A stretch of 40,349 nucleotides of DNA from Candidatus Doudnabacteria bacterium RIFCSPHIGHO2_02_FULL_46_11 (GTDB lineage Bacteria > Patescibacteriota > Doudnabacteria > UBA920 > 2-02-FULL-46-11), in the NCBI GenBank assembly GCA_001779955.1, contig MFES01000001.1, forward strand, positions 1 to 40,349, written 5' to 3'. The stretch's first letter is position 1. The number at the start of each line of letters is the position of its first letter. This document shows, piece after piece, positions 1-40,349 of the stretch. The notes under the pieces were generated by a model. That model was not told the DNA's origin. It saw nothing but the letters and a program-made list of their open reading frames with translations, and did not search any database. Both the position numbers and the translations under genes were made by a program.

Positions 1-495
1 AATAAGGCTTGAACCGAAGGCCAGGCCGATAAGGGCGTCAAGCTCGCCGGTCAGCCAGTAAAAAACAGAAACAGAAAGCAGGGCCATGGCCGCTACGGTC
101 AAGCCGGTAATTGAACCCGCTCGAAAAGCGGTGCCTAGCGCCGCCGACAGACCCGTTTTTGCCGCCTCGGCTGTTCTGACGTTTGCCCGCACGGCCACAG
201 CCATTCCTAGATATCCGGAAAGTGCGGAAGCAACTGCACCAAGAAGAAAACCCAAGCCGGTAATCCAATTAATAAAATAGCCCAGGAAAAAAAAGAGTAG
301 GGCGGCAATCACGGCCAAAACCTTGTACTGCTTAATCAGATAAGCATTGGCGCCGGTCTTAATTGCATTGGCAATATCCCTCATTCGGTCATTACCGGTC
401 GGAAGCTTGAGTAAATACCAAGTTAAAACTCCGCTAAAAGTTAAGGTAATGAGCCCGGCAAGGGTGGTATAAAGCAAAACTGAACTTTGAGTCAT
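1..495 (-). CDS. hppA: Membrane-bound proton/sodium-translocating pyrophosphatase, N-terminal 165 codons (gene continues off the left edge)
   Basis: Not in ORF track because there is no stop in the window. Own translation from ATG at 495-493: MTQSSVLLYTTLAGLITLTF..MRDIANAIKTGANAYLIKQYK..SGYLGMAVAVRANVRTAEAAKTGL..AFRAGSITG, the conserved N-terminus of membrane PPases. Confidence 0.8.
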   Translation of the reverse strand, partial: MTQSSVLLYTTLAGLITLTFSGVLTWYLLKLPTGNDRMRDIANAIKTGANAYLIKQYKVLAVIAALLFFFLGYFINWITGLGFLLGAVASALSGYLGMAVAVRANVRTAEAAKTGLSAALGTAFRAGSITGLTVAAMALLSVSVFYWLTGELDALIGLAFGSSLI

Positions 496-502
496 AGAAT
501 TC

Positions 503-539
503 ACAGGTCAGACCTCGGTCAGATAGAGGTCTGACCTGT
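503..539. repeat. Perfect 14-bp-stem hairpin ACAGGTCAGACCTC-N9-GAGGTCTGACCTGT; same stem core as 11083-11117
   Basis: Read directly. Lies between the PEBP gene 3' end and the hppA start. No T-run, so it is not a canonical intrinsic terminator. Confidence 0.7.
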
Positions 540-621
540 CTGTAATAATTATAAAACTTAAAAAAGCCGTTTAGGCTTAGTTCATACTTAATACTACTAA
601 AAACCAGCGTCTTTGCAAAGT

Positions 622-1065
622 TTAACGCCTGCGGTCGTACCGGCCGATGAGCTCGGCCTCCTCTATAACGTGGTGCTCAATGGCCGACTGCAAGGTATCC
701 AAATCGGCGCCTTCAGGTATATCAAGCACCTTATCAAGGGCGTAAAGCTTAAAATAGTACCTGTGTTCGCGGTCGGGCGGGCACGGACCGCCATAACCTA
801 CCTCGTCAAAACCGGTCTGCCCTTCCCGCGCGCCCTCCGGCAGGGTGTCCTCATCTATGTCGGCGGTATCAGGCGAGATATTCCAAACCATCCAGTGCAA
901 AAAAGTGCCATTGGGCGCATCAGGGTCGTCCACAATTAAAGCCAAAGTTTTTGCGTTTTCGGGAACGCCAGAGATGCGTAGCGGAGGACTGACCTCGACA
1001 CCATCGCAAGTATATTTGGATGGAATAGTTCCGTTGTTTTCAAAAGCCGTACTTTCTAGTTTCAC
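622..1065 (-). CDS. YbhB/YbcL-type phosphatidylethanolamine-binding (PEBP, Raf kinase inhibitor-like) protein
   Basis: 147 aa; IPSKYTCDG..SPPL..LALIVDDPDAP.GTFLHW..WNI...HRYYFKLYALD are PEBP family hallmarks. Confidence 0.85.
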   Translation of the reverse strand: MKLESTAFENNGTIPSKYTCDGVEVSPPLRISGVPENAKTLALIVDDPDAPNGTFLHWMVWNISPDTADIDEDTLPEGAREGQTGFDEVGYGGPCPPDREHRYYFKLYALDKVLDIPEGADLDTLQSAIEHHVIEEAELIGRYDRRR

Positions 1066-1089
1066 GAATTCTAGAATTAATTCTATAAT

Positions 1090-1539
1090 TTAAAATCGTA
1101 CGATTATTTTTACTTCATCATCATGCTCGGGCAGACCCGAGGCATTAGATTTTTCAAGAATCAAAATACCTTCGTCGGTATTACCGGGCTTGGTAAATTT
1201 CAGTTCGGCCTCAAAAGGTACGTATTCGCTGGTCATCCAATTACTTTTAGCCTCGGCATAACCAACCGCTAACTCGAGGCCGTCTTTATCGGTTAAACGG
1301 ATGGGAAAGGTCGCCTCAAAATACCAGTTGCCGCGTGCTAATCCGGAAATGATCAATGGACTTTCAACCCTCTCCCGAGGAAGCGGAGAGGTAACCATAA
1401 TCAAATCTTTATAAACCGCAGGCTCTGCGATCTCTTGCCAGTCGGGCGCGTATGCCGATTGCCAAAAAGAATAAATAGCGACGATGGCGACCAAAAGCAC
1501 CAGGCCTGCGCCAATAATTATTTCAGTTGTTCTAGACAT
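1090..1539 (-). CDS. Gmad2 immunoglobulin-like domain protein with N-terminal membrane anchor
   Basis: 149 aa; hydrophobic N-terminus IIIGAGLVLLVAIVAIY, then GLARGNWYFEATFPIRLTDKDG...AEAKSNWMTSEYVPFEAEL, typical of Gmad2. Confidence 0.6.
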   Translation of the reverse strand: MSRTTEIIIGAGLVLLVAIVAIYSFWQSAYAPDWQEIAEPAVYKDLIMVTSPLPRERVESPLIISGLARGNWYFEATFPIRLTDKDGLELAVGYAEAKSNWMTSEYVPFEAELKFTKPGNTDEGILILEKSNASGLPEHDDEVKIIVRF

Positions 1540-1590
1540 AAGGAAAATTTACAGATAAAACCTCCGGCAGTCATTGTGTGAAAAACCAAT

Positions 1591-2079
1591 TTATTTTAAG
1601 AAAATTTTTAATTCATCAGAGGGCCGCAGGCTCTGGCCGATCTGCCATGCATTTTTTGCAACCAAACCCGCATTTACTTCCAGAGCGTAAACCGCCTTTT
1701 CCTTGGGATGAGAGCTTCTGGGGAAAGTCTCGGGTGTAACGTGCTCGACAATATCCACCACCTGCCAATTACCGTCGAGCCAAACAATGTCTATGGAAAA
1801 ATGCATGTCCTTCATCCAAAAAGAATAATACCCGGGGCTGTCATAAATAAAAAGCATACCCGTTTTTTCCGGGAAAGACTTGCGGCCGGAGAGTCCCTGA
1901 AATTTCTCCGTCTCCGTTTTGGCAAGCTCAATATCAAGCGCGACAGAGCCGAACAACAATCCCTGGCTGATAATCTCTTGGTCTTGACTCATATTCTTAT
2001 AATAACTAAAAGAAAAAAATAGCAAAAGTATAATTGTCAGACCGGCGATTGTTTTTATCTGTCTTATCTCAAACGCCAT
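1591..2079 (-). CDS. DUF192 domain protein
   Basis: 162 aa; N-terminal TM, then GLSGR...GMLFIY......FWMKDM.FSIDIVWLD pattern of DUF192. Confidence 0.7.
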   Translation of the reverse strand: MAFEIRQIKTIAGLTIILLLFFSFSYYKNMSQDQEIISQGLLFGSVALDIELAKTETEKFQGLSGRKSFPEKTGMLFIYDSPGYYSFWMKDMHFSIDIVWLDGNWQVVDIVEHVTPETFPRSSHPKEKAVYALEVNAGLVAKNAWQIGQSLRPSDELKIFLK

Positions 2080-3709
2080 GTTTCATGTGCTCTACGGCAA
2101 ACTTTTGGTCAGTATCCACTTTCTTGCCGGGATTGAAAATGTTCAGCGGGTCAAAAATTTTTTTAGTTTCCCGGAATATCTCATACATTTCCTCGCCAAA
2201 CATTTTCTTCAAATAAGGCCCTCGGATTATTCCGTCATTGTGCTCGGCGCTCATTGAACCGTGATACTCAAAAACCAAGTCATAAACTTTATCAGAGAGC
2301 TCGGCAATAATTCTTTTGGCATTCGGGTCAGACAAATCCATTAAGGGAATAATGTGGAAATTACCGTCGCCCACGTGCCCGGCAATCGTGTAAATCAAAC
2401 CTTTATATTCGTTAAGAATTTTTTCAAGCCTTGGCAAAAATTCGGGCAACGCCTCGGGCCGCACGATAATGTCATCTATGAAAGGAGCGGTCTGCTTATT
2501 CTTTATCTTCTGACGAAGAAGGTTGAAGCTTTCACGCCTGATTACACGGTATTTCTGGGCCTCGGCGGAATTTTTGGTAATACGAGTACGCAGGCCGAAT
2601 TTTTTAAGCGAGGCGGCCGCGGCGCGGGCGCGAAACAAGGCTTCCTCATCGGAATTAGCCGTAAATTCGGCAGTCAATACCAGTTTAGGAAGGCCGCCGA
2701 AAACAAGCATTTTAAATTCCGGCAAAAACTGTAGGCCCAGGGAAATGATGTTGCTCTTTAATCTTTTTACAAAGCCCGGTAAAAATTTCAAGGCCAGCAT
2801 AAGGGTATGGTCGTCATAGGACTCAAAAGTCTCGGGTTTAAAGCCTAAAACGTCGGTGGTTATGCTGCCAAGCTTTGTCAGGTCTTTATTTTTCAAAAAA
2901 ATTACCACCAAACGCGAATATTCGCGAGGGCGTATCAGGCGAAATTTCACCTGGGTAATTAGCCCTAGAGTTCCCTGGGAGCCGACAAACAATTGGGTCA
3001 AGTCGAATTTCTTTTTATCCCAAACATTCCAGAGGTAATAACCCGAAGAGTTTTTGGAAACATTGGGCCGGGCTCGCTGGATGGCATCGTAATTTTTCTC
3101 AATAAGGTCAAAAATCTTGCGATAAATTTCTCCCTCAAAATCCTGCTGACCCCGCTTGGCCTCAAGCTGCGCTCCGTCAAGCGGCTTGAAAATGTACTCA
3201 TTACCGTCAGCCAAAACCATACGCAGCTCGGCCACGTATCTCTCCGTTTTGCCATAAGAAAGAGTTTTTTCTCCGCCGGAATTGTTGGCGACCATACCAC
3301 CCACGCAACAGAGCTCGCGGGAAGCAGGGAAAGAGGGCATTAACAACCCCTTTTCTAGAGTCTTTTTTTCAAAATCACGATAAAAAACGCCGGGCTCGAC
3401 CGTGGCCTGATCATTACTAACCTCAATGACTCGATTAAAGTGCTTGGTAAAATCCAGAACAACAGCCTCCGTCAGCGGACCGCCGCTCATGTCCGAACCG
3501 CCGCCGCGAGCTGACAGGGATAGCTCGGGATACTGCGCTTTATTTTGGCTGACCCAATTAACCACTGCCTGTATATCGTGCACATTTTTCGGCGACACGA
3601 CAATTTTTGGCATTTCTTCAAAAAGGCTGGCGTCGCGGCTGAATTTTTTTAAGGTTTCACTGTCGGTGTATGCTTCACCGTCAATTATTTTTTTTATTTG
3701 TTCGTACAT
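2069..3709 (-). CDS. FAD-binding oxidoreductase (GlcD/FAD-linked oxidase family)
   Basis: 546 aa; ARGGGSDMSGG, GGMVANNSGG, GTLGLITQ and C-terminal GSMSAEHNDG motifs of FAD-linked oxidases. Confidence 0.8.
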   Translation of the reverse strand: MYEQIKKIIDGEAYTDSETLKKFSRDASLFEEMPKIVVSPKNVHDIQAVVNWVSQNKAQYPELSLSARGGGSDMSGGPLTEAVVLDFTKHFNRVIEVSNDQATVEPGVFYRDFEKKTLEKGLLMPSFPASRELCCVGGMVANNSGGEKTLSYGKTERYVAELRMVLADGNEYIFKPLDGAQLEAKRGQQDFEGEIYRKIFDLIEKNYDAIQRARPNVSKNSSGYYLWNVWDKKKFDLTQLFVGSQGTLGLITQVKFRLIRPREYSRLVVIFLKNKDLTKLGSITTDVLGFKPETFESYDDHTLMLALKFLPGFVKRLKSNIISLGLQFLPEFKMLVFGGLPKLVLTAEFTANSDEEALFRARAAAASLKKFGLRTRITKNSAEAQKYRVIRRESFNLLRQKIKNKQTAPFIDDIIVRPEALPEFLPRLEKILNEYKGLIYTIAGHVGDGNFHIIPLMDLSDPNAKRIIAELSDKVYDLVFEYHGSMSAEHNDGIIRGPYLKKMFGEEMYEIFRETKKIFDPLNIFNPGKKVDTDQKFAVEHMKHGV

Positions 3710-3741
3710 CCTATTTTAGTAAGTAGCTAGTAGTAAGTAGT

Positions 3742-5124
3742 TTAGTAGGTTTCAAGCAAGCGAATGAGCAGGCGAACCGGCGCCCCGGCTGCGCCTCGGG
3801 CAAGAAAATCGCCGTCAGCGGCCGTCATGCGTGGCGCAATATCGATGTGCGCAAAGAGAGGAAAATCTTTGGCCCACTGATAAAGGAATATAGCTCCGTG
3901 AGTGGCTCCGCCGTATTTGGTTTTGCCGATGTTTGCCCAATCGCCAAAAGTACCGCGGATTTCGTCTTCATACTCATCCCAAAGTGGCAGGGGCCAAACA
4001 TAATCTCCGGTTTCTTCGCCGAGCTCGCGCAAGGTTTTTTCCAAGGCCTCGTCTTTGGTGAATATCGCGCTGGCCCGGGTACCGAGAGCCACCATGGCGG
4101 CGCCGGTCAGTGTTGCCACGTCTATCACCAGGCGGGGATTATATTTTTTCGCATAAGTCAGCGCATCTGCTAAAACCATGCGCCCCTCGGCGTCCGTATT
4201 TAAAACCTCGATAGTTTTTCCTGACATCGTTCTTACTACGTCGCCGGGACGGTAGCTTCCGCCTGAAACCATGTTTTCGGCAGCCGGAACTAGGCCAACG
4301 ATATTTTTATTTATTCCCAAACGCGCGGCCAAAGCAAGGGCATGAATCACGGCCGCACCGCCCGACATGTCCAAATGCATATCACCGATATGCTCGCTGG
4401 GTTTTATGTTTATCCCGCCGGTATCAAAGGTAATGCCCTTGCCGACCAGAACGATGGGACGCTCTGTTCCACTATTTAAATATTCCAGAACTATAAACTG
4501 GGGTTCGGCGCCTGAACCCTGGCCCACGCTAAGCAAACCGCCCATCTTAAGGCCCTTTATTTCCTTTAGTCCTAAAATTTTAACCTTGACTTTTGTGCCG
4601 CGCATCGCGTTTTTGGCGGCTTGAGCCAAAAGTTTTGGCGTCATGTCGCTACCCGGGGTATTCGACAAATCACGCGTTTTATTGACTTCCGCGCCTATAA
4701 TTATGCCGTTTTCCAATTCCTGACGAACGCTCTGGGCGAGATTTCCGACAATAACCACTTTTTGCACAAAATTCCAGCCTTCCTTCGGTTGAGTTTTGAA
4801 AGCAATAAATTCGTAATTTGCCATTTCGAAATTCACGGCCAGAGTGCGGGCCAAATGCTCCTGGGAAACTTCAGAATTGGAAATGAACAAAACCTCGCTA
4901 AAATCCAAAGCGATTTTCTTAAACCGATTTGCTTTGGCCTGCATCAAGATGCGGCGAAAAACGTAGGGCAGTTTGCGCCTGGTAATTTTTTTCCTATCGC
5001 CCAGCCCAAAATTTAAAATTTTGCGGTTGCGAACCACTTCAAGCCAGGTAGTCCGCCCATTATGGAGTCGAATAACGGCTAAATCAAGGCTTTTAGGCAG
5101 CTTTTTTGAAAATTTAAATTCCAT
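3742..5124 (-). CDS. pepA: Leucyl aminopeptidase (M17)
   Basis: 460 aa; VGKGITFDTGG, DMSGGAAV and NTDAEGRMVLADAL signatures. Confidence 0.85.
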   Translation of the reverse strand: MEFKFSKKLPKSLDLAVIRLHNGRTTWLEVVRNRKILNFGLGDRKKITRRKLPYVFRRILMQAKANRFKKIALDFSEVLFISNSEVSQEHLARTLAVNFEMANYEFIAFKTQPKEGWNFVQKVVIVGNLAQSVRQELENGIIIGAEVNKTRDLSNTPGSDMTPKLLAQAAKNAMRGTKVKVKILGLKEIKGLKMGGLLSVGQGSGAEPQFIVLEYLNSGTERPIVLVGKGITFDTGGINIKPSEHIGDMHLDMSGGAAVIHALALAARLGINKNIVGLVPAAENMVSGGSYRPGDVVRTMSGKTIEVLNTDAEGRMVLADALTYAKKYNPRLVIDVATLTGAAMVALGTRASAIFTKDEALEKTLRELGEETGDYVWPLPLWDEYEDEIRGTFGDWANIGKTKYGGATHGAIFLYQWAKDFPLFAHIDIAPRMTAADGDFLARGAAGAPVRLLIRLLETY

Positions 5125-5209
5125 AGTACAGGCTTATACTAACAGATTCTCTAGCTTCGCAAAAACGCCGCTTAATAACGACCCCGCAAGTCGTTAGTAG
5201 ATAGGTTGC

Positions 5210-5950
5210 CTAATTTCGCAAAAACCGCTCAATTTCTCTGGCTAGAGTCGGCCGGGTGGTGAAGGATATACCTAAATGCCCGCCGCGCTTGTAGGTCTTT
5301 AGCTTGCAACCCAATTTCTTTGAAAAGGCAATTACTGACTTATACGAAACCGATTCATCGTCCTTGGCGTGAATTAAAAAAATCTTTTTGGGGTCAAGCT
5401 CCTTAAGATGATTAACAGGATTGTAAAATTTTCCTGCCTTTAATTTGTTCCAATCTTTCATACTAAATCGATAGACCAATCCAAAACCAAGGCGAATGAA
5501 CAAGCCCAAAAAACCGAGGGGTTCGGCCCGGAGCGGCACTCGCCAATCTACAACTGGCGATATGCCAACTACCTTACTGACCCGTGCGTCGCGCGACGCT
5601 AAAATTGCAGCAGGTCCGCCAAAACTACTGCCAAAAATGTAAATCCTTTGCGGTTTAACTATAAAGGTCTTGCTATACCAAAAATCCTTGAACGGTTTAG
5701 ACAAAGCATTAAGAACGTCTAAAATATCCTTTTCCGGCGAATCTTTCAAAAACCTGCCTCCGCTCTCCCAGGAACCCCTGTATCGCGGCAGAAAAACCCA
5801 ATAACCTTGAGCCGCCCAAAATTGCAGCAGTTCCTTCATGCGCGGCGCCGAGGGCATGCCCATAGCAAAAATAATGACTTTGTTTGAAGGCCTGCCCGGC
5901 GGCAAAAACTCGCAGATTATATCCTTGGCAAAACGAGTGCGTAAAATCAT
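5210..5950 (-). CDS. Alpha/beta hydrolase
   Basis: 246 aa; nucleophile elbow GSSFGG, later D and H (HAKDDESV, GGHLG) consistent with a Ser-Asp-His fold. Confidence 0.65.
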   Translation of the reverse strand: MILRTRFAKDIICEFLPPGRPSNKVIIFAMGMPSAPRMKELLQFWAAQGYWVFLPRYRGSWESGGRFLKDSPEKDILDVLNALSKPFKDFWYSKTFIVKPQRIYIFGSSFGGPAAILASRDARVSKVVGISPVVDWRVPLRAEPLGFLGLFIRLGFGLVYRFSMKDWNKLKAGKFYNPVNHLKELDPKKIFLIHAKDDESVSYKSVIAFSKKLGCKLKTYKRGGHLGISFTTRPTLAREIERFLRN

Positions 5951-7131
5951 GTTTTAGAAAAAAGTTTAGTTTTAAAAAGGCCGCGCCCGGCAAACAAAAC
6001 AGAGGCGGCAAGAATGATTGAGTAGAACAGGAACAATACCTCCAGACTCCATAGTTTAAGAATAACAGCGCTTACGATAAAACTCAACAGCGAGCCAATT
6101 TTTGAAATTGAGTAATAACCGGTCAATACGTCAGTTTCCATATTCTCGCGCTCGCCAATTTCAGACATCAAGCTAACCGCCGATACGCCCCAAATGGCCG
6201 TGCCAAAACCGGTAACAACCAAAGCGACAAGCAAATATGAAAAATCTGGGCTTTTGGAAATAAGAAATATCCCGATAGCGGCCAAAATAAGTCCGGTTAA
6301 GCTTAAAAGCGGTCTGCCATATTTGTCCGCCAGACCGCCAAAATAAGGCAGTAGCAAATGAGGAAGTCCGAAAGCAAAAACGGCCAGACCAATGTAACCG
6401 ACGGGTAAGCCAAGCGTATCTACTACAAAAAGTGGCACGAATAAATCAAGTTTGACTATTGTGGCGTGGGCGGCCACGCCCAGAACGCCAAGGGCGCGCA
6501 ACTGTCTAACCGACCAGTATTTTTTAAGCTCTGCCGCCCAACTCTGCAAGGAAATATCGGGAAAGGCCGGCACAACCGGCGCATGCTGGCTACGTCTGGT
6601 AAAAACATAAAAGGCAAGCAATAAATTAATAAGGACGGAAATTATGAAAGGCGTAACGATATTAAACTCTTCGGCAAGTTTGGTGCCGACCAAGGGACCG
6701 AGCAAGTTTCCTAGCCAAATAAAGCTTAAAAGCCAGCCTGTTTTTTTGCCTCTCTCATTTTCAGAAATACTATCCTCAACCTTTGAGAGCAAAAGCATGG
6801 CGCAAAACGCCCCCGCAACAGCATCGAGGAACCTGGCCCCAACTATCATTAGCCAGTTTACGTGCCAAATATAAAAAACAAGCGACAAAGCAGCCGCCGC
6901 AAAGCCAATGGCCATCACCCTGTTCCGGCCTATTTTTTGGGCCAACAATGCCGCCACAGGTCCCATAATTACACCGCCTAAAGCAAAAGCGGCGGACATC
7001 AGGGATATTTGCCATTTATCAAAACCTATTCGTTCAAGATACGGCCCGAGCAGTGGATGGGCCAAAAAAGTGGCAAAAGCAAAGAGGATACTTAGGCCGG
7101 TAAATCTTTTGAAGGCGTAACGGTCAATCAT
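5947..7131 (-). CDS. MFS transporter
   Basis: 394 aa, about 12 hydrophobic segments, loop motif AQKIGRNRVM; 4-nt overlap with the downstream hydrolase gene. Confidence 0.75.
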   Translation of the reverse strand: MIDRYAFKRFTGLSILFAFATFLAHPLLGPYLERIGFDKWQISLMSAAFALGGVIMGPVAALLAQKIGRNRVMAIGFAAAALSLVFYIWHVNWLMIVGARFLDAVAGAFCAMLLLSKVEDSISENERGKKTGWLLSFIWLGNLLGPLVGTKLAEEFNIVTPFIISVLINLLLAFYVFTRRSQHAPVVPAFPDISLQSWAAELKKYWSVRQLRALGVLGVAAHATIVKLDLFVPLFVVDTLGLPVGYIGLAVFAFGLPHLLLPYFGGLADKYGRPLLSLTGLILAAIGIFLISKSPDFSYLLVALVVTGFGTAIWGVSAVSLMSEIGERENMETDVLTGYYSISKIGSLLSFIVSAVILKLWSLEVLFLFYSIILAASVLFAGRGLFKTKLFSKT

Positions 7132-7181
7132 TAATTTGCCGCTGTCGATAAATTTTAAAACATGCCATAATTATAACAATT

Positions 7182-8141
7182 ATGATAAAAACTGCCGAAT
7201 TCGTTTCGCCCAAGCATCCGGATAAGACGTGTGACTACATTGCCGATACTATTCTCGATGCTTTTTTAAAAAAAGATCGCCAGAGCCGCGTGGCGGTTGA
7301 AGTCATGGGCGGCCACGGTTTGATAACGGTCAACGGCGAAGTTACCAGCAGGGCTCGATTCAAACTGGAACCGATTGTCAAAAAAATTGTCGGCGCCAAA
7401 TACCGGGTAATCGTCAGGCTGGCCCATCAGAGCCCCGAGATTGCCAAAGGTGTGGACACCGGCGGCGCCGGAGACCAGGGCATAATGGAGGGCTACGCTA
7501 CCAGCGAATCGGCGAACTTTATGCCGCTAGAATACAATTTGGCGCGCTATATTTGCCAGAGAATTTTTAAAAAACATCCCCACGACGGCAAAGTCCAGGT
7601 TACCATTGAAGGCAACCCGCCTGCGGGCAGGACGGGCAGGGTTTTAACGGTTGTGGCAAGCTTTCAGAGCACAAAAACGCCGGAACTCTTGAAGCTGGTT
7701 AAATCAATAATTAAGGCCGATGAATATCTCATAAATCCGGCGGGCGAGTGGCACATGGGCGGATTTGACGCCGACTCAGGACTTTCCGGCCGCAAGCTTG
7801 TGGTTGATAATTATGGTCCGGAAATTTCCATAGGTGGCGGGTCGTTTTCCGGAAAGGATTATACTAAAGTTGATCGAAGCGGTGCTTATATGGCCAGAAA
7901 AATCGCGGTTGATTATTTGCGCAAATTTAGGGCCAAAGAAGTAAAAATAAAATTAGCCTATGCCATAGGCAAAAAGGATCCGGTCATGGCCGAAGCAGTT
8001 ATTGACGGCAGGCGAATGCCGGTTGAAGGCTATGATCTATCGCCAACCGGCATTAGAGAACTTTTAAAATTGGATAAGGCGCAATTTGTTAAAACCTCGC
8101 AATGGGGACATTTTGGCAATGATTTTTTGTGGGACAAGTAG
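7182..8141 (+). CDS. metK: S-adenosylmethionine synthetase, short form
   Basis: 319 aa; SPKHPDKTCDYIAD, GAGDQGIM, GGGSFSGKDYTKVDRSGAY motifs. CATAAT box ends 10 nt before the ATG. Confidence 0.85.
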   Translation: MIKTAEFVSPKHPDKTCDYIADTILDAFLKKDRQSRVAVEVMGGHGLITVNGEVTSRARFKLEPIVKKIVGAKYRVIVRLAHQSPEIAKGVDTGGAGDQGIMEGYATSESANFMPLEYNLARYICQRIFKKHPHDGKVQVTIEGNPPAGRTGRVLTVVASFQSTKTPELLKLVKSIIKADEYLINPAGEWHMGGFDADSGLSGRKLVVDNYGPEISIGGGSFSGKDYTKVDRSGAYMARKIAVDYLRKFRAKEVKIKLAYAIGKKDPVMAEAVIDGRRMPVEGYDLSPTGIRELLKLDKAQFVKTSQWGHFGNDFLWDK

Positions 8142-8166
8142 GTTACGGCGGATTGATTGATAAACC

Positions 8167-8215
8167 AAAAAAAGACGAACCCGCCGCAACGAGGCGGCGG
8201 GTTCTTGTCTTTTTC
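8167..8215. terminator. Bidirectional intrinsic terminator between metK and island A
   Basis: AAAAAAA-GAC-GAACCCGCCGC-AACGAG-GCGGCGGGTTC-TTGTCTTTTT; 11-bp GC stem at 8177-8204 flanked by A-run and T-run. Confidence 0.8.
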
Positions 8216-8243
8216 CATTGCCTGGGGAGGTGAGGCTCGCGAG

Positions 8244-8792
8244 CTAGAGCGTCAGTTGCTCGTAAACCTCATGTTGGAAGCGTGCGTCAGTCCAGCGGAC
8301 AACCGGGTCGGAACCGGTGAATGCGATCCTCACCAAACCCAACCGGTCGAAGTCTCGAAGAACACTGCCGCGGATGTGGGAGCGTTCCGACTGGCTGGCT
8401 ACCAGACAGACGAACTTCGGTTCGGAAAGCTCCAAGATCCCAGCCGCGCGGTATTTGCGCATAGCCAGGAGCAGCATCCGGCCAGTCTTATGGCCTGCCT
8501 CGCGCGCCACAGCGGTCGCCATGGCCTTGAGACCCTTGTCCGCGGGGTGGTACATACCCTCATCAGTCTTGTAGATCGCCCCCATCTCCAGCAGCTGCTC
8601 AAGGCAGCGGGGGAGATTAAGGTCAACTACAGCCTGATGATCGTGAACGCGCGCTTCAACTTGATGAAGGTTGAGACCGGGGCAGGCGCAGATCTCCGTG
8701 AGCACTGCGCGGTAGTTCCTCCCTTTCTTGCCGGCGATATTGCGCGCCAGCCGCGGGGGGTTGCGTACCGGATGGCCGAGTTGCGACTTCAT
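8244..8792 (-). CDS. Island A: hypothetical protein, probably two tandem winged-helix DNA-binding domains
   Basis: GC-rich with third codon positions mostly G/C. ATG at 8792 is preceded by AGAGGAG; the track ORF begins at GTG 8798. Wing-like segments LEQLLEMGAIYKTDEGMYHP and LRDFDRLGLVRIAF. Confidence 0.6.
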   Translation of the reverse strand: MKSQLGHPVRNPPRLARNIAGKKGRNYRAVLTEICACPGLNLHQVEARVHDHQAVVDLNLPRCLEQLLEMGAIYKTDEGMYHPADKGLKAMATAVAREAGHKTGRMLLLAMRKYRAAGILELSEPKFVCLVASQSERSHIRGSVLRDFDRLGLVRIAFTGSDPVVRWTDARFQHEVYEQLTL

Positions 8793-8932
8793 TACCACAC
8801 TCCTCTGTTCGCGATGGTTTTTTGTAGCGCCGCTGAAGCGTTACATCAAACCTGTCTACGGCTGATGGAAAAGACCATCGAAACCTCCGTGTTTAGATGA
8901 ATAATACCGGCTTTTCGCCGTATATGACTTAA

Positions 8933-8961
8933 ATTCTATCATATAATGTACTAAATGGCAA
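8933..8961 (-). promoter_or_regulatory. Candidate sigma70 promoter for island A (TTGCCA-N17-TAGAAT)
   Basis: Read on the minus strand; leaves a roughly 130-nt leader before ATG 8792. Confidence 0.5.
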
Positions 8962-8981
8962 TATTTCGCTATATTTAAATA

Positions 8982-10454
8982 ATGATTCCGGAAAAGATAA
9001 AACTAATTTCCAAAGAGATTTCTAATAACGGCGGCTGTGCTTTTTTGGTAGGCGGTTCCGTGCGTGACCATTTGTTAAAATCTCCGGTTAAGGATTTTGA
9101 CGTTGAAGTCTACGGCTTAAAATTACCGGCCCTTAAAAAAATAGTAGGTAGGTATGGAAAAGCCAAAGAAGTAGGAAAAACTTTTGGCGTTATCAAAATT
9201 TTTACTAAAGAGGAGTTGGAGATTGATTTTTCCCTACCGCGCAAAGATATAAAAATTGCGCGAGGGCACCGCGGTTTTAAAATAACGACCGATCCGGCTT
9301 TAAATTACAAAAAAGCGCTGAAGAGACGAGATTTCACCATCAACAGTATTCTACTCGATCCGCTTACCGGAGAATTCATTGACCCTTTCAATGGCCGTGA
9401 AGATTTAAAAAAGAGAGTGCTTCGAGTAACCGATAAAACAACCTTTGCCGAGGACCCGCTGCGGGTGCTGCGGGCAATTCAACTGGTCGCCAGATATGAG
9501 CTAAAAATAGAGCCCCGAAGCAGAAAAATAATAAAGGCTGCGGCGCCGCGGCTGAAGGAATTGAGCAAAGACAGAATTTGGACGGAATGGAAAAAGTTGC
9601 TTTTAGCCCATAGACCGTCACTCGGGCTTGAGGCCGCCCGCGAACTCGGTTTAACCAAAACTTTTTATCCGATGCTTGCCGCCTTGGAAAAAACGCATGA
9701 AAACCCGGCCTGGCATCCGGAAAAAAATGTTTGGCAGCATTGCAAGCTGACGGCCGACCAGGCCGCTTTGATTGCGGCCACAGAAAAACTTAACCTGTTC
9801 GAATCAACACTGCTAGTCCTGGCCGGAATCTGCCATGATTTAGGAAAGCCCCTTACCAGCCGAATCGTAAATGGCGTCAGACGAACCATTGGCCACGCAA
9901 AGGCCGGAGAGAAACCGGCCCGTGAATTTCTTAAAGCCATTGGCGCGCCGAATATCTACTATAAAAAAATTCTCGGCCTGGTTTTATACCATATGCGGCC
10001 CTTATCCTGGTATCTGGGCAAAGAAGAATTCAGCAGCGCCGGCATCAGGCGGCTGGCGCGCGATTTGCACCCCTATGGCCTAACGTTCCGTGAACTTGCA
10101 CGCTTGAGCCTGGCAGACAATAGGGGACTGGGCGAATTCCCGCCCGCGCAAAGGCTAGAGAAAAAGAGAGAAAAAGAACGTTTCATTACCTTCCTAAAAA
10201 AATTGGAAAAAAGGGCGGCCAGCCTCCGTGTTCTTTCTGCACAGCCGAAGGCAGTCGTGAGCGGACGGGATTTGTTAAAACTGGGTTTTAAGCCAGGCCC
10301 GAATATAGGCGCGGCAATGCGGTTAGCCGAAGACTTGGGCGATTTGAACTTTAAAAAAACTGCTATACTTAAAAAAATGGGTAAAATTACCAGAGATAAT
10401 ACTGAAAAAAAAGTTATATTAAAGTTACAATCGCTGGTCAAGACCAGACAATAA
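8982..10454 (+). CDS. cca: CCA-adding tRNA nucleotidyltransferase with C-terminal HD domain
   Basis: 490 aa; GGSVRD..DFDVE, RRDFTINS, and HD-region HDLGKP. Confidence 0.85.
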   Translation: MIPEKIKLISKEISNNGGCAFLVGGSVRDHLLKSPVKDFDVEVYGLKLPALKKIVGRYGKAKEVGKTFGVIKIFTKEELEIDFSLPRKDIKIARGHRGFKITTDPALNYKKALKRRDFTINSILLDPLTGEFIDPFNGREDLKKRVLRVTDKTTFAEDPLRVLRAIQLVARYELKIEPRSRKIIKAAAPRLKELSKDRIWTEWKKLLLAHRPSLGLEAARELGLTKTFYPMLAALEKTHENPAWHPEKNVWQHCKLTADQAALIAATEKLNLFESTLLVLAGICHDLGKPLTSRIVNGVRRTIGHAKAGEKPAREFLKAIGAPNIYYKKILGLVLYHMRPLSWYLGKEEFSSAGIRRLARDLHPYGLTFRELARLSLADNRGLGEFPPAQRLEKKREKERFITFLKKLEKRAASLRVLSAQPKAVVSGRDLLKLGFKPGPNIGAAMRLAEDLGDLNFKKTAILKKMGKITRDNTEKKVILKLQSLVKTRQ

Positions 10455-10473
10455 CCATTAATTAAAAAAACCT

Positions 10474-11079
10474 ATGTTCGAACTCCCGAATTTGCCCTAT
10501 GAACTCAATGCGCTCGAACCCTTTATCGACGCGCAAACCATGGAAATCCACCACGGCAAGCACCATGCCGCCTACGTAAAAAAATTAAATGAGGCCCTAG
10601 AGGCCAAAAAAGATTTGCAGTCAAAATCGATTGAGGAAATTTTGCAATCGCTTGATTCTTTGCCGGAAGAGGTACGTACCAAGGTACGTAATAACGGCGG
10701 CGGGCATTATAACCATTCATTTTTTTGGCCTTTGATGAAACAGAATGGCGGAGGAGAACCAGCCGGCGATTTAGCCCAGGCTATAAACGACGCTTTTGGA
10801 AACTTCGCAGATTTCAAAATCAAATTTTCCGAAGCGGCCGCAAATCATTTTGGCAGCGGCTGGGCTTGGCTTACATTTGAGGATGGAAAGCTAACCATTT
10901 CAACTACGCCAAATCAGGATAGCCCTGTGATGCGCGGCATAAAACCGATCTTAGGCCTCGACGTTTGGGAGCACGCCTATTACCTCAAATATCAAAACAA
11001 ACGTCCTGACTATATAAATGCCTGGTGGAATGTAGTGAACTGGGAACAAGCCGAAGAAAACTACGCAAACGCCAAGTAA
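10474..11079 (+). CDS. sodA: Fe/Mn superoxide dismutase
   Basis: 201 aa; [45 protein letters not shown]. Confidence 0.9.
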
Positions 11080-11082
11080 TTC

Positions 11083-11117
11083 CAGGTCAGACCTATAGTT
11101 TGCCCAGGTCTGACCTG
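11083..11117. repeat. Hairpin CAGGTCAGACCT-N10-AGGTCTGACCTG, paralog of the 503-539 hairpin
   Basis: 12-bp stem 4 nt after the sod stop; stem sequence identical to the core of the hairpin at 503-539. Confidence 0.7.
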
Positions 11118-11182
11118 TATTAAACGCCCAACATAGTATTAAAAGCCGAAAGCCGCTTAACCATTTGCGGTTGATTTTTGAT

Positions 11183-11211
11183 TTGCATTAAATTTAAAAT
11201 AGTGCTATAAT
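11183..11211 (+). promoter_or_regulatory. Candidate promoter for island B (TTGCAT-N17-TATAAT)
   Basis: Read directly; followed by a 49-nt leader and SD AAGGGGG 4 nt before ATG 11261. Confidence 0.55.
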
Positions 11212-11260
11212 ATATATCATCCCAAAAGAGTACAGACCTCGGCCAAAAGAAGGGGGTAGG

Positions 11261-11593
11261 ATGAAGTTCCGCTCCACAGTACCGGAAGTGGCCATGGTGA
11301 GGGCGCTGTCGGCCGTTCTAGACTGCGACGTGACAATCACGATCGTCGGCGGGGTTGTCACGGTTTTCGCGGATACGAACCGCCGCACAGAACCATTCCA
11401 TCCGTGGCCAGTGCCCAAGGACGAGCTTCCGCTCTCGATGAGGCGCCGCTCCGTGAGTGGCGCGCTGCCTCGGCATCTGGTGAGCGAGATGCTCACAACG
11501 GCACTCGTGATACGCGCCATCAACGCTGGTGCTGTCCCTGAAGAAGTCGATGAGACCCAGTTGCTGCTCGACTGGGACAAAATCGACGAGTAG
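11261..11593 (+). CDS. Island B: hypothetical 110-aa protein
   Basis: GC-rich ORF; I read the codons and third positions are predominantly G/C. Has its own promoter, SD and terminator. No family recognised. Confidence 0.6.
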   Translation: MKFRSTVPEVAMVRALSAVLDCDVTITIVGGVVTVFADTNRRTEPFHPWPVPKDELPLSMRRRSVSGALPRHLVSEMLTTALVIRAINAGAVPEEVDETQLLLDWDKIDE

Positions 11594-11621
11594 CAAAGGA
11601 GGGTTACCTAAAGCAAGCGAA

Positions 11622-11655
11622 CCCCGCGCCAGATTTTTGTGGCGCGGGGAATGTG
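11622..11655 (+). terminator. Intrinsic terminator of island B
   Basis: CCCCGCGCC-AGATTTTTGT-GGCGCGGGG followed by AATGTGTTTT. Confidence 0.7.
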
Positions 11656-11720
11656 TTTTAAATAGACAAATACTCAAAAAATTGATACAATTTTTTTGGC
11701 AAAATTTTATGTTAATATTG

Positions 11721-11769
11721 TAGGATCGTCTAACGGTGGGACACGTGCCTCTGGAGCACAGAATCTTGG
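11721..11769 (+). pseudogene. Truncated 5' two-thirds copy of tRNA-Gln (no T-loop, no 3' acceptor strand)
   Basis: 11723-11769 matches 11795-11841 of the intact tRNA at 44 of 47 positions. One change breaks the anticodon stem (C:A). The acceptor 5' strand is not conserved. Confidence 0.7.
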
Positions 11770-11790
11770 CACGCCCCCACACCTTATCGC

Positions 11791-11864
11791 TCCGGGATCG
11801 TCTAACGGCAGGACATGTGCCTCTGGAGCACAGAATCTTGGTTCGAATCCAAGTCCCGGAACCA
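11791..11864 (+). tRNA. tRNA-Gln (anticodon CUG), CCA encoded
   Basis: Manual cloverleaf: acceptor TCCGGGA/TCCCGGA, D stem GTC/GAC, anticodon stem TGTGC/GCACA with loop CTCTGGA, T arm CTTGG-TTCGAAT-CCAAG, discriminator A plus CCA. Confidence 0.85.
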
Positions 11865-11892
11865 GAAAAGACGGCGTCTTTAGATAGCATCC

Positions 11893-12070
11893 TTTTTCTA
11901 TAGGCGACTTGGATTCGAACGGGAAGGGGGTTGGGGAAACGGTAGTTTCCCCGTGGTGGAAATACTAAAACCGCAAGGTTTTAGAAAGGCGGTCAATGAC
12001 CGCCGCGTGAGATTCCAGGTCCCGGAACCATTGGGTGTGAGGGTGAAAATCCATATCCCCCAGCCAAGAA
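11893..12070 (+). ncRNA. Candidate structured RNA of unknown class, built around a split tRNA-Gln T-arm/acceptor fragment
   Basis: CTTGGATTCGAA (11908-11919) and TCCAGGTCCCGGAACCA (12014-12030) match the tRNA-Gln 3' third. Between them lie 94 nt with three GC hairpins (11933-11952; 11967-11982 with a GCAA loop; 11988-12004). The unit ends at a strong terminator. Confidence 0.4.
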
Positions 12071-12100
12071 AAAACCGCTATTTGCTAGCGGTTTTTTCTT
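12071..12100 (+). terminator. Intrinsic terminator closing the tRNA-Gln/candidate RNA unit
   Basis: AAAACCGCTA-TTTGC-TAGCGGTTTTTTCTTT. Confidence 0.8.
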
Positions 12101-12117
12101 TGTTAAATTAAATAGTT

Positions 12118-12149
12118 TCGCCGCGCACCTAAAAATCGGTGCGCGGCGA
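12118..12149 (-). terminator. GC hairpin downstream of island C
   Basis: TCGCCGCGCACC-TAAAAATC-GGTGCGCGGCGA, 12-bp stem; the T-run on the minus strand is weak. Confidence 0.5.
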
Positions 12150-12199
12150 ATGCGAATCCGAATTCATCTCAGTTGTGGGTCCCGAGACGCTTCGTCCGA

Positions 12200-12457
12200 C
12201 TATCTGACCTCGGCTGAGCAGTTCCTCGCAGCGTACCGAGCGGCACAGAAACCCAGATACCGAGTAGTTCCGAGCGTGCGATCGTCCCTGTATGAAGAGT
12301 GGATCTGCCCTTCTTTGTAGCCCTCTGTCCACTCGGCACGACGCTGTTCGCCCTCCTCGACGCTCAAGCCGGGATACTTCGGACAAGTGAGAATATGCGG
12401 AGTCTCAATCTGATCCCGTACAACAGGGCGCCTGCAGAGTTCGCAGGTTTTTGGCAT
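12200..12457 (-). CDS. Island C: hypothetical 85-aa protein with N-terminal CxxC
   Basis: ATG preceded by GAAGGGGGG; MPKTCELCRRP...LTCPKYPG. The frame choice is uncertain, because an alternative frame 12129..12386 is also open. Confidence 0.4.
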   Translation of the reverse strand: MPKTCELCRRPVVRDQIETPHILTCPKYPGLSVEEGEQRRAEWTEGYKEGQIHSSYRDDRTLGTTRYLGFCAARYAARNCSAEVR

Positions 12458-12540
12458 TTGACCCCCCTTCGTTGTGAACTAGATACTAAAATAATGCCAC
12501 GCTTTTGGAGTGGTGTAAACATTCAATCCAAAAAGCCTTG

Positions 12541-13488
12541 TTAGATTAACTTTAATTTATCTCCGACACCTGCGGCAAAATCGGCGGCTTTCATGCGTTT
12601 ACCACCCGACACCTGTAACTCCAAAATCTCCAAGGCCACTGTGCCAGTGCCTATGAATATTCTCTTGTTGTCCACTTCGACCTCTCCGGGTTTTAATTTT
12701 TTATCCGAAATCTCTACCTTAAAAATTTTCAACCCTTGTTCTTCAATTTTTATTTTTGATTTTTCCATTTTGATTTTGCTATATGTTCCCGGCCAGGGAT
12801 TAAGGGCGCGAATTTGCCTGTCGATCTCATCTGCCGGTTTTTGCCAGTCGATTTTACCGTCTTCCTTTTTAAACGATGGGGCAAGAGTCGCTAATTCATG
12901 GTTTTGTTCGCGAGGCTTAATTTCGCTTGATAAATATTTGAATAACGACTCATCTAAAAGTTCAACTGATAAATCTTCAGATTTTTTATGCAATGATTCG
13001 AAAGTTTCGTCAGGATCAACGGATATTTCTTTTTGACTAATTATTGGGCCGTGATCAAGTAATTCATCTAAAACAAAAAGTGTAACCCCTGTTACTTTCT
13101 CCCCAGCCCAAATAGCGTACTGCATAGGTGCGGCACCCCTATATTTAGGGAGTAGGGAAACGTGTAAATTTAAAAAGCCCTTGCGAGGTATATCTAAAAT
13201 ATTTTTAGGGATTATCTTCCCATATGAGGCGACAACTGCTACGTCTAGCGACAAATGCTTTAAGACTTGTTCAATATAAATATTTTTTAAGTCATTTGGC
13301 TGCAACAAAATTATTTGTTTATCTCCAAGCCATTGCTTTACCGGTGAGCTTGATAATTCCTGCTTGCGGCCCACCGGCTTATCGGGCGAGGTAGCAACAG
13401 CCACGAGGCTTGTATTTTCGTATAGCCAAGCTAATACCGGCAAACCAAAAGCAGAGGTGCCGAAAAATATTACTCGAGGTTTATCCAT
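12541..13488 (-). CDS. fmt: Methionyl-tRNA formyltransferase
   Basis: 315 aa; FFGTS.F..P.L, NLHVSLLPKYRGAAPMQYAI, and a C-terminal domain. Confidence 0.9.
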   Translation of the reverse strand: MDKPRVIFFGTSAFGLPVLAWLYENTSLVAVATSPDKPVGRKQELSSSPVKQWLGDKQIILLQPNDLKNIYIEQVLKHLSLDVAVVASYGKIIPKNILDIPRKGFLNLHVSLLPKYRGAAPMQYAIWAGEKVTGVTLFVLDELLDHGPIISQKEISVDPDETFESLHKKSEDLSVELLDESLFKYLSSEIKPREQNHELATLAPSFKKEDGKIDWQKPADEIDRQIRALNPWPGTYSKIKMEKSKIKIEEQGLKIFKVEISDKKLKPGEVEVDNKRIFIGTGTVALEILELQVSGGKRMKAADFAAGVGDKLKLI

Positions 13489-13984
13489 AAAATTCCTTAG
13501 TTAGCTCATCGCGCTCGGCCTTGCTTAAACGGTCAACAAACAACATGCCGTTAATGTGATCAACTTCGTGCTGGATAACATGTGCCAAAAAACCGTCTGC
13601 CTTAAACTCGAGTTTTTTACCCTTGGGGTCGTAGGCAACCACATCCACTTTCTCCGCCCTCTCTACTTTGGCAAATTTGCCGGGAACGGAAAGACAACCT
13701 TCTTCCAAAAGCAATTTTTTAGCTGAATACTTTTGTATTTTAGGATTGATTAAAGGGAAAGGCGGCACCTTTAGGTGCTCAAGATTAATAATCACCACCT
13801 GCAAATTAACGCCAACTTGCGGCGCGGCAATACCAACACCCTTAGATTTCCTGCAAATACGGAGCATTTCAGCAAGTAGGCGTTGAAAATCACGAGATAA
13901 GGGAAATTTAACCTTTTCACTAGGCTCCCTCAAATTTTCCGCCGGCAAGGTCACCAGTTTTAACTGATGTTTATTGTTTGACAT
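13481..13984 (-). CDS. def: Peptide deformylase
   Basis: 167 aa; GVGIAAPQVG, EGCLSVPG and HEVDHINGMLF motifs; 8-nt overlap with fmt. Confidence 0.9.
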   Translation of the reverse strand: MSNNKHQLKLVTLPAENLREPSEKVKFPLSRDFQRLLAEMLRICRKSKGVGIAAPQVGVNLQVVIINLEHLKVPPFPLINPKIQKYSAKKLLLEEGCLSVPGKFAKVERAEKVDVVAYDPKGKKLEFKADGFLAHVIQHEVDHINGMLFVDRLSKAERDELTKEFYG

Positions 13985-14267
13985 TCTCTTTTTCTATTAT
14001 GCCTAAATAATAAAGAAAGGCTTCATCACCGGCCTTGCCCTGCTCTTTGACCAAAGCAAACCTACGCTCTAAAACCGGTAGATTTCGCCTGGCATGGCTC
14101 ATTAAAATCGCCCGCACATCAAGCGGATCTTTGTCCTTATTGGTTTGCACATAGCGGGGCAAATGCAGATCTTCAATTATATTCAAAACCGCATCCTGCC
14201 ACTTGAACCTGACGCGATTTTTATCTTTCAATTTCTGCAATTTGCTAATTTTATCGTCTATTTCCAT
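13971..14267 (-). CDS. Hypothetical 98-aa protein
   Basis: Backbone-like composition; overlaps the def start by 14 nt, so probably co-transcribed. No family recognised. Confidence 0.5.
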   Translation of the reverse strand: MEIDDKISKLQKLKDKNRVRFKWQDAVLNIIEDLHLPRYVQTNKDKDPLDVRAILMSHARRNLPVLERRFALVKEQGKAGDEAFLYYLGIIEKENVKQ

Positions 14268-14307
14268 AGCTGGATGTATTATAACGTAATGTTATAATTA
14301 CAGCACT

Positions 14308-15015
14308 ATGACAGGGCAACTTTGGGATATTGAGGGCGCGGACGGCAGCGGCAAGGAAACCCAAACCCGCCTGCTGATTGACCGGCTAAACCAGCCCGGC
14401 GTTTTAGGCGGAAATAAGGCGCATTACTGGACCTTTCCGACCTATGAAGACCCGGTTTGGGGAAAACTGATTAAGGAGCATCTGGCGGACATTTCTAAAA
14501 AGGCCGATGATTATGACCCGCAGTACACCGCGCTTTTGTATGCGGCTGACCGCGGCAAGGCCGCAGTCAAGCTACAACCGCTGATTAAAGCGGGCGATTG
14601 GATAATCTGCGACCGTTATATTGCTTCGAATATGGCCTTTCAGGGGGCAAAAATAAAGGATGAAAAAAAACGTGATGAGTTCGTCAGCTGGCTCGAAGAC
14701 AAAGAATATAATTATTTTCAAATTCCCAAGGCCGCTGGCACAATATACCTTTCACTGCCCGTTGAAGTCAGCATGGCGCGCACGGAAAAAAGAAGGCAGG
14801 AGGCAATTGAAAAAGGTTTAGCCTTAGGCGATAAAATAAAAAAGGCCGACATTTATGAGCAAGACAGGGAATTTTTGGAAAGAGTGCGGAACGAATACTT
14901 GCGCCTGGCTCCCCTCAAGGGATGGCACGTGATAAACTGTGTTCAGGAAGGACGCGAACTGCCGCGCGAAGAAATCGCAGAGAAAATTTGGCAAATAGTA
15001 TCAATAAACCCATGA
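14308..15015 (+). CDS. tmk: Thymidylate kinase
   Basis: 235 aa; P-loop DIEGADGSGKETQ, DRY motif (CDRYIASN). TATAAT at 14293-14298 lies 9 nt from the ATG. Confidence 0.8.
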   Translation: MTGQLWDIEGADGSGKETQTRLLIDRLNQPGVLGGNKAHYWTFPTYEDPVWGKLIKEHLADISKKADDYDPQYTALLYAADRGKAAVKLQPLIKAGDWIICDRYIASNMAFQGAKIKDEKKRDEFVSWLEDKEYNYFQIPKAAGTIYLSLPVEVSMARTEKRRQEAIEKGLALGDKIKKADIYEQDREFLERVRNEYLRLAPLKGWHVINCVQEGRELPREEIAEKIWQIVSINP

Positions 15016-15572
15016 CAACTAAACGCATGTTCATATCTGTTGAACTGCCAGAAACCGTAAAAGCCATGCTTGACGGCCTACAGTTGGAATCAAGCAATAT
15101 CAGTTGGCTCAACCCCGACCAATATCACATCACTATTTACTTCTTGGGCGAAATAAATGCCGGCCAAGAAAATGAGGTTAAAAAAATACTTTCCAACGAA
15201 ATGTTTGATTTTCCGGAAATTGATTTAAAACTTAGCGCGGTAAGTATTGTAAAGGGACGAATGATTTGGGTGGAAGTGGAAGACCAAACCGGCCTTTTGC
15301 AAAAGCTATATTCAGAATTGCGTGAAAAAATAATACTGGCAAAAATAGGTGAGCCGGCCCGTGAAATCTTGGCACCCCATATCCTGCTCGGCAAAAGTGT
15401 CGGACATGACAAACTATTGGACCAAGATACTACCATTAAGGACTTAAAGAATAATTTTAAACCTTTTTCGCTCAAGGCTTCAGGCGTGTCATTATTCGAA
15501 AGCGAACTAAGACCCCAAGGAGCTTTGCATGTCAAGGTGCGAGATTTTGTCTTTGGGCGCTCTCATTCATAG
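15012..15572 (+). CDS. thpR: RNA 2',3'-cyclic phosphodiesterase (2H phosphoesterase, LigT/ThpR)
   Basis: Start moved to the internal ATG at 15012 (ATGA overlap with the tmk stop). MFISVELPE.., HITIYFLGE and HILLGK 2H motifs. Confidence 0.7.
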   Translation: MTTKRMFISVELPETVKAMLDGLQLESSNISWLNPDQYHITIYFLGEINAGQENEVKKILSNEMFDFPEIDLKLSAVSIVKGRMIWVEVEDQTGLLQKLYSELREKIILAKIGEPAREILAPHILLGKSVGHDKLLDQDTTIKDLKNNFKPFSLKASGVSLFESELRPQGALHVKVRDFVFGRSHS

Positions 15573-15578
15573 CTGCTT

Positions 15579-16385
15579 ATGCAAAAAGTAGACATCCTCG
15601 GCGTAAAAATTGACGCCCTGAAAAAAAATGAATTCCGGCAGCGTTTGCGTTCTCTGCTCGATGCAACGGAACGAAACAATAAAATAGTTACCACCACTTA
15701 CTCCGAATTTATCGTTACCGCCCAAAAGGACGAACGGTTCAGGGCTATCTTAAATTCAGCGGAACTAAATTTAGCCGATGGCATAGGCATACTTTGGGCG
15801 GCCACATATTTAAATGCAAAAATCAAAAATCAAAAATTAAAATTAGAAAAAATTAAACTTTTTTTAAAAACCGCCTATTGGACGGCCTTCGAGCAAGAAA
15901 AAATCCGAGATGTAATTCCGGAGCGCCTGCCCGGCGCCGATATTATTTGGGACGTATGCCAGATTGCCGAACAAACAGGCAATTCAATTTTTCTGCTTGG
16001 CGGCCACGGCCCGGTGGATGAAATACTTAAAAATAAGTTCCCGGCCCTAAAAATCGCTGGCCGGTATGAAGGCAACCCAAATGAGCCTGAACTAGCCGAA
16101 AGAATTAAAAAGACGAATACTGATATTTTGCTTGTCGCCTTCGGGCCAATTAAGCAAGAATACTGGCTCATGCATAATAGAAGCGATTTAAATGTAAAAA
16201 TCGCCGTGGGCCTGGGAGGAACCTTTGATTATTTAGTCGGTAATAAAAAAAGAGCAGGGGATACTTGGCAAAAATACGGGCTTGAATGGCTACACCGCCT
16301 ACTAACCCAGCCCTGGCGAATACGGCGAATGTGGAACGCGATTATCGTTTTTTCCTGGTTGGTGGTTCGACAAAAAATGAATTAA
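15579..16385 (+). CDS. WecB/TagA/CpsF family (GT26) glycosyltransferase
   Basis: 268 aa; ADGIGILWAA, IFLLGG, DILLVAFGPIKQEYW and GVGGTFD-like LGGTFDY. Confidence 0.8.
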   Translation: MQKVDILGVKIDALKKNEFRQRLRSLLDATERNNKIVTTTYSEFIVTAQKDERFRAILNSAELNLADGIGILWAATYLNAKIKNQKLKLEKIKLFLKTAYWTAFEQEKIRDVIPERLPGADIIWDVCQIAEQTGNSIFLLGGHGPVDEILKNKFPALKIAGRYEGNPNEPELAERIKKTNTDILLVAFGPIKQEYWLMHNRSDLNVKIAVGLGGTFDYLVGNKKRAGDTWQKYGLEWLHRLLTQPWRIRRMWNAIIVFSWLVVRQKMN

Positions 16386-16443
16386 AAAGCAATTACCGCC
16401 GACCAATGATCGACGGTAAAGGCCACACGGCCGGGTTGATGCG

Positions 16444-16653
16444 TCAGGTGGTGGCGACTACTGCCCGATCGGGGCGATTGTCATGCACGAGAGCATTCAG
16501 GCGCGCTTTCTCTGCCCTGAAGAACTCCCAGCAGTCAGCACAGTTACCGACATGCGCTTCAGCCGCTTGGCGGAGACCCGCAAATAGCGTCGGGCTGATG
16601 CTGGCGTTCATAATGACGTTGCGAACGTGGAGACAACCTGCCGCTTCTGCCAT
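16444..16653 (-). CDS. Island D: 70-aa protein with anti-sigma-factor-type zinc finger motif (H-x3-C-x2-C)
   Basis: ATG at 16653 preceded by GGAGGAAG (the track ORF starts earlier). AEAHVGNCADCWEFF fits the zf-HC2/ZAS pattern. GC-rich. Confidence 0.5.
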   Translation of the reverse strand: MAEAAGCLHVRNVIMNASISPTLFAGLRQAAEAHVGNCADCWEFFRAEKARLNALVHDNRPDRAVVATT

Positions 16654-16757
16654 ACTTCCTCCGATGTGTTGCGGGCAAAAATAAAGCACGCTAGGCGTGC
16701 CGCGGATGGTTCTTTATTTGTCGAAACAAGACCATATTAGATATAATTTAACTTATC

Positions 16758-18104
16758 ATGTTTAAAACGTCAAGAAAATCCGTAAAAACAAGGTTTGCCC
16801 CGTCGCCAACGGGTTTTTTGCACCTCGGCGGCTTGCGAACCGCGCTCTATGCCTATGTCTTTGCCAAACAGCACAAAGGCGAGTTCTTACTTCGCATAGA
16901 AGATACTGACCGGGCGCGATACGTGGCCGAGGCTGAAAAGAATATAAACGAGACCTTACAAACCTTTAATTTAGTGCCCGACCAGGAACCGGTGCGACAA
17001 TCCGACAGAATTGACGTTTATAAAAAATACGCCAATGAGCTTTTAGCTAAAAATTTAGCCTACGAAGATACAGGGGCCATCCGCTTTCGAATGCCAAAAA
17101 CCGGCACAACAAAGTTTAGCGACACTATCCGCGGCGAAATAGAAATAGAAAATAAAGACCAGGAAGATTTCGTCATTTTAAAGTCTGACGGCTACCCGAC
17201 ATACAATCTTGCCCACTTGATAGACGATTATGAAATGGGCATTACGCACGTCATTCGAGGCGAGGAGTTTATACCGTCTATGCCCAAGTATATCGCTCTT
17301 CATGAAGCGCTTGGTTGGCAGATCCCCGAATACGCTCATTTGCCATTGCTTTTGAACAAAAATCGCAGCAAACTATCGAAAAGGGAAGGCGACGTGGCGG
17401 TGGAAGATTACTTGAAAAAAGGTTATTTAAAAGAAGCAATATTGAACTTTGTGGCCCTTTTGGGCTGGCACCCGAGCCAATCAGAAAAAGAAATTTATAC
17501 GCTTCAAGAATTAATTCTAGAATTCAAGCTGGAGGACGTGCAAAAAGCCGGCGCAATTTTTGCCCTAGACAAGCTAAATTGGTTTCAGAAAGTTTGGATA
17601 ACTAAACTAAGCGATGAATCGAAAAATATAGCGAATCATCCGTTTTATCAAATAGTCAAGAGACACCTGCCCGAGGCTTCGGACAATTTTTTGGCCAGGC
17701 TGTGGCCACATTTAACCGAACGCCTGACTGCTCCCGAAAATTACGAAAAAGATTTGGATGAATTTAGCTTCTTTGTTAAGAAGCCGGATTTTGAAGCAAA
17801 ATTGTTGGTTTGGAAAAAATCGGACAAAGAAACGACCGGTGAAGTTTTGACAAAATTATTGGAATTTCTAAAACAACTACCCGATTATTTATGGGACAAG
17901 GAGGAACTCGAGAATAATGTCAAAAATTTTATTTCTGAAAATAATTGGGACAACGGCACCGTGCTTTGGCCGCTGCGCGTGGCACTTACCGGACGCGAAA
18001 AATCCATGGGTCCGTTTGAAATAATGGACATTTTAAATCAGACCGAGAATAGGGGAGTCGTTTTTGAAAGAATCGAAAAAGCCATAAGCATACTCACCCG
18101 GTAA
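16758..18104 (+). CDS. gltX: Glutamate--tRNA ligase
   Basis: 448 aa; RFAPSPTGFLHLGG (HIGH) and KLSKR (KMSKS). TATAAT at 16742-16747 lies 10 nt from the ATG. Confidence 0.9.
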   Translation: MFKTSRKSVKTRFAPSPTGFLHLGGLRTALYAYVFAKQHKGEFLLRIEDTDRARYVAEAEKNINETLQTFNLVPDQEPVRQSDRIDVYKKYANELLAKNLAYEDTGAIRFRMPKTGTTKFSDTIRGEIEIENKDQEDFVILKSDGYPTYNLAHLIDDYEMGITHVIRGEEFIPSMPKYIALHEALGWQIPEYAHLPLLLNKNRSKLSKREGDVAVEDYLKKGYLKEAILNFVALLGWHPSQSEKEIYTLQELILEFKLEDVQKAGAIFALDKLNWFQKVWITKLSDESKNIANHPFYQIVKRHLPEASDNFLARLWPHLTERLTAPENYEKDLDEFSFFVKKPDFEAKLLVWKKSDKETTGEVLTKLLEFLKQLPDYLWDKEELENNVKNFISENNWDNGTVLWPLRVALTGREKSMGPFEIMDILNQTENRGVVFERIEKAISILTR

Positions 18105-18162
18105 CTTTTCTGTCAGATATTATTTTACAATACGATGGGTATTGTGCTATAATATATAGACT

Positions 18163-19476
18163 ATGTTCGAGGCTACAAGGGTGAAAATAAGAAACAAAAA
18201 AACTAAATTGAGGCAAACCATTTTAAAATCGGCCTTAGTCGTTTTTTTGTCATTAGCCCTTGCTTTGGCAAACAATATACCTCTGCCGGATGCCGGTGCG
18301 GCCACAATTGAACAAGAACTTCAGGCCAAACAGCAACGGTTAAAAGAACTTGAAAACCAAATTAGTCAAACCACCAAAGATATAAACTCATTGGTTAAAC
18401 AGCAGAATACCTTACAGAACTCAATTAAAATTTTTACGGCGCAGATAAGCCAGGTTACCACCCAGATTGTCGTTACGGAAACTAAAATCGAAATCGCGGG
18501 CGATAAAATCACCGAGCTTAACGGGCAAATTCGCATCAAAGAAAATGAGGTGGAAAGAGTCAAACAAAACCTGGCCAACCTGATACGGGAACTCTACCAG
18601 ATGGATAGGTCAGACTCAACCATTATGGCCTTAATGAATAACGACAACCTTTCAGATTTCATTAACGCGGTTTCCCAAATAGAAAACGTACATGGCCGAA
18701 GCTATGAACTGCTCCAGGATATTAAGGAGCTAAAAGTACAGCTTGAAGACAACCGCGCGGAGGTGCAGGAGCAAAAAAAAGAGCTTGAGCAGTTTGAAAT
18801 CGCCCTTACGGACCAGAAAAATCTGCTTGATAACCAAGTAAAGGCAAAGAATGATTTATTGGTTAAAACCAAAAATCAGGAAAGTATCTACCAGGCATTG
18901 CTGGCGCAAAACAAGAACGAAGAGGATAAAATACAGCAGGAAATTCAAGATTTAGAGAATAAAATCCGGGTACAGCTTGGTGAGCGTACTTCACCGGGCA
19001 AAAAAGGTTTATTTAAAATTTGGCCGATGAACGGCACCTTGACCCAAGGCTACGGCAACACAGGTTTCCGTTCGCTTGGCTATTCGTTCCATAACGGTTT
19101 AGACATTGCCGCCGCAGCCGGCACGCCAATTTATAACGTTTACGACGGCACGGTTAACGGCACAGGTTCAAGCGATAAGGCTTACGGCAACTGGGCCACG
19201 GTCAGGTATGAATTGCCAAACGGCCGCTGCGTGGTAGCCCTTTATGCCCATATGCTTAAGCGGAGCGTAAGCGACGGCCAAAGCCTGAAGGGCGGAGCGG
19301 TGATCGGTACCGAGGGCAACACCGGCAATACCACACGTTTGCTTTACGGACCGCATCGCGGTTTTCACCTGCATTTTACCGTATTTGACTGTGAAGGATT
19401 CCAAATTGTAAAAAGCGTAAACGGAAACTACATGGTGCCAGTTGGGTATACCTATAACCCCAACGATTTCCTGTAA
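18163..19476 (+). CDS. M23 family metallopeptidase with long N-terminal coiled coil
   Basis: 437 aa; signal/TM, Q/E/K-rich coiled coil, then HNGLDIAAAAGTPIYNVYDGTV...ALYAHM...GNTG. TTACAA-N17-TATAAT (18125-18153) lies 9 nt from the ATG. Confidence 0.85.
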   Translation: MFEATRVKIRNKKTKLRQTILKSALVVFLSLALALANNIPLPDAGAATIEQELQAKQQRLKELENQISQTTKDINSLVKQQNTLQNSIKIFTAQISQVTTQIVVTETKIEIAGDKITELNGQIRIKENEVERVKQNLANLIRELYQMDRSDSTIMALMNNDNLSDFINAVSQIENVHGRSYELLQDIKELKVQLEDNRAEVQEQKKELEQFEIALTDQKNLLDNQVKAKNDLLVKTKNQESIYQALLAQNKNEEDKIQQEIQDLENKIRVQLGERTSPGKKGLFKIWPMNGTLTQGYGNTGFRSLGYSFHNGLDIAAAAGTPIYNVYDGTVNGTGSSDKAYGNWATVRYELPNGRCVVALYAHMLKRSVSDGQSLKGGAVIGTEGNTGNTTRLLYGPHRGFHLHFTVFDCEGFQIVKSVNGNYMVPVGYTYNPNDFL

Positions 19477-21419
19477 ACCCCTCCCCGCGGCAAGACCGCG
19501 GGGCATTCGCGCGAGGCGTTGTAAATTTTATAGTACCTTGCAAAAACATAATAAGTGCGCCCCGTCATCAGGGCGCACTCATTCTTTATGCGTTCAGAAG
19601 CCTCCTTCAACCCAAGTAAAACTACTACTCGAATTTTACGCCCTTCTCCCCGGAGCAAATGCGGCGGATAAGCGCCGCAAAAACGAGGCAGTTGCACTGC
19701 ACGATCGAGAAGTTCAGCAGGCCTGGCACTCACTTCGAGGTAAAACCCGATCAGCCTGTTCAAGGCCGAAAGCAGCTCATCGCCGGCAATGTCCCGAGCA
19801 GCCTCTGCTGGCCGTTCCTCGCCCGACCTGGCCTCCCCAAGCAGTTCAGGGGGCTCTGGATTATGCGGGTGCATGGGCCCGCGGGGTCGAGTGGCTGTTA
19901 TGGCCGGCCGCCATGACTTTTGCTCAGGGGTCAGCAGGCCATTGAAGCGGAAGACCCGCAAAATGAATGACTTCAAGGACCCCGTAAACTCCTCACCAAA
20001 CACCTGACTCGCTTCAACATACAGCGCGCGTCGGTCCACCGGCGGGCTTCCTGACTCGAGACGCTCCTTGACCCACCTGCGCAGCCTCTCATCTCCCGTC
20101 TGTGCGTCTGTCGTCTGTTGTCTGTCGGCCCTAGGGGCTTGTCGCGGAGCCGGAGCAGGATGCCACTTGCGCTGCTCGGATGTGAGTAAATCGTTACCCG
20201 CGAATGCCCGATAGACGAACGAAGGGAAGCTGCCTACGGAATCAGTACCGTAAACATGCAGGGCTTCCGCGTAAAGATCCTTGCGACTCGCGGGTGGATC
20301 AGCTGATTCCAGTCGGTTTTTGACCCAAAGCTGCAAGAGGCTGACCTCGGCGGTCCGCCACGTAGTTTGTATTGAACCGACCCATGCCCTCTGTTCAGGC
20401 GTGAGTAGCTCATTATGAACGAAACAGTACTGGCTGAAGGACGCAAAGTTCGCCGCATATTCCGGGAACTTAGCTTGCGCCTCGATGTACAGCGCCCTTC
20501 GGTTCGCCGGCGGTATATCTGACTCGAGACGCTCCTTGACCCATGGCCTTAGCTCGCCCCTTGAGCCGGACAGATCGATGTCTCGGGACACGACAGGCGT
20601 CACAGCCTGCCGCGTTTCTGCGGGTTCTGGACATTCACGCGGGACGTCTTCTGATACAGGGGCGATATGTGCCTCGCTCGGCCGTGCATCGGCAGCATTG
20701 CCATTCTGCGACTGTAATACCGAACCCGCAATAAACTCCTGCATGGCCTGAAGGACAGCTGGCGAAGAATGACCATGGAGGTTGAGGCCGCGCGCACCGG
20801 CCAAATACAGCATAGGCCCGTAGTGGCTATCCCAAGCCTGCCAAGCCCTGGAACGCGTCCTTTGAGGGGATTCCCCCCGATGATCGTCAGCATGGCGCTG
20901 GAGTTCGAGAAACTCCACGAGGAACTCAAGCGGGACCATGTCATCGCCAGATTCTCGGCTAGCAATACTTCTCACGGCCGCCAAAAGATCGCGGATTTCC
21001 TTACTGATGAGGTGGACTTCAACGGTCAGACCTTGCGGATTTCCAGCTCGGCCGCCAAACCGCACCATATGGCTGATGCGGCCATCCGGCAAATCGCCCA
21101 GAGCTTCGCCGACGCTATCGTCTGCGGGGCCCACCGTTTCGCGCGGAATGACGATTACCCCCGAATGGCTAGCATTTGGCTTGACTACCCACACTGAGAA
21201 TTTGCCCTCATCGAGCGAAAAGGCCTTGTATTTCCGAGGAAAAATGCTGCCATGCTGAATGACCAAGCCGCCTGTCTCGAGAGCCAGCCAGTCCAGACAG
21301 CCAGGCAGGCCCAGGTGAGGGAAACGATCCTGCAGCTTCTCTACGTATAGCCGCAAATCGCAGTTGAACACCGCGGCCAAATAAGCCGCGACTCCTTGTT
21401 TGTAATTGCTCTGCTTCAT
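19452..21419 (-). CDS. Island E: 655-aa hypothetical protein with three tandem ~57-aa repeat modules
   Basis: Uninterrupted GC-rich ORF; ATG 21419 preceded by TGAGGTG (the track starts at TTG 21431). Repeats at aa 294-350, 365-423 and 450-507 of the track numbering. No family recognised. Confidence 0.7.
   Translation of the reverse strand: MKQSNYKQGVAAYLAAVFNCDLRLYVEKLQDRFPHLGLPGCLDWLALETGGLVIQHGSIFPRKYKAFSLDEGKFSVWVVKPNASHSGVIVIPRETVGPADDSVGEALGDLPDGRISHMVRFGGRAGNPQGLTVEVHLISKEIRDLLAAVRSIASRESGDDMVPLEFLVEFLELQRHADDHRGESPQRTRSRAWQAWDSHYGPMLYLAGARGLNLHGHSSPAVLQAMQEFIAGSVLQSQNGNAADARPSEAHIAPVSEDVPRECPEPAETRQAVTPVVSRDIDLSGSRGELRPWVKERLESDIPPANRRALYIEAQAKFPEYAANFASFSQYCFVHNELLTPEQRAWVGSIQTTWRTAEVSLLQLWVKNRLESADPPASRKDLYAEALHVYGTDSVGSFPSFVYRAFAGNDLLTSEQRKWHPAPAPRQAPRADRQQTTDAQTGDERLRRWVKERLESGSPPVDRRALYVEASQVFGEEFTGSLKSFILRVFRFNGLLTPEQKSWRPAITATRPRGPMHPHNPEPPELLGEARSGEERPAEAARDIAGDELLSALNRLIGFYLEVSARPAELLDRAVQLPRFCGAYPPHLLRGEGRKIRVVVLLGLKEASERIKNECALMTGRTYYVFARYYKIYNASRECPAVLPRGGVYRKSLGL
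19476..19516. repeat. Left copy of a 41-bp inverted repeat (partner at 25685-25725)
   Basis: AACCCCTCCCCGCGGCAAGACCGCGGGGCATTCGCGCGAGG; 40 of 41 identical to the reverse complement of the partner. Contains the hairpin CCCCGCGG-CAAGA-CCGCGGGG and starts on the last base of the M23 stop codon. Confidence 0.85.
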
Positions 21420-21558
21420 TTGGCACCTCAACTTATGGGGGAAAAGTAGGGATATTCAATTGGAAAGGAACTGCTTGCAGGTAGTATATCCAAACCTTCT
21501 GGAATGAGAAAGAGAAGTTCAATATAACGATAATGCAGGACCCAAGGCGGTTTTTAGT

Positions 21559-21587
21559 TTGACATTTTTTTTATTAATATGTATAAT
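21559..21587 (+). promoter_or_regulatory. Consensus sigma70 promoter for island F (TTGACA-N17-TATAAT)
   Basis: Exact hexamers at 21559-21564 and 21582-21587; SD AAGGAGG at 21606-21612; ATG at 21617. Confidence 0.7.
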
Positions 21588-21616
21588 GAATTTCTACCCA
21601 ACGGCAAGGAGGCCGA

Positions 21617-21952
21617 ATGGAAGAACGCAACATCGCCAGTTTCGACACTTACGCGAAGGTGATCAATGCCGACGGCAGCCTTCGTGTCGCGACCAAGCGC
21701 CATCTGATCCGCCGGGCCAGGACGATCGCCCAAGCCAGCGGCGGCACCCTCACATCAGTGCAAATGCTGCGGGTCTGCGGGGACACCGAGGAGGGACGTG
21801 AGCGTGTCACCCAGGTCTTGGCTCAGGCTGTTCTGAATGAGGCCGGGAGCCACACCATGGCCGAGGATTTCACCGGTTACGGGACGCTGGTCGGAAGCAC
21901 GAGGTCGAGACAGAAAACCGGCCACCGTCAGCGACGGAACATGGGCGCGTAG
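21617..21952 (+). CDS. Island F: hypothetical 111-aa protein, divergent partner of island E
   Basis: GC-rich ORF with consensus promoter, SD and terminator; basic C-terminal tail RSRQKTGHRQRRN. No family recognised. Confidence 0.6.
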   Translation: MEERNIASFDTYAKVINADGSLRVATKRHLIRRARTIAQASGGTLTSVQMLRVCGDTEEGRERVTQVLAQAVLNEAGSHTMAEDFTGYGTLVGSTRSRQKTGHRQRRNMGA

Positions 21953-22010
21953 CCCTAACAGGCGAGTGCGGCTGACCGCTAAACGCGGGACAGAGCGCGC
22001 GTCTGCATGA

Positions 22011-22056
22011 AAACGACCCGGTTGAACACCACGCCGGGTCGTTTCGTATTTCTTTT
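22011..22056 (+). terminator. Intrinsic terminator of island F
   Basis: AAACGACCCGG-N12-CCGGGTCGTTT followed by CGTATTTCTTTT. Confidence 0.75.
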
Positions 22057-22195
22057 CTCGTTCAGCAGGGGAATATGCGACGATTGAATTTACACTTGTC
22101 ATCTACTCACCCTAAACACTTTATTCACTACCCTTCCTAACTTATCCACTATCTTCGCGATATCCGCTTATTTTTTGCTCTAAAAAATATGTTTA

Positions 22196-23158
22196 TTAAC
22201 TTTTCATATCGCGTCCGCCATGAAATTTTTCATGAACATCGCGCAGGCGCTTGTTGGTAATATGGGTATAGACTTGTGTAGTAGCCACGTTCTTGTGTCC
22301 CAATAATTCCTGTATGCTCCGCAAATCAGCGCCATGGGCGAGTAAATCAGTGGCATAAGAATGGCGGAAAGTATGAGGCGTCACTTTTTTAGAAAGCCCG
22401 GCCAGCCTGGCGCATTTGGATACCATAACCTGAATTGAGCGGGCGGATAATCTGTTCTCGTCATCTTTTGATTTTAAGCTAATAAACAAAGCTTTGGCCA
22501 AACTATAATGGCGCGCCGCTAAATATCGACGAAGCCATTGGGCCGCCCGGGGCGAGATAAAAATCGTTCGTACTTGTCTGCCCTTGCCAACAATGGAAAG
22601 CTCGTAAGTTTTATCGGTTTTTTTGTCGCTCAACATTGACATCTGATCAACATTTAATGACACCAGTTCCGAAATACGCAAGCCTGACGAAAAAAATAAT
22701 TCCAAAATGGCGCGATCCCGCAATCCTTTAAATGTATCAGTATCAAAGATGCTTAACATTTTTTCCACATCACTGGCTTCCAAAAAAGAAATATTATCGT
22801 CAGACTTTTGTTTAGCCAACTTTACCTTGGAAGAGGGAAGTGAGTCTATATCCCTGTCCGCAAAGTAATTCAGTAAGGCGCGCAAGGCTATCAAGTAGTA
22901 GTTTTGTGATTTTTTACTTAAAAAGCCACCTTTGGGATTTTGATACTTGCGCGCAATATATAAGCGATAGTCCCAAAGATGCTTAGTGGTAAATTCATGC
23001 GGAAATAATTTTTCCTGACCCACGATTTTTAACCAGCCCGTAAAAAGGCGAAGGTACTGATTATAGTTTCTCTGCGTATTATTAGACAAACCTTTCTCAA
23101 CTTCACAGTAATCAAGAAAGGGGAGAATATGCTCTGAAATAGGAATACCGTTCTTCAT
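22196..23158 (-). CDS. Tyrosine site-specific recombinase, XerC/XerD-like
   Basis: 320 aa; N-terminal SAM-like core-binding domain, catalytic region RDRAILELFFSSGLRISE, HTFRHSYATDLL, LLGHKNVATTQVYTH. Backbone-like AT-rich composition. Confidence 0.85.
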   Translation of the reverse strand: MKNGIPISEHILPFLDYCEVEKGLSNNTQRNYNQYLRLFTGWLKIVGQEKLFPHEFTTKHLWDYRLYIARKYQNPKGGFLSKKSQNYYLIALRALLNYFADRDIDSLPSSKVKLAKQKSDDNISFLEASDVEKMLSIFDTDTFKGLRDRAILELFFSSGLRISELVSLNVDQMSMLSDKKTDKTYELSIVGKGRQVRTIFISPRAAQWLRRYLAARHYSLAKALFISLKSKDDENRLSARSIQVMVSKCARLAGLSKKVTPHTFRHSYATDLLAHGADLRSIQELLGHKNVATTQVYTHITNKRLRDVHEKFHGGRDMKS

Positions 23159-23437
23159 ATCACTAGTTTACATGGATTAGTAGCTTCGCACAATATATGT
23201 AAAACGAATGAATGTGGATATCCTGATATCTCTGGCCAGCCAATAAATCACTCCGGTCTAAATACTTTCCATGCCGTCGGTCCAAACTACAATGTAGCTG
23301 CAGCAATGACGAATCATGGGCTGTATATATACAAAGGGTACGGAAATGACCTCAAGATATACCTCTTAAACAAGAATACAAATCAGATAAGCATTTGCTA
23401 TTACTTATGTTTGCGCATCTCCTTCTACAAACCGTAG
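23138..23437 (+). pseudogene. Start-less 100-codon open frame (possible gene remnant or unannotated small gene)
   Basis: Own codon-by-codon reading: open from stop TGA at 23135 to TAG at 23435 in AT-rich DNA, ..NECGYPDISGQPINHSGLNTFHAVGPNYNVAAAMTNHGLYIYKGYGNDLKIYLLNK... The only ATG/GTG/TTG is at 23306. Confidence 0.3.
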
Positions 23438-23708
23438 AACCGGGCGCGGTCAAGTGAATTAAAAGACGTAAATAAATTTAAAGAAGCGCCAAAAACAATA
23501 AGCGGGTAATTACATTATTTTAATATAAAAGGAGAGTGTGAGAACGCAGCAAACTTTGTACGACAATAATGCACAAGGCAAAGAATAGAATTAAAGGCTT
23601 GGTGTAGGAAAAGAGCTCTTCTCCGAGGTCTTCTCTGGCAATCCCCATTTGACAATTATCCACAGTTGTGATTTTTGGTTTCAGGGATGTTTCCGTTGGT
23701 GCCGCTAT

Positions 23709-24851
23709 TTATCCGCCGCGTAATTTATTAATTTCATTTTTTACTATTGATGCCGCCTCTGCTACTTCCCTATCCTCCGTATCAATACCCAAACTCAAAC
23801 GCAAAGATCCTGAATATTTTTTTATATCAATGCCAAGCGCTTCTAAAACTGGCGAAACCTTAACGGCGCCGGTGCTGCAAGCGCTTCCCGGCGACGAAGC
23901 AAGGCCAGCCCTGTCTAAAGCGATATTTAGTATCTGTGGGTCTATCCCTTCGAACGAAAAATGAGCAATATGTGGAACGGACGATGATGATTGACTGTTT
24001 AGAATGACGCCAGGAACGCTGGCTTGTATTTTTTTGAGCAAATCGTTGCGCAGTTTCCTAACTTTTTCTCTAGGCCAATCTTTGGACAGTTTAAGAGCCT
24101 TGGCCAGCCCAGCGATAAGAATTGTGCTTTCAGTACCCGCCCGTTTCCCCCATTCTTGAAAACCCACGAACTGCGGACTCAAATTAGCTCTGGAATTTAC
24201 GTATAAAAAACCAACGCCTTTCGGCCCATAAAGCTTATAACCACTGCCTGTAATTAAGTCGGCATTAAGCTCGCCGACATTAACATCAAGCCATCCCAGA
24301 CCTTGGGCGGCGTCTGTATGAAACAGTGTTTTTGGATTCTTGGCTTTAACCACTCCTGCCAGCTCGGCAATATTTTGCACCGTGCCGGTCTCATGATTAG
24401 CATAAATAATAGAAACCAGGGCTGTATTTTCTTTTATCGAATTTTCCAGACTAGCAACATTTACCAGCCCGTCTTTACCGACCTCTACCCAACTCACCTC
24501 AAGGCCCATACTTTCTAAAAACCTAGCTTGCTCGTAAATACTGGGATGTTCTATCTTCGATATAACCAAATGGGGCTTCTGACCCTTAATACGAAGGTAT
24601 TCAAGCACTCCGCGCAAGGCCAAAAAATTAGATTCAGTGGCGCCACTAGTGAAAATTATTTCGTCGGTATTGGCGCCTATCGATTGTGCAATTGATAAAC
24701 GGGCATTATCGATGATTGCCCGAGCCGCTCTCCCCTCTTTGTGTAGTGAGGAAGCGTTGGCCCAAAATTTTTCCGCGCGCATCATTTCTTTTTTTACTTC
24801 CGGATGAAGGGGCGCGGCCGCGGCATAATCTAAATAAATCCGTTCGTTCAT
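23709..24851 (-). CDS. Cysteine desulfurase (class V aminotransferase, NifS/IscS-like)
   Basis: 380 aa; IYLDYAA, FTSGATESN, HTDAAQ, SGYKLYGPKG (PLP lysine) and active-site SPGSACS. Confidence 0.85.
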   Translation of the reverse strand: MNERIYLDYAAAAPLHPEVKKEMMRAEKFWANASSLHKEGRAARAIIDNARLSIAQSIGANTDEIIFTSGATESNFLALRGVLEYLRIKGQKPHLVISKIEHPSIYEQARFLESMGLEVSWVEVGKDGLVNVASLENSIKENTALVSIIYANHETGTVQNIAELAGVVKAKNPKTLFHTDAAQGLGWLDVNVGELNADLITGSGYKLYGPKGVGFLYVNSRANLSPQFVGFQEWGKRAGTESTILIAGLAKALKLSKDWPREKVRKLRNDLLKKIQASVPGVILNSQSSSSVPHIAHFSFEGIDPQILNIALDRAGLASSPGSACSTGAVKVSPVLEALGIDIKKYSGSLRLSLGIDTEDREVAEAASIVKNEINKLRGG

Positions 24852-24858
24852 AGTGGGG

Positions 24859-25674
24859 TCAGTTTAATTCGCACTCCAATTTAAGAGCATTTAAATCTTC
24901 GTGCGTGATGACGAGATTGCCGGTTTCCTGCTCTTTCATAAGATAGTACATGACGGATTTTGGATTTTCAACATGCTCCAAGTTCAGGGCATGGCCGAAC
25001 TCGTGGGCCAGGACCAACCTTAAATCCGACAACTCTTCAAACTGGTAAATGTTAATTTCCTGACCATCATACTGTCCCTGGTCAAAAATGCGCGCCACAT
25101 TGAATTTTTGATTGTAGGTGGACACAGTCAAATTGTGCCTTTCCACCAATTCATTCAGTCGGTCTGCCAAAGCCCTAAGTTTATTAGCCATTATCGCAAG
25201 TTCTATTTGCTCATCCCTCAAGCGATTGTAATCCTCGCGTGGCGCCCCTCCCCTACTATTCCAATACCCAACCTCTGCTTCATGGCGCAACAGCCTCGCT
25301 TCGTATTGGTCATTCAGAGTGGTGTACTCAAGCTCCAGGGCGCTGTAAGAAGAGTCGCTGACAGTTATCTTTTCGCGGAGCTTTTTTTCTTCCACAGTAC
25401 GCTGTTGACGCTCGTCATAAATTAAATTTATTTTAAAAGCTGCCTGAGGGTCATAGCTAAAAAGCTGACGCGCGATCGGTTCTTCCCAAACTTCTTCCGT
25501 TTCCAACAGCAGTCCTTTAAATTTGTCCAAACTTACGCCAAAGCGCTCGTCAAACTCGCCGATTGAATAATAAAGCGGCTCGTCGCAGCGAGTTTTTTGG
25601 AATTGCATAAGGCTAGCCGTGGCCGCCAAAGCTATAACCAGAATTATCAGGATGGGTTTGATAAATCGAAACAT
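24859..25674 (-). CDS. Membrane-anchored zinc metalloprotease (matrixin/M10-like HExxHxxxxxH)
   Basis: Start moved to ATG 25674 (MFRFIKPILIILVIALAA), because the track extension is translated from the 41-bp repeat. HEFGHALNLEH zinc motif. Confidence 0.7.
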   Translation of the reverse strand: MFRFIKPILIILVIALAATASLMQFQKTRCDEPLYYSIGEFDERFGVSLDKFKGLLLETEEVWEEPIARQLFSYDPQAAFKINLIYDERQQRTVEEKKLREKITVSDSSYSALELEYTTLNDQYEARLLRHEAEVGYWNSRGGAPREDYNRLRDEQIELAIMANKLRALADRLNELVERHNLTVSTYNQKFNVARIFDQGQYDGQEINIYQFEELSDLRLVLAHEFGHALNLEHVENPKSVMYYLMKEQETGNLVITHEDLNALKLECELN

Positions 25675-25684
25675 ACTTACAATA

Positions 25685-25725
25685 CCTCGCGCGAATGCCC
25701 CGCGGTCTTGCCGTGGGGAGGGGTT
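25685..25725. repeat. Right copy of the 41-bp inverted repeat
   Basis: The reverse complement reads AACCCCTCCCCACGGCAAGACCGCGGGGCATTCGCGCGAGG. Starts on the last base of the stop codon of the 25725..26108 gene, the same placement as the left copy. Confidence 0.85.
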
Positions 25726-26108
25726 CACCTTGAACTTTTCCGAAAACCGGCGGCTTGGGCTTCAGCCTCGGTGTTAAAGCACATTTCCGGGTCGGTGCGG
25801 TCATAAAATGAGCCGCCGGGAAGGTGATAAATCCTGCTCGATGAAGAAATATTACCTTTTATTCTGCAGACAACGCCGTTTTCCAGAATATTTTCGCCAA
25901 GCACGGCCTGTGATTGAATATCACCCCGCAAAATGGTAGAATGAATGGGTGATTTTTCAATATTTATAAGGGGTTGAACGCCTGCTCTGCCGCCAATTTT
26001 GCCCGTAAAAAAGCCAAGCAAAAATACGCAAGTAAACGTCGCAGACAGTAAGATTATCTTTTCATTCCGTTTTATAAATTCTTTCAAACTATTCATAAGA
26101 GGGATCAT
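25725..26108 (-). CDS. Sunset-domain protein with N-terminal membrane anchor
   Basis: 127 aa; C-terminal CRIKGNISSSSRIYHLPGGSFYDRT..CF.TEAEAQAAGFRKS pattern. Confidence 0.65.
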   Translation of the reverse strand: MIPLMNSLKEFIKRNEKIILLSATFTCVFLLGFFTGKIGGRAGVQPLINIEKSPIHSTILRGDIQSQAVLGENILENGVVCRIKGNISSSSRIYHLPGGSFYDRTDPEMCFNTEAEAQAAGFRKSSR

Positions 26109-26122
26109 GCTCTAATTATAGT

Positions 26123-27517
26123 ATGCTTTACTACACTTCTCAATCAGAGTCGGCACGCGCCGGGGACGCCAGCGAAGAGGAAGCAAGCCAGCCGACACCA
26201 CTTGTAGCAAATATCCCCGAGGGCGCGAATTCCGATTCGAGAACTCTTTACGCCTTCATCCTAGGTCGCGTCTATACCCTGTCTTTAGCTGAAGTAATCC
26301 AAGTACTCGGCACGCTGGCTGTGGATTTCCGCGTCAAAACCGTTGCTCCGGAAATTGCTCTAATAGAAACAACGGAAAAATTAAAAATTGGCGCCCTTCA
26401 GGACAGGCTTGGCGGCACCATAAAAATTGTTGAGATAATAGACACCCTCAATCGCCGTCAAAAAGACTGGCCGAGCGATCTTTTAAAAGATTATTTAGAC
26501 TTCAATATTCTGCGCGACAAGTATCTGGCACAAGGCTCGACCGGCAAGACGCAGATCGGAGTTTCAATATATATTATGGACCCGGAAATCCGGATCCCCT
26601 TCTCCGAACCGAAACGCGTAGCGACTCTTCTAAAAAAATATCTGCAGTCGCACGAAATTTCGGTGCGTTTTGTAATGCCCGAACCGCCGTCAACCAATCT
26701 GCCCAGCGTAGTTGTAACGAATAACAACCTTCTCGAAAAAGGAGCAGAATTCGTTATCTTGCTCGGCAAACAAAACCTTTCCATCGGTAAAACTTTGAGC
26801 GTGCAGGACTTCGAGGATTACGGACGGCGCGATTACCAACGCCCGTTTCGGGACTTAAAAATGGGCATGCTTCCGCCCAAGGTTGCCCAAATAATGATAA
26901 ACATGGCGAACCTAAAGAAGGGTGAACATATGCTCGACCCTTTCTGCGGTGGAGGAACTATTCTACAAGAAGCCCTACTAATGGATATTAATGCCGTTGG
27001 CTCCGACATTGATGTAAACGCTATCCGCGGAGCAGAAAGCAACTTGGCCTGGTTTAGAAACAGATATAACATCCCTTTCGGCCGGTACCAAATTCTGAAG
27101 CTCGATGCCGCTTCCGAGCTGACGCGCGAGTTTAAGCCTGATAATTTTGACGCCATAGTCACCGAGGGCTGGCTTGGCCCGCTTTACGGATCATTCCCCA
27201 AGGAATCCGAAATAAAGAAAAACTTCAAGGATATTTTAGAGGTTTACCTAAAAGCCTTTGGCCAGTTTAGCCAAGTGCTTAAAAAAAACGGCACGGTTGT
27301 TATCTCTCTTCCGGCTTACCGACAAGAAAAGGATAGGTATGTTTTTATGCCCACTCTTGACTTTATCGAAAAATTGGGTTATATTAGACAGGATCCAATA
27401 CCGTTAGAGACCCTTGAAAAATATAAGTTTTTAAAGGTTACAGACCGCAAAACCATTATCTACGATCGCAAAGATCAGGTAGTGGCCCGGGAGATTGTGA
27501 TAATTAAACTTCAATAA
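26123..27517 (+). CDS. Class I SAM-dependent (RNA) methyltransferase, TRM11/RlmL-like
   Basis: 464 aa; LDPFCGGGTILQEA SAM motif and later TEGWLGP. The true start may lie downstream, since only 14 bp separate it from the divergent gene. Confidence 0.6.
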   Translation: MLYYTSQSESARAGDASEEEASQPTPLVANIPEGANSDSRTLYAFILGRVYTLSLAEVIQVLGTLAVDFRVKTVAPEIALIETTEKLKIGALQDRLGGTIKIVEIIDTLNRRQKDWPSDLLKDYLDFNILRDKYLAQGSTGKTQIGVSIYIMDPEIRIPFSEPKRVATLLKKYLQSHEISVRFVMPEPPSTNLPSVVVTNNNLLEKGAEFVILLGKQNLSIGKTLSVQDFEDYGRRDYQRPFRDLKMGMLPPKVAQIMINMANLKKGEHMLDPFCGGGTILQEALLMDINAVGSDIDVNAIRGAESNLAWFRNRYNIPFGRYQILKLDAASELTREFKPDNFDAIVTEGWLGPLYGSFPKESEIKKNFKDILEVYLKAFGQFSQVLKKNGTVVISLPAYRQEKDRYVFMPTLDFIEKLGYIRQDPIPLETLEKYKFLKVTDRKTIIYDRKDQVVAREIVIIKLQ

Positions 27518-27520
27518 TCA

Positions 27521-27606
27521 AACCTCAAGCCCCAAATAAACCTCAACCCTCAAATTTCAAATAGCTTTTCCCGATTTTGAAGTTTGGATGTTGAAGTTTG
27601 AAGCGT
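27521..27606 (+). other. Long imperfect hairpin that pairs only as plus-strand RNA (needs G:U pairs)
   Basis: CCTCAACCCTCAAATTTCAAA (27541-27561) against TTTGAAGTTTGGATGTTGAAGTTTGAAG (27576-27603). Sits between the methyltransferase stop and the rpmA start. Confidence 0.4.
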
Positions 27607-27615
27607 TAGCGACTT

Positions 27616-27897
27616 ATGGCCCACAAAAAAGCCGGCGGCAGTACCCAATACGGCCGCGACAGTAATCCAAAATATTTAGGAGTCAAAAAATTCGGCGGTG
27701 AAAAAGTCGGCGTAGGCGACATTATTATCCGCCAGCGCGGCTCCAAATTCCGCGCCGGAAAAAACGTCTCCTCCGGAAAAGACGACACGCTTTTTGCGAT
27801 GGCCGCCGGAGTAGTCAAATTCTCAAAACGAAAAACTCTTAAATTCACCGGTGCTCTTAGCCGGGTACGAATCGTCAGCGTTCTGCCTAAAAGCTAA
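27616..27897 (+). CDS. rpmA: 50S ribosomal protein L27
   Basis: 93 aa; [37 protein letters not shown]. Confidence 0.95.
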
Positions 27898-27911
27898 CGT
27901 CTTGATATAAC

Positions 27912-27975
27912 AAAAAACCGCCTCCCTGCACTTCGTAGCCGAGTCAGACTCGGCGCAGTAGTGGCGGTTTTTTTG
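27912..27975. terminator. Bidirectional compound terminator between rpmA and rplI
   Basis: AAAAAACCGCC...GGCGGTTTTTTT closing an inner hairpin CCGAGTCAGACTCGG. Shares the block AAAAAACCGCC-N3/4-CTGCACTTCGTAGC with 34404-34446. Confidence 0.75.
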
Positions 27976-27977
27976 TT

Positions 27978-28424
27978 TTAAACAATCTCTATTTTAACTT
28001 TAAGTGTTGGTCTTAAACCCGGTCCGAGATTTAGCCCCACCAGATGTTCGCCCGCTTTTTTTAAGGCATGCGGCAACTCCACCTGCTTGGCCGAAACTTC
28101 CAGCTGCGTTTTCTCTTTTAAGGCCTGGGCGATATCGTGGGCGCTGATACTGCCGAAAATTGTCCCTGACTTATCGCCCTTTCTGGCAAACGACAAAGTT
28201 ATATCTTTCAGTTTGCCGCCTAATTTTTTAAACTGCTGTTCATGTTTATCTCTTTCGGACAGGCGTCTTTTCTCGGCTTGCTCAATCTCATTTAGGCGGC
28301 TGGCTGTGGCCTGCTCGGCTAAACCTTTCGGAAAAAGAAAATTCCGGGCATATCCCTCGGAAACATCTTTAACGTCATTCTTTCTGCCAATACTCTTGAT
28401 ATCTTTGGTCAATATTACCTTCAT
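27978..28424 (-). CDS. rplI: 50S ribosomal protein L9
   Basis: 148 aa; MKVILTKDIKSIGRKNDVKDVSEGYARNFLFPKGLA. Confidence 0.9.
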   Translation of the reverse strand: MKVILTKDIKSIGRKNDVKDVSEGYARNFLFPKGLAEQATASRLNEIEQAEKRRLSERDKHEQQFKKLGGKLKDITLSFARKGDKSGTIFGSISAHDIAQALKEKTQLEVSAKQVELPHALKKAGEHLVGLNLGPGLRPTLKVKIEIV

Positions 28425-28451
28425 ACGATTGCAATTGAAAATTCACGAATT

Positions 28452-29363
28452 CTACTCGTGCAGGTATTTCCTTACGGCAAAGGTACTGCTCAATACTCCA
28501 AGAACCAAACCCAAGAACAACTGAACCGCCACTAACTGCCAAAGAAGTCCGGAATTAACTGAAGTGAGGTTAAGGCTAATGCCAAGATAGTCGTTCATCT
28601 TCGGCACAAATGAGGAAAGAAGCGGAAGCAAAACAGCCATAGTAATAAGTACGGCGACCAAACCGTAAATAATGCCTTCGATAATAAAAGGCCAGCGAAT
28701 ATAGGCGTTAGTCGCGCCCACAAGCCGCATTATTTCTATCTCCTCGCGGCGATTATAAATCGTGAGCCTGATGGTATTGTACATTACCAAAACCGACACG
28801 AGAGCAAAAAGAATGGCAAGCACCGTTCCGCCGCGAGCGAGCCCGCTGGTTAGCTTGCCAAGTGTCTCTATTGCCCGGCGGTTATCCTCAAAATTAATTT
28901 CATGGACTGCCGGTGCGGCCTCGGCCTTCAGAGTGTTTGATATGCTTTCGTATTTGCTTATATCAGTCGCTTTGATAACCAAGGAAGGAAATAAAGGATT
29001 CTCGTCTAACTCTTTTATGGCCTCAATTATGCCTATATCATCCTTATGGCGCTTTTGGAATTCCAAATAGGCCTCGTCAGCGCTTATATAGCGCGTACTG
29101 GCCACATCAGGCAGTTGCTTAACCCTTTCTTCGTAATTTCTTATTACTGACTCTTCCGTGCCGAGCTCAAAATCAACAGAAATGTCCACCTTATCCTTAA
29201 TGCTGTCAAGCGACAAATTCGTTAAAAAACTCAAAACTAATAAAATGCTTATGACCGACAAAGTTACGGTCATTACGGCAATGGCTGCGGCCGAAAGCCA
29301 AACATGTCGCCAAAAATTTTGCCAGCCGTTTTTTATCACTCTTAGTAAGGTAATCTTGCCCAT
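28452..29363 (-). CDS. ftsX: Cell division permease-like protein FtsX
   Basis: 303 aa; N-terminal TM, periplasmic domain, three C-terminal TMs; directly downstream of ftsE. Confidence 0.8.
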   Translation of the reverse strand: MGKITLLRVIKNGWQNFWRHVWLSAAAIAVMTVTLSVISILLVLSFLTNLSLDSIKDKVDISVDFELGTEESVIRNYEERVKQLPDVASTRYISADEAYLEFQKRHKDDIGIIEAIKELDENPLFPSLVIKATDISKYESISNTLKAEAAPAVHEINFEDNRRAIETLGKLTSGLARGGTVLAILFALVSVLVMYNTIRLTIYNRREEIEIMRLVGATNAYIRWPFIIEGIIYGLVAVLITMAVLLPLLSSFVPKMNDYLGISLNLTSVNSGLLWQLVAVQLFLGLVLGVLSSTFAVRKYLHE

Positions 29364-29427
29364 AATATTGCTTGCCTAGCGCCTGTCCTGCCTGCCGGCA
29401 GTCGTGAGGCGGAAAAATTTAAAAAAA

Positions 29428-30108
29428 TTATAATCGATACCTGCCGTGCTGCTCGTCTGAAGCAACGCGTCCATGCTCGAGCGTGACCACGCGTTTTTTA
29501 ATTGAATTCACCAATTCCCTGGCGTGCGTGGCCAAGACCACGGTCGTGCCGTAATGATTGATTTTAAGAAGGAGTTGAACAATTTCCCAGGCATTTATGG
29601 AATCGAGGTTGCCGGTAGGTTCATCGGCCAAAAGCAATATGGGTTTATGAGCCAGGGCCCGGGCAATGGCCACCCTTTGCTTTTCACCTCCCGACAGTTC
29701 AGCCGGAAAAGAATCAAGCCTGCCCTCCATACCGACAAGCTCTAAAATTTTTGGGACCTCGTGCTCTATTTTACTCGCTTCATACCCGCCCACTTCCATG
29801 GCAAAGGCCACATTTTCAAAAACAGTCTTCTTCGGCAAAAGCTTGATGTCTTGATAAACTACGCCTATCTTTCGCCGAAGGAAGGGCAGATCCTCATTAG
29901 TCAAATCTTTAATGCTCAGCTTCTCGATAAAAACATCACCTTCATCCGGTTTGTCCTGACCGGTCATTAATCGAAGCATTGACGACTTACCGGCGCCCGA
30001 TTGGCCGACGATGGAAATAAACTCGCCGGGCGCAACCTCAAAATCCACCTCATTCAGGGCGCGTATATCGGGCGGATAAATTTTACTCACTTTGTGAAAT
30101 TTCAGCAT
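29428..30108 (-). CDS. ftsE: Cell division ATP-binding protein FtsE
   Basis: Start moved to ATG 30108 (MLKFHKVSKIY). Walker A GQSGAGKSS, signature LSGGEKQR, Walker B LLLADEPT. Confidence 0.85.
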   Translation of the reverse strand: MLKFHKVSKIYPPDIRALNEVDFEVAPGEFISIVGQSGAGKSSMLRLMTGQDKPDEGDVFIEKLSIKDLTNEDLPFLRRKIGVVYQDIKLLPKKTVFENVAFAMEVGGYEASKIEHEVPKILELVGMEGRLDSFPAELSGGEKQRVAIARALAHKPILLLADEPTGNLDSINAWEIVQLLLKINHYGTTVVLATHARELVNSIKKRVVTLEHGRVASDEQHGRYRL

Positions 30109-30244
30109 ATTGTGAGGGACAACCTTACGGCCTATCGGCCTACGTTTTCCCTTCCCAACTCCGCTACGTTCCGTTCCCTCCCTTTCGATAAGGATTGCTC
30201 GCACCGGCTAAGCCGGATGCTCGCAAGTGAAACATTTAAGCGAA
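30109..30244 (-). repeat. GC-rich leader repeat, copy F (upstream of ftsE)
   Basis: Hairpin GCTCGCACCGGCTAAGCCGGATGCTCGC (30197-30224) plus a C-rich tract, same architecture as 36887-37051 and 38600-38783. This is the most diverged copy. Confidence 0.5.
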
Positions 30245-31346
30245 CTAAGGGGTCAGTTTGTTACTTTGTAAATTCTTTTCTATAAAAGTATCCAAATCGC
30301 CGTCTAAAACTTTTTCCACGTCGCTGGTTTCATAATCGGTACGGTGATCTTTGACTAGTTTGTAGGGGTGAAGCACGTATGATCTAATCTGGTTTCCCCA
30401 CTCCGGAGAATGGAATTCGCCGCGGATAGCCTTTTTTTCTTTCTGATGTTCCTCTTCTTGGCGCTTGGCCAACCTCGCTCGAAGGACTTCCATGGCCTTT
30501 TCCTTATTCTGATGCTGTGAGCGCTCGTTTTGAATGGACACTGTAATATTGGTCGGAATGTGCGTTATTCTAATGGCCGAATAAGTGGTATTAACGCTCT
30601 GTCCGCCGTGCCCGCTTGAAGTGTTGGCCTCGATATTCAAGTCTTTTTCGTCTATTTCCAGCTCTTTTTGCGGAATCTCGGGCAGGACCTCGACTAAGGC
30701 AAAAGAAGTTTCTCGGGTGTGCGACGGGTTGTAAGGGCTTAAACGTACTAGGCGGTGCACGCCAGCCTCGTTTTTAAGAAATCCGTAGGCTTTTTCTCCT
30801 TTAACTTCAAGCACTGCGCTTTTAATTCCGGCTTCGCCACCTTCAGATTTGGAAATTAAATCCGTATCCCAGCCCTTCGATTCTGTAAAACGCAGGTACA
30901 TGCGCAAAAGCATTTCCGCAAAATCCTGCGCATCGGTGCCACCGGCGCCCGCGTGTATGGCCAGCACGGCGTTATAATTATCATATTGACCTGTAAAGAG
31001 CGTTCTTAACTCCAGTTCGTTAAATGATTCTTCAAGCTCTGCTATATGCCTTGATAAATCCTGCTCCAGTTTTTCGTCATTTTCTGATAACTTCAACAGA
31101 TCATCCGCGTCGGCGAATTCTTTGTCTAACTTCTGCCAAAACTCTATTTCCTTTTTTAGATTATCGGCAAGTTTTGCCTTTTTGCCCGCCTCATCCTGAT
31201 TCACCCAAAAAATTGGGTTACTCATCTGGTCCTCTATTTCAAGCAGTTTTTGTTTGCTCTGGGCAAGTTCAAAAATGCCCCCTTAGAGCCTCGGCTCTAT
31301 CGCGAAGTTCATTTAGCCTCGCTTTTATTTCTGATACATCCGACAT
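30245..31346 (-). CDS. prfB: Peptide chain release factor 2, requires programmed +1 frameshift
   Basis: Frame 0 reads MSDVSEIKARLNELRDRAEALRGHF then TGA at 31271-31269. The +1 frame continues ELAQSKQKLLEIEDQMSNPIFW... to 30245. Site AGGGGGCATTTTTGAA parallels E. coli AGGGGGTATCTTTGAC. SPF-type SPYNPSH and GGQ (GHGGQSVN) are present. Confidence 0.9.
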
Positions 31347-31613
31347 TTACCCGCTTAAATTTCCTTAACTCGTTACTAAATATAAGTATCTTCCGCCTGT
31401 GCGTAACCATTCCATAATTTTTTTGATTCTCTGGAATTTTTGGCGGGTTATTTGTATTATACCACACCCAGCATATCAGCCCAAATATTCTTGGAATTCA
31501 ATTCGACAAAAAACTTTCTTGCAAATTCGCCTACTGTATTCTCAGTTTTCATTCTTATTTTTTAATCCAAAAATAAACAGGAGAATTATTTGGGATGTAT
31601 TGCTGGGCACATT

Positions 31614-32066
31614 TTAATAGCCAGTACTGCCAAACCCGCCGCGCGTAGGATTATCTAACTGCTCTGTTTCTTCCCATTCAATTCTATCTACGGGCAAACA
31701 GAAGCCTTGAGCAATCCGTTCGCCTCTTTCAACTACCACGACCTCATCGGTGAAATTATAAAAATGCATCGCTATTTCATCGTCCGGCCCGCTATAATCT
31801 CTGTCAATAATACCTAAGCCTTGCGGAATGGACAGGCCCTTGCGCTTAGGCGTGCTTGAACGCGGTACTACAATGAAAACATGGCCGGGCGGGGTAAGCA
31901 CAATTAAATTTGAAGGTATTTTACCAATGCTTTTGGGCGGTATCTCCGTGCGAACCCGGGCATACAAATCCAGCGCCGCCGCGCCAGCGCTCTCATATTT
32001 TGGCAAAGGCAGTGTTTTGTCTATACGCTTAATCTTTACCAGCATTTTGCTCGCCGTATTTTTCAT
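31614..32066 (-). CDS. dut: dUTP diphosphatase
   Basis: 150 aa; AGAAALDLYA, GLGIIDRDYSG, and C-terminal TRGGFGSTG. The internal ATG at 32045 (MLVKIKRI) may be the true start. Confidence 0.85.
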   Translation of the reverse strand: MKNTASKMLVKIKRIDKTLPLPKYESAGAAALDLYARVRTEIPPKSIGKIPSNLIVLTPPGHVFIVVPRSSTPKRKGLSIPQGLGIIDRDYSGPDDEIAMHFYNFTDEVVVVERGERIAQGFCLPVDRIEWEETEQLDNPTRGGFGSTGY

Positions 32067-33669
32067 CTAATTTTCTCTCCTTAACGCGCTGTCTGGCCTC
32101 GCTGTCGGCGCGCGACCAATAGTAGTCGTTGTAATCCGCGAACTTCATCATTTCCGCCCGCCAAGGATATTTTTCGGAAATGGCCTTGTGCATCAACTGG
32201 CAAGCATAACGGTACTGGGGATGGCCCTGCGGCGTAGTGCGCAATTCAATCATATGCATAGCCTCCCTATCATTCATACCTAGAAACCAATGAACTAAAT
32301 TGCCGTGTAAAACGGCATACTGCGCCAATTCTTGATTTTCGGTTGTTATTTTATCGAACAAAGCGTCCGATTTTTCAACACACATCTTAATCTTATCTTC
32401 AAAACCGGCAGCCACCAATTCATCAGGCATAATAAAACCCAACTTAGTGGTGAATAATTGTCTTACTTGAGTGTTCATTCTATGCCTTTGCAGGTCCTTA
32501 TAAACGCCGAAATTTACGAGCGTGTCGAAATTGTACGGGTAACCGTCTTCCAGGGCGCGGCCCGGCCTATCGCGGCGGGTTTTTCGCTCGCCGACATAGG
32601 CCATGATTATTTCTTGTCGGTCTGCCTCCGTCATACCCTCAACCTTTTCTCGAATTTGCTTCATGGAAAGGCTGGCAAAAGGATAAAGCATGGCGGCAAG
32701 GGTCGAGACATCGCGGTCAACAGGCTCAAGCAGATGGACCTCAAGCTTGCCTTTTGGCGCAGGCAGTTCGGCCTGGCCGAATAATTTTTCCGCCAAAGCA
32801 AACATATTTCGGCGGTTCTCGGCCGAGTACTCACTCCGGCGAGCGCGGCGCACATACTGCGGAATAATTTGTGAAGCCGCAGCCATGGTCTTTTCGGCGA
32901 TCTTTTGCAGTTCCGGATTATCGGTACTTAGCAAATAACTGATTAAGCCCTGGTAAAATCGGCCGTTGCCGAACATGCCCACATTGGTCAGCGTGCCGAC
33001 CGGCAGAATGGCCCGCAAAGTATCACAGGCCTTGGTACGCAAATCAATGTTATAGGTTACGCGGAAAGCTTTTTGATCCTTTTCTTCTTTTAGATCACTG
33101 TATTTTTCTTTTTGACCATCGCCGTTAATATCGTATTCTGCTTCAGCCATCGGCTTCAGTTTTTCAAAATACTCTTTCATCGGTTCAACCAAGGAAGCGT
33201 AGGTTTCGAAAATAAAATCCATGGTAGCAACGTACTCCCTGCCAAAAGAGGCCTTGACCAGACAATCGTCGCGCAGATAGCGATAATGGCCGGCCTCCGT
33301 CTTTTGGTCGTAAAAAACGTAGCGAGTAGATTGCTCAATGGGCGAACCGCCGATGCGGCGGTCCTCAATTTCCTTGGCGGCAAGCATGGTTATATTTTCA
33401 AAAGAAATATGCGCGCCTTCGAGCTCACCCACACTATCGTCGCCGTAGGCCACCAAGATGCGTTCGATGAGTTGATCGGCGTGTTTTGGGTCAATCGTCC
33501 CTTCTTTGATAAATTCCTTAAGCAGAACTTCGCGGAAGCCGCCCTTCGCGCGCGAATAGCGGGCATAGGCCGCGCCAGTCATGCCTTCCATGCCTTTTAC
33601 GGCAAAAATATCATCTTCGGCAGAAGTTACATAGTTTTCTAAAAGTTTTTTTTCTTCATCTGTAAACAT
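32029..33669 (-). CDS. thyX: FAD-dependent thymidylate synthase, double-length ThyX form
   Basis: 546 aa; ThyX signature in LQRHRMNTQ plus ELRTTPQGHPQYR in the C-terminal half, and a degenerate ThyX-like N-terminal half. Confidence 0.75.
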   Translation of the reverse strand: MFTDEEKKLLENYVTSAEDDIFAVKGMEGMTGAAYARYSRAKGGFREVLLKEFIKEGTIDPKHADQLIERILVAYGDDSVGELEGAHISFENITMLAAKEIEDRRIGGSPIEQSTRYVFYDQKTEAGHYRYLRDDCLVKASFGREYVATMDFIFETYASLVEPMKEYFEKLKPMAEAEYDINGDGQKEKYSDLKEEKDQKAFRVTYNIDLRTKACDTLRAILPVGTLTNVGMFGNGRFYQGLISYLLSTDNPELQKIAEKTMAAASQIIPQYVRRARRSEYSAENRRNMFALAEKLFGQAELPAPKGKLEVHLLEPVDRDVSTLAAMLYPFASLSMKQIREKVEGMTEADRQEIIMAYVGERKTRRDRPGRALEDGYPYNFDTLVNFGVYKDLQRHRMNTQVRQLFTTKLGFIMPDELVAAGFEDKIKMCVEKSDALFDKITTENQELAQYAVLHGNLVHWFLGMNDREAMHMIELRTTPQGHPQYRYACQLMHKAISEKYPWRAEMMKFADYNDYYWSRADSEARQRVKERKLDEKYGEQNAGKD

Positions 33670-33812
33670 ACCGGGTCAGTAGAGCTTCAATAATCTTATA
33701 GTTTTACTGTTTTCAACAGATTATCGAGGTTTGTTAATTATTCTTTAATATTGCCGAGTAATTTACTGTTTAAATAAGATTTGGGAAAACAGATTGAAGC
33801 TTCACTACCCGG
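33670..33812 (-). promoter_or_regulatory. Structured 5' leader of thyX closed by a long-range helix
   Basis: CCGGGTCAGTAGAGCTTCAATAATCT (33671-33696) pairs with AGATTGAAGCTTCACTACCCGG (33791-33812). The proximal arm ends 1 nt from the ATG. Internal hairpin CTGTT-GAA-AACAG and AACAGTAAA direct repeats. Confidence 0.45.
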
Positions 33813-33874
33813 CATCGCTTCCACAGTTTAACATGCCTATAAAAACAAAAAAACCCCACATTTAGGGTTATTGG

Positions 33875-33907
33875 AAATGGCCCAACCGGAATTCGGCTGG
33901 GCCATTT
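33875..33907 (-). terminator. Hairpin terminator downstream of island G
   Basis: AAATGGCCCAACCG-GAAT-TCGGCTGGGCCATTT. On the minus strand a second small hairpin and a T-run (GGGGTTTTTTTGTTTTT) follow. Confidence 0.6.
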
Positions 33908-33926
33908 TCTTACGGGGCGTTGCGGG

Positions 33927-34259
33927 CTAGCGAGCGAAAGTAGGGTCGTATTTCCGCCTGATCCACTCGCTACGCATGGCAGCTGCTTGCTGGCGATTTC
34001 TCACCAGCTCGTCAAAAGCACGCTGCATATTCGCACAAATACCTGCTGACCTCGGTACTGACCGAGGAGGCGAGGAAATCTGTGTTTGCCTGCGGGCTGG
34101 ACCGCTGGCTACGACACGGGTCGGTTGAACCAACTCCTCGTAAACCAGACCCGATACTTCCCGTCGTACCCGGGATTGCATTAACCCTCCACGTAAAATG
34201 TAACCTTGAATGTTCAGCATCGGCGCCGAACAAAACAATCTGGCGCCTCCGCCAACCAT
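33927..34259 (-). CDS. Island G: hypothetical 110-aa protein (coding status uncertain)
   Basis: Consensus promoter, roughly 70-nt leader, GGGGGG SD-like tract 4 nt before ATG 34259. Third-position GC bias is only moderate by my reading, and a second frame (34012..34272) is also open. Confidence 0.4.
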   Translation of the reverse strand: MVGGGARLFCSAPMLNIQGYILRGGLMQSRVRREVSGLVYEELVQPTRVVASGPARRQTQISSPPRSVPRSAGICANMQRAFDELVRNRQQAAAMRSEWIRRKYDPTFAR

Positions 34260-34336
34260 AGGTCCCCCCCAAGGGCCTATGTCACGCCCTCACCACGAGG
34301 AACGCACAAATGCACGAAGGCACCATTACTGTGTAT

Positions 34337-34365
34337 ATTATACACCTAAAAAGGGATTTTGTCAA
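34337..34365 (-). promoter_or_regulatory. Consensus sigma70 promoter for island G (TTGACA-N17-TATAAT) with overlapping palindrome
   Basis: Minus strand: TTGACA at 34365-34360, TATAAT at 34342-34337. The inverted repeat AAAAGGGATT/AATCCCCTTTT (34349-34374) is centred on the -35 box. Confidence 0.7.
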
Positions 34366-34403
34366 TCCCCTTTTCCACAACCTACCTGCCTGCAGGCAGC
34401 GAC

Positions 34404-34446
34404 AAAAAAACCGCCCGGCCTGCACTTCGTAGCTACGAAGTGGCGG
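34404..34446 (-). terminator. Intrinsic terminator of the kinase/dcd unit
   Basis: Minus strand reads CCGCCACTTCGTAGCTACGAAGTGCAGGCCGGGCGG followed by TTTTTTT. Perfect palindrome CACTTCGTAGCTACGAAGTG. Confidence 0.8.
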
Positions 34447-34478
34447 AGTTGTTGCGGTTTTGATCGCTGCTTAAAAAA

Positions 34479-35030
34479 TTATGAAGTTTTTTTTACTATC
34501 TCATCAATCTGCTTATACAAATCCTCAAGGCTTCCATTATTATCAATGTTAAAGTCAGCTTTTTCCTTCAAAGGAATAATAGTTTGCTCGGTTTCTAAAT
34601 TATGATCTTTGAGAAACTCCTCAAAAGTTTTGTGCTGGTCATCGGTGTTATCATCCCGTGAAATTATACGTTGATAACGAATCTTAGGATCGGCCTCAAC
34701 CCACACTAAATAGAATTTAGAAGAGTTTTTAAGAAATTCGACATCTCCTTCTCGTCGTATACCATCAACAACAAAAATAGTCCTCTTACTTTTTTTTATA
34801 TCTCCGGCCACGGCTTTCGAAAATATACTTTCACCAAAATTTTCTCGTAGAATTTGCGAGAGCTTAACTAGGCTCTGTCGAGTATATTCAACTGATATTC
34901 GATCTAATATATCCCTTAAAATATCTGAAAAACGAATATAGTCAGCATTGTACTTTTTGCTCACATACTTACCGATATCGCTTTTTCCCGAAGCGATTAA
35001 TCCTACTAAACCTATCACTGTTTTATCCAT
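34479..35030 (-). CDS. P-loop nucleotide/nucleoside kinase (dNMP kinase or dephospho-CoA kinase-like)
   Basis: 183 aa; Walker A GLIASGKS near the N-terminus, DGIRR-type motif. Function inferred only from fold class and neighbours. Confidence 0.5.
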   Translation of the reverse strand: MDKTVIGLVGLIASGKSDIGKYVSKKYNADYIRFSDILRDILDRISVEYTRQSLVKLSQILRENFGESIFSKAVAGDIKKSKRTIFVVDGIRREGDVEFLKNSSKFYLVWVEADPKIRYQRIISRDDNTDDQHKTFEEFLKDHNLETEQTIIPLKEKADFNIDNNGSLEDLYKQIDEIVKKTS

Positions 35031-35049
35031 AAAAACGGTTATTATATTC

Positions 35050-36150
35050 TTAACTAGGCTCCCAGGGCTTGAAAAACTTAGCTAATTTTATTCCTTGCTG
35101 AGACTGATAGTTGGATTTAAAAATTCCTGATCCATAGCTCGCGCTGGCCTTCTGCGGTAAGTATTCACACCTAAAGGTAGTTATAAGCTGCCCATGCGAA
35201 AGAAAAATAGGAACTGTACCGATATTACGAATCTCGCAAACTACGCTTGCGCCAGATATAGTACCCTCATCTCCGTAGCCAAAGCCCGGATCAAAAAATC
35301 CGGCGTAATGCGATCGTAACTCTCCATGCTCTTGACGATAAGGAACCATCTCTGCACATACTGTTGGAGGTATACGAACCTTCTCAATAGTGGCTGCTAA
35401 AATAAACTCTCCTGGTTCCAAAAATAAACTACCGGAAGAGTCCGTAGATTTTTCCCTAAAATAAATTTTCGGATCTATTTCATCTTTTATCTTCAAAGAA
35501 ATGGGCTTACCGCCCCTCACTGCAACCAAATCTCTGGGGTTAGATTTTAAGTCCAGATGTAGATGCAAACCTTCGTCGGTTATAAGTGCCTCGATATCAT
35601 CATTCGCCACTAAACGCTCGGTTTTATGCAACTCTTGCATTTGCTCTTTAGTTAAAAACGTTCTTTGCCCATCATAAATCCTCATTTGAGCCAACGCTTG
35701 GCCTGCAAATGCTCTAACCGGGAAACTCTGGGGAACAATAAGCATATAAAGCTTCCCACTGTACCCCGCGGGAATAACATTAAAATCATGGGAACCCCTA
35801 GCCAAAACAACGCAATGCAAATCTATACGGCCGGCTGAACTCTTCGGATTAATATAGCCCCAAACTTTTTCCGGAAACTTTACTGAGGTTTGCAATTCGA
35901 CCAAATACACTCCACCGACCAAAAGAGTTGGCTCGATCACTTCGACATTAAAGTGATTCAAGGTGTAGTCCTCAATAAACTTATCCGGATCAAAACCAGC
36001 GGCTAAATTAGGCATACCAGCCACCTGCCAAACTTTTTGGCCAATAGGTAAATCAATTGAGGACGGCTGCAAAATAGCTTCACCTAAAGGCTCTACAGTT
36101 AAAGAGCCTGTTTTTATATGCTCTTTTATTTCATTATCAGATAAAACCAT
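35050..36150 (-). CDS. dcd: 2'-deoxycytidine 5'-triphosphate deaminase, long tandem-domain type
   Basis: 366 aa; MVLSDNEIKEHI.., SSIDLPIG, INPKSSAGRIDL, and a second dUTPase-like half with GFFDPGFG. Confidence 0.7.
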   Translation of the reverse strand: MVLSDNEIKEHIKTGSLTVEPLGEAILQPSSIDLPIGQKVWQVAGMPNLAAGFDPDKFIEDYTLNHFNVEVIEPTLLVGGVYLVELQTSVKFPEKVWGYINPKSSAGRIDLHCVVLARGSHDFNVIPAGYSGKLYMLIVPQSFPVRAFAGQALAQMRIYDGQRTFLTKEQMQELHKTERLVANDDIEALITDEGLHLHLDLKSNPRDLVAVRGGKPISLKIKDEIDPKIYFREKSTDSSGSLFLEPGEFILAATIEKVRIPPTVCAEMVPYRQEHGELRSHYAGFFDPGFGYGDEGTISGASVVCEIRNIGTVPIFLSHGQLITTFRCEYLPQKASASYGSGIFKSNYQSQQGIKLAKFFKPWEPS

Positions 36151-36202
36151 AAATCTATTATACCAAACTTAAAACCCGCCAAAAGTCGTCGGGTTTTAAG
36201 TT

Positions 36203-36886
36203 TTAGACTTGAACTTTTATGCCGGGACCCATTGTAGAATTAATCGTAACCGTAGAAACATATTGTTTTTTAACCGCGGCGGGTTTGGCCCTGACAACTG
36301 CCTGGTAAAATACCTTAAAGTTCTCGGCCAATTCCGAATTGCCAAGATCTGATTTGCCCAAGGTCGCATGAACGTTTCCGGTATCATCGTTTTTAAAATC
36401 CAGGCGGCCGGCCTTAATTTCTTTAATCGCCTTGGCAATATCCGCGGTCACTGTACCGGTTCGGGGGGAAGGCATAAGCCCTCGCGGACCCAAAATTTTG
36501 GCCACAGGGGCGAGTTTGGGCATCATGGCCGGTTCGGCCACGGCTGTATCGAAATCGGTCTTCTGCGAGCCTTGGATTTCCTTAATCAGTTCTTCCCCGC
36601 CAACCACGTCAGCTCCAGCCTTCTTGGCCTCATCTTCCTTGCCGGCCGTTACAAAAGCGATAACCCTAACTGATTTACCGGTACTGTGGGGCAAGGTAAT
36701 CTGGCCGCGCACAGACTGGTCGCTCTGCTTGGCGTCTATGCTCAAATTGATATGAACTTCCACGCTGCCCTTAAACTTGGTCATGGCGGTTTTTTTGGCA
36801 AGCTCAATAGCCTCTTCGATAGAATAAGCCTTTCCCGCCTCGACTAAACTGTGGGCTTCCTTCAAACGTTTGCTGATTTTAGGCAT
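36203..36886 (-). CDS. rplA: 50S ribosomal protein L1
   Basis: Start moved to ATG 36886 (MPKISKRLKEAH..), because the 45-codon track extension is translated from the leader repeat. VRVIAF, GADVVGGEELI, LGPRGLMPSP. Confidence 0.9.
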   Translation of the reverse strand: MPKISKRLKEAHSLVEAGKAYSIEEAIELAKKTAMTKFKGSVEVHINLSIDAKQSDQSVRGQITLPHSTGKSVRVIAFVTAGKEDEAKKAGADVVGGEELIKEIQGSQKTDFDTAVAEPAMMPKLAPVAKILGPRGLMPSPRTGTVTADIAKAIKEIKAGRLDFKNDDTGNVHATLGKSDLGNSELAENFKVFYQAVVRAKPAAVKKQYVSTVTINSTMGPGIKVQV

Positions 36887-37051
36887 AAGTATTTCCTGGG
36901 GTGGGAAAACTCCCGTTTTCCCCCTCCCACCTACCCCCTTTCCTCCACATCGCTCGGGCTGGCAAAGCCAGACCCTCGCTGGGGCTAAAATTGGGGCAAA
37001 TGAGTGGTGATAATGAAGCAAATCTCTTTGCCTCCCACCTGGTTAGCTTGT
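36887..37051 (-). repeat. GC-rich leader repeat, copy R (upstream of rplA)
   Basis: Hairpin 1 GGTGGGA..TCCCACC at 36900-36931, C-rich CCCCCTTTCCTCC, hairpin 2 GCTCGGGCTGGCAAAGCCAGACCCTCGC at 36952-36979. Near-identical blocks occur in 38600-38783. Confidence 0.75.
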
Positions 37052-37414
37052 TTAAACTTGGTTCTCTTTACGGATTACTGACCAGTGATAGGCAAAAAGC
37101 GGCATGCCGACAATGAGTTGGGCTAAGGCTTGAGCCGCCTGCCTTTCGCGGTCAGCTCGGCGCTGCTGATTTTGCCTGTCTTCTTCTTCAGCCTTGCGCG
37201 CGGCGATTTCCTCGTCGGTTAGTACGCGCTCCTCGCCCACCTTGTCAGTCGGGATTCTTTTTTCAACATAAACCGGATAAGTATCAGCATTTTTAAAGAT
37301 AAAAACCTTGAGGCCCAAATCTATAAAACTGACGCTGCCGGTTATAACCAAAACCAGACCGACGGTCGCGAACAAGTAGAGATATACTTTGCGAAGTGTT
37401 AAATTAAAAGCCAT
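37052..37414 (-). CDS. Small membrane protein with charged coiled region, inserted between rplK and rplA
   Basis: 120 aa; N-terminal TM LYLFATVGLVLVITGSV, E/R/Q-rich middle, C-terminal TM LIVGMPLFAYHW. Confidence 0.55.
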   Translation of the reverse strand: MAFNLTLRKVYLYLFATVGLVLVITGSVSFIDLGLKVFIFKNADTYPVYVEKRIPTDKVGEERVLTDEEIAARKAEEEDRQNQQRRADRERQAAQALAQLIVGMPLFAYHWSVIRKENQV

Positions 37415-37514
37415 ATAGTCAATTTTTCAATTCACAATTTTCAATTTTCAATTAATTATTCAATTGAGAAATTAAGAAATTGTTTAGAAATTAATAATTA
37501 GAAATTCAATAGAC
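37415..37514. repeat. AT-rich intergenic repeat, copy 1 (downstream of rplK)
   Basis: Shares a core of roughly 72 nt, TTTCAATTC(A/G)CAATTTTCAATTTTCAATTAATTATTCAATTGAGAAATTAAGAAATTGTTTAGAAATTA, with 37941-38053. Confidence 0.85.
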
Positions 37515-37940
37515 CTAGTCTTTGATTTCTATTCCCATTGAACGAGCAGTACCGGCAATAATCTTTTCCGCCTGCTCAAGGTCGTTGGCGTTAAGATCCT
37601 GCATTTTCTTCTCGGCAATCTCGCGCAGCTGGGTTTTGGTAATTTTACCGACCTTATCTTTTAAAGGGTTGCCCGAGCCTTTAGGCACGCCGGCCGCTTT
37701 AATCAAAAGGGCGGAGGCCGGAGGGGTCTTTAAAACGAAACTAAAGGTTCGATCCTCGAAAATGGTAATTTCCGCGGGCACGACAGTATCGCCCATTTGC
37801 GCAGTCTGCTGGTTGAAAGCATCAACGAACTCCTTGATATTAATACCGTGGGGGCCAAGGGCGGTACCAACCGGCGGCGCAGGTGTGGCCTTTCCGGCCG
37901 CGATCTGCACTTTTACTATTGTCTTTACTTTCTTAGCCAT
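37515..37940 (-). CDS. rplK: 50S ribosomal protein L11
   Basis: 141 aa; [27 protein letters not shown]...FN. Confidence 0.95.
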
Positions 37941-38053
37941 ACAAATAAATTTTCAATTCGCAATTTTCAATTTTCAATTAATTATTCAATTGAGAAATTA
38001 AGAAATTGTTTAGAAATTAGAAATTAATAATTAGAAATTAATAATTAGAAATT
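37941..38053. repeat. AT-rich intergenic repeat, copy 2 (downstream of nusG), with extra GAAATTAATAATTA units
   Basis: Direct comparison with 37415-37514: one mismatch in the core, and a different number of terminal short tandem units. Confidence 0.85.
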
Positions 38054-38599
38054 CTAGACTTTCTTCACTTGAAGGAAGTCTAGTTCCACCGGGGTCTCGC
38101 GGCCGAAAATGTTAACCATCACGCGTACCTTGCCCTTCTGCTCGTCAATTTCCGAGACTTTGCCTTCATAATCCTTGAATGGCCCGTCCACAATTCTAGT
38201 CAAATCATCCACGGCAAACTCTATCTTGAATTTCGGCTCTTCGGTGCCCATGCGCTTGGTAATGGATTTTATCTCTTCATCGGAAACCGGCGTCGGAATA
38301 GTGCCGGAACCGACAAAACCGGTGACGTTCGGCGTGTTTCGCACGACGTACCAGGAATCATCGGTAACAACCATTTCCACCAAAACATAACCGGGGAAAA
38401 TTTTCTCTTCCACCGTGGAGCGCTTGCCGCTTTTGACCTTGATCTTTTTCTCCTTCGGCACCATGACATTGAAGATTTTATCTTCCATGCCCATGGATTC
38501 GATGCGCTGTCTCAAGTTAAAAGCTACCGCGTCCTCGTGGCCTGAATAGGTGGAGAGCGCGTACCATCGTTTCTCACCAGTACTAATTTGTTTAGGCAT
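38054..38599 (-). CDS. nusG: Transcription termination/antitermination factor NusG
   Basis: 181 aa; WYALSTYSGHE NGN domain and C-terminal KOW (GPFKDYEGKVSEIDEQKGKVRVMVNIFGRETPVEL). Confidence 0.9.
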   Translation of the reverse strand: MPKQISTGEKRWYALSTYSGHEDAVAFNLRQRIESMGMEDKIFNVMVPKEKKIKVKSGKRSTVEEKIFPGYVLVEMVVTDDSWYVVRNTPNVTGFVGSGTIPTPVSDEEIKSITKRMGTEEPKFKIEFAVDDLTRIVDGPFKDYEGKVSEIDEQKGKVRVMVNIFGRETPVELDFLQVKKV

Positions 38600-38783
38600 A
38601 ATTTACAACTGGGGTGGGAAACTTCCGTTTCCCCCTCCCACCTACAGCGCCTTGGGGCTCCAAAGGGTTGCCGGAGGCAACAACTTCTCGCTGCAAGGTT
38701 CCGCCGAAGGCGGGTTCTTACCCCCTTCCTCTATACGCTCGGACTGGCATAGCCAGATCCTCGCTGGGATAACTGAAAGTTTA
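38600..38783 (-). repeat. GC-rich leader repeat, copy N (upstream of nusG), with a 74-nt extra insert
   Basis: Hairpin 1 at 38613-38642 and hairpin 2 at 38737-38764 match copy R. Insert 38646-38719 carries hairpins GTTGCC-GGA-GGCAAC and CCGCC-GAA-GGCGG. Confidence 0.75.
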
Positions 38784-39338
38784 TTAATCCAACAAAACTA
38801 TTAAAGCGGTTATAATTATCAATATTTCTAAATAAAAAGTAAAGTGTTTGGCGTAGTCCTCAAGTAAATACCTCAACCAGTAGTCAACAAACCCCTTGGC
38901 CTCATGCACCCGCGCCTCATACTTTTTGTTGGCTAAGGCATAAACTTCTTTTTTGTTAAACGGCCAGAGCCACATTACTCCCCATTCAAGACTGTCTAAA
39001 ATAAAATGTGACCAGCCACCCAGCCAGATAAGCAAACCGAACGTTTTCCAAAAAGAAGTGCCGGCAAGCAGAAATATCGCGAGGCCCGCAATCAACCACA
39101 CAGCCGGCGCATGGCTTATGTATGTTCGGTGATTATTGTCGTATTCATCTACCCTAGCCAACCGGAAGCCCCGCAGGCGGTTGAAGGCGTAAAACATATC
39201 CAGGTCCGGCGCAAAACCGACCAGAGCTCCCATCAAGAGTAGTTGATTAACCTCTGCGGACGCGAAACTGTATGGTAAAAAATTTAAAAGAACTTTGCCG
39301 ACCAGATAGCCTCCCGCAATATGTCCCGGCGGCAGCAT
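38784..39338 (-). CDS. DUF457/YdjM-type membrane-bound metal-dependent hydrolase, inserted between secE and nusG
   Basis: ATG 39338 (MLPPGHIAGGYLVGK); the track starts at TTG 39350. Multiple TM segments with conserved H/D residues. Confidence 0.6.
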   Translation of the reverse strand: MLPPGHIAGGYLVGKVLLNFLPYSFASAEVNQLLLMGALVGFAPDLDMFYAFNRLRGFRLARVDEYDNNHRTYISHAPAVWLIAGLAIFLLAGTSFWKTFGLLIWLGGWSHFILDSLEWGVMWLWPFNKKEVYALANKKYEARVHEAKGFVDYWLRYLLEDYAKHFTFYLEILIIITALIVLLD

Positions 39339-39339
39339 T

Positions 39340-39522
39340 CTATAACACAAATCTTTCCAAGACCTCGCTTAGGCCATAATCTATGGCGCCGAGAATCACC
39401 GCCACAAAAAGCGAAATGGCGATAACGTAAAGCGTCATCTTAATAGTCTGCTGGCGTGAAGGCCAAATAACCTTGGTAAGCTCGTTCTTAACGTCTTTTA
39501 TGAAATGGATTGGATTGGCCAT
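39340..39522 (-). CDS. secE: Preprotein translocase subunit SecE
   Basis: Start moved to ATG 39522 (MANPIHFIKDVKNELTKVIWPSRQQT..) with a single C-terminal TM. The track extension covers the GC hairpin 39548-39564. Confidence 0.8.
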   Translation of the reverse strand: MANPIHFIKDVKNELTKVIWPSRQQTIKMTLYVIAISLFVAVILGAIDYGLSEVLERFVL

Positions 39523-39547
39523 AGTCTCGATTCTAATCCCAGTAGTA

Positions 39548-39735
39548 GTCCGCCCTGGGCGGACACTGCGGGACATATATGCTAATTGATACCAATGATA
39601 CTAATGTAGTGCTAATGCCGCTAATATGGTTTCATTCGAATGTTATTCGTATCATTAGCACGCATTCGTATATTGGTATCGCGTCCCCAAGTAATCTTGG
39701 CTTTTTTAAAAGGCCTTCGCGGGCCTTCTTTTTTA
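39548..39735 (-). promoter_or_regulatory. Structured region upstream of secE: GC hairpin, roughly 93-nt imperfect palindrome, two terminator-like hairpins
   Basis: GTCCGCC-CTG-GGCGGAC (39548-39564). Long palindrome 39588-39680 centred on CATTCGAATG. CCAAG-TAAT-CTTGG plus T6 (39687-39707). AAGGCC-TTCGCG-GGCCTT flanked by A and T runs (39706-39735). Confidence 0.5.
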
Positions 39736-39742
39736 TACCCGG

Positions 39743-39771
39743 ATTATAGCAGTACTTTGCCGTCTTTGCAA
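39743..39771 (-). promoter_or_regulatory. Candidate minus-strand promoter (TTGCAA-N17-TATAAT) feeding the secE leader
   Basis: Minus strand: TTGCAA at 39771-39766 and TATAAT at 39748-39743. Confidence 0.45.
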
Positions 39772-39798
39772 GCCCAAAAGCAATTTTAGCGGGGTATA

Positions 39799-39827
39799 TT
39801 GACAAAACTATAAAAAAGGAGTATAAT
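39799..39827 (+). promoter_or_regulatory. Consensus sigma70 promoter for island H (TTGACA-N17-TATAAT)
   Basis: Exact hexamers at 39799-39804 and 39822-39827; SD AGGAGG 8 nt before ATG 39881. Confidence 0.7.
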
Positions 39828-39880
39828 ATAAGATAAGTGCTGTGGCGGTCACGGCACGACTCGGCCAGGAGGATTTTCTT

Positions 39881-40156
39881 ATGAAAACTCGTTCGCGTAT
39901 CGCCCTGCGCATCCAGGCGTATCTGCTCTGGTCACGGTGGGCAACACAAACACGGCGTCTGGTCGTCCGCGCCTGGCGTGGCGTTCTCGACAATCCGTTC
40001 GAGTTCGCCTACTGCGAGATCATCGCGGTCGGTGGTCTCTTCATTCTCGGGGCGCAAGGCGGCGTGACAGTATTCGATATACTCTTCGGAATACTGGCTG
40101 CGATCCTCTTGCCGCCTTTCGTTCTTATGGGACGAAACCAGCGACCGACCCTGTGA
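39881..40156 (+). CDS. Island H: 91-aa small membrane protein, arginine-rich N-terminus
   Basis: Start moved to ATG 39881. MKTRSRIALRIQAYLLWSRW.. followed by hydrophobic IIAVGGLFILGAQGGVTVFDILFGILAAILLPPFVL. GC-rich. Confidence 0.55.
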   Translation: MKTRSRIALRIQAYLLWSRWATQTRRLVVRAWRGVLDNPFEFAYCEIIAVGGLFILGAQGGVTVFDILFGILAAILLPPFVLMGRNQRPTL

Positions 40157-40172
40157 ACAGCGTCAGTAGCAA

Positions 40173-40220
40173 AGCGGCGGTAGCCCACTTGGGTTGCCGC
40201 CGCTGTTTCATTTCTTTTTA
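40173..40220 (+). terminator. Intrinsic terminator of island H
   Basis: AGCGGCGG-N16-CCGCCGCT followed by GTTTCATTTCTTTTT. Confidence 0.7.
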
Positions 40221-40349
40221 GTTTTCTCATTAAAATAAAAACGGCTGCTTTTAAGAAAAATGTCGCGCCCTACTTCATCCTTCAGATTTCGAAGGGCAAG
40301 CAGGCCGCCTGTCCGCCGAAGCTTTGGCGTAGGCGGAAGCGAAAAGAAA

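Follow-up and report, generated by a model that had tools for sequence, protein, structure and literature searches.

Single-gene G+C-rich islands of probable foreign origin between housekeeping genes of a Candidatus Doudnabacteria genome

In a stretch of 40,349 nt from Candidatus Doudnabacteria bacterium RIFCSPHIGHO2_02_FULL_46_11 (GCA_001779955.1 MFES01000001.1:1-40349), here called the window, short G+C-rich segments lie between housekeeping genes, which raises the question of what these segments are and how they came to be there. The organism is a groundwater member of the CPR with an ultra-small genome. An initial annotation described eight cassettes (A-H) in gaps between intact housekeeping genes, and offered as explanations repeated acquisition of foreign genes fitted with host-type signals, one dispersed accessory system, or a chimeric or engineered sequence. 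The location is confirmed and the coordinates agree to within about 30 bp. The number eight holds for the genes, with one ORF per island, but not for the loci, which are seven since E and F are one divergent pair. We prefer the reading, with a probability of about 0.6, that the islands are protein-coding genes gained by horizontal transfer in seven separate intergenic insertions, of which the E/F pair is one.

The eight islands sum to 4,966 bp with 58.4% GC, compared with 44.8% in the remaining 35.4 kb. Taken one by one they have 56.0-62.5% GC, or z = 2.3-3.7 against 300-bp backbone windows (mean 45.0%, sd 4.7%), but GC alone is an imperfect separator because some backbone genes locally reach 55-57% (for instance 32551-32850). 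By strand-symmetric dinucleotide distance (delta*), islands and backbone are 0.184 apart, whereas 5-kb backbone chunks differ from the whole backbone by 0.036 on average and 0.057 at most, and the backbones of the window and its relative L182 by merely 0.030. Single islands are at 0.15-0.21 from the backbone and at 0.03-0.10 from each other; their composition is at the foreign level and alike among them. GC3 is 0.53-0.77 in the island ORFs and 0.29-0.57 in backbone genes, CTG and CTC make up 66% and 23% of the leucine codons, and arginine/lysine contents are 10.2/2.7% and 5.3/8.5%, respectively. The islands are shifted from the backbone in GC3, codon choice and arginine/lysine usage, and the mostly G/C third codon positions claimed for A and B are borne out by GC3 values of 0.72 and 0.74. 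Past the right end of the window, after about 4 kb, comes a ninth such island.

The transcription signals were also largely as first described. The exact promoter TTGACA-N17-TATAAT occurs at three sites in the window, 21559(+), 34365(-) and 39799(+), where shuffles give an expectation of 0.01. Judged by these counts, chance cannot account for the three consensus promoters, and all appear placed to drive island genes (F, G and H). The promoters proposed for A and B were found again, and C, D and E have only weak sites that match at just 9 of 12 positions. The strongest terminators in the window flank islands: the longest G+C-rich hairpins with a T-run are, in both scans, those at A, B, C, D, E and H, and the hairpins of F and G show up in RNA folds.

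The translation starts separate the two gene classes. A purine- or G-rich SD-like box at -4 to -16 precedes all eight island genes, as had been claimed, but only 6 of 38 backbone genes (Fisher p = 1e-5); with a strict GGAG/GAGG/AGGA box the counts are 5/8 and 6/38 (p = 0.013). On the other hand, a -10-like box ending 3-14 nt 5' of the start codon is found in 9/38 backbone genes, which look leaderless as noted earlier, and in none of the islands. The ninth island and the GC-rich extra genes of relatives are SD-led by the same rule, and genes of native composition without assigned function have no SD. The claim that the genes were fitted with host-type signals therefore stands for the sigma70-type promoters, which are host-compatible, but not for the SD-led starts, because the backbone looks largely SD-less and partly leaderless. 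The island SD boxes look like donor-type signals brought in with the genes. Loss of the anti-SD has been documented for part of Parcubacteria (PMC9297842), and the island boxes may be inert if this organism lacks it.

Island A (8177..8961, minus strand) has the promoter TTGCCA-N17-TAGAAT at 8961-8933, a leader of about 134 nt, the SD GAGGAG and a coding sequence of 60.5% GC at 8792-8244 for an orphan of 182 aa (ORF length P = 0.0065 against shuffles); the two-way hairpin terminator at 8177-8204 is common to A and metK. Our guess for its product is a DNA-binding protein. Island B (11182..11649, plus strand) is led by a promoter at 11182-11211, readable as TTGCAT-N17-TATAAT or as TTTGCA-N18-TATAAT with an extended TG, and has the SD AAGGGGG, a 110-aa orphan at 11261-11593 (a hypothetical protein in NCBI record OGE86617) and a hairpin terminator at 11622-11649. 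Island C (12117..12519, minus strand) would be transcribed from a weak promoter at 12519-12491 or by read-through from fmt; it has the SD AAGGGGGG, a coding sequence of 57% GC at 12457-12200 for 85 aa with an N-terminal CxxC, and a 13-bp terminator hairpin at 12150-12117. In G (33873..34365, minus strand) the consensus promoter at 34365-34337 is followed by a structured leader, a 110-aa coding sequence at 34259-33927 (ORF length P = 0.028, GC3 just 0.53) with an alternative start at 34181 that has a better SD, GGAGGG, and gives 84 aa, and a 14-bp hairpin at 33909-33873. Island H (39799..40204, plus strand) has its consensus promoter at 39799-39827, the SD AGGAGG, a coding sequence for 91 aa at 39881-40156 (NCBI record OGE86647; GC1/2/3 = 0.63/0.47/0.65) and a 14-bp terminator hairpin at 40173-40204. 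With its hydrophobic C-terminal half, the product may be a small membrane protein.

E and F form a single 2.6-kb divergent pair with a common AT-rich promoter region of 197 bp. Island F (21559..22045, plus strand) has the consensus promoter at 21559-21587, the SD AAGGAGG, an orphan of 111 aa at 21617-21952 with the highest GC3 (0.77) and a hairpin terminator at about 22010-22045. Island E (19452..21510, minus strand) has a weak promoter at 21510-21483 and the SD GAGGTG. It was rightly recognised as a GC-rich gene, but it does not end at the hairpin (19583-19550): there is no in-frame stop before the hairpin, which lies within the ORF tail, and the coding sequence of 655 aa (21419-19452; ORF length P = 0.0005) continues past the end of the GC-rich portion near 19641. 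Three internal repeats of about 62 aa, from residues 290, 362 and 446, differ by pS = 0.60-0.91 and pN = 0.34-0.38, with dN/dS about 0.37 where computable; the synonymous sites are saturated and the protein level is conserved. E is an old protein under protein-level constraint. One guess is that F and E are a regulator and a large protein. Adjoining F is a gene of native composition (22196..23158, minus strand, 41.5% GC, no SD) for an Xer-type tyrosine recombinase, which scores 224/221 bits against the XerC/XerD models, under the equivalog cut-offs.

Island D (16393..16773, minus strand) has a weak promoter at 16773-16745, a terminator-like leader hairpin at 16701-16685, the SD GGAGGAAG, a coding sequence at 16653-16444 and a terminator at 16419-16393. 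The protein of 69 aa is named a zinc-finger domain protein in UniRef and matches nothing in Pfam even at E = 10. Its ligands, C7...H34-x3-C38-x2-C41, have the pattern and spacing of what we take to be the ZAS-type anti-sigma zinc motif (zf-HC2; RsrA/ChrR type), and the small size also fits, although the resemblance is confined to this short motif and D, unlike a ZAS anti-sigma gene, adjoins wecG and gltX and no sigma-factor gene. The product may, at a guess, be a small Zn-binding ZAS-like regulator.

The initial annotation recognised no family for B, C, E, F, G or H, and the searches agree. For the seven smaller proteins (A, B, C, D, F, G and H), a full HMMER scan of 1.84e9 representatives gave no match but the query itself, and so did a word-indexed search of 5.8e9 proteins for E. 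E has no match in Pfam, PHROG, PADLOC, NCBIfam, PDB or phage, plasmid and IMG/VR collections, and searches of the last three with the island proteins gave no donor and no homolog; Pfam scans of ten alternative-frame ORFs were equally negative. Compared mutually the eight proteins are unrelated. The islands have no flanking repeats in common, no target-site duplications or shared terminal repeats were found at their edges, and most adjoin no dedicated mobility gene. Since none of the eight proteins yielded a donor or homolog, the case for transfer is built solely on composition and slot polymorphism.

This polymorphism is seen in syntenic relatives with 62-64% identical GltX and the same gene order from Sod to PrfB; about 63% GltX identity is as near as any genome in the collections comes. 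Between wecG and gltX, where the window has D, L182 has a GC-rich, SD-led DUF4112 gene (PF13430, E = 6e-18; 64-71% GC) and L184 an empty slot of 108 bp. The slot between the M23 and aminotransferase genes contains E, F and xer in the window; all three are missing from L182, which has a HAD hydrolase gene of native GC instead. The third slot lies 3' of tRNA-Gln(CTG) (11791-11864, plus strand), which in the window is followed by island C and accompanied, within 11723..12030, by att-like scars on the same strand (0.03 expected): its 5' part is repeated over 47 nt at 11723-11769 (94%), and its 3' end (GGTCCCGGAACCA) at 12018-12030. Past the same tRNA gene, L182 has a GC-rich island beginning after about 140 bp with an SD-led orphan of 346 aa (58-66% GC), and L184 has just 81 bp to fmt.

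Textbook-perfect promoters, SD boxes and hairpin terminators about compositionally alien ORFs appear designed, and might point to an assembly chimera or a synthetic construct. We give this almost no credence, and it is refuted as far as public data go: islands and junctions recur at 99.8-100% identity in independent contigs from at least 10 environmental samples and three pipelines, with ENA MEGAHIT assemblies, ANAN16 Rifle scaffolds, JGI assemblies and Logan assemblies of raw SRA runs as sources, the sequence was deposited as the MAG RIFCSPHIGHO2_02_FULL_46_11, and like islands are present in related wild genomes. The organism's public contigs are uniformly clonal. It is very improbable, too, that some or all small islands are structured RNA genes with ORFs as by-products of high G+C, although such genes are conspicuous in AT-richer genomes and a GC-rich promoter-to-terminator unit adjoining fmt in another CPR contig (L119) is clearly structured (z = -8.3) and has no ORF. 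Coding sequences of A, B, G and H have folding z-scores of -3.2, -4.5, -3.9 and -3.2, but backbone coding segments reach -3.8, so these values are unexceptional, and those of C, D, E and F lie close to 0; Rfam gave no match even at E <= 1. In each island the longest sense ORF fills most of the promoter-to-terminator interval, with the SD-like box correctly spaced before its ATG, and the pattern GC3 > GC1 > GC2 is found in A, B, C, F and H. ORF length by itself fails to reach significance for D, F and H (P = 0.11-0.26), but the Fisher-combined P is 3.5e-6, and 2.7e-4 without E. The earlier view that the islands are coding has strong support for E, support for the set taken jointly, and weak support for D, F and H alone; on these signals, the islands are most sensibly read as protein-coding.

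A different history, in which the islands are old, very fast-evolving residents of the lineage with a GC-rich, SD-led style that is functionally kept, for example as a separate translation or expression class in a mostly leaderless genome, would account for the missing homologs. It agrees with the long protein-level history of E and with the SD on all GC-rich extras in all genomes examined. Furthermore, small D-like proteins are found 5' of gltX in L188 and L189, with matching strand, position and Cys/His ligands (C...H-x3/4-C-x2-C), about 26% identity and a neighbouring GltX that is 62-64% identical. In statistical terms this match is fragile (E = 0.009 pairwise and 0.43 when 865 ORFs are searched), and the look-alikes would fit an old fast-evolving resident and repeated replacement equally well. 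We nevertheless hold residence to be unlikely: a resident gene should drift to the host mutational equilibrium, yet delta* is at the foreign level, the D slot is empty or filled with an unrelated gene in relatives, and related genomes offer no positional counterpart to the seven proteins besides D. Still more doubtful is one scattered accessory system, for instance in defence or host interaction. Composition, single-gene architecture and strong promoters are common to the islands, E/F could be regulator and effector, and the set has a putative Zn-binding regulator (D) and a membrane protein (H). Known multi-gene systems are, however, normally operon-clustered, and here the proteins are unrelated, no repeats are shared, GC3 is heterogeneous, L182 fills the same slots with other genes and PADLOC, Pfam, NCBIfam and PHROGs gave no matches with any island protein. 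There is no co-occurrence to detect, because no island protein has a detectable homolog in any other genome.

Repeated acquisition is the best supported of the three initial explanations, through dinucleotides, codon usage and slots that are filled, otherwise filled or empty in relatives, and it has parallels in known systems. Genomic islets are horizontally transferred genes concentrated at hot spots between conserved core genes; the islands resemble them in atypical composition and codon usage, position between syntenic core genes, cargo mostly without known function, variable slots and one slot beside a tRNA gene with att-like partial duplications. Unlike these, they are almost all single genes, with no integrase, transposase or repeat boundary tied to them, and their G+C content exceeds that of the host, while classic studies usually found orphan genes to be A+T-richer. 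Phage morons are extra prophage genes with their own promoter and terminator, and are likewise single, often orphan genes of deviating composition amid unrelated conserved genes; the islands, however, lie among chromosomal housekeeping genes, and no phage genes were found in the window. Integron cassettes are promoterless units with attC sites, in tandem arrays beside an integron integrase. The islands share with them the single-gene form, the foreign composition, the lack of known function and, at F, a neighbouring tyrosine recombinase, but they are dispersed, have their own promoter and terminator and no common attC-like repeat, and the recombinase scores best as XerC/XerD.

For horizontal acquisition we infer direction, source and number of transfers, as well as expression and all functions. 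Each island would be a self-sufficient transcription unit started by a sigma70-type promoter, its transcript a G+C-rich body in which a short leader and a donor-style SD precede one ORF, closed by a strong intrinsic terminator that would insulate the adjoining core genes. The units may have entered recombination-prone slots between core genes, the tRNA-Gln flank included, probably at different times; under the concept of amelioration, the GC3 spread of 0.53-0.77 fits acquisitions differing in age or donor. Their source would be a G+C-rich, SD-using gene pool without representation in public protein data, most plausibly accessory genes carried by mobile elements or by a partner organism of high GC. 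What would further set these islands apart from the genomic islets described above is the recipient, an ultra-small CPR genome of mostly SD-less genes in which the imports would keep their foreign start style.

The window forms part of a metagenomic contig of 121 kb (ENA ERZ4903055 k141_3472948), which comes from a CPR/Patescibacteria organism in Rifle aquifer groundwater. The backbone around the islands holds a closely packed series of housekeeping genes, labelled by Pfam as metK, cca, sodA, fmt, def, tmk, wecG, gltX, an M23 peptidase and xer, together with genes for ribosomal proteins, prfB, ftsEX, thyX, dut, dcd, nusG and secE. The eight GC-rich stretches claimed in the initial annotation (islands A-H, one ORF each, with E and F as a divergent pair) are all recovered in a sliding GC profile. 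Pooled, they have 58.4% GC compared with 44.8% in the rest of the window. The strand-symmetric dinucleotide signature separates islands from backbone by a delta* of 0.184; for 5-kb pieces of backbone measured against the entire backbone, the average is 0.036 and no piece exceeds 0.057. GC3 is 0.53-0.77 in the island ORFs and 0.29-0.57 in backbone genes, CTG and CTC make up 66% of the leucine codons in islands compared with 23% in the backbone, and arginine/lysine contents are 10.2/2.7% and 5.3/8.5% respectively; the choice of arginine codons differs as well. The islands deviate from the host in composition, codon usage and oligonucleotide signature alike, as horizontal islets do, and the compositional part of the original claim is confirmed far beyond chance.

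Alien-looking DNA makes up about 12% of the 40-kb region, which is roughly one orphan gene per 5 kb. A crude scan found a larger fraction of GC-outlier segments in just one of 110 comparison loci. A ninth GC-rich (61%) orphan gene led by a Shine-Dalgarno (SD) box lies just past the right end of the window (contig L179, 3750-4500); it encodes 205 amino acids with N-terminal hydrophobic segments and has a GC3 of 0.76. This gene adjoins an intein-containing gyrB (L179, 4716-8198).

The suspicion that the sequence might be engineered or chimeric has been refuted. The same genes and junctions are found at 99.8-100% identity in several ENA assemblies, in ANAN16 Rifle scaffolds, in JGI assemblies and in Logan assemblies made from raw SRA runs. 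Because identical junctions recur in these separate contigs, a construct is ruled out, and a chimera is ruled out as far as public data go. The public contigs of the organism are all clonal with only a handful of SNPs, and population dN/dS was for this reason set aside as a test of constraint.

Exact TTGACA-N17-TATAAT promoters occur three times in 40 kb, where 0.01 are expected, and all three are directed into islands, namely F, G and H as had been claimed. The near-consensus promoters of A and B are also present as described. Only weak candidates were found for C, D and E, and C may be transcribed by read-through from fmt. GC hairpin terminators had been noted for every island; in both terminator scans, A, B, C, D, E and H have at their flanks the longest hairpins of high G+C content with a trailing T-run, and the hairpins of F and G are visible in folds. 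Judged from their sequence, the consensus promoters would give strong expression, and the terminators would plausibly shield the tightly packed core genes from read-through. A terminator-like hairpin with a T-run is also present at 16685-16701 (minus strand), between the candidate promoter and the SD box of D; it may act as an attenuator, unless the promoter of D has been called wrongly.

Translation signals differ sharply between islands and backbone. A purine- or G-rich SD-like box at -4 to -16 precedes all eight island ORFs, in agreement with the earlier observation, compared with six of 38 backbone genes (Fisher p = 1e-5). A -10-like box ending 3-14 nt upstream of the start codon, which had been described for native genes lacking an SD, is found in 9 of 38 backbone genes and in no island gene; most backbone genes have no SD. 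Examples of such leaderless-type starts are found at 14308, 16758, 18163 and 36150. The pattern suggests that leaderless or near-leaderless mRNAs are widespread in the Doudnabacterium host. The anti-SD motif has been lost in part of the Parcubacteria according to a published survey (PMC9297842). The idea that foreign genes had been fitted with host-type signals needs correction on this point, since the translation signals of the islands appear to be of the donor type and not of the host type.

Several other repeated sequences were seen in the backbone. Native terminator hairpins with the common sequence CAGGTCAGACC...GGTCTGACCTG follow the H+-PPase gene (503-538) and sodA (11083-11118) and form a small family distinct from the island terminators. 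A hairpin GGGGAAACGG(A/T)AGTTTCCCC recurs at about 11935-11957 near tRNA-Gln, at 36900-36922 near the start of the L1 gene (37021) and at 38610-38635 just upstream of nusG, and may be a regulatory RNA motif. An AT-rich direct repeat of 98 nt with 90% identity (37409-37506 and 37935-38032) spans the start and upstream region of the L11 gene and of a DUF5671-like gene and appears to be a duplicated promoter/5' region.

The islands had been read as coding sequence rather than structured RNA, and this is supported for the set, most firmly for E. Among 2,000 dinucleotide shuffles, none has an ORF nearly as long as that of E (P = 0.0005). E appears to encode an N-terminal region of about 250 amino acids and, after it, three helical repeats with about 62 residues each, between which pS is 0.60-0.91 and pN 0.34-0.38. 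Because synonymous divergence between the repeats is far above non-synonymous divergence, E is beyond doubt a gene that has long evolved under protein-level selection in its frame. The seven small ORFs reach P = 0.0065-0.26 singly in the length test and 2.7e-4 combined (3.5e-6 together with E). We accept them as coding sequences because of this combined value, the correctly placed SD and ATG and the pattern of codon-position GC, with GC3 > GC1 > GC2 in A, B, C, F and H. Taken one by one, D, F and H carry the most doubt; none of them is significant in the length test. The predicted H protein has a hydrophobic C-terminal half.

A structured-RNA reading of the islands was considered and rejected. 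Rfam covariance models run over the window matched tRNA-Gln only, whether at gathering scores or with the cut-off relaxed to E <= 1. Folding z-scores are -3.2 to -4.5 for A, B, G and H and near 0 for C, D, E and F, compared with values down to -3.8 in backbone coding segments, so that the islands overlap the backbone range or slightly exceed it. A unit of another kind was seen in a different CPR contig (L119, 10955-11535, minus strand), where Fmt is 42% identical and about 550 nt of GC-rich DNA directly follow fmt. This unit reaches 61% GC in 300-bp windows compared with a contig median of 40%, and is equipped with a promoter (TTGACA-N17-TATACT) and a hairpin terminator. With a folding z of -8.3 and neither a convincing ORF nor an Rfam match, it probably represents a structured RNA not described before.

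The end of island E is irregular. The GC-rich DNA stops near 19641, where TAA and TAGTAG are found in two other frames (19627-19641). The E frame stays open for 60 further codons through a hairpin (19550-19583) and a 52-nt repeat and ends at 19452, which is 25 nt inside the convergent M23 gene. Either the original end was lost by truncation at insertion or by a frameshift, or the mRNA terminates before the stop codon. A gene for the ribosome-rescue factor ArfC (25725-26096) is located about 6 kb from this end. The 52-nt sequence is one arm of an inverted repeat (19473-19524 and 25677-25728, 92% complementary) which holds a hairpin CCCCGCGG-caaga-CCGCGGGG and brackets E, F, xer, the aminotransferase and M10. 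It was considered as a pair of transposon or island ends, and this was dropped since the start of each copy coincides with the stop codon of a convergent gene (M23 peptidase, plus strand; ArfC, minus strand). It is probably a repeated 3'-flank element, REP-like or regulatory.

Database searches gave no relatives of the island proteins. HMMER with the seven small proteins concatenated as query, run over the full set of 1.84 billion representatives (standing for about 15 billion proteins), recovered all seven and nothing else; at this size a match needs by our estimate roughly 40 bits, and very remote relatives of 70-110-residue proteins escape. Protein E likewise matched only itself in a word-indexed search of 5.8 billion proteins, and neither search contained a homolog of any of the eight at E <= 1e-3. 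Islands A-H had no match in Pfam, PHROGs, PADLOC, NCBIfam or PDB sequences, in line with the initial annotation, which recognised no family for B, C, E, F, G or H. With PADLOC at E <= 0.1 the eight proteins hit 0 families of known anti-phage defence systems, and Pfam gave nothing for ten alternative-frame or antisense ORFs. AlphaFold2 run without an alignment gave a pLDDT of 42 for A and 39 for E, too poor for a fold search. No match pointing to the origin of the islands was obtained from phage genomes, plasmids or IMG/VR, and neither a donor lineage nor homologs with incongruent phylogeny were found in the protein, phage, plasmid and IMG/VR collections. In the literature searched, no description of GC-rich orphan islets in CPR genomes was found.

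Comparison with related genomes shows that the intergenic slots vary in content. Scans of GTDB representatives with the CCA enzyme and of JGI metagenomes with Fmt gave no relative above 44-46% identity; a search with GltX, the sole source of useful relatives, gave genomes at 59-64% GltX identity. One of these, L182 (GCA_964609765.1), has the gene order of the window between sodA and prfB, and the backbone signatures of the two hardly differ (delta* 0.030). Slot content differs or is absent in L182 and a second syntenic relative, L184, at the three slots that their contigs cover (wecG|gltX, tRNA-Gln|fmt and M23|aminotransferase); the slots of A, B, G and H lie outside these contigs. Between wecG and gltX the window has island D, and L182 has a segment of 64-71% GC in which a DUF4112 gene (PF13430, E = 6e-18), the only member of a widespread family among the islands, is accompanied by an SD and a hairpin terminator. 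L184 has only 108 bp here, within which lie the terminator of wecG and a leaderless promoter for gltX. In the L182 segment (9449-9922, minus strand) the SD is followed by a 13-codon ORF ending in TAA, and only further along does the ORF with the Pfam match begin; the DUF4112 gene is apparently interrupted near its 5' end and may be a decaying import.

The tRNA-Gln genes of the window and L182 are 96% identical. After the tRNA come att-like scars and island C in the window, and an SD-led orphan of 346 amino acids with 58-66% GC in L182; in L184 the tRNA is just 81 bp from fmt. Between M23 and the aminotransferase the window has E, F and xer, and L182 has a HAD hydrolase of native composition. 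Contigs L185, L188 and L189 have their own GC-rich, SD-led small genes adjoining gltX; genes of unknown function with native composition have no SD. Possible signs of mobility are seen at tRNA-Gln and in an Xer-type recombinase beside F. The tRNA-Gln gene (11791-11864) has a 47-nt copy of its own 5' part at 11723-11769 (94%) and a copy of its 3' end (GGTCCCGGAACCA) at 12018-12030, 166 nt downstream, where 0.03 are expected by chance. These partial copies resemble the scars that integration or excision would leave. None of the islands has repeats at its borders.

For island D, acquisition is open to another reading. Its predicted protein has the ligand pattern of ZAS-type anti-sigma factors (zf-HC2), C7...H34-x3-C38-x2-C41, which corresponds to H-x3-C-x2-C with an upstream Cys/His ligand about 26 residues earlier. 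Weak look-alikes are found at the same position in L188 and L189, with 26% identity and the same ligands, and C7, H34, C38 and C41 fall among the eight invariant columns of the alignment. Given these look-alikes, D could be an old, fast-evolving resident of the slot, or could have been replaced repeatedly by distant homologs. D has no match in Pfam or NCBIfam, the zf-HC2 family model included, even at E = 10, and no cognate ECF sigma-factor gene is located beside it (the neighbours are wecG and gltX) or elsewhere in the gene list of the window. Three separately assembled contigs of one species (L186, L187 and L188, GltX 64% identical to that of the window) break at the same point, inside a GC-rich ZAS-like gene upstream of gltX, which hints at strain-level variation at this slot.

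Of the three explanations originally offered for the islands, repeated acquisition of foreign genes is best supported, with the correction concerning translation signals. The process would be a repeated horizontal acquisition of single self-sufficient genes into intergenic hot spots of a conserved backbone, from a G+C-rich, SD-using source pool absent from databases. We regard this as the simplest account at a probability of about 0.6, a value held down because no donor was found, most islands lack mobility scars and D has look-alikes in two relatives. The spread in GC3 of 0.53-0.77 suggests different ages or donors. The history of E would be older than its arrival, because its repeats are deeply diverged, and the DUF4112 island of L182 shows that ordinary bacterial genes enter by the same route. 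The explanation by one dispersed accessory system has nothing in its favour beyond the shared style of the islands, and neither relatedness among the eight proteins nor boundary repeats common to the islands were found. An integron cassette array would have attC sites, promoterless tandem cassettes and an integron integrase, whereas the islands are dispersed, have their own promoters and share no repeat; the recombinase in the window scores 224 bits on the XerC model and 96 bits on the integron-integrase model. Phage morons or prophage cargo differ as well, since the islands are flanked by housekeeping genes and lack matches in PHROGs, phage genomes and IMG/VR.

Horizontally acquired orphan islets at hot spots are already known, and the present ones are unusually clean and dense and are located in an unusual recipient. 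They reveal no new molecular machine; a known evolutionary process is seen here in unusually tidy form. An extended version, which we consider improbable, is that slots in CPR bacteria of the Doudnabacteria type are repeatedly reloaded with minimal promoter-SD-ORF-terminator cassettes from a G+C-rich, SD-using pool outside the approximately 15 billion public proteins, for example DNA of a host organism or its mobile elements captured by DNA uptake. If so, gene flux in episymbionts would include a distinct mode of its own, the composition of the islands would be a fingerprint of a partner organism, and the encoded proteins would be candidates for factors in host interaction.

The genomes of CPR bacteria are reduced to about 1 Mb, and little has been established about how these organisms live and with which partners. 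The islands suggest that a streamlined episymbiont keeps receiving genes on a substantial scale from an unsequenced or unrecognised pool. The natural contrast within one genome between native genes that are SD-less or leaderless and imported genes that are SD-led should be useful for studies of translation initiation in CPR. The proteins of A-H are expressed-looking orphans and candidates for lineage-specific interaction or regulatory factors. The islands as a whole are of interest mainly for CPR biology and for the search for the source gene pool or host.

Follow-up and report, generated by a model that had tools for sequence, protein, structure and literature searches.

A tRNA-Gln locus in a Doudnabacteria genome is a nest of small non-coding elements inside an older tRNA-Gln gene

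Introduction

Why is an intact tRNA-Gln gene accompanied by pieces of the same tRNA on both sides? The locus that raises this question lies in a 40,349-nucleotide stretch of contig MFES01000001.1 from Candidatus Doudnabacteria bacterium RIFCSPHIGHO2_02_FULL_46_11; this stretch is called the window below, and the nest, its promoter region and its terminator are all on the forward strand. The original prediction had taken three tRNA-derived pieces to be the worn scars of integrase-mediated insertion and excision, at a hotspot that may have delivered neighboring GC-rich genes. We found that the locus is a three-layer nest, with one element inside another and both inside a dead, older tRNA-Gln gene. 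The explanation that we favor, with a probability of roughly 0.6, is that the resident tRNA-Gln received two successive insertions, from two families of small, non-coding elements with tRNA loops as their targets.

Results

A single intact gene, tRNA-Gln(CTG) at 11791-11864 with an encoded CCA, was called by ARAGORN and Infernal (Rfam RF00005, 58.7 bits over 11791-11861 against a 29-bit cut-off). None of the three neighboring pieces was itself called as a tRNA. All three are real and their similarity to this gene lies far above chance expectation. The upstream piece at 11723-11769 matches tRNA positions 5-51 at 44 of 47 sites and, as predicted, ends at the T-stem 5' strand CTTGG; the most distal of the three, at 12014-12030, matches the last 17 nucleotides of the tRNA at 16 of 17. 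At up to three mismatches, this 17-mer occurs in the window only at 11848 and 12014 (0.11 occurrences expected), and at up to one mismatch the same two sites are the only ones in the whole genome (0.005 expected). The middle piece, CTTGGATTCGAA at 11908-11919, had been described as a T-stem 5' strand plus T-loop, a reading that did not hold: in direct orientation it agrees with the tRNA at just 8 of 12 positions, whereas its reverse complement matches at 12 of 12 and extends to 15 of 15, which makes GACTTGGATTCGAAC (11906-11920) complementary to tRNA positions 53-67. This piece is thus an antisense copy of the tRNA. A repeat scan recovered the same elements as family D2 (three copies of the tRNA 3' end), pair I1 (two inverted-repeat boxes) and pair I2 (the antisense arm). 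A fourth tRNA-derived piece at 12047-12066 and the inverted repeat 11770-11783/12033-12047 had been missed in the earlier reading.

The outermost layer is the older tRNA-Gln(CTG). Its 5' half (positions about 1-53) occupies 11721-11769 and ends exactly at the T-stem 5' strand; the anticodon loop CTCTGGA is that of the intact gene, the acceptor strand has decayed (TGTAGGA versus TCCGGGA), and the anticodon stem is broken by a C27.A43 mismatch. The 3' remnant at 12048-12066 reads AAT (positions 58-60), CCATA, TCCCCCA, G73 and CCA; taken with the preceding base as AAATCCATATCCCCCAGCCA (12047-12066), it has 70% identity to the tRNA 3' end and is the third member of family D2. It follows directly after the right-hand box and GTGAA, as in all other nests, and its pattern of G73 with CCAT...CCCC...AGCCA is that of the tRNA-Gln 3' ends of relatives, e.g., GAATCCATCCCCCGGAGCCA in G030. 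The two halves pair poorly, with 3 of 5 T-stem and 5 of 7 acceptor pairs. Downstream of the terminator of the preceding operon (11622-11649) lies the resident promoter region, 11663-11719, with a sigma-70-like TAGACA-17-TACAAT and a TG upstream (11663-11691), and behind the 3' remnant lies the intrinsic terminator of the resident gene, 12066-12100, which is bidirectional and consists of a 15-bp perfect inverted repeat with A- and T-runs. The old tRNA-Gln has kept its own promoter and terminator.

Inside this gene, in the old T-loop, sits a 278-bp cassette (11770-12047) that carries the working tRNA-Gln as its cargo. It is bounded by the inverted-repeat boxes CACGCCCCCACACC (11770-11783) and GGGTGTGAGGGTGAA (12033-12047); the left box pairs with 12033-12045, a pairing also seen in the minimum free energy fold, and the right box matches the pattern GGTGTGRGGGTGAAA exactly. 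Because the 7-nt linker in the cassette leaves no room for a promoter of its own, the whole nest is now driven by the resident tRNA-Gln promoter.

The third layer, a tail element, lies within the cassette. It is separated from the tRNA by a trailer (11865-11903) of A-run, hairpin and T-run whose predicted fold is terminator-like. Its 5' arm is the antisense piece (11906-11920), complementary at 15 of 15 positions to 11841-11855; its conserved core, with GTGAGAT at the end, covers 11921-12013 and contains hairpins H1 (11933-11952), H2 (11965-11984) and H3 (11988-12004); and its 3' arm (12014-12030) is a direct copy of the T-stem 3' strand, acceptor 3' strand, A73 and CCA. The covariance model of the core, R1, scores 106.7 bits over 11911-12016. 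The ORF search at the locus found none inside the nest or between the direct repeats.

The boxes recur at other tRNA genes. In this genome the left box also follows a tRNA 5' fragment at loci C20 and C31, as it does in G029, and a box is also present at C38. At C31, for Arg(TCG), and C20, for Arg(TCT), a tRNA between two boxes lies within a fragment of its own isoacceptor, while at C38, for Gly(CCC), the outer tRNA is reduced to a 3' remnant; further nests occur in G029 and G076, one of them doubly nested and one in a TTCG-containing anticodon loop. The anticodons of outer and inner tRNA are identical in 5 of 5 testable nests (chance about 1e-8) at 65-96% sequence identity, and the outer copies in these other nests are truncated to varying degrees. 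Across genomes the terminal inverted repeats have the consensus TTCACCCCCACACC...GGTGTGGGGGTGAA, and the right-box motif is found in 46 of the 146 genomes of the order, with about 100 hits versus 15 for a reversed control. At the junctions, stem plus CACG stands on the left and TGAA plus the last three loop bases on the right; TTCG is lost and nothing is duplicated. Box elements favor the 7-nt TTCG-type hairpin loops of tRNA genes, and short versions with 8-90 nt between the boxes are found in intergenic DNA. A scan of all reference genomes with the 14-mer of the left box gave only chance matches in GC-rich genomes.

The tail element belongs to a second family. Its core has 10 copies in this 0.86-Mb genome, nine of which immediately follow a tRNA or tmRNA gene on the same strand; beyond the window copy, it is found behind about nine other tRNA/tmRNA genes and rpsI, with arms matching their own tRNA each time. 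Among 401 genomes sampled across the phylum, 44 have the element, and of the 28 loci that were sampled at least 21 adjoin a tRNA; a same-family relative has a single copy. The 5' arms elsewhere are the complement of the local T-loop (GATCGAA for Glu, AGTCGAA for Gly, AATTGAA for tmRNA, ATTTGAA for Met), and the 3' arms match the local tRNA 3' end at 14/16 to 20/20. TGGT is present only in the tmRNA copy, and the antisense arm in the window covers positions 53-67 without TGG. Two different families have orphan copies, situated at a T-loop-like GGTCGAAAC where rpsI ends. A terminator-like hairpin follows the tRNA in every copy, and in fresher copies elsewhere the direct repeat includes the terminator, so that the trailer hairpin is duplicated after the 3' arm. 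We rejected this spacer hairpin as a part of the element, since the native terminators of bare tRNA genes in relative G001 look alike and the hairpin falls within the direct repeat in the fresher copies.

H1 and H2 are 96.8% paired over 15 copies, with compensatory changes at seven pairs and a score that 0 of 500 shuffles reached. A strand test by wobble pairs was uninformative (three G.U versus three A.C), and only the GNRA-type loops favor the tRNA strand. Cores behind Gly, Arg, Glu and tmRNA share 79-93% identity while the arms fit their own target in each, the Gly and Arg copies being 93% identical; across genomes, by comparison, tmRNA-linked copies and Gly-linked copies each share 68%. 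The 15 cores are too short for a tree with any highly supported branch, and pairwise identities were used in its place; by these, the cores cluster by genome rather than by target, which would mean that the arms are re-made from each target. For the window copy, Rfam gave nothing relevant at E≤10 over 11000-12800, and at the gathering score only tRNA and tmRNA were matched at the nine other copies.

The original prediction had also called for relatives with an empty site. One was found: in the syntenic genome G001, a bare tRNA-Gln(CTG), 96% identical to the working copy, stands between the same SOD and fmt neighbors without any fragment, box or element. The flanks of this empty site do not align at single-base resolution, and the placing of the insertion boundaries accordingly relies on how the repeats themselves fit together. 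The SOD-fmt slot is variable, with different ORFs in G000 and G001, and no evidence ties the tRNA fragments to that variability.

We searched for enzymes that might have moved these elements. The sole genome match among tyrosine recombinases (PF00589) is an Xer-like gene at 22196-23158, 10 kb from the locus, and the single reverse transcriptase gene is split by a stop codon; neither candidate adjoins any copy examined. The two transposon protein families searched, TnpB (PF07282) and the Y1 transposase (PF01797), are absent from the genome, which is 93% complete. A BLAST search of phage and plasmid collections with 11600-12130 found nothing similar. A full-text literature search found no description of tRNA-loop insertions or structured elements in CPR/Patescibacteria, and these two kinds of tiny, protein-less elements inserting in the tRNA loops of ultra-small bacteria are apparently undescribed.

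Discussion

How could such a nest have arisen? Under the two-insertion reading, the 278-bp cassette with its 13-14-bp inverted repeat would have landed first, in the T-loop of the resident gene. Its right junction would fall after G57 (TTCG|AAT), with CACG in place of TTCG on the left, splitting the gene into the 5' half at 11721-11769 and the 3' remnant at 12048-12066. The cargo tRNA would then serve as the working gene: its transcripts would start at the old promoter, cross the dead 5' half and yield the tRNA through ordinary tRNA processing. We envision a "break-and-replace" event, in which insertion is survivable only because the cargo supplies the tRNA that it destroys, and the outer halves then decay. 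The tail element may have inserted behind the cargo tRNA later, or it may have been there already when the cassette came; as the old 5' half pairs better with the tail-element 3' arm than with the outermost remnant, a different order of events is possible. Its mobile part would be the folded core of roughly 93 nt, with arms that are not inherited and are probably copied from the target at every insertion, the inverted arm from tRNA positions 53 to about 67-76 and the direct arm from T-loop positions 58-60 to the CCA end, running 9-30 nt further into the trailer in fresher copies. The anatomy, its recurrence, the covariation, the empty site in a relative and the fit of arms to targets are observed. 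From them we infer that the elements are mobile and in which order they came, and we suggest that insertion works by copy-choice or from an RNA template, with the palindromic tRNA terminator as its pivot, and not through a fixed-site recombinase. Core similarity within the genome could reflect gene conversion instead of transposition.

Instead of mobile DNA, the tail element might be a structured cellular RNA, co-transcribed with the tRNA, whose arms are kept matched by selection and whose arm stem with NCCA mimics an acceptor/T minihelix; such an RNA could act as a decoy, as a substrate for processing or CCA addition, or as a spare 3' part for T-loop-cut tRNAs. A cellular RNA under selection would explain the conservation and covariation of the core just as well. 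Most tetraloops are of the GNRA type when read on the tRNA strand, the strand on which the element always lies, between the tRNA and a strong terminator. The 3' arm also terminates in precisely the NCCA that its cognate tRNA has, and the family is conserved across the phylum. However, the element accompanies only about 10 of the 41 tRNA or tmRNA genes here, its copy number in the same-family relative is one, a terminator-like hairpin separates it from the tRNA with no promoter of its own visible, the acceptor part of the arm stem has decayed in most copies (e.g., Gly, Glu and Asn), cores cluster by genome and not by tRNA, and there are copies behind rpsI too; we therefore regard this role as unlikely. 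The integrase origin of the original prediction fares much worse. Its premise that the fragments are products of insertion in a tRNA gene stands, and a direct repeat from T-loop to 3' end is what T-loop-class integrases leave, in a slot whose ORFs differ between G000 and G001. Nevertheless, attL/attR-type scars of islands that were the source of the neighboring GC-rich genes are very unlikely and already largely refuted. The tyrosine-recombinase search showed no integrase within 10 kb and one Xer-like recombinase in the genome, the direct repeats enclose just 149 non-coding bases, and the antisense arm and 5' half are not products of Campbell-type integration. The att-like cores expected at other island borders did not materialize, as no further copy of the tRNA 3' end was found at any border in the window or elsewhere in the genome, and the supposed cargo, the flanking "GC-rich islands," amounts to two small ORFs outside every repeat boundary, without a Pfam match. 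Finally, the same core stands behind nine other tRNA/tmRNA genes with arms from their own tRNA, which a single attP cannot explain.

One could also imagine that the outer tRNA-Gln still functions and that the stalk with the inner tRNA (and perhaps the tail element) is processed out of its T-loop at the RNA level, with or without ligation, to yield two tRNAs from one promoter. The whole nest is indeed one transcription unit, and in the predicted fold the two boxes form a 12-13-bp stalk that holds the outer halves together. Still, the faulty outer acceptor stem and T-stem and the C.A mismatch in the anticodon stem, the loss of TTCG from the outer T-loop, the failure of ARAGORN and Infernal to accept the outer copy, and the variable truncation of outer copies in other nests make this highly improbable. 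We also considered a two-piece or permuted tmRNA or split tRNA, and a self-splicing or BHB tRNA intron or known small ribozyme; ARAGORN found none of the former at the locus and Rfam gave no relevant match for the latter, and the outer tRNA halves are decayed. Least credible is local tandem duplication or replication slippage of tRNA-Gln, with the short pieces arising by chance and no element involved: short tRNA-derived repeats can form this way and the T-arm is a palindrome, but chance expectations are tiny, and the recurrence of boxes and core as conserved repeat families at many unrelated tRNA loci in many genomes refutes it.

If the two-insertion reading is true, ultra-small (CPR/Patescibacteria-like) bacteria host two gene-less element families that live on tRNA genes, one of which breaks a tRNA gene and brings a replacement copy while the other wraps a folded core in copies of whichever tRNA it lands behind. 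This would account for many of the "pseudo-tRNA" fragments and anomalous tRNA predictions in these genomes, offer a route for the horizontal replacement of essential tRNA genes, and imply that insertion proceeds by a chemistry unlike that of known integrases or transposases, one that is testable because the elements are only about 100-280 bases long. Because both families share one transcription unit, the locus may inform us on their relative order, itself deduced rather than seen, and it would show a tail element able to travel or persist inside a cassette. A bolder proposal, which we advance tentatively and consider doubtful as a whole, is that the core is the active component of a mobile element of a new class, one that is protein-less or relies on host enzymes. 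It would enter TTCG-type tRNA loops as a folded RNA or as single-stranded DNA, through a copy-choice or target-primed mechanism writing inverted and direct copies of the target 3' end; with the tRNA cassettes, it would drive a general break-and-replace turnover of essential RNA genes in ultra-small bacteria.

How do these elements compare with known systems? Williams in 2002 reportedly described tyrosine-integrase islands and prophages that use the T-loop sublocation of tRNA and tmRNA genes. The tRNA 3' segment directly repeated at both ends of the insert here (11848-11864 and 12014-12030) recalls them: such integrative elements share the T-loop target in tRNA/tmRNA genes, the direct repeat from T-loop to CCA end, and a tRNA left intact on one side with a displaced 3' end on the other. 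They are, however, kilobases long, whereas the elements here measure about 110-280 bp and have no integrase or ORF; and, unlike them, one core family occupies many tRNAs per genome with arms re-made each time, an extra inverted target copy is present, and the direct repeat varies in length and may include the terminator. Like the elements here, MITEs and bacterial palindromic repeats (REP/BIME, RPE, Correia) are small, non-coding and patchily distributed, with many copies per genome. A short non-coding cassette with conserved terminal inverted repeats, as at 11770-11783/12033-12047, is shared with MITEs, but the box junctions show no direct target-site duplication, the cargo is a whole tRNA, and tRNA loops are preferred. 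Retroelements that use tRNA 3' ends include retroviruses and LTR elements, with their primer-binding sites, and the Neurospora mitochondrial retroplasmids, with hybrid tRNA cDNAs. Common to these and the tail element are a 17-20-nt copy of the tRNA 3' end with CCA, a stretch that could base-pair with this end, and a target duplication of variable length, as in target-primed or template-switching synthesis. In contrast to retroelements, the antisense arm in the window does not include the CCA complement and extends past position 58 as far as 53, LTRs and an ORF are both missing, and the sole reverse transcriptase gene is interrupted.

In phage tRNA-dependent lysogeny, the inserting unit is a complete temperate phage, which has an integrase and recombines at an attP/attB core of about 10 bp, and a cargo tRNA makes its insertion survivable (Guerrero-Bustamante and Hatfull 2024, PMC10865867). 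This last property is shared, while the cassette here is a 278-bp, protein-less, inverted-repeat structure that relies on the resident promoter and can nest several layers deep. The IS200/IS605 omega RNAs and IS110 bridge RNAs likewise differ, in that our elements have no TnpB and no adjacent ORF, the protein search for this comparison being one for TnpB. Moreover, the arms differ from target to target around a core that keeps 93% identity, so that the "guide," unlike an omega or bridge RNA, would not be inherited.

Results

We found one intact tRNA gene at the locus, tRNA-Gln(CTG) at 11791-11864, which ARAGORN called and Infernal supported, with pieces of tRNA-Gln on either side of it. Among the pieces named in the original prediction, the 5' fragment at 11723-11769 is real, matching the intact gene at 44 of 47 positions and ending at the T-stem 5' strand; likewise, the piece at 12014-12030, claimed as a tRNA 3' end, matches the final 17 nt of tRNA-Gln at 16 positions, which is beyond chance, this 17-mer occurring only twice in the window with at most three mismatches (0.11 expected) and only twice genome-wide with at most one (0.005 expected). 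The middle piece is also present, but it was mislabelled: read directly it matches the tRNA at only 8 of 12 positions, whereas its reverse complement matches at 12 of 12, extending to 15 of 15, GACTTGGATTCGAAC (11906-11920) being the complement of tRNA positions 53-67. The tRNA 3' end is present a third time, in a more degraded form, at 12047-12066; this copy, like the inverted repeat described below, was missed in the original prediction. Apart from the orientation of one piece and the addition of another, the original observation is confirmed.

An inverted repeat (11770-11783 and 12033-12047, the left and right boxes) bounds a cassette containing the intact tRNA-Gln and an element behind it, the tail element. 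Outside the boxes lie the two ends of an older, dead tRNA-Gln gene: the 5' fragment and, immediately 3' of the right box, a remnant at 12048-12066, the third 3'-end copy (AAT-CCATA-TCCCCCA-G-CCA), whose G73 and general pattern agree with relatives' tRNA-Gln 3' ends, followed by a strong terminator (12066-12100). Because a promoter-like site is predicted 5' of the 5' fragment and only 7 nt link the cassette's left end to the tRNA, transcription of the working tRNA must start at the old promoter and run across the dead 5' half. When 11721-12068 is folded in silico, the structure includes a stalk of the paired boxes and is far stabler than shuffled sequences (z = -4.9). We found no ORFs within the nest, that is, the tRNA between boxes inside the broken tRNA.

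The window covers the first 40 kb of contig C1 of an ultra-small genome (862 kb assembled, 93% complete), whose size and company suggest a member of the CPR/Patescibacteria. A relative of the same family, G001, is collinear with window positions 1-19000 and carries a 96% identical tRNA-Gln(CTG) at the corresponding position, flanked by the SOD gene (10474-11079) and fmt (12541-13488), without 5' fragment, box or downstream element and followed by the terminator alone. The earlier reading of the locus, as integrase scars of a hotspot that may have delivered GC-rich cargo, is only partly supported: the bare site bears out the insertions, but the integrase and the cargo did not hold. No integrase lies in the SOD-fmt slot of either genome. 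The accessory ORFs of the slot are unlike between the two genomes. Elsewhere in G001's otherwise collinear region, the counterpart of 5947-8980 (an MFS transporter, SAM synthetase and a hypothetical gene) is missing. A gene for a CCA-adding enzyme (8982-10454, plus strand; PolyA_pol head, RNA-binding and HD domains) lies 1.3 kb upstream of the locus, although the tRNA genes examined encode their own CCA.

The stretch 11911-11985 is repeated elsewhere in the genome, and a covariance model of the tail element's core, its ~93-nt folded middle, recovered 10 copies, nine of which share the strand of a tRNA or tmRNA gene and stand directly 3' of it (Gly-tcc, tmRNA, Glu-ctc, Arg-tct, Gln-ctg, Met-cat, Asn-gtt, Leu-tag and Ser-gga). 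The tenth, an orphan (C13:738-870, L023), lies just past the rpsI (S9) stop codon at T-loop-like GGTCGAAAC, and the final ~15 bases at this gene end recur behind the element; the same orphan insertion stands at the same place after rpsI in a genome of a different family (G021:C35, L092), so the insertion is old. Every copy has the same order: tRNA with CCA, an A-run, hairpin and T-run, an antisense arm, the core, and a direct 3' copy. The antisense arm is the reverse complement of its own tRNA's T-loop, T-stem 3' strand and a variable part of the acceptor strand; arms reading GATCGAA, AGTCGAA, AATTGAA and ATTTGAA face T-loops TTCGATC, TTCGACT, TTCAATT and TTCAAAT, respectively, and are thus truly antisense rather than second T-loops. 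The 3' arm copies the tRNA directly from about position 60 to CCA (14/16 to 20/20 matches). Between the arms, the core forms three hairpins with conserved junctions GGAAAGGGGUC, GUGGNGGAAAUA and GAGCAGUGANAU and mostly GNRA-type loops, read on the tRNA strand. Over 15 copies, two of the hairpins (H1 and H2) are 96.8% paired with compensatory changes in 7 pairs, a covariation score reached by none of 500 shuffles. No Rfam family fits the element at the locus or at the nine other copies scanned. The element is scarce within the order (4 of 146 genomes; one copy in G001). Sampling across the phylum shows it to be widespread: 44 of 401 genomes carry it, from 37 of 320 genera, at up to ~10 copies per genome. 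Of 28 loci sampled, at least 21 adjoin a tRNA gene, and the tRNAs concerned are of many types.

The boxes likewise belong to a family. CACGCCCCCACACC, which follows the 5' fragment in the window, also follows tRNA 5' fragments on contigs C20 and C31 and stands beside a Gly nest on C38; in the window, C31 and C38 its complement GGTGTGRGGGTGAA stands beyond the complete tRNA, followed by the final three T-loop bases, T-stem 3' strand, acceptor strand and CCA. Within the order, 46 of 146 genomes contain the right-box motif, which gave ~100 matches against 15 for a reversed control. At non-tRNA sites the box pair (consensus TTCACCCCCACACC / GGTGTGGGGGTGAA) surrounds 8-90 nt of variable sequence, and at tRNA sites a complete tRNA lodged within a broken copy, as for Lys-ctt, Arg-cct, Val-cac and a doubly nested Arg-ccg (G029:C4:4850-5350, L076), where a second box variant, CCCGCCCGCCCACC / GGTGGGCGGGTG, is enclosed by a CCCCCACACC pair, with the 3' fragment repeated twice. 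In a single case the insertion is within the tRNA-Pro anticodon loop, TTCGGGT. The right junction always falls 3' of the fourth loop base (TTCG|NNT), and at the left CACG usually replaces TTCG. Another repeat family, …GGAGCCCCGAGGCRCAGTRAACCCTCCCTTGC…GGTGTGAGGGTGAA (C9:4170-4290; C38:11540-11700, minus strand; C2 upstream of tRNA-Asn), also terminates in the right box, and an extra hairpin appears to split its left one. Behind tRNA-Gln(TTG) at C30:43083-43260 (L024) lies a ~90-nt insert unlike the core, then an 11-nt direct 3'-end copy CCCCGGAACCA, so that the genome may hold yet a third type of insertion at tRNA ends.

The only tyrosine recombinase genome-wide is Xer-like (22196-23158, minus strand; Phage_integrase and SAM_1 domains), a candidate for a host enzyme acting on hairpin or palindrome elements. 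It adjoins a GC-rich (0.56-0.59) 659-aa ORF (19452-21431, minus strand) without Pfam match. The sole RT gene (C16:12420-13080, minus strand; L094/L095) is interrupted by a TAA stop and lies ~2 kb from a four-tRNA cluster (C16:9476-10395). Neither TnpB nor a Y1 transposase was found genome-wide.

Discussion

We consider the anatomy of the three-layer locus secure, with a probability of roughly 0.85; that the elements are mobile and follow a break-and-replace logic is likely, at a lesser degree of confidence. The anticodon is common to outer and inner tRNA in all five testable nests (chance ~10^-8), with identities from 65% (C20) to 96%. Such cognate nests speak for a survival filter, under which a cassette would be tolerated only if it replaces what it breaks, and against simple local duplication. 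At C20 (29330-29720, minus strand) a dead tRNA-Arg(TCT) 5' fragment and a box precede another, quite different tRNA-Arg(TCT), so a replacement tRNA can be foreign. In the simplest history, the cassette would have split the resident tRNA-Gln gene, the tail element then inserting behind the cargo tRNA or being already present when the cassette arrived. At C20, where a core and 3' arm follow the inner tRNA and the right box is absent, the 3' arm fits the outer gene and not the inner, a layout for which insertion in the opposite order plus a deletion is the best explanation. In the window, pairing between the old 5' half and the outermost remnant is only moderate (3/5 in the T-stem, 5/7 in the acceptor), which leaves room for an alternative layering.

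Core similarity groups by genome and not by target (within the genome, Gly versus Arg 93%, Glu 83% and tmRNA 80%; between genomes, 68% both for tmRNA-linked cores against G001 and for Gly-linked cores against G021). The core has thus moved, or was converted, between tRNA loci, yet the arms of each copy fit its own tRNA and are therefore no heritable guide. In fresher copies elsewhere the direct repeat extends beyond CCA through the tRNA's own terminator (~55 nt at G021 Gly, ~50 nt at a Leu-taa locus, 28 nt at an Ile-gat locus). A transposase leaves a fixed stagger and an integrase uses a fixed attP. The pattern here does not look like either: the length of duplicated target varies (17-55 nt), and the inverted copy and tRNA end form one long palindrome centred on the terminator hairpin. 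Insertion by template switching (copy-choice) or target-primed synthesis would be a better fit.

Literature searches on tRNA-loop insertions and structured elements in CPR/Patescibacteria found no description of the tail element or cassette, and the locus is a compact record, in three layers, of two apparently undescribed tRNA-targeting element families. Retroelements that use tRNA 3' ends resemble the tail element in the 17-20-nt CCA-ended copy and complementary segment, but this genome is without an active RT and the window arm is without the complement of CCA. MITEs and REP-like repeats are alike in inverted repeats and small size, and unlike in junctions and tRNA cargo. T-loop-class integrative elements differ in their integrase, size and single-target specificity, and have target and direct repeat in common with the elements here. 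Phage tRNA-dependent lysogeny (PMC10865867) follows the same logic of break and replace as the cassette, but what inserts there is an entire phage that has an integrase.

What the first reader, a model, noticed from the sequence alone, without database searches (positions are those of the whole stretch)
19452..21419. 655-aa orphan protein built around three tandem ~57-aa modules
This is the largest GC-rich ORF, and I recognise no known domain in it. Three modules fit the pattern L-x-x-W-V-K-(E/N)-R-L-E-S-x-x-P-P-x-x-R-x-x-L-Y-x-E-A ... S-F-x-x-(F/Y) ... L-L-T-x-E-Q-x-x-W. They lie at aa 294-350, 365-423 and 450-507 (nt 20552-20382, 20339-20163 and 20084-19911). Modules 1 and 3 still share a 25-nt identical DNA block, CTGACTCGAGACGCTCCTTGACCCA, at 20519-20543 and 20041-20065. 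That points to recent duplication or gene conversion. The flanking regions are unique: an N-terminal region of about 290 aa and a proline/arginine-rich linker plus C-terminal region of about 150 aa. The modules look like small helical units, possibly nucleic-acid binding, but that is a guess. A multi-repeat protein paired with a small divergent partner next to a recombinase is the best candidate here for an undescribed system.
Basis: seen in the sequence. Interest (0 to 1): 0.85.

Follow-up and report, generated by a model that had tools for sequence, protein, structure and literature searches.

The report
Orphan repeat protein on foreign islet
A real 655-residue gene with three internally duplicated small helical modules sits on a 2.6-kb GC-rich piece of foreign DNA in a groundwater Doudnabacteria (CPR) genome, but it has almost no relatives, no assignable function and no real link to the recombinase gene next to it, so it is an ordinary orphan gene rather than a demonstrable new system.

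Summary
ORF 19452-21419 (-) encodes 655 aa with exactly three ~62-aa modules that are 47-54% identical (pairwise E 3e-16 to 8e-23). Synonymous differences between the modules far exceed non-synonymous ones, so the frame is coding.

The gene and a divergent 111-aa gene form a 58% GC islet in a 42-46% GC Patescibacteria genome. The neighbouring 'recombinase' is the conserved chromosomal Xer of this clade. It lies in a conserved gltX-M23-xer neighbourhood, and the closest relatives leave only 11-114 nt where the islet sits. The adjacency is therefore coincidental.

No Pfam, PHROG, NCBIfam, PADLOC, PDB, phage or plasmid match exists. An exhaustive scan of 1.84 billion representatives found one relative, a 255-aa stand-alone protein matching only the N-terminal domain. 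The modules and the small partner have none.

AlphaFold folds one module confidently (pLDDT 88) as a small helical bundle with no significant structural neighbour; the weak hits are winged-helix domains.

My best guess is a cytoplasmic modular binding protein brought in by horizontal transfer, possibly 3'-truncated. The function remains untested and interest is low to moderate.

The parts
19452..21419 (-). ORF655 coding sequence (ATG 21419, stop 19452-19454). Deposited as OGE86627.1 / A0A1F5P9M4, an uncharacterised protein of Candidatus Doudnabacteria bacterium RIFCSPHIGHO2_02_FULL.
   Evidence: Stop-free chance about 2e-11. pS is far above pN between the internal repeats.
20700..21419 (-). 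N-terminal alpha/beta domain (aa 1-240). This is the only part with a relative elsewhere: P0002, 255 aa, stand-alone.
   Evidence: E 3.6e-9 against 1.84e9 representatives; 30% identity over aa 37-232.
20559..20699 (-). Acidic, proline-rich linker 1 (aa 241-287). P0002 ends at the position where this linker begins.
20373..20558 (-). Module 1 (aa 288-349)
20157..20342 (-). Module 2 (aa 360-421)
19905..20090 (-). Module 3 (aa 444-505). Modelled by AlphaFold at pLDDT 88 as a small helical bundle.
20478..20543 (.). Module 1 copy of the 66-nt gene-conversion tract (82% identical to the module 3 copy). Its 25-nt identical core is 20519-20543.
20010..20075 (.). Module 3 copy of the 66-nt gene-conversion tract. 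Its 25-nt identical core is 20051-20075.
19815..19904 (-). Pro/Arg-rich linker (aa 506-535)
19584..19814 (-). C-terminal helical region (aa 536-612), with no relatives
19550..19583 (-). Strong intrinsic-terminator hairpin (15-bp stem plus T-run) lying inside the ORF at about aa 613-624. It is bidirectional, so it could equally serve the convergent M23 gene.
19473..19524 (.). 52-nt repeat also found at 25677-25728, crossed by the last codons of ORF655. The M23 stop codon lies in its first 4 nt.
21420..21616 (.). AT-rich divergent control region. It holds a perfect TTGACA-17-TATAAT promoter at 21559-21587 (+) for ORF111 and a weaker promoter-like site at 21510-21483 (-) for ORF655. No iterons or operator repeats were found.
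21617..21952 (+). ORF111, the divergent small basic partner (pI 10.4, GC3 0.76, AAGGAGG Shine-Dalgarno). It is also an orphan. Deposited as OGE86628.1.
22011..22044 (.). Bidirectional terminator-like hairpin (11-bp arms) after ORF111, close to the right edge of the GC-rich islet

Best explanation
What is shown.
- ORF655 is a genuine protein-coding gene.
- Together with the divergently transcribed ORF111 it makes up a ~2.6-kb GC-rich islet (about 19.58-22.07 kb).
- One lineage of groundwater Doudnabacteria acquired this islet horizontally. It is inserted between the convergent 3' ends of two conserved housekeeping genes, the M23 peptidase gene and the chromosomal xer gene.
- The neighbouring recombinase is not part of the islet.
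- The protein is cytoplasmic and modular. From N to C it has an alpha/beta domain of about 240 aa from a very rare family, a flexible linker, three small helical-bundle modules of about 62 aa, a Pro/Arg-rich linker and a helical C-terminal region.
- The three modules arose by internal tandem duplication. They have since been kept under purifying selection and partly homogenised by a short gene-conversion tract.

What is inferred.
- The N-terminal domain probably carries the family's core activity, because it exists as a stand-alone protein (P0002).
- The three tethered modules probably act as a multivalent binding array for an extended or repeated ligand. Nucleic acid is the most likely ligand and a protein partner is the alternative.
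- ORF111 is small and basic and has a consensus promoter, so it is probably a regulator or partner of ORF655.
- The annotated last ~40 residues are probably not native. The gene has either lost its own 3' end or reads through a terminator into the adjacent non-islet sequence.
For: Coding:
- Between modules, pS is 0.58-0.91 against pN 0.32-0.38. Third-position identity is 22-54% against 58-68% at positions 1 and 2.
- The N-domain matches P0002 at the protein level, E 3.6e-9 in 1.84e9 proteins.
- Shine-Dalgarno and promoter signals are present.

Foreign islet:
- GC is 0.56-0.65 against 0.37-0.47 in the flanks, and GC3 is 0.60-0.76 against 0.44-0.51.
- Xer is 63-72% identical in the 24 closest of the 80 relatives' loci retrieved (50-56% in the rest), with conserved gltX-M23-xer synteny.
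- The xer-M23 gap is 11-114 nt in the nearest convergent relatives L009, L010, L011, L063 and L075.
- The same junctions appear in several independent assemblies, which rules out a chimera.

Modular architecture:
- A module HMM finds exactly three copies.
- AlphaFold models one module at pLDDT 88, all helical.
- The linkers are rich in Pro and Arg, and there is no transmembrane segment (maximum KD19 1.26).

Weak hints of nucleic-acid binding:
- The only sub-threshold HMM hit is excisionase-like PF07825 (E 0.02-0.1).
- The best-superposed Foldseek hits are wHTH domains: Fur 9ire/4rb2, LexA 3k2z, ASFV I73R 7vwv and Rpc5 WHD 7asv, at rmsd 2.7-3.1 A over 46-52 columns.
- Module 3 has net charge +4 and ORF111 has pI 10.4.

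Non-native tail:
- A terminator hairpin and the second-copy 52-nt repeat lie inside the last 43 codons, and GC drops there.
Against: - No function has been tested.
- All similarity to DNA-binding folds is below significance: Foldseek E is at least 2.1 and TM at most 0.51 in PDB and at most 0.56 in the viral library; the Exc hit scores 13-15 bits against a cut-off of 23.
- Modules 1 and 2 have net charge -1 and 0, and the third helix is hydrophobic rather than basic.
- There are no repeated DNA motifs in the control region for three modules to bind.
- No mobility gene, att repeat or donor was identified, so horizontal acquisition rests only on composition and on absence from relatives.
- With only one distant relative, selection on the N-domain and the C-terminal region cannot be measured.
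- The single-sequence full-length model is useless (pLDDT 37), so the N-domain fold is unknown.
Confidence: 0.45

Rival explanations
1. The islet is a functionless, decaying remnant of foreign DNA, such as a fragment of a plasmid, phage or other mobile element. On this reading ORF655 is intact only because the insertion is recent, its 3' end was lost on insertion, and it does nothing for the cell.
For: - There are no relatives of the modules, the C-terminal region or ORF111 among about 15 billion proteins.
- The ORF has no stop before a strong terminator and runs on through the 52-nt repeat (second copy at 25677-25728) into the M23 gene.
- There are no mobility genes.
- Several other small GC-rich islets with singleton ORFs lie in the same 40 kb, two of them beside a tRNA-Gln that has duplicated fragments.
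- The two differences in ORF655 between strain assemblies are both non-synonymous: E455D and R645L.
Against: - A 655-codon open frame is very unlikely without selection or very recent arrival (2e-11).
- Both genes keep good Shine-Dalgarno sites, and ORF111 keeps a 12/12 consensus promoter.
- The three modules diverged to saturation at synonymous sites while conserving 25 residues, so the protein was under purifying selection for a long time, at least in the donor.
- The islet is present in every contig found that covers this locus: 23 carrying the identical ORF111 and 15 carrying the identical xer, from many samples. No empty site was seen.
Confidence: 0.25
2. ORF655, ORF111 and the adjacent tyrosine recombinase together form an undescribed mobile or recombination-linked system, in which the repeat protein directs or regulates the recombinase.
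For: - The three genes are physically adjacent.
- There is a weak excisionase-like hit in module 3.
- The islet lacks its own integrase, as Xer-exploiting elements (IMEX) do. That comparison rests on my own knowledge.
Against: - The recombinase is the conserved chromosomal Xer, 63-72% identical in the 24 closest relatives' loci. It has the same gltX-M23 neighbours, and those genomes have no islet.
- There is no dif-like site.
- Flanking repeats are not above the shuffle background: score 18 against 17.4 +/- 2.1.
- The only relative of ORF655 (P0002) is a stand-alone N-domain on a 1-kb contig with no recombinase in view.
- The Exc hit is below threshold and is seen in only one of three modules.
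Confidence: 0.06
3. The helical modules bind protein, not nucleic acid. ORF655 would then be an adaptor or effector, for example an anti-defence, toxin-immunity or host-interaction factor carried by a mobile element, with ORF111 as its cognate partner.
For: - Modules 1 and 2 have neutral or acidic net charge, and the conserved polar residues are balanced (K, R, R against E, E, E).
- There is no significant HTH or wHTH fold match.
- There are no DNA repeats to bind.
- Small divergent or adjacent partner genes are typical of two-component accessory modules. This rests on my own knowledge.
Against: - There is no hit to any PADLOC defence model or PHROG family.
- There is no toxin-like domain.
- The arrangement is divergent rather than operonic.
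- Nothing positive points to a protein ligand.
Confidence: 0.18
4. The ORF is not a real gene. It would be either a chance open frame in a GC-rich structured RNA or other non-coding insert, or an assembly chimera.
For: - GC-rich segments in AT-rich genomes are often structured RNAs (own knowledge).
- Other frames of the islet also carry ORFs of 100-167 aa.
- One public scaffold (L090) is visibly chimeric at 21100.
Against: - The codon-position pattern of divergence between the modules indicates coding.
- The N-domain has a protein-level homologue.
- There is no Rfam match even at E 0.1.
- Identical junctions occur in several independent assemblies.
- The stop-free probability is 2e-11.
Confidence: 0.02

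Closest known systems
P0002, an unnamed 255-aa metagenomic protein on 1-kb contigs from ENA assemblies ERZ4903137 and ERZ27254754
   Same: It is homologous to ORF655 aa 37-232 (30% identity; E 3.6e-9 in 1.84e9 proteins). Like ORF655 it is a ~60% GC gene in AT-richer flanks, and one of its two source assemblies (ERZ27254754) also carries the islet.
   Different: It is a stand-alone N-domain. It has no modules, no Pro/Arg-rich linker and no C-terminal region. No ORF111-like neighbour is visible on the short contig.
Excisionase-like / lambda Xis family (Pfam PF07825 Exc)
   Same: It is the only HMM hit of any kind. It covers the first helix, the PP loop and the second helix of module 3, around the R-R-W-V-K-E ... 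P-P motif.
   Different: It scores 13-15 bits against a 23-bit cut-off. It is seen in only one of three modules. The module is predicted all-helical, without the beta wing of Xis-type winged helices (the Xis topology is from my own knowledge).
Winged-helix / HTH DNA-binding domains (Fur N-domain 9ire/4rb2, LexA 3k2z, ASFV I73R 7vwv, Rpc5 WHD 7asv)
   Same: They are helical cores of similar size. They are the best-superposed Foldseek hits, at rmsd 2.7-3.1 A over 46-52 columns.
   Different: E-values are 2.9-8.4 and TM is 0.41-0.50, which is chance level for a domain this small. The module has no wing and no basic recognition helix.
Myb/SANT R1R2R3-type tandem three-helix repeats, and the tethered NUMOD-type DNA-binding modules of homing endonucleases (both comparisons from my own knowledge)
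   Same: The architecture is similar: an array of small helical modules of about 50-60 aa each, with conserved aromatic cores (W, Y, F, F, W here), joined by flexible linkers to another domain.
   Different: There is no sequence match to Myb, SANT or any NUMOD model in Pfam. The tryptophan spacing differs. No nuclease motif is recognisable in the N-domain. This is a resemblance of design only.
Genomic islands in aquifer Patescibacteria (PMC12455944)
   Same: It is a compositionally deviant, lineage-specific insertion carrying hypothetical genes in a streamlined groundwater CPR genome. That paper reports hundreds of islands, transferred genes and prophages, amounting to up to 13% of genome length.
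   Different: This islet is very small (two genes) and has no mobility, defence or metabolic genes. No donor is identifiable.

Membership tests
Pfam PF07825 Exc (excisionase-like, lambda Xis type) | HMM score at or above the gathering cut-off of 23 bits | tested here: not met
   The whole protein scores 13.1 bits. Module 3 alone scores 15.2 bits. Modules 1 and 2 give no hit.
Pfam PF07825 Exc (excisionase-like, lambda Xis type) | Winged-helix topology, meaning helices followed by a beta-hairpin wing | tested here: not met
   The AlphaFold module model at pLDDT 88 contains only helices (H2-13, H22-33, H35-38, H41-50, H57-60).
HTH / winged-helix DNA-binding domains | Significant structural match to a solved HTH or wHTH domain | tested here: not met
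   Against PDB, Foldseek's best E is 2.1 and wHTH hits reach TM 0.41-0.50. Against BFVD, the best E is 2.6 and the hits are all uncharacterised proteins.
HTH / winged-helix DNA-binding domains | Basic surface or basic recognition helix | tested here: inconclusive
   The modules have net charge -1, 0 and +4. The third helix is hydrophobic and aromatic.
Myb/SANT tandem repeats | Match to Myb_DNA-binding or SANT profile HMMs | tested here: not met
   No such family appears even at E up to 10 for the individual modules.
Integrase-borne integrative element (island with its own tyrosine recombinase) | The recombinase gene belongs to the element, so it is absent from genomes that lack the element | tested here: not met
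   The xer gene is 63-72% identical in the 24 closest relatives' loci and keeps its gltX-M23 neighbours there, with no islet present.
Integrase-borne integrative element (island with its own tyrosine recombinase) | Direct att repeats flanking the element | tested here: not met
   The best edge-to-edge local alignment scores 18, against a shuffle mean of 17.4 +/- 2.1.
IMEX (element integrated by host Xer at dif) | dif-like sites at the element's borders | tested here: not met
   A dif-core pattern scan gave 5 hits against 4.8 expected, none near 19.5 or 22.1 kb. No flanking repeat was found. The dif consensus for CPR bacteria is unknown, so this test is weak.
Known anti-phage defence systems (PADLOC-DB 2.0) | Match of any component to a defence-system HMM | tested here: not met
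   ORF655, ORF111 and P0002 match no family at E up to 1.
Phage protein families (PHROGs v4) | Match to a PHROG profile | tested here: not met
   ORF655, its N-domain, each module, ORF111 and P0002 all give no hit. tblastn against 50,697 phage records and 72,556 plasmids also gives no match.
Unnamed ORF655-N / P0002 domain family | Significant alignment over the whole ~200-aa domain | tested here: met
   phmmer gives E 3.6e-9 (52 bits) in 1.84e9 proteins. BLASTP gives 30% identity over 202 columns with pairwise E 7e-18.
Structured non-coding RNA (Rfam 15) | Covariance-model match in the islet | tested here: not met
   Only tRNA-Gln at 11791-11861 is found, both at gathering thresholds and at E 0.1.

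The most novel reading that the evidence does not exclude
ORF655 and ORF111 could be the founding example of a new two-gene accessory module, mobile or defence-like, in CPR bacteria. In that reading the ~62-aa W...W helical unit would be a previously unseen class of tandem nucleic-acid-recognition repeat, tethered to a new effector domain (the P0002-type N-domain). The islet's position at the convergent xer/M23 terminators would then reflect a targeted insertion mechanism that needs no integrase of its own.
Probability: 0.07. Interest if true: 0.65.

Novelty: new variant of a known kind. Interest (0 to 1): 0.27.

Why it matters
If the protein is functional, it adds a new small helical repeat unit and a new N-terminal domain family to the large pool of unannotated CPR proteins. 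It would also be a clean example of how streamlined episymbiont genomes pick up tiny foreign islets between the terminators of convergent genes.

In practice the main value of this check is negative. The apparent 'repeat protein + partner + recombinase' system dissolves, because the recombinase is the housekeeping Xer in its conserved neighbourhood. With a single distant relative there are no comparative data to define a system or a function. Orphan genes of this kind are very common in Patescibacteria, so on its own this one does not open or settle a question.

Tried and rejected
**Homologue searches**
- The k-mer-indexed search of 5.8e9 proteins found only the protein itself for full-length ORF655, nothing for the module profile, and only itself for ORF111.
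- The exhaustive phmmer search of 1.84e9 representatives found one relative, covering the N-domain only.
- Back-translated pattern scans used the N-domain alignment and the module alignment against JGI metagenome contigs and IMG/VR. Nothing was confirmed.
- tblastn against INPHARED phages and PLSDB plasmids found nothing for either protein.
- Module and N-domain HMMs against the six-frame translation of 80 relatives' loci found only the organism's own copies.

**Family and structure libraries**
- Pfam, PHROGs, NCBIfam and PADLOC were searched with the whole proteins and with isolated domains or modules at E up to 10. The only hit was the sub-threshold Exc match.
- PDB sequence searches returned chance-level hits only.
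- The full-length single-sequence AlphaFold model had pLDDT 37 and was unusable.
- Foldseek of the confident module model against PDB and BFVD found nothing significant.

**Tests on the islet DNA**
- Iterons or operators in 21420-21616: none.
- att-like or dif-like borders: none above chance. A 15/19 direct match, TTCTTTATGCGTTCAGAAG at 19581-19599 against 22049-22067, follows a hairpin at each edge but scores no better than shuffles.
- An empty-site strain was sought through contigs carrying the identical Xer. None was found.
- Paralogy between ORF655 or ORF111 and the ORFs of the other GC-rich islets in the window: none.
- The ncRNA alternative: no Rfam hit.
- Literature search for the accession numbers: no paper.

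**Ideas considered and dropped**
- I considered re-framing the repeat so that 'LLTPEQ..W + linker + LxxWVKE' would form an IS3-type HTH. I rejected this because the linkers differ in length (10 against 22 aa) and are proline-rich.
- I first thought contig breaks clustered inside ORF655. On inspection the breaks are spread across the whole locus, so this looks like low-coverage fragmentation.

Full report
**1. Observation**

The minus strand carries an open frame from ATG 21419 to the stop at 19452-19454, giving 655 aa. An upstream TTG at 21431 would give 659 aa. The ATG has a GAGGTG Shine-Dalgarno 5 nt upstream. At the ORF's own base composition, a stop-free run of 655 codons has probability about 2e-11.

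The translation contains exactly three copies of a ~62-aa unit, at aa 288-349, 360-421 and 444-505. They share 25 invariant positions: L..WVK.RLES..PP..R..LY.EA...SF....F..N.LLT.EQ..W. Pairwise BLASTP E-values are 3e-16 to 8e-23. An HMM built from the three copies finds no fourth, degenerate copy.

The 25-nt identical block is real, but its second copy is at 20051-20075, not 20041-20065. It is the core of a 66-nt tract that is 82% identical between modules 1 and 3.

**2. Is it coding?**

Yes. In a codon alignment of the modules, identity is 58-68% at codon positions 1 and 2 but only 22-54% at position 3. The proportion of synonymous differences (0.58-0.91) far exceeds the non-synonymous proportion (0.32-0.38). 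The repeats therefore diverged to near-saturation at silent sites while the protein sequence was conserved.

Independently, the N-terminal domain has a protein-level homologue (section 4). Rfam finds nothing in the islet even at E 0.1.

Modules 1 and 3 share far more third-position identity (54%) than the other pairs.

**3. Context**

The ORF and a divergently transcribed 111-aa ORF (21617-21952, +) form an islet of 0.56-0.65 GC. The surrounding genes are 0.37-0.47 GC. GC3 is 0.60 and 0.76 for the two islet genes, against 0.44-0.51 for the neighbours.

The 197-nt AT-rich spacer between the two genes carries a perfect TTGACA-17-TATAAT promoter and an AAGGAGG site for ORF111, plus a weaker promoter-like site for ORF655.

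The host is a Patescibacteria genome. Both islet proteins are deposited as uncharacterised proteins of Candidatus Doudnabacteria bacterium RIFCSPHIGHO2_02_FULL, as OGE86627.1 and OGE86628.1. No paper mentions them.

The same locus is nearly identical in more than ten assemblies from several samples, and these include both islet junctions. It is therefore not an assembly chimera.

**4. The recombinase is not part of it**

- The tyrosine recombinase at 22196-23158 is 63-72% identical to proteins in the 24 closest of the 80 relatives' loci retrieved and 50-56% identical in the rest. These come from Kaiser-, Zambryski-, Nomura-, Doudnabacteria and related groups.
- In most of those loci it lies next to the same M23-peptidase and gltX genes as here.
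- Where the arrangement is convergent as in the window, the closest relatives (L009, L010, L011, L063, L075) leave only 11-114 nt between xer and M23. More distant relatives have ordinary genes of host-like GC in that position.
- The 2.6-kb islet is therefore a lineage-specific insertion between the 3' ends of two housekeeping genes, and the recombinase is the chromosomal Xer.
- I found no dif-like site and no flanking repeat above shuffle background.
- No strain with an empty site turned up among 15 contigs carrying the identical Xer.

**5. Relatives and domains**

No Pfam, PHROG, NCBIfam or PADLOC family matches ORF655, its isolated parts or ORF111. The single exception is a sub-threshold excisionase-like hit (PF07825; 13-15 bits against a cut-off of 23) in module 3 only. 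PDB sequence searches give chance-level hits.

The indexed search of 5.8e9 proteins returns only the protein itself. A module profile returns nothing. ORF111 returns only itself.

The exhaustive phmmer scan of 1.84e9 cluster representatives finds one relative, P0002. It is 255 aa and 30% identical to aa 37-232, with E 3.6e-9. It is a stand-alone gene that ends where ORF655's first linker begins. It is itself 60% GC in AT-richer flanks, and it sits on 1-kb contigs from two ENA assemblies, one of which (ERZ27254754) also carries the islet.

Pattern scans of JGI metagenome contigs and IMG/VR found nothing more. Neither did tblastn against phage and plasmid collections or HMM searches of the 80 relatives' loci.

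One domain is conserved as a reading frame in one relative. The modules, the C-terminal region and the partner gene are conserved nowhere.

**6. Structure**

The full-length single-sequence AlphaFold model is unusable (pLDDT 37).

A single module, with the three copies as its alignment, folds confidently (pLDDT 88, pTM 0.75). It forms a compact bundle of three main helices plus two short ones.

Foldseek finds no significant neighbour. Against PDB the best E is 2.1, and against BFVD it is 2.6. The few well-superposed hits are winged-helix domains (Fur, LexA, ASFV I73R, Rpc5 WHD) at rmsd 2.7-3.1 A and TM 0.41-0.50. That is what any small three-helix bundle would give.

The modules have net charge -1, 0 and +4. 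The linkers are proline-rich, and the one after module 3 also carries several arginines. No 19-residue window reaches transmembrane hydrophobicity. ORF111 is basic, with pI 10.4.

**7. The 3' end**

The last ~43 codons cross three features in turn:
- a 15-bp-stem intrinsic terminator (19550-19583);
- a 52-nt repeat whose second copy lies at 25677-25728;
- 25 nt of the M23 gene's 3' end.

GC and the coding-like GC pattern fade after about aa 590. Both alternative frames have stops at about 19620-19640. A stop-free run of this length in the tail has a 3-10% chance.

I infer that the annotated C-terminus is not native. The gene either lost its own end at insertion or reads through. This cannot be settled without transcripts or homologues.

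**8. Mechanism**

Shown: this is a real, long-constrained, modular cytoplasmic protein on a horizontally acquired two-gene islet. Its three helical modules were produced by tandem duplication and were partly homogenised by gene conversion. It is unrelated to the adjacent Xer.

Inferred, at roughly 0.45 for the whole package and perhaps 0.25 for nucleic acid as the specific ligand:
- The P0002-type N-domain carries the core activity.
- The three tethered modules act as a multivalent binding array.
- The small basic ORF111 regulates or partners ORF655.

Rival explanations:
- an inert remnant of foreign DNA (0.25);
- a protein-binding adaptor or effector (0.18);
- a non-gene or assembly artefact (0.02).

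**9. Comparison with known things, and verdict**

Every membership test against a named family failed (Exc, wHTH, Myb/SANT, integrase-borne island, IMEX, PADLOC, PHROGs, Rfam). The only family it belongs to is the unnamed two-member N-domain family.

In design it recalls tandem three-helix DNA-binding arrays (Myb R1R2R3) and the tethered modular DNA-binding domains of homing endonucleases. Both comparisons rest on my own knowledge of those architectures, not on any match found here.

Small compositionally deviant islands carrying hypothetical genes are reported to be common in aquifer Patescibacteria (PMC12455944).

The sequence family is new, but the kind of object is familiar: an islet-borne orphan gene with internally duplicated helical modules. 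There is no evidence for a new system. Interest is about 0.27.

Noticed in passing
window 19473-19524 and 25677-25728: A 52-nt repeat, 92% identical, is present in inverted orientation. It contains the hairpin CCCCGCGG-TCTTG-CCGYGGGG. In both copies the stop codon of an upstream gene lies within the repeat's first 4 nt: M23 TAA at 19474-19476, and the ArfC-like gene's TGA at 25725-25727. It is absent from the 80 relatives' loci and from IMG/VR. It could be a REP-like or 3'-UTR element.
   Followed up: partly
window 11194-12460: tRNA-Gln (11791-11864) is accompanied by a 47-nt partial copy just upstream (11723-11769, 94%) and a copy of its 3' end downstream (12011-12030, 90%). GC-rich islets flank it (11194-11600 and 12129-12460, about 0.6 GC), carrying singleton ORFs P0007 (110 aa) and P0008 (85 aa). 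This looks like the scars of integration at the tRNA gene.
   Followed up: partly
window 8157-8900 and 16286-16689: Two more GC-rich (0.59-0.60) intergenic islets lie here, each with long ORFs on both strands and no Pfam hit. The first lies downstream of metK and holds P0006, a 247-aa hypothetical protein. The second lies between the WecG/TagA-type glycosyltransferase gene and gltX and holds P0009, 69 aa, named 'zinc-finger domain-containing'. Neither is similar to ORF655 or ORF111.
   Followed up: partly
window 19348 (L001/L085 variant): One strain assembly (ERZ27254845 k141_1502730) differs from the window at only 4 positions in 14.7 kb. All four lie between 19348 and 21754. One is a nonsense change, G396stop, in the M23 peptidase; it removes the part of the protein carrying the HLH motif. 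The others are R645L and E455D in ORF655 and a synonymous change in ORF111.
   Followed up: partly
L090 (ENA ERZ28563641 scaffold_72438), joined at window 21100 and inside xer: This public scaffold is chimeric. Its first 192 nt are unrelated GC-rich sequence fused in frame to ORF655 at residue ~107. A run of N plus about 150 nt of unrelated sequence interrupts xer, giving a 378-aa call.
   Followed up: yes
L002/L003 (contigs carrying P0002): The only relative of the N-domain lies on ~1-kb contigs from two samples. The contigs end at exactly the same base on one side and 12 nt apart on the other. This suggests the gene is bounded by repeats or sits in variable contexts. The gene is 0.60 GC, against 0.49 and 0.32 in its two flanks.
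   Followed up: partly
window 37409-37506 and 37935-38032; 36878-36922 and 38591-38635: A 98-nt AT-rich direct repeat (90% identical) and a 45-nt repeat (73% identical) recur between short minus-strand ORFs near the end of the window. They may be duplicated promoter or leader regions.
   Followed up: no
window 503-538 and 11083-11118: Each arm of this 36-nt inverted-repeat pair (83% complementary between arms) is itself a hairpin, built from CAGGTCAGACC and GGTCTGACCTG. They may be a shared terminator or another dispersed repeat family.
   Followed up: no

Follow-up and report, generated by a model that had tools for sequence, protein, structure and literature searches.

The window analysed here, a stretch of 40,349 nucleotides of Candidatus Doudnabacteria DNA, contains two inverted repeat arms about 6.2 kb apart, each abutting the end of a gene, with a gene for a tyrosine recombinase between them. 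The features of this region are as follows.

18163-19476, plus strand: M23 peptidase gene; the native C-terminus (...DFL, stop) is kept and the hairpin element abuts the stop codon.
19473-19525, plus strand: left copy of the hairpin element, GTAA-ACCCCTC-CCCCGCGG-CAAGA-CCGCGGGG-CATTCGCGC-GAGGCGTT-GTAA(A).
19483-19503, plus strand: GC stem of 8 bp with a 5-nt loop, CCCCGCGG CAAGA CCGCGGGG, the core common to elements in other genomes.
19550-19583, no strand assigned: GC hairpin that resembles a terminator and has T-runs on both strands, located between the M23 gene plus element and the 655-aa ORF.
19452-22102, no strand assigned: GC-rich (55-59%) lineage-specific insertion between the stops of xer and M23, absent from the related loci L047, L063 and L102.
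19452-21419, minus strand: orphan ORF of 655 aa with three internal repeats, in the GC-rich insertion.
21617-21952, plus strand: orphan ORF of 111 aa with a 12/12 promoter-like site ahead of it, in the GC-rich insertion.
22196-23158, minus strand: Xer-type tyrosine recombinase gene (xer), 320 aa; XerC/XerD models match it over its full length, and it is highly conserved across Parcubacteria.
23185-23208, minus strand: dif-like site TTCGTTTTACATATATTGTGCGAA, 24 nt, located 26 nt upstream of the xer start and single-copy in the window.
23709-24851, minus strand: NifS/IscS-like cysteine desulfurase gene; its orthologs in L047 (66% identical) and L063 (64%) keep the same relative position.
24859-25674, minus strand: M10-like Zn metalloprotease gene, 271 aa, with a signal-peptide-like N-terminus; the L047 ortholog is 58% identical.
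25677-25728, minus strand: right copy of the hairpin element; it differs from the left copy at four positions, and one of these changes breaks the stem.
25725-26096, minus strand: sunset-domain (ArfC-like) gene, just outside the bracketed stretch and co-directional with the M10 and NifS genes inside it.

The gene content is as the first-pass annotation had described it: a Xer recombinase, a cysteine desulfurase, a Zn protease and two GC-rich orphan genes. Searches of PHROGs and PADLOC returned nothing for the 655-aa, 111-aa and 115-aa ORFs, and the 127-aa sunset ORF had no record in an exact look-up. GC skew across the window tracks gene strand.

The inverted repeat pair is 52 nt long (19473-19524 versus 25677-25728), with 48 of 52 positions (92%) complementary and an identical core of 29 nt shared by both arms. 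It embeds the 41-mer pair that had been annotated previously (19476-19516 and, as reverse complement, 25685-25725; identity 40/41), which is therefore confirmed and extended. A 34-nt core has two matches in the window at up to 3 mismatches, compared with none in 100 dinucleotide-preserving shuffles, so that no such repeat is expected in the window by chance; the earlier observation that the window holds no third copy was borne out by the same scan. That each 41-mer begins with the final base of a stop codon was also correct, since the M23 gene ends at 19476 and the stop codon of the sunset-domain ORF occupies 25725-25727. In the full repeat, bases 2-4 form a stop codon, TAA for the M23 gene in the left copy and TGA for the sunset-domain gene in the right copy, and the stop codon together with the preceding G thus falls within the 52 nt.

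A third copy, identical to the left copy at 53 of 53 positions, is located on another contig (loci L009 and L054-L059), 3 nt past the stop codon of a 209-aa gene; this gene is unrelated and is convergent with one for an oxidoreductase. This locus is assigned to the same organism because it is found in the same samples and assemblies as the window and at the same contig depth (8-11 versus 8-9). No further copy was found in about 17 kb walked on a 121-kb contig and 20 kb around the third copy. The metagenome scan returned only L009 and L008, and the latter was rejected as a chance match that lies inside a long ORF on a high-GC contig with no flanking similarity. The viral contig collection gave no match to the element, and a 28-mer from its 3′ half gave none in the genome contig collection, which lacks the genome of the window. 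Logan metagenome contigs break at the repeat and carry at least 7 different upstream flanks as well as variant 3′ ends; they diverge from the window before 19473 and after 19525/19526. In run X1 the repeat occurs in 19 contigs, 7 of which have unrelated upstream sequence (agreement 0.51); the corresponding numbers in run X3 are 16 and 6. The sequenced copies number 3 in about 78 kb of genome, and the other contexts (about 8 in the metagenome) are deduced from contig ends and could partly come from co-occurring relatives. No tyrosine recombinase was found near any other hairpin copy.

The element measures 44-53 nt and forms an imperfect palindrome of the 8-bp stem plus a closing stem. Its 5′ tetranucleotide is GTAA in two copies and GTGA in one, and its 3′ end is again GTAA. 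The termini show the inverted similarity AACCCCTC / AACGCCTC, at 7 of 8 positions in two copies and 6 of 8 in the right copy. GTA(A) flanks both sides of every copy, and, because these flanks are the same in all copies, a target-site duplication would be indistinguishable from the sequence of the element. The hairpin CCCCGCGG-CAAGA-CCGCGGGG had been attributed to both arms; it is perfect in the left copy, whereas a G-to-A difference breaks it in the right copy. Two other identities were rejected: an integron attC site, because the core sites do not fit RYYYAAC/GTTRRRY, and a CRISPR repeat, because there is no array.

The recombinase between the arms is a conserved Parcubacteria Xer and not a dedicated invertase of the hairpin repeats. 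It matches XerC/XerD models end to end at about 224 bits, versus 50-62 bits for invertase models, and has more than 6000 homologs, the top 120 of which are 70-80% identical and spread across lineages. The dif-like 24-mer occurs exactly once in each of 62 assemblies; in 56 of these its distance upstream of xer is 18-89 nt, with both on one strand, and it is invariant in five lineages whose flanks cannot be aligned. The site is non-coding, 29% GC and partly palindromic, with outer TTCG/CGAA and inner ACATAT/ATTGT symmetry. The 24-nt site is the candidate target of the Xer protein, the role of which is most likely the resolution of chromosome dimers through this site. The arrangement matches the xerS/difSL and xerH/difH modules (PMC2731167). 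Like those of XerS/difSL in streptococci and lactococci and XerH/difH in epsilon-proteobacteria (PMC2731167), the Parcubacteria site is AT-rich, partly palindromic, non-coding, invariant, present once per genome and located tens of bp from xer, but it differs from them in sequence (TTCGTTTTACATATATTGTGCGAA) and in lineage (Parcubacteria/Patescibacteria). No paper describing this site was found in the library searched. An invariant dif-like site next to xer in at least 62 Parcubacteria genomes is documented independently here, and it offers a definite candidate, open to experiment, for the resolution of chromosome dimers in a group without genetics.

The two arms are very probably independent copies of a REP/MITE-like hairpin element that is dispersed in this Doudnabacteria-like CPR genome, that of an ultra-small groundwater bacterium, and the Xer recombinase is unrelated to them. 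On this reading they are two separate insertions at stop codons, which is ordinary. One copy would have landed at the M23 peptidase gene, on its TAA, and the other at the sunset-domain gene, on its TGA, within the conserved sunset-M10-NifS string. The copies look like an inverted pair because both have the same orientation relative to their upstream genes, which converge. Since the repeats are dispersed and the recombinase is an ordinary Xer with a site of its own, the 6.2 kb between the arms very probably form neither a DNA switch nor a mobile element. We infer that the repeat spreads by transposition, either as a MITE of the terminal-inverted-repeat type or as a hairpin element of the REP/HUH type; no candidate transposase was found in the sequences covered. 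The first-pass annotation had offered a duplicated hairpin element behind stop codons as its alternative, and this is essentially what the evidence supports. That annotation had named, as findings that would point to a generic element, many copies genome-wide behind unrelated genes together with no read evidence of inversion or excision; copies behind unrelated genes exist and no inversion is seen in assemblies, but only one further copy has been sequenced and the rest are deduced from contig flanks.

That the repeats are selected cis-regulatory RNA hairpins (3′-UTR stabilisers, attenuators or translational couplers), recurring by function and not by mobility, is improbable. All three sequenced copies are intergenic, lie 0-3 nt past a stop codon and are in sense orientation to the upstream gene, the stem is a stable 8-bp GC helix, and the GAGG arm of the right copy precedes the M10 ATG by 10 nt, as such a function would predict. 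However, the element contains no T-run and is thus not an intrinsic terminator, and its folding energy is ordinary for its composition (z = -1.5 in the left copy and +0.2 in the right copy with its broken stem). No Rfam family was matched by the element in the window and nine loci, and orthologous junctions in relatives do without it. In addition, the 100% identity of two copies at unrelated sites points to recent copying, not to convergent function. An RNA role is nevertheless compatible with dispersed REP/MITE-like insertions as a secondary effect. With dispersed insertions as the main explanation, too, the hairpin in the transcript may stabilise or punctuate the upstream mRNA. The right copy fills the whole spacer between the sunset stop and the M10 ATG (25674), ending 2 nt short of the ATG; it does not close a transcription unit, M10 being co-directional with the sunset gene, and its GAGG arm may serve as a ribosome-binding site.

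The first-pass annotation had suggested an invertible segment or element ends on the strength of inverted arms with a recombinase inside. In an invertible segment, the recombinase within, or else RecA through the identical core of 29 nt, would flip the 6.2 kb and thereby switch expression. Two further observations could be read in the same direction: the 8-5-8 palindrome of the arm can be redrawn as arms of about 10 bp around a 7-nt asymmetric spacer, and xer lies on the opposite strand to M23, unlike the situation in 36 of 37 other Parcubacteria loci. The flip of xer is, however, old, because it is common to L102, in which xer and M23 are convergent and 35 nt apart with no hairpin. In the closest relative, L047 (M23 65% and NifS 66% identical by tblastn), the order is M23(+), NifS(-), M10(-), sunset(-), methyltransferase(+), L27 and L9, with neither hairpin nor xer, so that the orientation of NifS and M10 relative to sunset is unchanged from that in the window. 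Genes inside and outside the bracketed stretch are ancestral co-directional neighbours in relatives without the repeat, which speaks against both element ends and an invertible segment. In L063, the Xer protein of which is 80% identical, NifS and xer are adjacent and co-directional. Related-locus scans centred on GluRS and on NifS gave only distant relatives of no use for synteny.

A flip would also sever the sunset-M10 junction, the whole spacer of which is the arm, and the inverted form would show hybrid arms of the type M23-...CCCCG...GAGGTATTGTAAGTATG-M10. Colinearity with the window, at 99.8-100%, holds for all six independent assemblies, two of which span both arms with k-mers longer than the repeat. 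Assembled contigs of 8 runs have the window orientation only, and the low-coverage runs X6-X9 contain the same strain with the reference junction and no variant arrangement; orientation was judged on assembled contigs, and a rare inversion through the 29-nt identical core would fall below this resolution. Together with the third identical copy and the several contexts that have no recombinase nearby, the housekeeping nature of the Xer protein with its linked site and weak matches to invertase models, and the degraded stem of the right arm, these findings make an invertible segment highly unlikely. It is scarcely credible that the arms bound, as terminal inverted repeats, a composite mobile element or island of 6.2 kb with its own integrase, because, although they enclose an integrase-family gene and 2.6 kb of GC-rich lineage-specific DNA, there is no target-site duplication outside the pair (CAACGATTTCCT on one side, CTTGAACTTTTC on the other, with no direct repeat), NifS and M10 are ancestral neighbours of sunset, methyltransferase and L27 with the same place and orientation in L047, the position of xer between M23 and L27 is ancestral in Parcubacteria, only 19.5-22.1 kb is lineage-specific and is not bounded by the two arms, and the arms have copies elsewhere.

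For dispersed hairpin insertions, the predicted empty sites are ...TTTCCTGTAA joined to ATTTTATAG and ...TTCAAGGT(G/A)A joined to GTATG. The orthologous junctions in L047 and L102 are without the element but have diverged too far to count as clean empty sites; no clean empty site was seen in a close strain, nor was M23 found joined directly to sunset. The main value of this result is negative, in that it keeps a CPR genome from being wrongly credited with a phase-variable or mobile segment: the attractive geometry of inverted repeats with an internal recombinase consists of two unrelated, ordinary things.

REP/BIME sequences of Enterobacteria and Pseudomonas and the GTAG-headed SMAG sequences of Stenotrophomonas are extragenic imperfect palindromes of 20-65 nt, often just past stop codons, and REP pairs are often inverted by chance of insertion. 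The element resembles them as a short extragenic palindrome with several dispersed copies and a tetranucleotide 5′ of the stem, and its GTAA/GTGA head is similar to, but not the same as, the GTAG of REPs. It differs from REPs in its low observed copy number (3 in about 78 kb sampled and about 8 metagenome contexts) and in its CPR host. With MITEs such as Correia/NEMIS of Neisseria, RPEs of Rickettsia and QMITEs of Coxiella, it shares a non-coding hairpin with terminal inverted similarity, insertion at gene boundaries with a stop codon supplied or overlapped, and identical copies at unrelated sites. It is at the very small end of the MITE size range, has no demonstrable target-site duplication and has no known parent IS. 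A literature search found nothing relevant on the hairpin sequence or on MITEs in Patescibacteria. Invertons such as fimS with FimB/FimE, the promoter invertons of Bacteroides and the Rci shufflons likewise have inverted repeats near a tyrosine recombinase gene, but here the repeats are multi-copy, the Xer is a housekeeping enzyme with another site, and the supposed segment consists of six genes in ancestral order, seen in one orientation.

A small palindromic repeat family is thus added for this genome, and exact, so far unexplained relatives of its core hairpin occur in distant MAGs. The 24-nt core CCTCCCCGCGGCAAGACCGCGGGG occurs exactly in eight GTDB-representative contigs, four of them in one MAG, where it forms the 5′ module of a unit of about 115 bp with ATGAACC...GGTTCAT termini. 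The copies in that MAG do not fit an IS630-type TA duplication. The element differs from known MITEs in that larger composite elements, in MAGs labelled as other phyla, have its hairpin core too. Its 5′ module of about 33 nt (TGAACC..TCCCCGCGGCAAGACCGCGGGG.AT) recurs in MITE-like units of MAGs that carry the labels Proteobacteria, Clostridia and another CPR lineage. It is conceivable, if rather doubtful, that the hairpin is a stop-codon-seeking mobile element that targets (G)TAA/TGA and regenerates the stop with its own first bases, which would make insertion at gene ends harmless in a genome with almost no spacer DNA. If the hairpin is such an element, the shared 5′ module would mean that one hairpin-recognising mobilisation system works across phyla. 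In the MAG contigs, AATGAA always precedes the 24-nt core and resembles the GTGAACC/GTAAACC of the window, and sister hairpins carry compensatory changes in the stem.

The inverted pair reported by the first-pass annotation, a 41-mer AACCCCTCCCC(G/A)CGGCAAGACCGCGGGGCATTCGCGCGAGG at 19476-19516 that recurs reverse-complemented at 25685-25725, is confirmed by sequence, and according to a repeat finder its full length is 52 nt (19473-19524 and 25677-25728, 92% complementary). The 34-nt core, with at most three mismatches allowed, has exactly two matches in the window versus none in 100 shuffles. As the annotation stated, each 41-mer starts on the last base of the stop codon of the outer gene, and both stop codons, each with its preceding G, therefore fall within the repeat:

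M23 peptidase ORF, ending at 19476; stop codon TAA within the repeat
sunset-domain ORF (ArfC-like), stop codon TGA at 25725-25727, within the repeat

Relative to its upstream gene, each of the two copies is oriented alike, and they appear as an inverted pair only because the M23 and sunset genes converge. Between the stop of sunset and the start codon (ATG, 25674) of the co-directional gene for the Zn protease M10, the spacer is taken up by the right copy. The element folds into a single imperfect hairpin with a closing stem AAC-CCTC/GAGG-GTT and an inner stem CCCCGCGG/CCGCGGGG, and contains no T-run. The folding energy is -23 kcal/mol for the left copy and -22.5 kcal/mol for a third copy described below (z about -1.5). 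The broken stem and four substitutions of the right copy (-17.5 kcal/mol, z = +0.2) are what drift without constraint would produce in an older copy. The pair most likely arose by two independent insertions, at stop codons, of a small palindromic element that is REP/MITE-like. Because GTA(A) is found at both ends of every copy and is identical around all of them, a target duplication is inseparable from the element sequence. Once inserted, the hairpin could affect mRNA ends, and the GAGG lying 10 nt upstream of the M10 ATG could affect translation of that gene.

The repeat is not confined to the two copies. A metagenome scan revealed a third copy with 53-nt identity to the left copy, 3 nt past the stop codon of an unrelated 209-aa gene and facing an FAD/NAD oxidoreductase gene, on a 96-kb contig (locus L009) that carries groEL, dnaG and rpoD; it is found in all six assemblies of that locus. 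Because this locus and the window share samples and assemblies at equal contig depth (8-11 versus 8-9), they belong to the same organism. The alternative that the annotation had mentioned, a duplicated hairpin element behind stop codons, is upheld. About 37 kb more of this genome contains no copy besides the third, which gives a density of about 3 per 78 kb. In the groundwater and soil runs of 2015-2016 in which the window locus occurs as Logan contigs, the contigs end at the repeat. In run X1 the element is present in 19 contigs, seven of which continue, on the upstream side of 19473, into sequences unrelated to one another (agreement 0.51), with several distinct continuations 3′ of 19503-19526; run X3 has 16 such contigs with six unrelated upstream flanks. 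The contigs part ways before 19473 and after 19525/19526, which marks the element boundaries. Copy number is more safely judged from the roughly eight distinct flanks than from the summed depth on the element (about 220 versus 8), which is an overestimate because overlapping unitigs are counted repeatedly. Separately, a stretch of the 209-aa hypothetical gene (L009 about 4606-4739, equivalent to about 10.9 kb in locus L054) has a summed depth of about 100-137 versus 8-11 in its flanks, and so may belong to another repeat family.

A side result worth noting concerns exact matches to the hairpin core in distant genomes. The 24-mer CCTCCCCGCGGCAAGACCGCGGGG occurs in eight GTDB-representative contigs, where the chance expectation in 596 Gb is about 0.004; the genome of the window is itself absent from that collection. 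The core is preceded by AATGAA in all eight (ATGAACG with two extra bases between in L028), where the window copies have GTGAACC/GTAAACC, and is followed by TAT in 7/8 and by AAT in L025. Four of the matches (L023, L026, L027, L029) lie in one MAG labelled Clostridia, in which the hairpin opens, as its first module, a MITE-like multi-hairpin unit of ~115 bp with ATGAACC...GGTTCAT termini; these units sit between ordinary genes on at least four contigs. The core is single in L022, L024, L025 and L028 (MAG labels Proteobacteria, Gammaproteobacteria and Andersenbacteria), and sister hairpins whose stems differ by compensatory changes are present in L024 and L028. The labels, taken as given, thus span Proteobacteria, Clostridia and another CPR lineage. 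Viral contigs and a further ~0.88 Mb of retrieved DNA, most of it from other CPR genomes, did not contain the core; the element matched no Rfam family, and a literature search found no paper on it. The surroundings of the third copy and of the eight distant copies contain no tyrosine recombinase gene.

The annotation's headline reading, an invertible segment or the ends of an element, is refuted, within what assemblies and synteny can show. Six independent assemblies of the region (two ENA MEGAHIT k141 contigs, 121 kb and 26 kb long and each covering both arms; a scaffold; two JGI contigs; and another ENA contig) are all colinear with the window at 99.8-100%, in one orientation as read from assembled contigs, which drop rare variants. 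In low-coverage runs, short contigs cross the right arm in the reference configuration, and the sole joint on opposite strands is a separate 3.3-kb contig that holds another copy and matches both arms.

Relatives of GluRS and M23 put the organism in CPR/Patescibacteria, closest to Candidatus Doudnabacteria. In the comparison of synteny that the annotation proposed, the closest relative with context, L047 (tblastn identity 65% for M23, 66% for the cysteine desulfurase NifS, 58% for M10 and 60% for sunset), lacks the hairpin element at this locus, as well as the xer recombinase gene; NifS and M10 keep the same order and orientation next to sunset. The order there is fmt-def-...-GluRS-M23(+), HAD hydrolase, NifS(-), M10(-), a 49-aa ORF(-), sunset(-), methyltransferase(+), L27, L9, so NifS and M10 within the segment and sunset beyond it form an ancestral co-directional neighbourhood. 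Judging from gene order, the orientation of NifS-M10-sunset in the window is ancestral and the 6.2-kb segment is not a unit. Outside the two arms there is no direct repeat. The M23 C-terminus reads ...DFL* in the window and in L047 (...DFLK* in a further relative, L102); the element thus adjoins the native stop codon of M23 and leaves the protein unaltered.

The recombinase within the segment is of the Xer type:

22196-23158, minus strand, xer, 320 aa

Its matches to XerC, XerD and PRK00283 extend across the whole of each model (about 221-224 bits); those to tyrosine invertase models score only 50-62 bits. The best 120 of more than 6000 homologs at E < 1e-30 are 70-80% identical and belong to Kaiserbacteria, Zambryskibacteria, Paceibacterota and others; the identity of the neighbouring M23 among relatives drops to 62%, then 45%. 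In three of these lineages xer lies between GluRS-M23 and L27-L9. A further 60 loci show M23 upstream on the same strand in 36/37 and L27 downstream in 18/18, so the position of xer is ancestral. The co-occurring relative L063 (Xer 80% identical) shares with the window the placement of NifS and xer side by side on one strand. The window has xer on the strand opposite to M23, which could have meant an inversion. The two genes also converge in L102, the nearest relative among the loci compared, where they are 35 nt apart with neither hairpin nor GC-rich genes between them, so the flip is old and has no relation to the repeats. A second tyrosine recombinase gene (309 aa) lies two genes past xer in L063 (3505-4434; L064 1611-2540), and two assemblies of that locus are 99.9% identical until L063 position 4831 and then wholly divergent, so that the region past this gene may be strain-variable or rearranging.

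Between the stops of xer and M23 lies a block of distinct composition:

19452-22102, GC-rich block, 55-59% GC versus about 45%, with orphan ORFs of 655 aa and 111 aa

The convergent arrangement in L102 implies that this GC-rich sequence (19.5-22.1 kb) was inserted later, between the two stop codons. L047, L063 and L102 all lack the block, and the gap between xer and M23 in these relatives can be 35 nt. The 655-aa ORF has three internal repeats, the 111-aa ORF is preceded by a perfect TTGACA-17-TATAAT, and neither has a match in Pfam, NCBIfam, PHROGs or PADLOC. The 655-aa reading frame crosses a terminator-like hairpin and the left repeat copy, with its stop codon inside M23. A contig in the low-coverage runs X6 and X7 skips 278 nt of this ORF (20753-21032), with CCGTTT at the joint, possibly a length variant of the internal repeats or a mis-join at them.

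A further side result worth noting is a dif-like site linked to xer, first hinted at by a recurring stretch at contig loose ends:

23185-23208, minus strand, dif-like site TTCGTTTTACATATATTGTGCGAA, single-copy in the window, 26 nt before the xer ATG

The site falls within a 550-nt gene-free gap (23159-23708), is 29% GC and partly palindromic, and is invariant in an alignment of the xer upstream regions of five lineages, the rest of which is unalignable. The exact 24-mer is found once per contig in 62 contigs, each with its own assembly prefix and almost all with the label Patescibacteria, and in 56/62 it lies 18-89 nt (mode 26-27) upstream of an xer ortholog on the same strand. Over 7000-40349, gene strand and GC skew flip sign near 19.5 kb, 3.7 kb from the site, from plus-strand genes with positive skew on the left to minus-strand genes with negative skew on the right; because 1-7 kb is again minus-strand with negative skew, the window alone cannot place a terminus. 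A literature search linking dif, Xer and Patescibacteria found no paper. The xer gene of the window with its upstream dif-like site shows the pattern of xerS/difSL and xerH/difH, described as "an individual genetic module"; in several species the distance between difH and xerH is 16-66 bp (PMC2731167).

Follow-up and report, generated by a model that had tools for sequence, protein, structure and literature searches.

Genes and repeat copies at the locus

The window analyzed here is a stretch of 40,349 nucleotides from Candidatus Doudnabacteria bacterium RIFCSPHIGHO2_02_FULL_46_11 (contig MFES01000001.1), in which three minus-strand gaps located 5′ of ftsE, rplA and nusG each hold one GC-rich copy of a repeat, termed F, R and N, respectively. 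All genes and features of the window described below are on the minus strand. The first gap lies between a peptide chain release factor gene (30245..31225, PCRF and RF-1 domains, stop codon TAG at 30245-30247) and an ftsE-like ABC ATPase gene (29428..30108; ABC_tran, E 5e-36; ATG at 30108). The second separates a DUF5671 ORF (37052..37414; PF18920, E 2.5e-9), which is located between rplK and rplA, from rplA itself, encoding L1 (36203..36886; PF00687; ATG at 36886). The third is bordered by the gene of a YdjM-family membrane protein (38784..39350; PF04307), whose stop codon is 15 nt from N, and by nusG (38054..38599; PF02357; ATG at 38599).

Copy F (30110..30245, subtype B, 58 bits with the covariance model, CM) fills the whole gap from the release-factor stop codon to the ftsE ATG and is composed of an AT-rich 5′ extension (30227-30245), a hairpin P1 (30195-30226), a purine tract (30167-30187) and a second hairpin H1 with an inner hairpin (30110-30159). 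Its 5′ end, GTTCGCTTAAATG, is common to a copy at C30:41415 of the genome (G000), and its 3′ half shares 98% identity with an antisense copy at C30:31700-31748. The core of copy R (36896..36984, subtype A, CM score 90 bits, E 1.4e-17) contains P1 (36951-36981), the purine tract GGAGGAAAGGGGGTAG (36931-36946) and H1 (36900-36931), and an A/T-rich tail (36887-36899) leads to the rplA ATG. In copy N (38609..38769, subtype A, CM score 54.6 bits over positions 1393-1555 of L106), P1 (38736-38766), the purine tract (38719-38732) and H1 (38613-38642) are followed by a tail (38600-38612) and the nusG ATG. The layout P1, purine tract, H1, with the start codon just 3′, is thus common to F, R and N.

This agrees with a preliminary description of the locus, whose quoted sequence blocks were found in the gaps 5′ of the ATG codons at 30108, 36886 and 38599, and which had reported the same order of a hairpin 2 (P1), a purine tract and a hairpin 1 (H1). 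Several details had to be revised. Hairpin 2 exists but is longer than reported, since P1 also includes an outer helix, tandem G.A/A.G mismatches and a bulged U. A distance of 13-14 nt from the end of H1 to the ATG was found for R and N (13 nt) but not for F, where the element reaches to about 2 nt from the ATG. The extent given for R is right for the conserved core (36896-36984), but positions 36985-37051 fall outside the family core. An extra insert in N, given as 74 nt, is present but measures 76 nt (38643..38718) and is a nested copy of another repeat family. As that description rightly recognized, the predicted ORFs of rplA (36203-37021) and ftsE (29428-30204) have spurious N-terminal extensions; the true start of ftsE is MLKFHKVSKIY. 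More generally, the element explains a recurring annotation artefact in the form of false N-terminal extensions, as well as contig breaks or chimeras at repeats.

Architecture, fold and distribution of the family

A profile and a CM made from the copies recover F, R and N with E-values of 1e-10 to 1e-17, and their likeness far exceeds chance. The family unit is non-coding, about 90-160 nt long, modular and strongly asymmetric. It starts with a short A/T-rich 5′ end, followed by P1, a linker, a GGAAAGGGGAGG-like purine tract, up to three optional GC hairpins, and H1 (UUGGRAGGGGAAAACC...GGUUUUCCCCUCCAA). P1 is built from the outer helix, the tandem G.A/A.G mismatches with the conserved CGAG...CGAG, 3 bp, the bulged U, 5 bp and a triloop, its tip being GGC-UUY-GCC. 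Single units have the ends CCCAGCGAG...CCCACCCCAG or TTCTCCGAG...CCTCCAAAGAA, in which no terminal inverted repeats were seen when the aligned ends were inspected by eye; a palindrome is formed only by complete head-to-head doublets.

Among 101 distinct copies, 89.8% of the pairing cells are consistent with the fold, compared with 65.2% for shuffled controls and no more than 54% for slid ones, and double changes occur at 22 of the 22 pairs. The predicted fold is strongly supported by these compensatory changes, which keep it across about 100 copies from many genera. A search of the window against Rfam yielded no match at gathering scores, and at E-values up to 10 nothing above chance was found in the region 30000-38900 (one 16-bit chance match).

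The covariance scan proposed in the preliminary description revealed about 37 copies in the 862-kb genome, amounting to about 0.5% of its length, with an identical set from nhmmer, and further copies in relatives. Of 81 relatives, 14 gave CM matches (1-32 copies each). Within the class, 38 of 146 genomes are carriers, and 19 carriers were found among other Patescibacteria families; outside the class, a few percent of the Patescibacteria have the element, and in all these carriers the number of copies is between 1 and >26. Members of the same order differ in copy number from 0 to >30, and those of a single genus from 0 to 11; the related genome G013 has 9-11 copies. The occurrence is patchy across the phylum Patescibacteria. 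With regard to phage carriage, the P1 pattern was found on four viral contigs, none of them a real CM match. A literature search yielded no account of MITEs or structured repeats from Patescibacteria.

Gene-boundary positions and insertion of the element

The copies fall into two classes. In the sense class (about 45 copies), the H1 end is located 0-14 nt 5′ of a start codon, and in the antisense class (about 28 copies) it comes within 0-8 nt of a stop codon or gene 3′ end on the opposite strand; about 35-50% of the copies are antisense to the adjoining gene. Sense copies precede rplA, nusG, ftsE, rpsT, nusB, rpsB, rplW, rpsE, rpsQ, rpsH, rplC, rpsL and ndk, and in relatives nusA, rplN, efp, dnaX, nrdR, mraZ and one tRNA gene, while antisense copies adjoin stop codons, one tRNA 3′ end and one 5S 3′ end. 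In addition, G000 contains seven intergenic head-to-head doublets, five of them within the ribosomal-protein operon, in which 10-20 nt separate the two P1 hairpins and which are predicted to fold as long foldbacks of about 90 bp. A plain selfish repeat with random orientation and position had also been considered initially; the orientation is indeed mixed, but the position is far from random, with the H1 end always at a gene boundary.

Several observations concern insertion and duplication. The doublet 5′ of rpsH (C27) differs from that 5′ of ndk (C29) by two differences in about 190 nt. The rpsQ-rplN spacer measures 134 nt with the element in G013 and 22 nt without it in its sister genome G023, the flanks being 91-93% identical, and the inserted element has TA on both sides. 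This is the only clean filled/empty pair. The dnaX site is filled in G023, with a TGgTATAAT -10 box on one side of the element and the dnaX ATG on the other, and empty in G013, where box and ATG are 8 nt apart; in genus g27, the flanks are too diverged for a filled/empty comparison. Of 80 related nusG-rplK-rplA loci, 78 lack the element. The near-identical doublets at unlinked loci, the filled and empty site in sister genomes and the empty nusG loci show that the element has been inserted or copied into short spacers at gene boundaries; gene conversion could be the source of some near-identical copies. Repeats of 5-8 bp flank a subset of copies (e.g., GATCTA at C1:48.9k) and were found for 34 copies in a position-restricted test, a marginal enrichment over the 25.9 ± 4.1 expected (P about 0.04), while the unrestricted test revealed no enrichment of long target-site duplications. 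When population polymorphism was sought, 7 of 7 informative exact-protein contigs carried the element identically. One Logan contig was recognized as a repeat-mediated chimera.

These data bear on the idea of shared translational or attenuation control put forward in the preliminary description, i.e., an RNA dedicated to control in cis, be it a riboswitch, a thermometer, an attenuator or a ribosomal-protein leader, by which one ligand or protein would jointly regulate genes of translation and transcription, among them rplA, nusG, ftsE, rpsT, nusB and nusA. Such an RNA would fit the covarying fold with conserved unpaired CGAG...CGAG and purine tract, the translation and transcription genes 3′ of most sense copies, and an H1 in which a GGGAGG-like arm pairs with a CCUCC-like arm, comparable to SD-sequestering switches. 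It would also fit the nusA element, four orthologous copies with compensatory P1 changes in three genera and the sole copy conserved over that distance. However, the high share of antisense copies, the mixed orientation, the diverse neighbors including tRNA and 5S genes, the strongly varying copy numbers, the filled and empty sites between sister genomes and the missing Rfam family all make this explanation very unlikely, and a dedicated nusG/rplA leader is rejected because 78 of the 80 related loci are empty. The family behaves as mobile DNA with a fold kept by selection rather than as a dedicated regulator of ftsE, rplA and nusG. The alternative of a MITE- or REP-like mobile repeat, likewise proposed at the outset, is supported by the dispersed copies in both orientations, their patchy occurrence in relatives, the filled/empty site and the near-identical unlinked copies. 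With about 37 ORF-less copies and both filled and empty sites (rpsQ-rplN, dnaX), the family corresponds to MITEs in being small, non-coding, multicopy and variably present at sites of related genomes.

An A/T-rich TAAAT/TATAG box is located 5-12 nt 5′ of P1 in many copies of both classes. Together with the polarity of the unit, which is fixed whatever the neighbors are, and a short U run 3′ of H1 in some copies outside the class, it could indicate that each copy is an sRNA gene of a multicopy trans-acting family, with a promoter in the box and H1 as the 3′ end. This is extremely unlikely, since the 10-20 nt between the P1 hairpins of doublets are too short for two promoters, promoter-like matches are at background in a promoter/terminator scan of the region (19 found, 14.6 expected), the U tract is missing from most H1 hairpins, and an H1 terminator in the copies of the ribosomal-protein operon would stop essential transcription.

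Mobile repeats of comparable size are known from other bacteria. BOX elements of Streptococcus pneumoniae, like RUP and SPRITE, are small non-coding multicopy repeats with the structure boxA-boxB(n)-boxC, in which the number of internal modules varies; their hairpins are stable, they are intergenic, near genes and co-transcribed, and no transposase of their own is known. The element resembles them in being small, non-coding, multicopy, modular, hairpin-forming and near genes, but is not known to be related to BOX in sequence. It is unlike BOX in its phylum-wide occurrence in Patescibacteria, the extensive compensatory change, the 3′ end about 10 nt or less from a start or stop codon, and the purine tract with strong anti-SD complementarity. 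Correia/NEMIS elements of Neisseria and other bacterial MITEs (100-160 bp) are also multicopy, located beside genes and co-transcribed; the foldback RNA of Correia/NEMIS is cut by RNase III and the target duplication is TA. Size, copy number, gene adjacency and the TA flanks at the one clean filled/empty pair are shared, whereas single units without visible TIRs, the strong strand asymmetry, the weak signs of target duplication and the lack of a related transposase in our searches set the element apart.

REP/BIME/REPIN sequences of E. coli and Pseudomonas, which go with RAYT transposases, are oriented imperfect hairpins with conserved flanks; these repeats are transcribed and stabilize upstream mRNA. 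The element shares with them the oriented imperfect hairpin and the occurrence as singletons and inverted doublets between operon genes, the seven head-to-head pairs of G000 corresponding to the inverted doublets of REP/BIME-RAYT systems. In contrast to REP/BIME, it occurs in genomes without RAYT (Y1_Tnp), the unit is 3-4 times longer, and it includes the purine tract and one more conserved hairpin. A RAYT/IS200-type mover was rejected because PF01797 (Y1_Tnp) is absent from the element-rich genomes G000, G076, G013 and G079, as it is from G023; it is present in many genomes without the repeat. The TA flanks prompted a search for an IS630/Tc1-type mover, a candidate that was rejected as no DDE_3 was found in the element-rich genomes. 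In these genomes, no related autonomous element was thus found for the two families searched, Y1_Tnp and DDE_3/IS630, and no copies with a coding insert were seen.

Small GIY-YIG ORFs, of which G000 has ten and G013 one, were considered as a further candidate, but 0 of the 10 in G000 are near a CM or nhmmer match of this family. A GIY-YIG link, as judged from homology, holds for the second family nested in N. Its insertion, flanked by GTA on both sides, lies between GGGGGTA and GG of the purine tract, which is uninterrupted in R (GGGGGTAGGTGGG), and it is homologous to repeats flanking a tiny GIY-YIG ORF (G000 C2:14868-15071), with short matches in about ten contigs. Ssn nucleases bind NTS/SRM repeats, oriented hairpins with non-palindromic conserved flanks that occur around genes in hundreds of copies (Chenal et al., 2025, PMC11893778). 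The element is similar in its oriented hairpin repeats around genes and in that the genomes encode small GIY-YIG proteins, but the P1 sequence differs from NTS/SRM and no GIY-YIG gene is flanked by the element; the Ssn/SRM model fits the second family better.

It is rather unlikely that P1 is a REP/SRM-like oriented ssDNA hairpin targeted by a host nuclease or recombinase (RAYT or a tiny Ssn-like GIY-YIG protein), with the rest of the unit as passenger. An extrahelical T in an imperfect hairpin, conserved flanks that are not palindromic, the single and doublet arrangement, the ten tiny GIY-YIG ORFs, the Ssn precedent and the GIY-YIG-linked insertion in N would agree with this. Against it stand the absence of Y1/RAYT from G000, G076, G013 and G079, and the lack of any GIY-YIG ORF adjoining the family, with a single small one in G013 despite its 9-11 copies. 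Furthermore, H1 and the purine tract are conserved to the same degree as P1 and are therefore not passengers.

Possible role as a leader

For sense copies, the duplex between purine tract and anti-SD has a mean energy of -11.2 kcal/mol; shuffled tracts reach -7.4 and ordinary start regions -2.6. In G000, an SD-like motif is found at 13% of 433 anchored starts, although the 16S rRNA (3′ end GGATCACCTCCTTTC) ends with CCUCC. In an SD-poor genome, a tract with strong complementarity to the 16S 3′ end suggests, without proving it, that the element supplies a ribosome-binding or stabilizing leader. The position of the element between the -10 box and the dnaX ATG in G023, the orthologous nusA copies and the foldbacks of the doublets are in line with such a leader. 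The complementarity is equally strong in antisense copies, and decay of the SD-like tract in antisense copies, used as a test of RNA-level function, revealed no difference from sense copies; purine-tract complementarity may be a trait of the family with no relation to translation. The ratio of G.U to A.C is 31:14 in sense and 20:18 in antisense copies, which is not significant and only a trend.

A related signal is the STAB-SD of Bacillus thuringiensis cry3A, an SD-like sequence in the 5′ UTR far from the start codon, which pairs with the 16S 3′ end and does not direct initiation at its own site (PMC4113751). The element likewise has an SD-like tract upstream of the start with predicted complementarity to the 16S 3′ end, as expected for a STAB-SD or standby site, and 30S binding or stabilization by it is a prediction. 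In contrast to the element, STAB-SD is a single short motif and not a mobile structured cassette.

Taken together, F, R and N probably belong to a dispersed ORF-less insertion-element family of Patescibacteria with a putative role as co-transcribed leader or stabilizer. The copies would be co-transcribed with their neighbors, and sense copies would become part of the 5′ UTR, where the exposed purine tract could pair with the 16S 3′ end and provide the downstream cistron with a ribosome standby or loading site or a STAB-SD-like 5′ stabilizer. Where most genes are devoid of an SD, such a benefit would make insertions at start codons tolerable or even useful, also in the ribosomal-protein operon. 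Antisense copies and doublets would place stable hairpins or the foldback of about 90 bp 3′ of the upstream cistron, which may serve as 3′ stabilizers or RNase III sites. A generic co-transcribed leader, or a processing site in the foldback doublets, is possible.

A more specific version, which we regard as doubtful, is a mobile 'plug-in leader', a non-autonomous element whose selected product would be the RNA, a portable structured 5′ UTR. It would land by an SD-less or leaderless start, its purine tract would recruit the 30S subunit, and the P3 and H1 hairpins would draw this tract near the AUG; in reverse orientation, it would cap the upstream cistron with a 3′ hairpin. If true, phylum-wide persistence in ultra-reduced genomes would be achieved via initiation and stability signals and not via a transposase.

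Patescibacteria genomes are among the smallest and most streamlined, and the element still sits between essential ribosomal-protein cistrons. With the covariance model, a tool is now at hand for a structured RNA family missing from Rfam. If the element is only selfish DNA, an old phylum-wide repeat family has been sustained without a recognizable transposase even in such genomes. If its RNA is functional, it would represent a transferable module for translation initiation and stability where most genes have no Shine-Dalgarno sequence, and would bear on how CPR ribosomes locate start codons.

Structure and genome-wide occurrence of the element

On the minus strand, the gaps 5′ of an ftsE-like ABC ATPase gene (ATG at 30108), of rplA (ATG at 36886) and of nusG (ATG at 38599) each contain one copy of a structured element, namely F (30110..30245), R (core 36896..36984) and N (38609..38769). 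The shared layout reported in the preliminary description was found at all three sites: in transcription direction, a first hairpin (P1) is followed by a purine tract and a last hairpin (H1) next to the ATG. Also borne out were the near-identity of the blocks of R and N (subtype A) and the divergence of F (subtype B), which carries an extra inner hairpin within its H1, as were the false N-terminal extensions of rplA (36203-37021) and ftsE (29428-30204) in the ORF list. Upstream of the R core, the stretch at 36985-37051 (minus strand; GGTGGGAGG...CACCAC) looks like part of an H1 with the same orientation and may be the remnant of another copy.

In the whole genome (G000; 862 kb in 38 contigs, 46% G+C, 93% complete), about 37 copies were detected, the same set resulting from BLAST, an iterated nhmmer profile and the covariance model R1. 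At least two more degraded copies, before rplV and secY, were seen by eye. The covariance-model scan proposed earlier also revealed the element in relatives. Rfam contained no match to it at the gathering cut-offs, nor with E values up to 10.

For the fold statistics, 112 matches (101 distinct) from G000 and relatives were aligned to the model. Standard pairs occupy 89.8% of the cells, vs. 65.2% in shuffled controls and at most 54% with slid partners; fitting the alignment to the model biases these figures toward the structure, but even so they lie far above the slid controls. Two-sided changes occur at 22 of 22 pairs, with 551 doubly changed cells vs. 173 expected. P1 is present as described but less simple: the conserved CGAG motifs of its two sides make a tandem G.A/A.G pair, placed between the outer helix and the main stem, which carries a bulged U. 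Between the purine tract and H1, zero to three additional GC hairpins are found, depending on the copy.

Location at gene boundaries and evidence for mobility

The copies fall into two sharp context classes. Of the copies examined, about 45 are in sense and stop 0-14 nt short of the ATG of a gene read in the same direction, in G000 rplA, nusG, ftsE, rpsT, nusB, rpsB, rplW, rpsE, rpsQ, rpsH, rplC, rpsL, ndk and others, and in relatives also nusA, rpsL, rplN, efp, dnaX, nrdR, mraZ and one tRNA. In antisense copies (about 28), the H1 end comes within 0-8 nt of an opposite-strand gene's stop codon; outside the taxonomic class of G000, some antisense copies adjoin a tRNA or 5S rRNA gene at its 3′ end. 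Orientation is therefore mixed (about 1:1 in G000, about 60:35 overall), and copies do not always lie 5′ of genes in one orientation. Of the random orientation and position considered as an alternative, only the mixed orientation was found, whereas position is highly constrained at gene boundaries. Seven head-to-head pairs occur in G000, five of them within the S10-spc ribosomal-protein operon; such doublets are predicted to form, on the mRNA strand, an imperfect foldback of about 90 bp with an H1 hairpin at either end.

Some copies at unlinked loci are nearly identical. The rpsH doublet (contig 27) and the ndk doublet (contig 29) have unrelated flanks and show 2 differences over about 190 positions, and over its 3′ half F matches an antisense copy on contig 30 with 98% identity, the 5′ end GTTCGCTTAAATG being common to both. 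In a set of 80 related nusG loci (8.5 kb each), the element precedes nusG in one and rplA in none; the spacers of most loci measure 4-30 nt. Within one genus, the rpsQ-rplN spacer comprises 134 nt in genome G013 vs. 22 nt in G023, with flanks 91-93% identical, and the difference corresponds precisely to the element, with TA on both sides. Conversely, the dnaX site is occupied in G023 and empty in G013. The 22-nt rpsQ-rplN spacer is a landing hot spot, where G079 and G040 contain two different inserts, palindromic and MITE-like. The near-identical copies and the filled and empty sites support the suggested mobile, MITE/REP-like repeat, and F, R and N as members of a mobile genome-wide family. 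A dedicated regulator of ftsE, rplA and nusG is not supported, given the genome-wide family and the rarity of the element before nusG and rplA.

Within the order, the element was found in 14 of 81 genomes, at 1-32 copies each, and the broader model R2 gave full-length matches in 38 of the 146 class genomes and in 19 genomes of other Patescibacteria families. Judged by sequence, some copies are old and maintained in place, since four genomes from three genera have orthologous copies before nusA, with common upstream flanks and compensatory P1 changes.

Several contigs of G023 and other assemblies terminate within element copies. In a Logan contig (SRR3989342), the upstream flank of the copy at G000 C1:48.9k is joined to nusG via the 37-nt H1 common to the two copies, probably a chimera created by assembly across the repeat. 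A further, third repeat, likewise GC-rich and structured (CACATTCACACTTGGGCCGAG...GGTTAAGCGTGAATGTGAGAGGAG), fills the rpsL leader in G023 and lies upstream of a tRNA, beside a P1-like hairpin, in G079 (C5:80600-80800). In the nusG-rplA region, an A/T-rich 98-nt direct repeat (37409-37506 and 37935-38032; 90% identical) duplicates the rplK upstream region including the first codons, its second copy preceding a DUF5671 ORF (37052-37414) between rplK and rplA. Just past the high end of the window, gyrB, upstream of secE-ydjM-nusG, contains an intein (L138:1-698; Pfam Intein_splicing match, precomputed annotation).

Nested insertion in copy N and search for a mover

The extra DNA noted in N comprises 76 nt rather than 74 (38643-38718, minus strand) and breaks the purine tract between GGGGGTA and GG, with GTA on either side. 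It belongs to a second, distinct repeat family, with the order GGGGGTA, insert (AGAAC, hairpin, GCNGCGAGA, hairpin, GGAGCCCCAAGGCGCNGTA), G; thus N is a nested insertion and not a longer variant of the element. The target of this family looks like GGGGGTA followed by G. On contig C2, the second family (14650-15260) brackets a tiny GIY-YIG ORF (14868-15071) and has triplicated the 5′ end of a tRNA gene (TTCGGGGGTA).

Y1 transposases of the RAYT type and IS630-type DDE_3 were both missing from the genomes rich in the element; Y1/RAYT was common where the element is lacking. Besides UvrC, G000 encodes ten tiny GIY-YIG ORFs, their open frames spanning 84-120 aa (contigs C38, C10, C36, C19, C5, C2 (two), C35, C20 and C29), none of which adjoins the F/R/N family. 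On inspection, single units showed no terminal inverted repeats; direct repeats flank some copies (GATCTA, ATTTAG, TTAGTT, TTTATTTT) with marginal enrichment only over permuted controls.

Relation to known repeats and possible leader function

The nearest systems are pneumococcal modular BOX elements, REP/BIME/REPIN repeats and Correia-type MITEs, which are likewise small, multicopy and dispersed, with hairpins, doublets and co-transcription (inferred here). The element lacks the features that define each of them, with no RAYT, terminal inverted repeats or cognate transposase. It stands apart in its phylum-wide, strongly covarying occurrence, in having its 3′ end fixed at gene boundaries, and in a tract strongly complementary to the anti-SD within SD-poor genomes. 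No publication describing the family was found.

Most spacers are tiny, so an inserted element would have to be transcribed with its neighbours. The predicted duplex of purine tract and 16S 3′ end averages -11 kcal/mol vs. -7.4 for shuffled tracts. Among 433 well-anchored starts of G000, only 13% have GGAG, GAGG or AGGA at -22 to -3, and the mean start-region duplex energy is -2.6 kcal/mol vs. -2.3 shuffled; CCUCC is kept in the 16S rRNA (3′ end on C6; anti-SD end GGATCACCTCCTTTC) although the genome is SD-poor. In G013, the dnaX ATG follows 8 nt after an extended -10 box (TGgTATAAT), an arrangement suggestive of a leaderless mRNA, whereas in G023 about 157 nt including the element separate this box from the ATG and would turn the transcript into a leadered one.

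A purely translational role is opposed by the purine tract being equally well kept in antisense copies, by an excess of G.U over A.C (31:14 in sense vs. 20:18 in antisense copies) that is not significant, and by tRNAs also being preceded by copies. The SD-like tract, the SD-poor genome and the dnaX pair fit a model in which insertions beside start codons would be tolerable or useful because a sense element would supply a ribosome standby site or a 5′ stabiliser, for which STAB-SD is a precedent (PMC4113751). Where the copy is antisense or part of a doublet, the upstream cistron would be followed by stable hairpins or a double-stranded stem. On this sequence evidence, a generic leader or stabiliser function of the element is plausible.
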